From the NCBI GenBank assembly GCA_003568945.1, contig BDIP01000084.1:1-32851 (forward strand): 32,851 bases of DNA. Direction: 5' to 3'. The stretch comes from Kipferlia bialata (lineage: Eukaryota). How positions within the stretch are numbered: the stretch's first letter is position 1; each line of letters begins with the position of its first letter. Positions 1-32,851 of the stretch are shown piece by piece. The notes under the pieces are model-generated. The model saw only the letters and a program-made list of their open reading frames with translations. It searched no databases and was not told the DNA's origin. Position numbers and translations under genes: made by a program.

Positions 1-290
1 GGGGTGAGGAATAGATACGAATATAGTATACAATACACATTGGTATAGAGAGAGATATATATATACCCACCAGGAGCATGGTGTCAACACTGGGTGTGAG
101 GAATAGATACGAATATAGTATACAATACACATTGGTATAGAGAGAGAGATATATATACCCACCAGGAGCATGGTGTCAACACTGGGGGTGAGGAATAGAT
201 ATAATATATGATATATACAACTGTGGAATATTGTAGTACGAGAGAAGGAGAGAGCAGGGCATGGTGTCAACACTGGGTGTGAGGAATAGA
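1..290. repeat. Tandem ~94-bp unit containing an acceptor and exon start (echo array)
   Basis: CAGGAGCATGGTGTCAACACTGGG(T/G)GTGAGGAATAGATA recurs at about 71 and 163, with a variant at about 255. Confidence 0.85.
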
Positions 291-1079
291 TATCCAATCA
301 CATATCGATTTGATAAAGAATGATAGAGAGATGAGGAGTATACCCAGCTCTCATCTCTTACATTAATATTATATATATATATATACAGTGGCTGTACTAT
401 ACCTGGCTCTAATCTCGTCCTGCACCCTGGCGTCCATCTGTCTGATCAGGGCTGGGGGTCAGACAAGGAGTATATGGGGGGTCAGAATACATCAAATATA
501 TATATATATATATATAACAATAGTAGTAATACATATATATAGCAGTTATTGATGTACCCTGTCGTCCATCTGTCTGATCAGGGCTGGAGGTCAGAATACA
601 TCATTTTTATATATATATACTTATGAATGTATACATTACTCAATTAGTGTACATGGTAATATGAGAATACATATATACGCCCTGGCATCTATCTGTACAA
701 GGAGATTATATACACATATTCATTGGTACATTAGTATTAGTATATATGTGCACCATAGTGTCCGTATGTCTGATCAGGGGTCAGAATATATAACAATTAT
801 ATATACACCAATACCTATGATCCTCTGTACTGTAGGCTCAAATATCTCCTTGGCATCCTCGTCTGTCAACACAAGGTCAGTGTCATACCCATCCTGCTCC
901 TCCTAAGGGTCAAGAAGGGTCAAACAGAGTTTCAACAAGTCAATACAGGTCAACAGGGGCTAAACAGAGTCTCTACAAGTCTATAAGTCAATACCTCTAG
1001 CCTGAACTGGACCTCCTGGGGGAGACTCTTGTAGATACCGACAGGGATGGGGATGTAGACATCATCCTGTGGTGAACGG

Positions 1080-1129
<50 letters not shown>

Positions 1130-4100
1130 CTAACATATTGATACAATCTATATATATTCATAGATAATTCACTCGCCTACGGTAGATAAGGATATGTTCA
1201 AAGCGTCGATATAGAAGGAATTCATTATGTGAGAACCTGCATATATATATATACATATTCATATACATACCGTGTCCTCCCTCCCGACCTCCTTCTTGGC
1301 ATAATTACAAATATACATATATATATATATATATACATCTATCTATATATCTGTATATACACACACACATANNNNNNNNNNNNNNNNNNNNNNNNNNNNN
1401 NNNNTCTGTATATACACACACACATACCGTGTCCTCCCTCCCGACCTCCTTCTTGGCATTGTCCCAGGCAGTGTAGAGAGACTGCATGTCCCTGGGGTCA
1501 GACGTATAATATATATGTATACCAAATATAGATATGAATATGAATATGGATGGTATAGATAGAGTACGCAGACTGCCTGCATGTCCTTAGGGTCGGACTC
1601 ATATATTCATATATATAGATTTATCCGCATTCACAAGAATATATATATACATATACATATAATACACATACTGCCACTCACTTTGGCCTCTCTCTCTCTG
1701 CCTTGTCGACCTGTTCAGGGGTCAGCTTGTCACAGACCCACTCCTAACGGTAAGACATCACAACAGTAACAGAAAATATATGTGTCATAGTAAATGTGTA
1801 TATATACAAGTATACCATATATACAAGTATACCATATATATCCACATACCCTGAAGCTGGCGTCCACAAAGGTGCCTCCACAGGTGCCACCCAGGCCCCG
1901 GCAGACCTAGGGATTAGTTTTATATGTATATATATATATATATATAATATATCCAAAATCAATATGTATAGACATACACAAATAACCCAGGCCTTGCCAG
2001 ACCTAAGTATCAGTACACATGCCTACATACAAGCCCCCAATAATAGAATACACATACATATACCCATATAGTGTCATATAATATATATACCTCCTCCAGT
2101 GCGTCCTCCCCGTCCTTGATGGTCATCTTGTGCACAGTCAGGTCAACAGTGCCACCACCTGAGGGTGAGTGTATAGAGAGTAAAGAGAGAGAGAGAGAGA
2201 GAGAGTATTGAGACACAAGAGAAGTCAACAGTGCCACCACCTGAGGTGAGTGTATACCAATACATACTCAGCCAGACTGACTAGATACTCAACCATAGAC
2301 GTGAGAGAGAGCGCATCTCTACCTGCGCCTACAACCATGAAGACCGCCCCCCCCCCCCTCCCCCTCTCTCTATATATATACATTTGTCAACACACATAAG
2401 TATATACATACCTGCGTCCACCACCATGAATATCTCCCCCTCCTTGAACTGGAAGGCAGGGCCCTGGAATTAGTTATATATTAGTTCTATATATATATAT
2501 ATAGAGAGAGAGAGAGTATTGACATTCGATGTGATGATGTATCCCTCCTTGAACTGGAAGGCAGGGCCCTGGCATAAGATTATGAAATAGTATATATTAT
2601 GATATACAATACTATATCATTTGTGCGATGCGAGGATTGAACTGCAAGGCAGGGCCCTGCCATAAGGTAACACAACAAGAAGAGTATACATATGAGTGTA
2701 CTGTATCTCTACATACTATATGTACCTTTGTCTTGCTGAACACTGCAGCAGCCTCAGGCTCAGTCTGTATATAGCCTATGACTGGATATACTATATATAT
2801 ACTGCATGTATATGTATATATATATACTGTATGTATATATACTACATAATACACCTTTCTCTTATTATATGACTGGATACTATACTATAAATACACTACA
2901 TATATAGTATATACAATACCTTTGTCTTGCTGAACACAGATATATTGTCAGGAAGAGTATACTAATACTAAGTGTATACCTTTGTCTTGCTGAACACTGC
3001 AGCTGCCTCAGGCTCCATGTGTATATTGTATGTGACTGGATACTATACTAAATATATACTGTATGTATAGTATAGTATATAAACTGTATGTATATGTATG
3101 TATAGTATACCTTTGTCTTGCTGAACACTGCAGCTGCCTCAGGCTCCAGAATGAGTAGCAGACGGGGACTGTCCAGCTCGTGGATAAGGCCTTGACATTA
3201 GTGCTGAATGCACAAGAATATACTGTATATAATGTTAAAATAATCACTATTTGCAGAAATAGAATTCATAAGAAAGTAGTATGAGTAGCAGACGGGGGCT
3301 GTCCAGCTCGTGGATGAGGCCTGGAAATAAGAATGAGTATACATGTATGAATAATATGTAGTATGAAAGAAGCAGTAGTTAGAGTGAGTAGCAGACAGGG
3401 ACTGTCCAGCTCGTGGATAAGGCCTAGCATAAGTGATATACGCATAAGTCTATGAATGCATACACAGAACGACAGTACTATGTATAATACATACTGTATA
3501 TATACTAGTCACAGATCCCCCAACCTGCCTCGAGTGCTGCCTCTCTCATCTGTCCCTTGGCCTGGTCAGTCCACTGGGGGGTAAGACATCTATATATAGA
3601 TAGATAGAGAGAGAGAGAGACAGAGAGAGGGAGGGGGAGAGGGGGGGGGGCAAAAAAGGAGGGAAAGAGAGAAATCTGTCCCTTGGCCTGGTCAGTCCAC
3701 AAGGATATGAGAGAGAGAGAGAGAGAGAGAGAACAATCGTACCATTGCTGGCACTGTGAGGCACCACTTGACATAGTAAAGTACAAATATATAAGTATAT
3801 ATATGACATATAAACTTATGGAGATATAAATATATATTTAGAAATCTCACATACCATTGCTGGCACTGTGAGGCACCACTTGACATTGTCGATGGACATC
3901 ATGTCGTCATACTGCTTGGCAATGTGCTAGAATTAGATGACTCAATCTGTATATGCATACATATGTATACACCCATATGTATATATATATATATATATAC
4001 GTGTGTCGATGGACATCATGTCGTCATACTGCTTGGCAATGTGCTGGGGTGAGATAAGTATATGTGTATATCAATATAGTAAACATATCTTGTCCTCATA

Positions 4101-4686
4101 CTGCTTGGCAATGTGCTGGGGTTAGTAAAGTGGGGAATTAATATGTATAATATTTCGTATATATGAGTATATGAGTATATACGTGTCGATGGACTCCATA
4201 CTGCTTGGCAATGTGCTGGATTAGAAAACCTTATATATATATGCATACATACATAAAGAGGTAATGTATACACCTATACATACCGCACTGATATCCCTCA
4301 GCATGAGGCCCAGGTTAGTCTCTCTCTCTCTCTTCATATACATATGTATATATATATGTATATAGTAATATATATATACTAATACTATAGGTATCAATGT
4401 AAAGATTTATATATATATATATATATATATTACTATATACCCTGATCCAGCAACAGCTTGAACCTCTTGAGCACCATGACATTGGGGTCATATATACATG
4501 TATATACACTATATATATATATATATATATATAAACAATACCATTTACCTTGATCAAGCAACAGCTTGAACCTCTTGAGCACCATGACATTGGGGTCAGG
4601 CCTGCGCTGCTTGACAGCTGGAGAGTTAGAGAAAATACATATAATTGAGAGAGAGATACTCATCCTTCCGGTGAGTGAGACAGTGG

Positions 4687-4719
<33 letters not shown>

Positions 4720-4838
4720 CTACACTCACCCACAGCCCTGGCATTCCAGCCCCACTTGGTAGCCTTCCACTCAGACCCCTCTCCGTCTCTCTCATAGACA
4801 ATCTCTGTGACAGTCTTGCAGTACGGGGAGGGCTGGCC
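1..4838 (-). CDS. HSPA12: HSPA12-like atypical Hsp70, multi-exon; N-terminus not found, C-terminus runs off the left end
   Basis: Spliced exons (about 4730-4838, 4549-4618, 3854-3926, 3524-3575, 3111-3191, 2411-2464, 2091-2159, 1850-1906, 1427-1491, 973-1067, 818-866, 403-452, 67-90) read YCKTVTEIVY..KWGWNAR / VLKRFKLLL / VKWCLTVPAMWTDQAKGQMREAALEAG / LLLILEPEAAAVF / FMVVDAGGGTVDLTVH / GGTCGGTFVDASF / EIFEPTVQRII / VDTMLLVG. These match HSPA12-family motifs (WVITVPAIW, LEPEAA, VVDCGGGTVD). Confidence 0.85.
1372..1404. other. Assembly gap (N run) with duplicated flanks
   Basis: 33 N; TCTGTATATACACACACACATA lies immediately on both sides. Confidence 0.95.
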
Positions 4839-5136
4839 CTGGGGTGATCTCTTGACAGGGAAAATTACATACATATATATGTATACATATATAGGCGCGG
4901 CGGGGGAGCGGGTGGGGTATATTCATATATATATTGGTATGGGGCAGTACAGGAGAGCTGGCCCTGGGGTGAGCGGCGGGGAGAGAGAGAGTGAGAGTTT
5001 ATACATAAATATGTATTGATATAGGGAGGGCTGACCTGGAGTGATCTAGGGGGGGGGGGGGGGGGGGGGGAGGGGTATATATAGTATATAGTATACAAAT
5101 ATTCCATAGTACATAATATATATATTGATATATGCA

Positions 5137-5506
5137 GAGAGGGAGATGAGGCCCATGTTGGCTATGGAACGGAGTCTAAGGTGAGTGATATGTATATTGA
5201 TATATACACGGTAAAAGAAATACATATAGTAATGGTATATATAGTATATGAGGCCCATGTTGGCAATGGAACGGAGTCTAGGGTGAGGGGGGGGGGGTAT
5301 ATAGCATACAAATATAGTGTATATATGCATACATGGTATATGAGGCCCATGTTGGCACCTGTCCTCTATCTGGTTGTGTATCAACCAATGTAACTGACCC
5401 ACTATGTACACCAAACTACACAGATATATATATGTGTGTGTGTGGACATATGTATGTATGTATGTGTGTATATATATATGTATGTATGTGTGTATATATA
5501 TATATA

Positions 5507-5537
<31 letters not shown>

Positions 5538-5584
5538 GTGTGTGTATATATATATATGTGTGTGTGTGTGTATATATATATATA

Positions 5585-5629
<45 letters not shown>

Positions 5630-8600
5630 ATATATAAATATTTGTATATTTGTATGTGTATGTATGTGTGTGGTCACAGCAGAGCGACCTCACCTGTCCT
5701 CTCTCTGGTTGCCCCAATATGGTATATGTATTAGATTATATACGTATATATATACGTATATATATATATATACACACTGACAGTACCTGTCCTCAATCTG
5801 GTTGTGTATCTTGGCAGCCTCTAGCAGAGTGGCATATCTGATACCCCAATATAGTATATATTGTATAAGTATATATTGTATTAGTATATACATATGTACA
5901 TACACTAACAGCACCTGTCCTCTATCTGGTTGTGTATCTTGGCTGCCTCTAGCAGAGTGGCATATCTGATGCCTAGCTCCTCGCAGGTCCTCTCTCTCTC
6001 CCTCTCCTTCTTCCTCCTGCCACCCTCGGTGTCGTCTGGGGCTTAGGGACAATGATATGTGTTACATATATATACATACATAAATATGTACATGTGAATG
6101 TGTTGTATCTCTCGGCGTCATCTGGGGGTAAGTGACAATGATATGTGTTATATATATATACATACATAAGTGACGTCATCTGGGAATGATATATGAATAT
6201 ACGCAAATATACATACATATGCATACTCAAAATACTGATATTGATGCACAGATGTATGTGTTGTATCTGGCGGTAGCATAGCAGGGACATATTTACATTC
6301 ATATATACTATCGATATGCAGATATGTTGTCTTCTGGCGGTAGAACATACAAGGGACATATAATTAACTATAATTATGTATAATAATGGGTAAGCGCATA
6401 AAGGTGACTCTGATATATGAATATACTCACATAATATAGATGTATATACGCTATTTACCTGCTAACAGTGACTGGAAGCACCCGTATGCACACCATATAG
6501 AGTATACACATATGTATATACTATTTCTACCTGGCATGTCTGGGGTGGAGGGGCAGCAGGGAGGCCTGGCGACCTGGGGTCAGCGTTGAGGAAAGGCACC
6601 ATGCTATACTATATATATAGTGCATAGTATATAAAGAGTATATCTCAATGCCACACATAGCATGGAGGGAGGCCTGGCGACCTGGCATCAGTGTAGAACA
6701 TACAACATGCATATATACACGGAATAATAGCAGACCCTACATATCGAATATATAATAATGTATACCCAACCTGTGTCTGTCATAGAACATAATCCCTACG
6801 CAACAACTAGGTCAAGTAATACAACTGAAAATGTAGAGTATACACAACCTGCGTGTGTTATCCTGACAGTCTCTGGCACTGTCCCCTTGAGTATGTCAGT
6901 GTATGCAGTGGGGGATGTCAGCATCCCAAGGGCCACAAGAACACCAACGGCATCAGCTAGGGCCTACAAATAAGCGAAAATATACATACATACACACACA
7001 CACGCATATATATATATATAGGTATATAGGTATATATATAGCAAAGTATGCCCAGGGCCACAAGAACACCAATGGCATCGGCAAGGGCCTACACATTAGG
7101 GTATTGTTACACATACATATAGGCATATATGAAATACCAACGCCATCCACTAGGAGTATATCTCTGTACCTTTGTGCTTGGGGGTGATGGGAATGGGAAT
7201 GCAGCCAGGGACGTCATCCCGATGCTGGTGATCCTGGGGGTCAGAGTAGAATATGGTATATGTATATACTATATATATAGGGCATTGTATACACAGCAAC
7301 ATATATATCATGCCAATGCTGGTGATCCTGGGGGGTTAGGGTAGATACAATAATAATGAAGTGTATAGTGAATACAGATATATATATGTGTGTAAATATA
7401 CCATCCCGATGCTGGTGATCCTGGGGGTAAGGGTATATCGAAATACTAACCCACACACACACACATATATACATATATATTAACAACATCATACCATACT
7501 CTGTCACCACACCTATACTATACAACAGATATGTATCCACCAATACCCATACCTAGCATCACGACATACTATATACAAAAGTTATGTATACTGAGTACTA
7601 TTACCTCAGCACAGCCGACTCCAGTGGCAGTCTCTCTGTATATATATATATATATATATATCAATATATACATGTATATATATATACATAGTGTCATACC
7701 TCAGCACGGCTGATTCCAGTGGCAGTCTCTCTATCACCATACATATACTATATACAAAAGTAATGTATACTTAGTACTATTACCTATATACATATTTATG
7801 TACTTATAGTGTCATACCTCAGGACGGCCGACTCCAAAGGCAGTCTCTCTGTCTCTGGGGCATCGAACTCCTCTAGGTTGCCAAGGGCAGAGGCAGAGAA
7901 GAGACGGTAGCAGGTACCAGTGTCCATACGGCCTAGGGTTGGATATATGTATATATACATGTACATATATATACAAATACATATATATATATATTCATGA
8001 GTGTATATAGGTGCCAGTGTCCATACGACCTTGTATATATGACAATGAGTCGGTATTAGTGTATATTGATAGGAGAACAGGCGGTAGCAGGTGCTAGTGT
8101 CCAAACGCCAAGTGTTGAATAATGAATATTTGACAGAATAGTGACAGATATGCTAATTGCATATGACGTCGCACACATGTCTCTTGAAACATATACATAG
8201 AGTACACATACACATACATATACATAGACTAGTGTATGTACCTGCCCTCTGACCGGCACTGACATATATATACACACATAAATATATATATACATATATT
8301 CATATTATTATATATAACTTATTGAGACATAGAATATAGTATATATATATATATGCATGTGTATATACATACCTGCCCTTCCTGCCCTCTGACTGGCACT
8401 GGCCCTGCTCACCCACTGGATCTGGGGGGTGAGACAGAAATATATATGCATAGTCTATGTATATATATACGGAATGGTATAAATACAGTATATACAGTAG
8501 TGAATGAGTATGGCCCTGCTCACCCACTGGATCTGGGGGGGGGGGGGAGAGATAACGGTCTATACATCTATATCTATATATATATACACATCCATGTACC

Positions 8601-8691
8601 TGCAGTGACACACTCTTTGTGTCTGGGTTGTAGACCAGGGTCATATATTTATGTCTGCCAGAGTCAACGACAAAGCTAAGGGTTAAGGGTG

Positions 8692-8733
<42 letters not shown>

Positions 8734-9236
8734 CTTGTGTTGGTCAGAGTCCCCAATAAATACTCATGTGTACACTTATAGATGTGTACGCGTGTATAGA
8801 AGTGTGCAAAGTCAGTACAGGCATCTACTAATTACAAACATATGTACATACCGGATGCCAGGGACTGGTGAGACTGGTCTCTATCCCACAAACACAGGCA
8901 CATGTACATATATATATATATATGTGTGTGTGTGCCTATCAATACATGTATACTACCATATATGTACACACCGGATGCAGTACCAACGCTAGCACATACT
9001 AATTACAAACATATGCACATACCGGATTCCAGGGATTGTGAGACTGGTCTCTGCCACATTTGTGGCCACCACAACACGTCTAGTGCCAGGGGGGACAGGC
9101 TCCCAGACCTACATGTAAGAGGGATAGATAGGTATATATAGACATGTATATATATAGAGAGAGAGAGAGAGTATGGTGCCAGGGGGGACAGGCTCCCAGA
9201 CCTATAGATGAGAGATAGATATATGTAGATATATAT

Positions 9237-9292
<56 letters not shown>

Positions 9293-10203
9293 TGGTGCCA
9301 GGGGGGACAGGCTCCCAGACCTACAGATAAGACAGGAGATAGTTATATGACAAAACACGTATACCCTATTTGTGTAAACATATGTAAACACACCTTCTGC
9401 TGCTGTGGCAGTGACAGCTGTACTTACAGAGTATACCTATATACCTATATACACACATACATATATATAAACATATAGATATATATACCTTCTGCTGCTG
9501 TGCCAGTGACAGCTGTGCATAGTATATATACAACTATATATCTATATATTACAGTATAGTATACATATATACACACCTTCTGCTGCTGTGCCAGTGACAG
9601 CTGTGCGTAGAGGGGCAGCACCTCCAGGTGGATGGGTCTATCCTCTTTAATAGCCTTGTCAATCCTAGGGTGAGAGAGTGGATATATATCTATATATATA
9701 TATATATATATACACACACATATGACCTTGTCGATCCTATGGTGAGAGGGCATACAGATACCTAACATGGATATGGTTAAGATAGGATAGGGAATGACAC
9801 TGATACCTACCCACCCTCTACATATGTGTGTGTATATGTACACAATACAATACCTATCCACCCTCTCTGCCACTGGGACTGGTAGTGTGATACTAATACT
9901 AAACATACTATAGTATAATACAGTACACTACACTAATGCCCTTGTATATAGATATATATATTAGTGTATATATATACATACCTATCCACCCTCTCTGCCT
10001 CTGGGACTGGCTGTGTCTGTGTCACACCCTCCTGGCCCAGGGTCTCATAGCCAGAGGGCAGGGAGCCTAAGATATTAGATATAACATATTAGACATTAGA
10101 TACACTATACATATGTATATACACATATGCATGTCAGTGTATATATAGTAATGGCGCAAGGTATTCATAGCCAGAGGGCAGGGAGCCTAGGGGTAAGACA
10201 TAC

Positions 10204-10237
<34 letters not shown>

Positions 10238-12219
10238 CAGAGAGAGATGACCAAGGGTCTCATAGCCAGAGGGCAGAGAGCCTGAGGTGATTAGATCTAC
10301 TCGGAATATATACATAGTGAGTGATGCTTATAGAAGAAAGTTCCTTCTGATAGTATACTACTCTGTATATAGTATATATATACATTTACTCTTTTGGTAT
10401 ACTATATATACAGTACAGGATGTGATGACGACTGGGGTGCTCAGTTCTATATATATATATATATATATTCAGAGCACAATGTCTGATGCATTAAGCAATA
10501 CCGTATCGTCACAGAGAGTGGTGTGTGTATACTTAGTATGGATATACATATGGGGTATGGGAAGATGTGGTGGTGTGTACAATACCTAGGCTGTCAATCT
10601 CCACGCCTGGTACGGGCTGTAAGAGATAGGTTAACTATAACTATAACTATATATACAAGTATACATACAGTATCTGTACGGGCTGTAAGAGACAGGTGTA
10701 CCCTATGTATACTAGTACATATGTATACTAATACATATGCATAAGTATACAGTGTCTACAGTATATATATGCTTGTACCTAGGCTGTCAATCTCCACCCC
10801 GGGTATGGGCTGTGTGGTGGGGGCCTCGCCTGCAATGACAGGCATGTCGGCAAAGGCATCGACCTAGGGGTAAGGTATGTATACATATATATATGTATAG
10901 GTATATGTGTATGTATATGTGTGTATGTATAGAGAGAGAGAGAGAGACAGAGAGAGAGAGAGAGGGATAATGCTATGACAGGCATGTCGGCAAAGGCATC
11001 GACCTACATGTTAGGTAGGTATATATATATATGTATATATATATAGAGAGAGAGATATCCTGCTTTGGCAGCATGTCGGCAAAGGCATCGACCTGTAAGT
11101 ATAAATGTATATATATGTAGAGAGAGCAAGAGAGAGAGAGAGAGCAAGAGAGGTCGGCAAAGACATTGAGCTAGTGATGAGATGCATTCTCATACACAAG
11201 ACATAAGAGAAATGATATTGCTATCAGAAGTAGGAATATGGTATGTACATATACCCACCTGCCACTCCTCGGCCATCCCCCACTCTAGATATTTACACAT
11301 ATACAATATGTGTATATATATACATATATACTAACTATATATATATACATATACTACATACTATATACACCCACCTGCCACTCCTCAGCCATCCCCCCCA
11401 CCGCCAGCTCGGCATCGTCCTCCTCCTCCTCTCTCTCTCTCTGCTTGTCCCTGTTATTCCCTCTCTCTCCCCCTCTCCTCCCAGCCCTCCACGCTGCATT
11501 CTCTCTGGTATTGTGCCTCTCCCCCTGCTCCTCAGTCCCCTTCAGCATGCCTATAGTGAGTGAATGTATATATACTATACATACCTAATATAGGTAGAAT
11601 GTATACATAGTAATTAATACATTGCATCTTAATATACCTATGATCCCCACAATCTCAGACTCCTTCCTGTACTATACACACCATAAGCTATCCACAATAT
11701 GCACCTACAAGTACTGTGCATACTATTCAAGTACCTTTCAGCCCGACGATCTCCTTCCTCAAACACACACATATATCAGATACTTGTGTCTACAAGGCCG
11801 CATAATATTTTTATATACAGTGTACCTATCAGCCCGACGATCTCCTTCCTGCCCGGCATGAACACAAGGATGTCACCAGCTGGGGTGAGGGGAATCAATA
11901 TGTACTTTTCAATAATGTCTGAATCTATGCTAACATGATATGATATGATATTGATATCACACCTAGGTGGCGTGTAGACATATGTATATATGTATATATC
12001 ACACCTGGTGTGTTCTGGTGGATCCACTTGACACGGGCACACACAATATATATATATATATATATATATAGATATATGAATATATGTAGACTATTGCTTA
12101 TATATATATATACTAATACCTGGTGTATACTATATATATATGTGTGTGTATATACTAATACCTGGTGTGTTCTGGTGGATCCACTTGACACGGGCACAGG
12201 CCTTGAAGATATACCTATG

Positions 12220-12265
<46 letters not shown>

Positions 12266-13223
12266 CCAAGGAGATATACCTATGGTAAGTGGGGGGGGGG
12301 GGCAGAGACAGGTCAGATAGGAATACGTTTACTTATAAGTAATCTACTCTAATGCACTATACCTGTCTGACGTCTAGGTGGCATATATATACACACACAC
12401 ACATATATATATATATTAATATACTTTCATATGTATATCTATCTATCTATATATACATACCTGTCCGATGTCTCTGTGTCCACTGTGTGGTGGATGGCCA
12501 CAAGTACATACATATATATATATATACATTGTACTAGTGCATATAGTGGATATATATATATATATACCATACCTATCCGATGTCTCTGTGTCCACTGTGT
12601 GGTGGATGGCCACAGGGAACTGCCTGCCCTCAACCTGATGGGTGGGATGGTATATAGGGTGGCATATATATATATATATACGTATATACACGTATATATA
12701 TAAGAACAGCCTATGGCATAGTATGCAATATACTATATATATACACATATGCTATGTACCTTGACCAGGGGTGGGCTGGGGTGGAACAGGTCCTTGTTCT
12801 GGGTGAAGTCAGTCACCCTGGGGGTCAGGGATACATATGTATATATATATTACATATATTAATTACATATATATATATGTGTACTTAGAAGGTACTATAT
12901 ATATATATTACATATATAAACTACATATATATACATGTACTTAGAAGGTGAAGTCCGTCACCCTGGGGTTAGCAATACACACATAATAGTCATAACTATA
13001 CAATTATTCTACTAATACTGATACAGTTCTGGGTGAAGTCAGTCACCCTGGCGGTCAGTGATATATGGTAGAGCTGGACACATGGAGTCATTTGAGTACT
13101 TTCAAGAGATACTTGTAGAGAGAGAGAGAGATAGAGAAGGAAACAGAGATCAGACATAGATAGAGAAAGGCCGAACATAGGGACACAGAGCATATATTAC
13201 ATATATATACACATATCTATATA

Positions 13224-13260
<37 letters not shown>

Positions 13261-13912
13261 TACCTGAGCGTGGCACTCATGACCAGCACCTTGAGGGGGC
13301 CCAGCTGCTTGGACAGGTCTGGGGTGAGTATACCGATACACTATATATATATATATATAGTTAGCCCAGCTGCTTAGACAGGTCTGGGGGTCAGACACTG
13401 ATAGAATATATATGTACAGATATGTATAAGATATATAATGTGGGAGGCAACAGGATTATCCAGCTCTGGAGTGAGTGTACCGTTACACTATACGTGTAGA
13501 TGCACAATACACAACATGTACTCATATACGTAAATATATATGTGTAGAAATATGTATTGTGTACACTAACTGCCTAGACAGGTCTGGGGGTAAGATACTG
13601 TTAGACTGTGTATATATATATGCATGCATATATATGTAATGTGGTATGCCACCAGTTTATACATGTCAGGGTAAGGCAGGGCCAGACTGTATACCCATAC
13701 ACACTATTCATATATTAAATAATATGTCATTACTCATTAATTATTACTTATATGCATATATGTATATATCCACATTCACCAGTTGCAGAATACTATAGTC
13801 TAGTATCCTATTCACACACCTCCCTCCCCGTTGTTTGCATTCATGACTGCCCTCTCGTACTGATTGCGCCTGGCACGCACAGACCCAGAGAGGAAGCCTG
13901 ATATAAGTATTC

Positions 13913-13957
<45 letters not shown>

Positions 13958-14426
13958 CGCCTGGCACGGACAGACCCAGAGATGTATATCATATGTACAT
14001 ATAAAGAGAGAGAGAGAGAAAGAGACATAGAGACCCCGGCTCTGACAAACACGGAAGGGAAGCTTGGACTACATACCTAGCAGCACATCTGTGTCGAGGC
14101 TCCTCTCGTGTGCCTCATCCACCACCACGATGGAGTAGGCAGACAGAAGGAAGTCGGACCTGGGGTAAATGCTGCTTCAATATTATGAGACTATTCCAGG
14201 GCAGTATGTGAGAAAGAACGGACTCTTCATTTCACTCTATCCAACTTTACTACTACACTTCATCTACAGATAGTTGACAAATGAGACCCACTATATACCT
14301 GAGCTCTGCCAGCAGCATACCGTCATACACTGCACTGCACCATATATATATATATATTAGGACACTATAAATATATATACTGTATACATGCCTTAGCTCT
14401 GCCAGCAGGATACCGTCTATATTGTC

Positions 14427-14465
<39 letters not shown>

Positions 14466-16028
14466 ATATATATATATATATACTCTAAACTATACCTCAG
14501 TTCTGCCAGCAGCATACCGTCTGTCAGGAACACAATGGATGTGTCATTGGAGACCTTCTTGTCATGCCTCACGTGGTAACCTAGAGAGTTAGTTTAGAGA
14601 GAGTCATTATATGTCATAGAGAGAGAGAGATCTTCTTGTCATGCCTCACGTGGTAGGCTGGGGAGGGATATATATGTATATGTATGTATACAAATACAGG
14701 AGACAAATACAATATACAAATATATAGAGAGAGAGACCTTCTTGTCATGCCTCACGTGGTAGCCTGGGGTGAGGGATATATATATATTCATTCATATATA
14801 GGAGACAAGTTATATATTTACAGAGAGAGAGAGAGAGAGACCTTCTTGTCATAGCCTGGGTGAGGTTAGAAGTACACGCACGTATCCATAGTCAATACAT
14901 TTCAGTAGTTGCACCCACCACCCATTGAGTCTGACATTACCCTGACTTACACATATGGTAATACATGTATGTAAATATATATTAACATGTATTATTTCAT
15001 ACTCCACAGCACCTACTCTCCCCCCCAGTCTTCTAATGTCCCTCTCGTCTCCCTTGCCCCCGTTGGCCTCTCTCTCACACTTCATGGTGTCACCACCCAT
15101 CTCCTCAGCTACTCTGTGGTAAAAGGGTGTAGGGAGAGAGAGAGAGAGAGAGAGATGGCACCAACCTCTTAGCCAGCGATGTTGCAGCCACCCTTCTGGG
15201 CTGTGTCACAGCTATGCGGCCTGGGGTCAGGGAAAATATAGATATATCTACATAAACACAATATATACACAATTCTGAATACATGTCACAGCAATACGGC
15301 CTAGGGTGAGGGAGGACATGTATATGTCCAATCACTGGGATATTATACCCAATACGACACATATACCGTATAATCATACTGTATATATACATATACACAA
15401 TGTGTACCTTGTGCAAATGGCCTGGGCCCTCCGTACCCCCTCTCGAACAGGAACTGGGGGACCTGGGTGGACTTGCCACAGCCTGGGATGAGGGTATATA
15501 TAGATGAGTATATACTATTATATAAACTATTATATGTATTAGTATATACATATATATTAGTTCATCAATATAGGAACTGGGGGACCTGGGTGGACACCCT
15601 ATGATGAGGGTATGTAATAATACATGTCTCTCCTCTCAGCACTACCACATGTCCCGTGTCTCTAGACTTGATATGCTGTCTGCCCCATAGGCCAGTATAG
15701 TCTAGTATATATACTATATATATACCATACAATACATACGATATACTATATACTATATATACCTGTCTCTCCAGAGAGTACCACCACGTCACGTGTCTCC
15801 AGACTTGATATGATGTCTGCCTCATAGGCCAGTATAGTATAGTATATATACTATATATATACTATACAATACATACAATATACTATATACTATATATACC
15901 TGTCTCTCCAGAGAGCACCACCACATCCCGTGTCTCTAGGCTTGATATGATGTCTGCCTCATAGGCCAGGATGGGTAGGAGGAGACGCCCAGTCTGCACA
16001 GTCTCGGACCTGTATAGTCAGAGTATAT

Positions 16029-16066
<38 letters not shown>

Positions 16067-17423
16067 ATATACATGTACAGCAACGGTTACCTCTCCACTG
16101 GTACGTGCACTGTGTCTCCCTTAGTCCCAGTCTCTCTCTCTCTCTCCTTCTTGGACTCAGCCATGGGGATATCCCCTGTCTCTCTCTCTCCCTTCTCTCC
16201 CTTCTCCCCCTTCTCTCCCTTTCCTCCCTTCCCTCCCGTCTCTCTCTTTCCTCCAGTCCCCTGCTCACTGCTCTTGGACTTGGACTGGGGTCAGATACTA
16301 TATAGAGACAGATACATACTAATATACACTATAACTATACTACAGTATATACATGTATGTATACCGGGTCTGCTCACTGGTCTTGGACTTGGACTGGGGT
16401 CAGATATGTATATAGATGTATATATACATATATATACATCAATATATACAAACATACGGCTTGCCTTGGCCTTAGACTGGGGTCAGATGTATATATAGAT
16501 AACTTGAAATAATATATATATTATTACTGATACTACTCAGTATATATATGGGAATGCCTTCTCACCCTTGGACCTGACCTCGGACTTGTAATAATACACA
16601 CACTAATAGATATATATATATAAGTATATATATAAGTAAAAGTGAATTATTCAATAGGTATGAATTTATACATACATGCATATATATATACCTTTCCCTT
16701 CTTCCCCTTTGGCCTGACCTCGTACTTGTCAAGATGATACACATACAGATCAGCATATATATAAATAGATATGTATAGATATGTATGAATACACGGATCC
16801 ACATACCTTCTTCCCCTTTGGCCTGACCCCGTACTTGTCATTATACACACACACATATATAGAGAGAGAGATATATATATACATAAATAGATATGTTAAT
16901 ATATACAAGCATATACCTTCTTTCCCTTCTTGCCCTTTGGCCTGACATCGTACTTGTCATAGGTGGTGTAGTCCTGGGGTTAGACACATATACACCATAT
17001 ATACACATTATTCAAAATACACATTAGTGATTTAGTCCATATACCAGTTCCAAATACATATTTCACTGGTCTTTGGTATAATCCGGGGGGTTAGGCACAC
17101 AATATACTATATGATCAAACAGTGTACGAATAGATAGAAGCAGTCCTAGAACGATTGCAAACACATATCCTCGACATACTGTGTCTCCTCTGCCATGCAT
17201 CGACAGAGAGTGGAAATATCACTAATATACATGTGGAGAGGTGCTGTATACTCATTAGTGTGCCCACCTCGACATACTGTGTCTCCTCTGCCGTCTGCCA
17301 TGCCTCCACATGGGGCGCCCTCTCACCCTCTCCCTCAGTCTCTCTCTCTCCCTCTCTCTCCCCCTCTCCCTCAGTCTCTCCCTCTCCCTCTTCAGGTGTC
17401 TCTGTCTCTGGGGCCCTCTTGGC
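5137..17423 (-). CDS. DHX37: DEAH-box RNA helicase DHX37/DHR1 (ECM16), multi-exon, 5' and 3' ends incomplete
   Basis: Spliced exons give [215 protein letters not shown] and CEELGIRY. The PVxR..LPI, SATLRVxDF and RQFPV..H motifs are DHR1-type. Confidence 0.88.
5420..5672. repeat. Long compound (TA)n/(TG)n microsatellite
   Basis: Alternating TA and TG runs over about 250 bp; the largest of many intronic microsatellites. Confidence 0.95.
15622..15970. repeat. Three-copy ~138-bp tandem unit (exon 3' half + donor + intron start)
   Basis: Copies at about 15625, 15761 and 15899 with near-identical spacers. Confidence 0.9.
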
Positions 17424-17489
17424 CTGGGGGGCAGGGGGGGCTGGAGGGTTAGTATATTTAGAGAGAGAGAGAGTATGTATGGGAAGCTG

Positions 17490-17668
17490 GAGGGTCAGTA
17501 GGAAGTATATAAATCATAATATATATATTGGTGGATAGAGAGAGAGTGAGAGAATGTCAGCTTGGCCTGGGGGGCTGGGGGGTCAGTAGGAAGTACATAC
17601 ATCATAATATATATATTGGTGGATAGAGAGAGAGTGAGAGAATGTCAGCTTGACCTGGGGGGCTGGGA
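17490..17668. repeat. Two-copy ~88-bp tandem repeat containing an echoed acceptor
   Basis: GGTCAGTAGGAAGTA..GGTGGATAGAGAGAGAGTGAGAGAATGTCAGCTTG(G/A)CCTGGGGGGCTGGG occurs twice. Confidence 0.9.
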
Positions 17669-17784
17669 GGGGGAATATAGTAAAGGATAACTGTCTGGGG
17701 ACACAGAGAGAAATATATATATAGTACATGATACTGAGCGCAACTTACAATAGATACATTAATACAGAGAGAGAAAGAGAGAGA

Positions 17785-17824
17785 GGGGGGGGGGGGGGGG
17801 GGGGGGCCCCCCCCCCCCCCCCCC
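17785..17824. repeat. G22-C18 homopolymer palindrome
   Basis: 22 G followed directly by 18 C. Confidence 0.95.
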
Positions 17825-18701
17825 TCCCACTGATTTTTCTCTGTTTGGCATCAAGGTACCCTTTTGCTTTAATTATACTGTGTTTGCTATCAGCCCCATC
17901 CAGCGAGTAATGAACATTCATATATTCCCAGTCCATGAATGATCGTATGATCTCTGACGGTGCTATTGAGTCTCCTACTTCGGCTACCAACATACTCAGT
18001 CACTAATATACTCTGCTACTGTGGAAAAATCAGAGAACAGATCCTGAAATGGGTACTAACCCTACACCACACAGACAATATTCTGATTAACATTATAGAT
18101 CTACAATACTTATAGCTATATTACAGCATATAGAAGAGAAGAATCTACATGCTACGGTATTTGTGCTTGTATGAAGGCATGGAGGACGCTGTGGCCATGG
18201 AGTAATCATGGACATTATATGTGAGTTTGTTATGTCAAGTATTGACAGTGAATACAAATAGTGCAGAAACAGTCTATTATGTGTCTTCGGATAGTCTCGA
18301 TATCGACTAGATCCAGTCATATGGTCCTTTAGTTCCCAAATGGGAATGAACTCTCTACACCACAGTGCTAAGGACACTAGTCATGCCCCTCAAGTGTCAA
18401 CTCACCCGAATGGACACGATCAAGTCAGGGCTCCACTCAGCTGATGGACGTGGTACTGCACCTAATCCCACCTGAGCCCATGCTTCACCAGTAGATGACA
18501 CCGTGATACGTACAGTGCGTGACCTAGTGTGGACCGAGGGCTAACCAAGAACAGGGAGGGATTGTGTCCGTGGCTCAAACAACCAGATACTGCCTCCTAC
18601 TAGTTCAGATGAGAGGACACTATTTCAACACCCCATGCGTACTCGACCAGCGAAGAGCCCAGTATCTGCCAGGGCTGTGTTGATACTCTGATACCCTGTG
18701 T

Positions 18702-21700
18702 CTAGATGGACAGCCAGTTGAATGGTATGCGCTCTGCCACCTCTCTGTCCCCATAGAGGGCATACCTGGGGTCAGACAGGCAAGGGGAGGGGGGGGGGAG
18801 AGATATGTCACCAGAGAGGACATACATGCAATGAGAGATACACACTTTCAAAGCAAGAATCCACATCTGCCCGTTCACCCACATCTGTATGTATACCCAG
18901 GCTATATACACACATATATACACACACATATACACACCACCCACCTCTGCCTGTCCACCTCCACGTCTGGCACACAGTCTGTGGAGGCCAGGGCACATGC
19001 TGCCTGGTACACAGCGAGGGCAGCATCAGTCTCACCATCCCCCTCTGCCTCTCCCTCCCCCTGTGCGTCTGTACCCAGCGGCCCATGCAGAGTGCCGCCT
19101 GTACAAAGAGCAGCCCCTGCCCCTCCCTCCATGTCCTGCAAGGCACTCACCACAGCCTGCCCTAGACCTTCCACCCCAGCCACTCTCCCAGTCACTATGA
19201 TGGACCCCAGGAGAGACTTGGCCAGTGCTGCCCCCTCCGCTGCAATCTCCTCCTCAGTCTTGATCAGCCGGGAGTACTTGTCCTTCTTGACAGGCGTGGC
19301 ACTCTCTGATAGGGTCAAGGGTGCAGAGAGGGGGGTGGGGGGGACGGAGGAGGCGGCGGAGTCTGGCTTGCTGCTAGAGCCACCGGACTTGGCCTTGCTC
19401 TGCTTCTCCTTGCGCTCTCTCTTCTCTCTCTCCTTCTCCCGCTTCTTCTGGTCTCTCTCCTCTGCCTATGGTTAGGGCGTGTCGGCATACACATCCATAA
19501 GTAGTACATATATGCATACTGATATACATACTCACCCCCTTCCTCTGCCCCCTGGCCGTGTCACTCATGGTCTTGAGCACACCCTCAGCAACCTGGGCAT
19601 GAGAAGACAGGGCATACATACACACACACACACACGTCACAGGTCACAGTAGAGTATGACAATGCATACTACTCATCCTAACCTGTCTGCAGTGGTCTAC
19701 ACAATGAGGGGACATGCCATACATACATAAACATATGCATACATATATACACATATTCATGACACTTGTGGCATATATATATATACATATCACCTGTCTG
19801 CAGTGGTCCACACAGTTGATGATGCCCTGGCACACAGAGATGACACCCTCATTGCCAATAGGACCATCGGGACTGGGACCATGCGGGTCAATGACACTAA
19901 CAGGGCCGGCCTGGGGTGAGAGGAGAGGGCAAGGTATATACAGAAGCAGCCACAGATACACCTTTGCATACCTTCACGAGTGCTGCTGCCTCTGCGTCTC
20001 TCTCGATGGACGTGGCAGTCTTGGCGTGCTTGCCTGGAGTGAGAAAGAGAGAGAGAGAGACAGATAGACAGACACGCAAAGAGAATCAAAGCCCAGACCC
20101 ACCCCACCTGCGTCGTGTGTCTCTGTGACATCGTCTGAGACAGGCAGCCCCTGGCTAGCACCCTTGGGCACCCCCAGTGATGCATCTGCACCTGCTGGCA
20201 TGGATGTACCCAGCCATGCGGTGGGAGTGGCAGAGGCAGGGCCCAGCACCACAGTGACAGACACAGCGGTGGGGGGGGAGGCAGGGGCTACAGCATCATC
20301 TCCCTCTCCCTCTCCCTCTCTCTCTCCCTCTCCCTCTCCACCTGCGGCACTAGCCACGGGCTCAGAGGGAGGGGGTACGGACTCACCCATATTCACATCT
20401 CCCTTCTGCTCCTCAGTCTCTACACCCTTACCCTCTGCTACTGCCTCCTCCCCAGTCTCCTGGGGCGGCATGCGTATTGTGAGGGATGTCTGCACATTGG
20501 AATCGATGTCTGCAGCGGTGCCGTGTAACAGCAGCCTCACGAGCTCAGCGTACTGTTGTAGTCTGGGGTCAGTAAATGGTGAGCATCAAACAGAGTAAGA
20601 CATTGAACATACACTCAACTGAGTGAGTGTATACATACTATGTATTATACATATGCACATATGAATACATACCTGAGTGAGTGAGCAGTGGATGTGGCCA
20701 GTGCCTTGTCTGCACAGGGTGCCATGGGTAGGGATGCATCCCCCCTAGTCAGAAGTGCATGGGTGGCAGAGAGAGGGGGGGCACCCTGCTTAAGCGATGC
20801 CAGCAGCAGCCTCATCAGACCCATCCCACTCAAGGGGAGGGGCGTGGCACTCCCTGAGAGCACCCCCTGCCTGACGACAGAGACTGACACACCCGTCATG
20901 CCCATATCAAGCACAGTGCAGCTGCCGCCCCTGCCCCACACAGACACAACCTCACTCCGACGCACAACCACACACCCCTTGAACCCAATGTCACGCAGGG
21001 CCAGTTGGAAGAGGGCGGAGATCTGGGGGGAGAGGGGGGGAGGAGAGTCAAGTGGGAGTACACTGAGAGATGGGGTCACAGATATAACAATGACACTATG
21101 GAATGGCAAGAGAGAGAGGACAGAGACTGTACCTCCTCCAGTGACAAGGTGTCACACACCAACAGCATATATGAATAGAAGCAGAGAGAGTCTGCATTAT
21201 TATAAGTACACATATACTTCTATATACCTCCTCCCGTGACACCGTGTCTGCCACCACCAGCATGGCCGTGCACTCATGGATAGAGGTGGTCATGGGGTAC
21301 CCCCCCTTGGCCTTGGTCTCATCCTTGACAGGCCGGCCAAAGGCACCCCGCTTGGGCCTATCATTAGGTATAGAGAATATATAGATAGATGGGCAAGGAG
21401 GACTAGAGTATAGTATTGTACACTCACTTTGGCTCATCCGGGTCTGAGAAGAGGGAGAGTGCCTGGGCCCACTCCTGTATGGCATACTGGAACCCATGCT
21501 CAAGGAGTGCGGCTAGAGGGGCCAGAGAGACAGGATCGGTACCACGCAGGTGGCCCCTGAGGTAAGGAGGGGGGGAAGCAGCAAGCAACACAGTAGGAAG
21601 AAGTGGCATTACATTGCAGAGAGAGACAGTAAGGTAACTGTACTGTAGTGCCTAGCCGCCATGGCCCTAACCACGGAGTATGGTAATATATATATAGAGA

Positions 21701-21713
21701 GAGAGGGAACATA

Positions 21714-21752
<39 letters not shown>

Positions 21753-22486
21753 CTTATATACCTCGCCGCCATGGCCCTGACCACGGAGTATGGTGCAGAG
21801 GGGGGTAGGCACATGACGTTGGACCCTATCACGACAGAGGGTGGTCCCTCATACCCCTCCTCCCCCTCCCCGTCCTCCTCCCTAGTCCACCTCCAGGTCT
21901 GGTCCTCCTCAGCACTCAGTTGGAAGAGAGACTCACTGGCTAGGAGGTTGGCACGCTTGGCCCTGGGGGTTGGGGGGGGGAGAGACAGCGAGAGAATAGG
22001 ATGTATTAGGGAGACCTTGGTAAAGGTAGGCCACTAGGTGTCGAGAATGGGTGTAGATGGACTGTAAGGCGAGTAGAGTCACCCACTAAATGCTACTACA
22101 ATACAACACTAGAGTATCAAGGACATGTCAAGCTACATACACAAACTACCAACCACCACATCTTCCCTGTACCTTGTCTTGGCAATGGTATTCCTGAGCT
22201 GTGAGGCATACAGTCTCTCTGCGTCACTACCCTTCCTATTGCCACTCGTGGCACTGGCATCCTCTGCAGCTATACCCTCCCTAGGCAGCACACTATCCAT
22301 CATGGGGTCGTCCACAGTGAGTCCCCCCTGGCCCTTCCTCCTATAAGCCACTAGGGTGGGTATCTCCATAGGCCTGGCCTTGTCACCTGCCATGCCCACA
22401 TGGATGCTGTGGCTGCACAACTCATACACCACAGTCCGAGAGGCACACTTCCGCACTGTCCATGGCACCTTCGGGGAGGAAGCCAT
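18702..22486 (-). CDS. ARP8: Actin-related protein 8 (INO80 complex subunit), about 11 exons, divergent
   Basis: N-terminal TVVYELCSHSIHVGMAGDKARPMEIPTLVAYRRK resembles ARP8 IVIHPGSxxLRIG..IPHVIARR. Also LALRDIGFKG, CTVLDMGMTGVSVSVVRQG, LLGSIIVTG, LAVYQAACALASTD, and C-terminal YGDREVAERIPFNWLSI* resembling ARP8 GVRxLRERxxFxW. Start MASSPK at 22486 is inferred. Confidence 0.8.
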
Positions 22487-22637
22487 GACCTCTGCCTGAC
22501 CACAGTGCACCTTCCTAAGGGAGTGGGCGAGGGAAGCTGGAGCGCATGTTTTTGAATATACTACACCCTTCCTGGCAAACACGAGAGTAAGGGTGTAGAG
22601 TGCATGAGCCCTGCACCTCTCTCCTTCAGTCTCTGAG
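22487..22637. promoter_or_regulatory. Putative bidirectional promoter between ARP8 and VPS20
   Basis: 151 bp between divergent inferred start codons, with a short AT-rich core (TTTTTGAATATA). Inferred from geometry only. Confidence 0.5.
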
Positions 22638-24415
22638 ATGGGAGCCTTCTTCTCCAGGCACAATGCAGAGCGTGACAGCCCCATGTCTGACTCTGGGGTT
22701 GCCCTTGGCTCCACCATCACCCAGATGGACATGACCATCCTCAGGATCAGGCAGCAGGTGGGTCCATACCATATACCCTGTACAGGGTGGGGTACAAACA
22801 TTCATATGCCATAAGAACGTAGTAATGTAGGTGTTAGTGGATATGTGTTGTGGTTAAGGAGTCTTGATGCTGCAGGTGGCTCCTTCATTGTTGCTATTAT
22901 ACATTGTATGTATAGATGATTACCTATATGTATACCCTTCCGTATATCCCAGAGACTTCACCCCAAATAATTCCCAGGAGACCAAGCTGAACAAGCAGCG
23001 TAAGCACTACACTCTCGAGAGCCAGAAGCTGAGGGCCAAGGCCATGGAGGCAAAGAAGGTGAAGTCATGCATACTTTGTACTATAAACTCTATATATATA
23101 GTATTACATTGAGCTGTGTACATCTGCCTCTGACCCCCAGGCCCATGACATGACATCCGCAGTGGGTCTCCTCAAGCAGAGCAAGATGTGGGACAAGCAG
23201 GTTAGTTCATGTTCTTGAATATGTGTCTCTATTACTGTCACTCTACCTGATCATCATATATGTTTGGTCTCTATTAGATAGTCACTCCCTCCCACACTCA
23301 GGTCTCTGTCATCGATGGCCTTCTCTTCCAGTGCACCTCCTCTGTCCTGGATGTCGAGAACGCAGACACCCAGGTCTCCTTCGTCACAGAGCTGGAGAAG
23401 GTACTATTCTTCGCCCACTTTGTATACACTCTACTCTTCATATCTATATATATTTACACATATGTACTCCATCACCCCCTGCTCTCAACACAATGCTAAA
23501 GTCCATCACACCCAGGTATATATACATGCATCTATCTCTCTTACTATATTCCTCTATCCCTCTTAATCCCCAGGTCAACGAGCACCTAGACTCCCTGAGG
23601 AACAGGCTGTCCCTTGACCATGTCGAGGATGTCATGACACAGGGGCAGGAGCTGAGGGACCACTTCAAGGTATGTAGTGTATTATTTACAATATACAATA
23701 TAGGGAAAATATATAGCATTATATTGAAGTATATAGAGTATTAGTATATAATGTTGTGGTGTCATGACACAGGGGCAGGAGCTCAGAGACCACTTCAAGG
23801 TATAGATTTTAGGGGATATCGGGTATATTATAGTATGTATAAACAGTCAGTTTATAGTATATAGATATAGTATAGGGTATATAGTTACATATTGTGTACT
23901 ATATATATACTCATGTATATATATTAGTGCAATTATTTATACAATGTATATCTTGCTACATGACTCCATTCTCACTTTCTAGGAGGTTGACGCTGTCATG
24001 GCCGAGGGCAGCAACGTGTTCACAGAGGAGGACGGGGCAGACATCCAGGCTCAGGTGAGGATATATTGTTATACATAGGATGTATGTAGGATATATATAG
24101 GATATATAGTAGGTAGTAGATAGATAGTGTGTGTTCAGAGGAGGACGGGGCAGACATCCAGGCACAGGTACAGTGTCCAAGTAATTCTATGTACTATATA
24201 TCATCAATCTCTCTCTCTCTCTCTCTCTCCCTCACCCCCAGCTTGATGAGTGGGCCGCAGAGGAGGCCGCCGAGACCCTGGCCGGTCTAGAGGCTGCCCC
24301 CACCTCCCCCCTCCCAGCATCCACAGAGGATGTGGTTGAGCCAGAGGCCCAGGAGGCAGAGGCAGAGGCAGAGGCAGAGGCAGAGACCACACGCAGAGCA
24401 GTGGTGGTCATGTGA
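22638..24415 (+). CDS. VPS20: ESCRT-III Snf7-family subunit VPS20/CHMP6, 7 exons, 233 aa
   Basis: Exons 22638-22757, 22978-23058, 23141-23200, 23302-23400, 23574-23669, 23983-24054 and 24242-24415, all phase 0. They read MGAFFS (MGxxxS myristoylation motif)..ITQMDMTILRIRQQETKL..LLKQSKMWDKQ..VNEHLDSLRNRLSLDHVEDVM.. followed by an acidic tail. Confidence 0.88.
23130..23140 (+). promoter_or_regulatory. Example of the fused branch point / 3' splice site motif (CTGACCCCCAG)
   Basis: CTGAC/CTCAC/CTAAC/TTAC + CCC(C)AG precedes most exons on both strands, e.g. 24231-24241, 25174-25182 and 32238-32250. Confidence 0.75.
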
Positions 24416-24563
24416 AGGCGTGAGTCTGGTTGATTCAGTGACATATTCGGGAAGAGCTGCTCTGACAGAGTGTCGAATAGAGTTTTTGTGTAATGAACCC
24501 TTAGACGAGTCTTGAAAAGTTGAAAGTCGAGAGCCAGCTGCTCTTTAACACTGTTGAACCAAA

Positions 24564-25447
24564 ATGGCCAAGTACAGCAAGCCCGTCCACCCCGAGAGAC
24601 CCAAGAGGCCCGCCTCAGCGTACGTGCATAATACCTGGTTGTTAGTAACGTTGGGCTCTATTTGGACGAATGAAATTTCTGGACTTGTCAACATTGATTG
24701 AACACAGAATACCAAATATGACTTGTTGCCTCTCTCTTACCCCCAGCTACATCCTGTACATGGTTGCCACCAGGCCCGACGTCAAGGCTGAGTTCCCCGA
24801 CCTGCCCCCCACCAAGGTGAGTCCAGTTGGATTGACTTGTCATGGTGACCTTATTATAGTATATGTGTGGTGGTGTTGGGACTCCCCCTCACCCTCAGAT
24901 CATCAAGAAGGTCGCCGAGAGGTACCGTGCCCTGGACGAGGCTGAGATGAAGAAGTGGGTCGACCAGTACAAGGCCAACAAGGTGGGTGTGCATGGGCTG
25001 TGTACAGTCACTTGTCAAGCCGCAGAAGGAGTCAGTATGATCATTGATTTGCACTTATAATCTCCTGGTCACTTTTCATGGGTGTTCAGGCTTCTGTGCT
25101 TCCTCTTACTACATGTCTTCCATCCGTAACTGGTAATATACTTGAACGATCCATTTTCCCTTTCAGTGCCATTTCACCCCAGGCCCAGTACGTCAAGGAC
25201 CAGGCCGCCTTCCTCAAGAAGTACCCTGAGGTATGCATATGTGTATATTCATATATGTCTGTGCATTTCTGTTTATACATGAATACCCTTAGTGTATGTC
25301 CTGTACCAAATGTGTATCCACTCACTCAATATGTATTCATACCATCCATGTATATCTATGCACACTAGCACTTACCCCCAGGAGGACCAGGTTGCCAACA
25401 GGAAGAGGAGGGCTGCCGAGAGGGAGGCCAAGAGGAGGGGCGAGTAG
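24564..25447 (+). CDS. Small single HMG-box protein (NHP6/HMGB-like), 5 exons, 107 aa
   Basis: Exons 24564-24619, 24747-24816, 24899-24982, 25183-25230 and 25382-25447 read PERPKRPASAYILYMVATRPDVKAEFPDLPPTKIIKKVAERYRALDEAEMKKWVDQYKANKAQYVKD.., a canonical HMG box. Strong C/G-ending codon bias. Confidence 0.92.
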
Positions 25448-25693
25448 ACTGTATGTCTTGAGTGTGTGAAATAGATTGACACGGCCTCAGTTATCGGGTT
25501 AGCTATGTCTCTCGAAGAGCATTCACACTCAATAGGGTAATAGAAGGTTGTATATCAGTATCATACGGGAAAAGAATACATATAGTCCCTATGGATGTGC
25601 GCACATAAGAACTAACGATCATTGTTTAATGTATAAAATATCCTCAGTGGATTCTCCCCCATCACAAGAAGTGCCCCCCCATCCACTTCCCCA

Positions 25694-27368
25694 TCACTTG
25701 AGGGTGGTCACGACCTCCCCCTCCTGCACCATGACGTCCCCTGCCTCAGACACCATGACACACCCACCCCCCAGGGGCACCATCTGCCTGATGACAGGTA
25801 CCCCACCCTCGGCAGGCAGGGCCACCCTCGACACCTCCTCCAGGGAGAGGGCGGCACCCTCGCCCCTCACCACCTTGAGGGTCAGCACCTCGCCACGCAG
25901 GCATGTGCGGACAGTGTCTCCCACACACACACAGCACCTGTACCCCTGGCCCTTGTCGTCCTCTCTCTCCCCGGCCTGCCTGGGCCTCTCTCCCTCAGCG
26001 GGTGCGGGCATGTCAATGCCCCCATACACACAGGGCCTCTCGGTCTCACCCACAGTCCAGGCCACAAGGTGGTCCATGGCGGTACCAACAACCACAGAGC
26101 CTGGGGGGTGAGGGGGGGGGGGAGAGATACATATATAGAAAACGAACGAGAAGGTAGACTGATGTGTGAGTATATATACACACTAATATATATAGGGGGA
26201 TACTATATATATGCTGACCTGTTGCGTCGTATGTGAGGCCTGAGAGAGTGGCTGTGCTGCCGGGCAGGAATGCCTCTACATCCCTCAGGTGGGGGAACCC
26301 AGACACGCGCACAAGGCCGGCAGTGTCACTGACAGCGAGGCCTGCCTCTGCCCCCACTGTGCACACACCCTTACACAGAGTGTGGGGGGTCAGGGCCATG
26401 TGGGTCAGGGTGCAGATGCGGGCAAGGGCAACAGGGGCCTCCTCGGGCCTGTCTGCCTTGGTGGGGGGGACCTTCTTGGCCTTCTTCTTCTTCTTCTTCT
26501 TCTCTCCCTCTCCCTCTCCCTCAGTCTCTGCCTCAGGGGCGGCTGTAGGCACTGGAGCAGGGGTGGGCTTGGGGGGTGGGGCGAGGAGGGCGGCGGTGGG
26601 TGGGTGGGGCACGCAGGAGATGGAGCCGCTCTTGTCCCCCACTATCACGGAGGTCTCACCTGCGGCAGTCACAATCTTCATGTCGAAGCCACGGCGGGCA
26701 AGAGACCTAGTGTCAAGAGGAGGAGGTATGAGTTAAGGGAGATGGGGGAGTGGGAGAGAGAGAGAGAGATACCATGACAACCCTACCTGGTGTACATGGG
26801 GGAGAACACCCCCTCCCCTGGGAATGTGCCCACCCTGAGGGTCTTGTCGCTGAGGCAGCAGTACACAATGACGCCGTCCTCTGTCTCCTGTCCACACACA
26901 CAGTCCAGGGACAGGGACTCAGTGCCGGGGAGGGGGCCGTAGCGCACAGTGGCACTGGTCCTGGGGTGAGGAAGAGCGGTTGGTGGGTGAGGTATGCTGT
27001 CATATTATGAACTGAAGGGATGGTGTAGTGAGAATGAGGAGATACAACCACAGAGTGACACTATTACTACGGTAGGTAACACACAAGGACATGTATCTCC
27101 ATACGGGATTGCACGTATACATATATGAGCCACAGTGCATCTCTCCTCTAGAAGATACACTGCCAGTGTCATGTGACAGATATGCAAGAGACACTCGTGT
27201 ATATGCACTCAGAACTCACTTCACATCATGCCGGAGAACCTCATTTCCCTGGCAAGCGAGGAATGCAGACTCAGAGAGAGCGTACACAAAGGTAACGGGA
27301 GACTCCGAACCCAATGGCATCAGATCTACCCACAGAAAGAGAGACTGTAAGGTGGGTGTCTCTTCCAT
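25694..27368 (-). CDS. WDR4: WD40 protein, tRNA m7G46 methyltransferase non-catalytic subunit WDR4/TRM82-like, 4 exons
   Basis: Exons about 27220-27368, 26787-26960, 26219-26707 and 25694-26100 join in frame. VIVGDKSGSI and LAVSDTAGLVRVSGFPHLRDVEAFLPG resemble WDR4 VADKSGDV and TADRDEKIRVS..IESFCLG. Confidence 0.7.
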
Positions 27369-27609
27369 GCTTCTGAAAACAAAAAAAGAATAGGGGTGTA
27401 GGTTGTTACACCGACTTAGTCAAGCCTTGACTCAGCCTCTCTTAGCACTGTGCCTCTCCTCTTAAGCAGGAGGGTGCTTACTACTGCAGCATATCAGTGC
27501 CCTAGACTTGGGAGTTCGGACTTGTGCAGGACCCGGAACCTATCGATACATTCCCACCCTCTTTGAGTGTCAAGAGTACCTGGCCTACTGTGCCCTGTAG
27601 TAGACTGGT
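27369..27609. promoter_or_regulatory. Putative bidirectional promoter between WDR4 and the SPRY gene
   Basis: 241 bp between divergent inferred start codons. Confidence 0.45.
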
Positions 27610-28874
27610 ATGGGTAAGAAGGAGGAGCTCCACAACCTGGTTGTGGGTGCTGAGGAGGCCTCGGACGGTGTGAGTGCCCTGGGTGTGGCTGCTGATGGGC
27701 TGAGCACCAGGGCAGAGACCCACTCTAGCACAGTGGGTGAGATGGTGGCACACATAGCAGAGCTGGGGGAGAGGGAGGGGGTGTGCAGGGAGACGGTGCA
27801 GGGCATGCTGGACCAGATCACAGACCTCGAGTACAGGCTGCAGAGGTGGGGTGGTGGTACTAGCACTAGTAGGGTCTATATAGTGACACATTACTCAGTG
27901 TTCTTCTAGTCTCACCTCAGGGACACTGACTCTGGGGAGGGTGAGGAGCCAGTGCTGCCAGGACAGTTGAAGGAGGTGCTGCCAGGTGAGAGGCACCTCT
28001 AGTGATCTGTTATATATACTCTCTGGTATACATCCTACCCTACTCATATATACCTATACTATATATATGGCCGGACAGCTGAAGGAGGTGCTGCCAGGTA
28101 AGTAGCTCCACTACTGATACTATCTATATATGCTCATATGCCTATACTCTCTCTCTACTCATAATATTGCCAGGACAGCTGAAGGAGGTGCTACCAGGTG
28201 AGAAACTCCTCTGGTATATTGATATATATGTATTATTTACTCTCCTCATGATCATTCTCATTCTCTAGGCATTGTGGATGCCCTCTCCTCTGGCAGTGGG
28301 GGTGTAAGTATACACCCTACCTATTTACCTATAGATATATATACCTAGTATATACTCACCCCAGGCATTGTGGATGCCGCCCTGTCCTCTGGCAGTGGGG
28401 GCCTGGGTGGCATGGACTCTATCTTAGCCAGGGTGGGGGACACGCTGGCGGGGGCGGCAGAGACAGTGGGTACGGAGACACACACACACACATATATATA
28501 TATATACATTTATACATGATATCTTCTCCCTATGGATATACTATCTCCTTACTTGGGCACGCTGGCAGGGGCGGCAGAGACAGTGGGTACGGTGTCATAG
28601 ACATGTCATATACATGTACTCTTATAAGCACTATGAACTCTATGTACTCTCTATACACTAGGGGACACGCTGGCAGGGGCGGCAGAGACAGTGGGTGAGT
28701 ACTAGGCCTAGTATTTTCTATACTATAAACAACACACTCTATACACGTAGTGACACTCTGTTCACTCGGGACAAATAGGCGAGGAGAGACATACTTGCAC
28801 TTTGTCTCTCTATACACTATACCCTCACACCCCCCAGGTGTGCACTCCCGCCTTGAGTCAGACTGTGTACGATG

Positions 28875-28916
<42 letters not shown>

Positions 28917-30597
28917 TCACTCTAGTGCTCTCTATACACTAATCTCTCACACTATATACCTCACCCCCCAGGCGTGCACTCCCGCCTTGAGTCCCATGCC
29001 TCCAGGGTGGCCATGGCAATGTGTCCAGATAGGTATATATGTATATATATATCCATATATATAGATAATATAATATAATAGTATAGTATGTAATGGATAT
29101 GATATTATTGTATGTATACTATATATATATAGTGCAGGCTATTCCTCTTGGGTGGCCATGGGAATGTGTCCAGACAGGGGTGTGTGTAGCATGTATTGTG
29201 TAGTATCCTGTATATTGAATCTGATACCTACGCCAGGGCCACCGGCTCTGAAGCAATCATCTTTATTATTATTTTGATTTGTATATACAAAATATTCACC
29301 GATAGGGTAGTACCCACTCTCCAGGTCAACCATCTCTGTCGATATAATTGATTTATAACATTTATATAGATATGTATATACAAGGCGCGTTAATATATTT
29401 ATGTTGACTCCTATACTGACCCCAGGTCCACCATCTCTGTGGATGCCCCCTGCTATGCATTCACCAGGGAGCAGTTCAGGGTGGAGGTCACACTGAGGTA
29501 CTATAATGTATATTGGGATATTCATATATATAGTGTCAGCAAGTTATACTATATATGTGCATTTATCAAGTTTGACAGGGAACAGTTCAGGGAGGAGGTC
29601 ATTATGTACATGCCGTGTATACATTATTAACTAATATTGTATGTATTGTATGTGTCAGTTCAGAGTGGATATCCCACTCCCTTCGGTGTCTAGTTGCATC
29701 TGCCTATCCCTTGTCTCCAAGGACTTGTATATGTGATGTTAATATGGTATGTATGCATATTCACAATCATATGATATCCTTATTCAGCCCCTCCCTGACT
29801 CAGGCTTGTCTCCAGGGATGGTGTGTGTGTCCTGGCCGGCCATCCCGTGCTGGCATCGCTCACAGGTACACTTTCCATATATATATTTGTACTTTCTCCA
29901 TACCAGACTCTTTCATAGATACCTCTATGCATGATTGGATAAGTATATGCGAGATTTACGCTGACTCAGGCACCTGTACTCTGACGTCACCCGAGAGTGG
30001 CAGTAAGGCAACAGACGCTAAGGTACGTTGTATATAGATTATGCGTCCATATAGTATACAACACACGTTGTATTCCGAAAAGTAACAGCAAGCCAACAGA
30101 CTCCAAAGTATATAGTGCACAGTGTCTACAGTCGTTGCCTTATTAGGATGCCTCACCCCCAGTCTGAGTCCTCGTCTGCCGACCTGTCCCTCTGTCCAGC
30201 CAGACCCAGTGCACAAGCAGGTAGCAGTGTCACTATTAGTATCAGTGGTGACTTGGTGTGTAATGATATGTATATGTATATATATATATATGTAATGTAG
30301 TATAGTGTTTATACCTCAGGTGACACCCTGTGCAGGGCATCTCTTTTCAGCGGATACCTCTCTCTCTCTCTCTCTCTCTCTTTCTATATACAGTGTACTG
30401 TCATATATAGTACTGACCCATTAGGTGACACCCTGTGCAGGGCATCCCTCATCAGGACAACACCAGGCCAGGCCAGGCTCAAGGTATGAAGTGTATATAT
30501 ATATATATAGATAGATAGATATTATATGTATATATACAGCATATATACACCAGGCCAGGCCAGGCTGAAGGTATGGTATAACATGTGTATGTATACC

Positions 30598-30636
<39 letters not shown>

Positions 30637-30836
30637 ATGCATATAACTCACCAGGCCAGGCCAGGCTCAAGGTGGGATATATACATATGTGTATGTATAT
30701 CTAGCAGGTTTTGGATATTATATGTATGTACATGACCCAGGTGTCTCTGGATGTGGTATGAATGATATATATATATGTATACATGTATTCGTGTATATAA
30801 CCCCAGGTCTCTGTGGATGTGGGCGGCATCACCTGG

Positions 30837-30882
<46 letters not shown>

Positions 30883-30932
30883 AATAACCCCAGGTCTCTG
30901 TGGATGTGGGCGGCATCACCTGGTTCATATAC

Positions 30933-30969
<37 letters not shown>

Positions 30970-31974
30970 GAGAAATAACCCCAGGTCTCTGTGGACGTGG
31001 GAGGCATCACCCTGCAGGACTCCCTCTCCCTCTATCTGGTCAATGACCACTTTGCAGTCACACAGAAGGATATCAGACTGAGTGAGGATGGGAGGGCGGC
31101 CACTAATACAGGTGTGTATATATATTGATAGATACACACACACACATATATGCACATATATTAGTGTATCAGACTGAGTGAGGACGGGAGGGCGGCCACT
31201 AACACAGGTATACACATATGTATATATATGAATATACTACAATATGTATGTATAGTATTGTGTATATCAGACTGAGTGAGGACGGGAGGGCGGCCACTAA
31301 CACGGGTGAGTGTGATACATTCTCTATGTTACTTTAGTGCCTTTACATTCAGGGTCACTCTCTAGACCTCGATTGCCACCTGCACTCCCTCTTACCCCCA
31401 GGCCCCAACGACGGTGTGTTCCGGTCTGCCCTGGGGGCCAGGAAGATACGCCTGGGGGGGGACGGCTCAACAACATTCTCGGTGGGTGTCTGTCTTAGTC
31501 TACCAGTGTGATATGCATGGATGTTTACTATAATGTATACTCATGCCTGAATGACCCCCCAGATCCACCTGACTCTACGCAGGAAATATGCATTTATACA
31601 TTATTAGTGTGTGTGTATGTGTCTGACCCCCCAGATCCACCTGACTCTTCGCATTGATGTCTATATAATACATGTAATAATACATGTATATACATGTATA
31701 TGCCTGACTGACCCCCCAGATCCACCTGCGCCACATTGCCACGGGTGTCATCAGGGTCGGGGTGGCCACGCCCACATGCCCATTACAGGTATATACGTAT
31801 ATTAACAGTCAGTATATTCACATATACATATTAATATATACATGCTGACCCCCAGGATGCCTGGCGCAGTCCAGATGCATGGGGGTACCATGGCTTCAAC
31901 GGCAGACTGTACTGGAACGGCAAGGTAAGGAGACATAGATATGGTATAGTGTATATATATGCCCAGTCTGTGTG

Positions 31975-32010
<36 letters not shown>

Positions 32011-32376
32011 CCCAGCGCCGTGACTATGGCCCCAAGTTTGGAGAGGGGGATACGGTCACAGTGGTGGTGCACCACAGGAGCAGGAAGGTATACATATACA
32101 CACTGACCTATACAATCGTATCTATATATATCTATATCCCAGACTCTATATTCAATGTCACAGTTGGGGGTTCCACGGAGCAAGGAGGCACTGGCCTGTA
32201 TATATTAATATATACAGTTGTTCCGTACTTTGAAGGCCTAACCCCCCCAGGTCCGTTTCCTGAAGAATGGCGAGTCCCTGGGCGTGGCCTTTGGCAAGCT
32301 GCCCGATGAGGTAGTACCCTTTGTGGAGTTTGGACACTCTGAGGACAGCGTGGAGTTTGGGGCCCAGACGCAGTAG
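27610..32376 (+). CDS. Multi-exon protein: N-terminal coiled-coil-like region, beta-rich middle, C-terminal SPRY (B30.2) domain
   Basis: Final exons give IRLSEDGRAATNTGPNDGVFRSALG..IRVGVATP..PDAWGYHGFNGRLYWNGKRRDYGPKFGEGDTVTVVVHHRSRKVRFLKNGESLGVAF..VPFVEF..QTQ* (SPRY motifs SWGYHG, YGPxFxxGDxV, FxKNGxxLGVAF). First exon MGKKEELHNL..MLDQITDLEYRLQR. Confidence 0.85.
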
Positions 32377-32851
32377 GGATGATCATGTAGAATAGAACAG
32401 AAAGAGACGGAGTATGGTGTGGTAGATGATGGTATAGAGGTGATAGTGGAGTGTGTCATTCGTTGCAGACGCAGCAGGCCTCGAACAGATCCAGTGTAGG
32501 ATAGAATAGAATATATAATATATTCACAATCTGCAGACGCAGTGCTTGGCCAATCAGGGGAGAGAGGGTCATTCGGGGCCCAGACGCAGAAGAGTGTGGT
32601 ATGCATCATAGATGTTGAATATACAGGTTGAGTGAGACACAGTGGTCCTTGACGGTCAGTTTCCGGTTCATATTCATATCCGCTATATTTACCCAGACCT
32701 TGTCTTTAGGTTTTATGAATTAAGGTGGCACACTGTGTGTGTTGGACGTTGTGACAGACTCCCTCCCCGGAGTTCTGAAGCGTGTAGTCAAGTGGCTCGG
32801 CCAAACCAAACCCTCCCATCGTGACGCCGATCACTATCGGAGAATAGTCGG

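Follow-up and report, generated by a model that had tools for sequence, protein, structure and literature searches.

Exon-end echoes in the introns of a Kipferlia bialata scaffold differ from their live exons mainly at silent sites

Tandem arrays evolve by unequal crossover and concerted evolution, and dead duplicates decay in a pseudogene-like manner. The exon-end copies described here, which we call echoes, resemble such arrays in their common unit boundaries, their presumed growth by out-of-register pairing and the decay of their outer units. They differ in having one functional unit per boundary and a Ka/Ks of 0.17 instead of 0.5.

In intron 7 of human F7, the first unit of a 37-bp VNTR spans the exon–intron boundary (PMC1557585). 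As described in the part of that report used here, the tandem units hold the exon end with its donor, the downstream pseudo-sites are intact but silent, and the most upstream donor is used; the last is also true of SPRY exons 1–4 (RNA-type contig). However, the F7 repeat is a single locus with identical duplicated donors, whereas in Kipferlia 38 of 71 introns are involved, donor and acceptor ends both being affected; from unit to unit the spacers and splice signals vary, and most changes in the coding parts are silent. The Kipferlia units are also not near-identical over their whole length as in an F7-type repeat, and their flanks are near background identity. In intron gain by tandem genomic duplication, a duplicated exonic AGGT gives rise to a new intron (PMC3443670). 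The cited portion of that work describes a similarly short tandem duplication inside a gene, neutralised by splicing; the Kipferlia duplication, in contrast, lies across a splice site that is already there, and each echo makes its host intron ~111 bases longer. The echoes lie within existing introns and, where tested, are skipped whole, and no new intron arises from AGGT copies. In Schizophyllum, according to the excerpted account, synonymous diversity is 0.13–0.20 and crossovers are concentrated in exons, recombination being confined to conserved exon sequence; these are the conditions that capture of exon ends from diverged alleles would need. The crossovers in that account are in-register, however, and its excerpt makes no mention of exon-end arrays; comparable diversity in Kipferlia is an assumption of the capture reading. 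An exact-word literature search, covering a minority of subscription journals, returned no description for Kipferlia or of allele-derived exon-end arrays. Newly found here are echo splice signals that are canonical but different from the live ones, and cut points that are shared by the echoes of one boundary in most multi-echo families.

Census and layout of the echoes

The material was one 33-kb scaffold of the protist Kipferlia bialata (the window; 32,851 nucleotides) from a short-read SPAdes draft assembly. The automatic exon finder took many echoes for mini-exons, and hand models were used in its place; all counts rest on these models, four of the five being hand-built without RNA verification. 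The SPRY hand model equals the annotated protein P0003, and its domain is backed by a Pfam match (E 4.7e-18). The DHX37 model is a single open frame of 757 aa across 26 exons, named from DEAH motifs in the translation and a weak Pfam match to Helicase_C; protein searches with its exons gave no match, so the model is our own. The ARP8 name is based on a weak Pfam match to Actin, and HSPA12 and VPS20 are putative names that we assume from resemblance.

Echoes are short truncated copies of an adjacent exon end, sitting in introns. A systematic scan yielded 88 in 159 trials of an exon end against its adjacent sequence, compared with 2 matches in 748 trials on introns of other genes, which bears out the preliminary description of exons flanked by such copies. 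Forty-seven were downstream of donors and 41 upstream of acceptors; because any tandem duplication across a splice site yields this polarity, it needs no special mechanism. The splice site was ≤3 nt away in 81 of the 88, the repeat unit spanning the exon–intron boundary. Two echoes were removed before counting (an identical copy next to an N gap, and another lying past the stop codon of SPRY), and the window scan thus counted 86, of 16–73 nt, in 38 of the 71 modelled introns; 23 are identical to the live exon. The tandem unit, ~110 bases, consists of the truncated exon end and its intron flank, the intron gaining about one such length with each echo. An introner or other mobile intron element would leave similar copies at distant loci; among GC-rich matches within the window, 104 were local, one distant and one inverted. 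At the cut ends, examined for microhomology, AT content was only slightly higher (0.45–0.52 versus 0.33–0.45). The cut point was common within 16 of the 25 multi-echo families against 5.2 expected (0 of 5000 shuffles reached 16), and spacers were clearly homologous in seven of the 25.

Table 1. Genes, live exon ends and echoes in the window
Feature	Positions	Strand	Evidence or remark
SPRY-domain gene KIPB_000686	27610..32376	+	15 exons, 17 counted echoes
DEAH helicase (DHX37-like) gene	5915..17440	-	26 exons in one frame and one separate exon, 47 counted echoes
Hsp70/HSPA12-like gene	403..4838	-	17 counted echoes; name putative
Live SPRY exon 2, donor in use	27921..27985	+	RNA-type contig joints 27843>27919, 27981>28361, GT..AG, no other letters
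Donor echo 1 of SPRY exon 2, ttg>ctg, own donor GTAAGT	28073..28097	+	inside one DNA contig, 0 differences
Donor echo 2 of SPRY exon 2, two silent changes	28168..28197	+	scan and contigs
Acceptor echo of SPRY exon 3, one silent change and one in-frame 3-nt gap	28269..28302	+	scan and contigs
Two donor echoes of SPRY exon 3 (28555-28586, 28661-28694)	28555..28694	+	common 31-mer at ~double depth
Acceptor array of SPRY exon 10, period 87	30741..31011	+	scan
Two donor echoes of SPRY exon 10, common cut point	31167..31303	+	donors unlike: live GTGTGT; echoes GTATAC, GTGAGT
Young donor array in DHX37-like gene, period 137	15625..15972	-	echoes 1 and 2 with same cut point
Donor echo of DHX37 exon 5915-6035, three silent changes	5787..5845	-	scan; example of the preliminary description
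Two donor echoes of DHX37 exon 7818-7932	7605..7735	-	9 silent, 1 replacement
Three acceptor echoes of DHX37 exon 14496-14580	14627..14852	-	one common cut point
Three acceptor echoes of HSPA12 exon 3855-3926	4004..4215	-	own branch/AG string in each
Donor echo of HSPA12 exon 4549-4617	4443..4490	-	scan; example of the preliminary description
Donor echo in actin-related (ARP8-like) gene, two silent changes, GT lost	21652..21684	-	scan
Two donor echoes in VPS20-like gene (23760-23799, 24136-24167)	23760..24167	+	three silent, no replacement

The five example pairs of the preliminary description (HSPA12, DHX37, ARP8 and two in SPRY) were recovered at their coordinates with their silent changes; for HSPA12, the caa/cag change is in the final two bases; the aligner trims these, and direct alignment shows the change. 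The SPRY exon 10 acceptor echoes at 30807 and 30894 are mutually identical and carry two silent changes relative to the live exon. In the young DHX37 array, the spacer that follows the live end and the one behind echo 1 agree at 58 of 60 bases; echo 1 (15763-15835) has six silent changes and no replacement (six silent in 19 sites, p 0.002), and echo 2 (15625-15698) is decayed.

Silent differences and the dead-copy expectation

Over the 86 echoes we counted 99 synonymous and 61 replacement differences from the live exon (62% silent), 105 of the 160 at third codon positions; Ka/Ks was 0.17 (family bootstrap 0.11–0.25). The preliminary description had started from the premise that a non-functional duplicate accumulates mostly non-synonymous changes. 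This is wrong, because the live copy collects silent changes too; the expectation for a dead copy beside a live exon is a Ka/Ks of ~0.5, or 35–41% silent. Simulated dead copies passed through the same detector gave a silent share of 0.35–0.41 and a pN/pS of 0.43–0.55, against 0.19 observed. The silent excess over this null had p 1e-9, or 8e-6 with strong transition bias. The claim of protein-level selection holds against the stricter null, and the codon-aware Ka/Ks proposed as its check, run within the window, fell below 0.5: during the greater part of the time over which they diverged from the live exon, the echoes appear to have been under such selection. The Ka/Ks implies that an echo would have been dead for only ~16–34% of its branch.

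The silent share was above the corrected null in DHX37 (58/90), SPRY (23/32) and VPS20 (3/3); HSPA12 alone (10/25) and ARP8 alone (5/10) showed no excess over it. CpG hypermutation and transition bias are rejected as the source by the transversion-only count (46/83 silent, 0.31 expected) and by the count away from CpG-prone sites (72/113 silent). Differences occupied 68 of 428 4-fold sites versus 52 of 1663 0-fold sites. The excess was kept in six of seven aligner settings (ratio 0.13–0.30 versus a null of 0.48–0.52); the loosest setting gave 0.50, where the null was 0.64 with 11% false matches. A pN gradient away from the splice site (0.012 to 0.050) disappeared in alignments forced to that site; it is not robust and is not relied on. 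The overall ratio in the forced alignments was 0.26, still with p 1e-6.

From the nearest to the farthest echo, pS was flat (0.164, 0.163, 0.130) and pN climbed (0.024, 0.044, 0.047); between echoes, pS was 0.15 and pN 0.058. Changes private to the nearest echo were silent in 17 of 24 cases and those private to farther echoes in 13 of 41, a split chosen after the data were seen; pooled, the private changes (30/65 silent) did not beat the null (p 0.13). Differences common to echoes were 15 silent and one replacement.

Could these be ordinary dead tandem duplicates, their silent bias produced by the live copy's silent drift and by detection bias? Young, near-perfect tandem units do exist, the 15:1 ratio of common differences is as expected for change in the live lineage, and the pooled private changes and the loosest aligner setting agree with this. 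However, the simulated pN/pS lies well above the observed value, also in six of the seven aligner settings, and the silent majority among changes private to the nearest echo is left unexplained, as are the canonical but different splice signals, set in saturated flanks, described below. We consider this explanation quite unlikely.

Splice signals and contig evidence

The splice dinucleotide was kept as GT in 35 of 41 echoes and as AG in 33 of 38. Echo donors scored 1.53, live donors 1.57 and background −0.25; the hexamer was the same as the live one in only 8 of 35. The branch motif CTNAY was present at 25 of the 33 AG-keeping echo acceptors, 56 of 71 live acceptors and 33 of 442 background YAGs, and the branch-to-AG string was unlike the live one in 24 of the 25. 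Echo splice signals are thus as canonical as live ones yet different from them. Identity in the intron flanks drops to background within ~6–10 bases, and only 14 of 79 flanks exceed the 95th percentile of unrelated flanks; the flanks are far more diverged than silent sites.

Signals equal in strength to the live ones would suit present-day use of echo splice sites in nested or recursive removal of long introns by a reduced spliceosome, with conversion from live exons refreshing the coding part. Fourteen echo-bearing introns have both donor and acceptor echoes, somewhat above the chance level (odds ratio 3.3, p 0.024), and K. bialata keeps 87 of 174 spliceosomal proteins, with no snRNA candidates found in the cited part of the survey (PMC6679479). 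Yet 24 of the 38 echo-bearing introns have one kind of echo only, and nested splicing alone does not explain the silent bias. Ratchet points need exons that end in AG or start with GT, and since these were not enriched (p 0.22, 0.58) recursive ratchet points were rejected. We regard nested splicing as decidedly unlikely. Cassette or mutually exclusive exons were also rejected: partner splice sites at the open ends of echoes (3/45 and 1/41) are at or below background (9–11%), and a whole exon is covered by 0 of the 86 echoes.

Read evidence covered 27300-28870, with 6 of the 86 echoes (52 letters at a repeat left out). Run X2 was taken as RNA by guess, its contig being spliced at GT..AG, and none of the runs with this sequence is registered as RNA; the assembly may itself have been made from run X1. 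A separately built DNA contig of 1899 bases, at depth 487, runs through three echoes together with their junctions and shows 0 differences. Three further echoes are in overlapping DNA contigs at depth 346–449, and a 31-mer common to two echoes stands at 800. The six tested echoes are therefore present in cis at full depth. This disfavours concatenation of haplotypes by the assembler, one of the origins first proposed, in the region covered. The short-read SPAdes origin of the draft, the diploid status given to the strain, a unit length near that of short reads, and an identical echo flanking the N gap 1372-1404, probably an artefact, would fit it, as would the small share of echoes checked and the uncertain status of X1. 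We hold concatenation to be extremely improbable.

The X2 contig, which covers SPRY exons 1–4, skips the echoes and carries live letters only, so that the echo-specific variants looked for in mRNA were absent for the six echoes; such contigs drop minor forms. The first donor and the last acceptor are used in this transcript. The echoes are real tandem units and, where tested, leave with the intron during splicing. An origin in RNA- or cDNA-templated repair or rearrangement, or use as alternative half-exons, is very improbable in our estimation. The sharp drop of identity at the splice site, the presence of PolQ in K. bialata and the proposal of RNA-templated repair for metamonads are compatible with it. 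Against it, no real copy of a spliced exon–exon junction was found among the 71 tested in the window (three matches were the live acceptors themselves), so a cDNA-mediated origin is rejected; the echoes also bear intron splice signals absent from spliced RNA, and their open ends have no excess of partner sites. With the live letters of the X2 contig, this also counts against the rearrangement mechanism suggested in the preliminary description, taken as RNA-guided.

Proposed capture of exon ends from diverged alleles

The reading we favour, with modest confidence, is that an array lengthens when it undergoes unequal crossover with a diverged allele, at that allele's live exon end, each echo having been under selection until it was displaced. 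A seed duplication across the splice site may arise by microhomology-type repair, and would be tolerated because the exon is still defined by its shortest acceptor-to-donor pair. Through its 20–70 bases of exon match the seed could afterwards align out of register to a live exon end, and such pairing would let the array expand and contract like an accordion, for which the common cut points speak. The partner would be the live exon end on the homologue, the species being highly polymorphic, with synonymous differences near 0.10–0.15. The new echo and its splice signal would be under selection up to capture; a fresh echo would differ from the resident exon at silent sites and free splice-signal positions, and decay only afterwards. 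Capture from diverged alleles by microsatellite-mediated recombination had been one of the original proposals. Its allelic part fits best; since echoes in an array have one cut point, the driving homology is likely the echo/exon match and not microsatellites. The highly diverged flanks require the added assumption of fast intron turnover.

For K. bialata, Spo11, four Dmc1 entries, PolQ and Msh2 are listed and Ku70 is not, in the portion of the inventory cited (PMC8516963); Fornicata are without Rad51A, and Dmc1 tolerates mismatches (PMC8682777, as excerpted). In the genome paper, two k-mer peaks are the ground for calling the strain diploid. No second allele was present among the five DNA contigs on 27300-28870, all 99%+ alike and of a kind that drops variants. 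Metagenome scans with P0003 and P0001 gave no relatives, and no other K. bialata isolate was found; capture is thus a reading that we infer.

The lack of a second allele in those contigs would suit echoes that persist as templates on their own chromosome and enter the live exon by conversion or loop-out often enough to purge damage. No alleles would then be needed to explain why Ka/Ks is low and the splice signals are intact, and the common cut points show exchange between units. However, exchange frequent enough for selection would presumably remove the silent differences as well, and the arrays with them. The standing pS of 0.16 implies exchange at only ~10x the mutation rate, which would mean weak selection unless diversity were already very high, and the farther echoes are visibly decayed. 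On this rate argument swapping within one chromosome, also among the first proposals, would be too weak, and we think it unlikely.

Capture from diverged homologues may extend to a genome-wide splice-junction accordion over the ~125,000 Kipferlia introns, a tentative and rather doubtful extension. Exon ends and splice signals would be captured, stacked and recycled into the live gene, introns would both archive allelic variants tested by selection and keep them in working reserve, and their growth would be driven by Dmc1-based repair in the absence of NHEJ.

If the density of 38 in 71 introns is general, an extrapolation from one scaffold, the genome would hold tens of thousands of echoes. These would lead astray the prediction of genes, the mapping of reads and ploidy estimates from k-mers. 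They would also provide thousands of natural experiments on the choice that a reduced spliceosome makes between donors and acceptors of equal strength, and a concrete route by which introns grow and splice signals turn over in an intron-rich fornicate. A single assembly could reveal how diverse the population of a free-living protist is and how it recombines, which would bear on the existence of sex in fornicates and of recombination between their homologues. If allele capture is true, one genome would be a record of its species' diversity.

Census and geometry of the exon echoes

The window, an entire scaffold, belongs to Kipferlia bialata, a free-living fornicate with a 51-Mb SPAdes draft genome containing 124,912 introns (PMC5874029). 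The strain was called diploid there on two k-mer peaks; the string 'duplicat' is absent from the main text of that paper and we saw no mention of repeated exon ends in it. Exon models were hand-built; that of SPRY is identical to the annotated protein KIPB_000686, and that of DHX37 has 26 exons, an open reading of 757 aa and the DEAH motifs.

When the window was aligned to itself, 104 GC-rich repeat pairs were local, same-strand and under 1.5 kb apart; one pair was distant and one inverted. Searching with exon ends yielded 88 echoes (short truncated copies of a neighbouring exon's end) in 159 trials on neighbouring non-coding sequence, compared to 2 in 748 trials on foreign introns. Among them, 47 lie behind donors, 41 before acceptors and 81 reach the splice site. 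An echo adjoining the N gap and another located after a stop codon were excluded. The remaining 86, 16–73 nt long and never covering a whole exon, fall into 56 families (31 single, 20 double and 5 triple). At least one echo is present in 38 of 71 introns, and the nearest lies 65–193 bases away from its live copy, i.e. the working exon end. Intron length rises by 111 bases per echo (r 0.90, the N-gap echo still being included in this computation). As copies were also found behind the SPRY stop codon, echoes are not restricted to introns. The start of the scaffold inside an array suggests that the assembly breaks at echo arrays.

Coding sequence is low in CpG (o/e 0.32) and its GC3 is 0.71, versus an intron GC of 0.37, echoes included; exon-limited GC-biased conversion may be one explanation of this contrast.

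Features of the window and their positions
Position	Gene or region	Observation	Reading
1–293	Scaffold start	Acceptor-echo array, period 92; live exon beyond the scaffold end	
1265–1459	Only N gap (1372–1404)	Identical copies of exon end and donor on both sides	Probably a scaffolding duplicate
3190–3423	Acceptor with echoes	Live acceptor is the rare AAG; two upstream echoes carry CAG or TAG; the weaker-looking acceptor is the in-frame one	
4284–4320	HSPA12-like	In-frame segment with good donor and branch motif, without AG acceptor (CTAACCTGG, minus strand)	Acceptor appears non-canonical or damaged
4838–5400	DHX37-like/HSPA12-like boundary	DHX37-like 3' part adjoins HSPA12-like 5' part; no clear stop or start between	Possible misjoin or real deletion
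~5048–5070	Between the same genes	Long G run	
~5341–5382	Same boundary region	Donor echo fused to acceptor echo	
6036–6530	DHX37 intron	Phase mismatch between exons 6531–6573 and 5915–6035; several short acceptor echoes under the detection threshold	From the mismatch, an exon seems missing
15763–15899	DHX37	Echo unit with a matching spacer	
17785–17826	Just past the 5'-most modelled DHX37 exon	G run followed immediately by C run; gene start not visible	Possible scaffold join
24747–26960	HMG-box gene and sixth gene (unknown family)	No echoes in 5 modelled introns	
27300–28466	DNA contig, run X1	Three echoes with their junctions	
32460–32592	Behind SPRY stop	Decayed copies of the last codons and stop	

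Silent differences and splice signals

The preliminary description had claimed that echoes differ from live exons mostly at silent sites, and judged this against a null in which only the copy mutates (24% silent). That null is too lenient. Since the live exon gathers silent changes too, a dead copy is expected to show 38% silent differences (45% under strong transition bias) and a Ka/Ks of ∼0.5. The silent excess beats this stricter null as well. The 86 echoes, all from this one scaffold, carry 99 differences at 610 silent sites and 61 at 1982 replacement sites (pS 0.162, pN 0.031; Ka/Ks 0.17, family bootstrap 0.11–0.25, p 1e-9). With each distinct difference counted once, 84 of 143 were silent (p 5e-7), and dead copies simulated through the same detector gave a silent share of 0.35–0.41. 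The excess persisted when only transversions were counted, when CpG-prone sites were left aside, and at 4-fold versus 0-fold sites. In the introns between modelled exons, pN/pS was 0.13–0.30 under six of seven aligner settings (matching null 0.48–0.52) and 0.50 under the loosest (null 0.64; 11% false hits); alignments forced to the splice site gave 0.26. By gene, the excess holds for DHX37, SPRY and VPS20, whereas neither HSPA12 nor ARP8 exceeds the null by itself.

The echoes are unlikely to be plain dead duplicates: all private changes pooled do fit the dead-copy null (p 0.13), but the overall Ka/Ks is far below the value expected of such copies. It corresponds to an echo lineage unselected for ∼16–34% of its branch, for a live-copy omega of 0.1 to 0. 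By echo rank, pS is flat and pN rises; private changes were silent in 17 of 24 cases in the nearest echoes and 13 of 41 in farther ones, a split made post hoc. A gradient of pN along the echo was not robust.

Identity is ∼0.93 in the exon part and drops to background within 6–10 intron bases. Echo donors retain GT in 35 of 41 cases, and echo acceptors retain AG in 33 of 38. A branch motif accompanies 25 of 33 echo acceptors, compared to 56 of 71 live ones and a background of 33 in 442; the branch string is unlike that of the own live site in 24 of the 25. Echo donors score like live donors, and only 8 of 35 have the hexamer of their own live site. Judged from these motifs, the splice signal of echoes shows its own kind of silent change. 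Nested splicing through these sites is weakly hinted at by the co-occurrence of donor and acceptor echoes (p 0.024), but ratchet points are not enriched. A cDNA origin of the echoes and their use as cassette exons each failed their tests.

In 16 of 25 families, against 5.2 expected, the echoes at one boundary end at a common cut point, and we therefore concluded that the arrays go back to a single seed junction and expand by unit exchange. In one DHX37 unit the spacer matches at 58 of 60 bases, yet the exon part differs by silent changes at 6 of 19 sites (p 0.002). Flanks are mostly unrelated in the 21 echoes whose exon part is identical to the live one. Exon part and flank may thus have separate histories.

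DNA and RNA-type contigs

Concatenation of haplotypes by the assembler, one of the mechanisms offered earlier, fails where the reads bear on it (6 of 86 echoes), the probable N-gap duplicate excepted. The 1899-base contig from DNA run X1 matches its part of the window with 0 differences at a depth of 487. Three further echoes lie inside overlapping contigs (depth 346–449), and a 31-mer common to two echoes has a depth of 800. X1 may be the assembly's own source data, so that its contigs amount to a re-assembly, not to a further sample; concatenated haplotypes would nevertheless require junction words missing from the reads. A 1482-base contig from run X2, which we guess to be RNA, joins the first donor to the last acceptor by GT..AG splicing, has no alternative letters at positions where echoes differ, and runs at its loose end into the live exon at 28972, not into an echo. 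Contigs of both types lose rare forms. No second allele was seen in the single stretch 27300–28870, and metagenome scans with two window proteins found no other K. bialata isolate.

Proposed exchange with diverged alleles

With one live unit per boundary at a time and a fixed order on one chromosome lineage, we reason that only selection on the echo itself could take Ka/Ks much under 0.5. Frequent swapping within one chromosome would expose echoes to selection, but it would be expected to erase the very silent differences that need explanation. Alleles, on the other hand, could both be under selection. We propose that a seed would arise by one microhomology-type join; the echo on one homologue would then pair, out of register, with the other homologue's live exon end and cross over. 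In the product, the live end would remain the resident one, the spacer would be duplicated and the nearest echo would be new, with the old cut point but with body and splice signal from a copy functional until then. Such a crossover would account for silent differences, for splice signals that are canonical yet unlike the live ones, for common cut points and for decay outward. The allelic reading also covers partner copies of past hybrid or polyploid origin, which would leave the same picture.

The mechanism is plausible, and the diversity it needs is assumed. Fast intron turnover must be assumed as well, because divergence in the flanks far exceeds that at silent sites; clear homology extends to only 14 of 79 flanks and to 7 of 25 spacers. 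Synonymous diversity of 0.13–0.20 with exon-focused crossovers is found in nature, in Schizophyllum. The supplement of PMC8516963 lists K. bialata with PolQ, Spo11, four Dmc1 entries and Msh2, and without Ku70; Fornicata are described as being without Rad51A. Dmc1 is reported to tolerate mismatches (PMC8682777).

Tolerance of the strong decoy sites would most simply reflect exon definition or upstream-first scanning, by analogy with the boundary-spanning VNTR of human F7, described as a case of upstream-first use, which the echoes resemble in the way they work. They are likewise similar to ordinary unequal-crossover arrays, and differ from intron gain by tandem duplication as described in PMC3443670, which is not this process. 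The literature searched, with incomplete coverage, held no description of allele-derived exon-end arrays or of echoes in Kipferlia. The echo feature is real and dense and apparently unreported before, and its arrays are a variant of already known processes.
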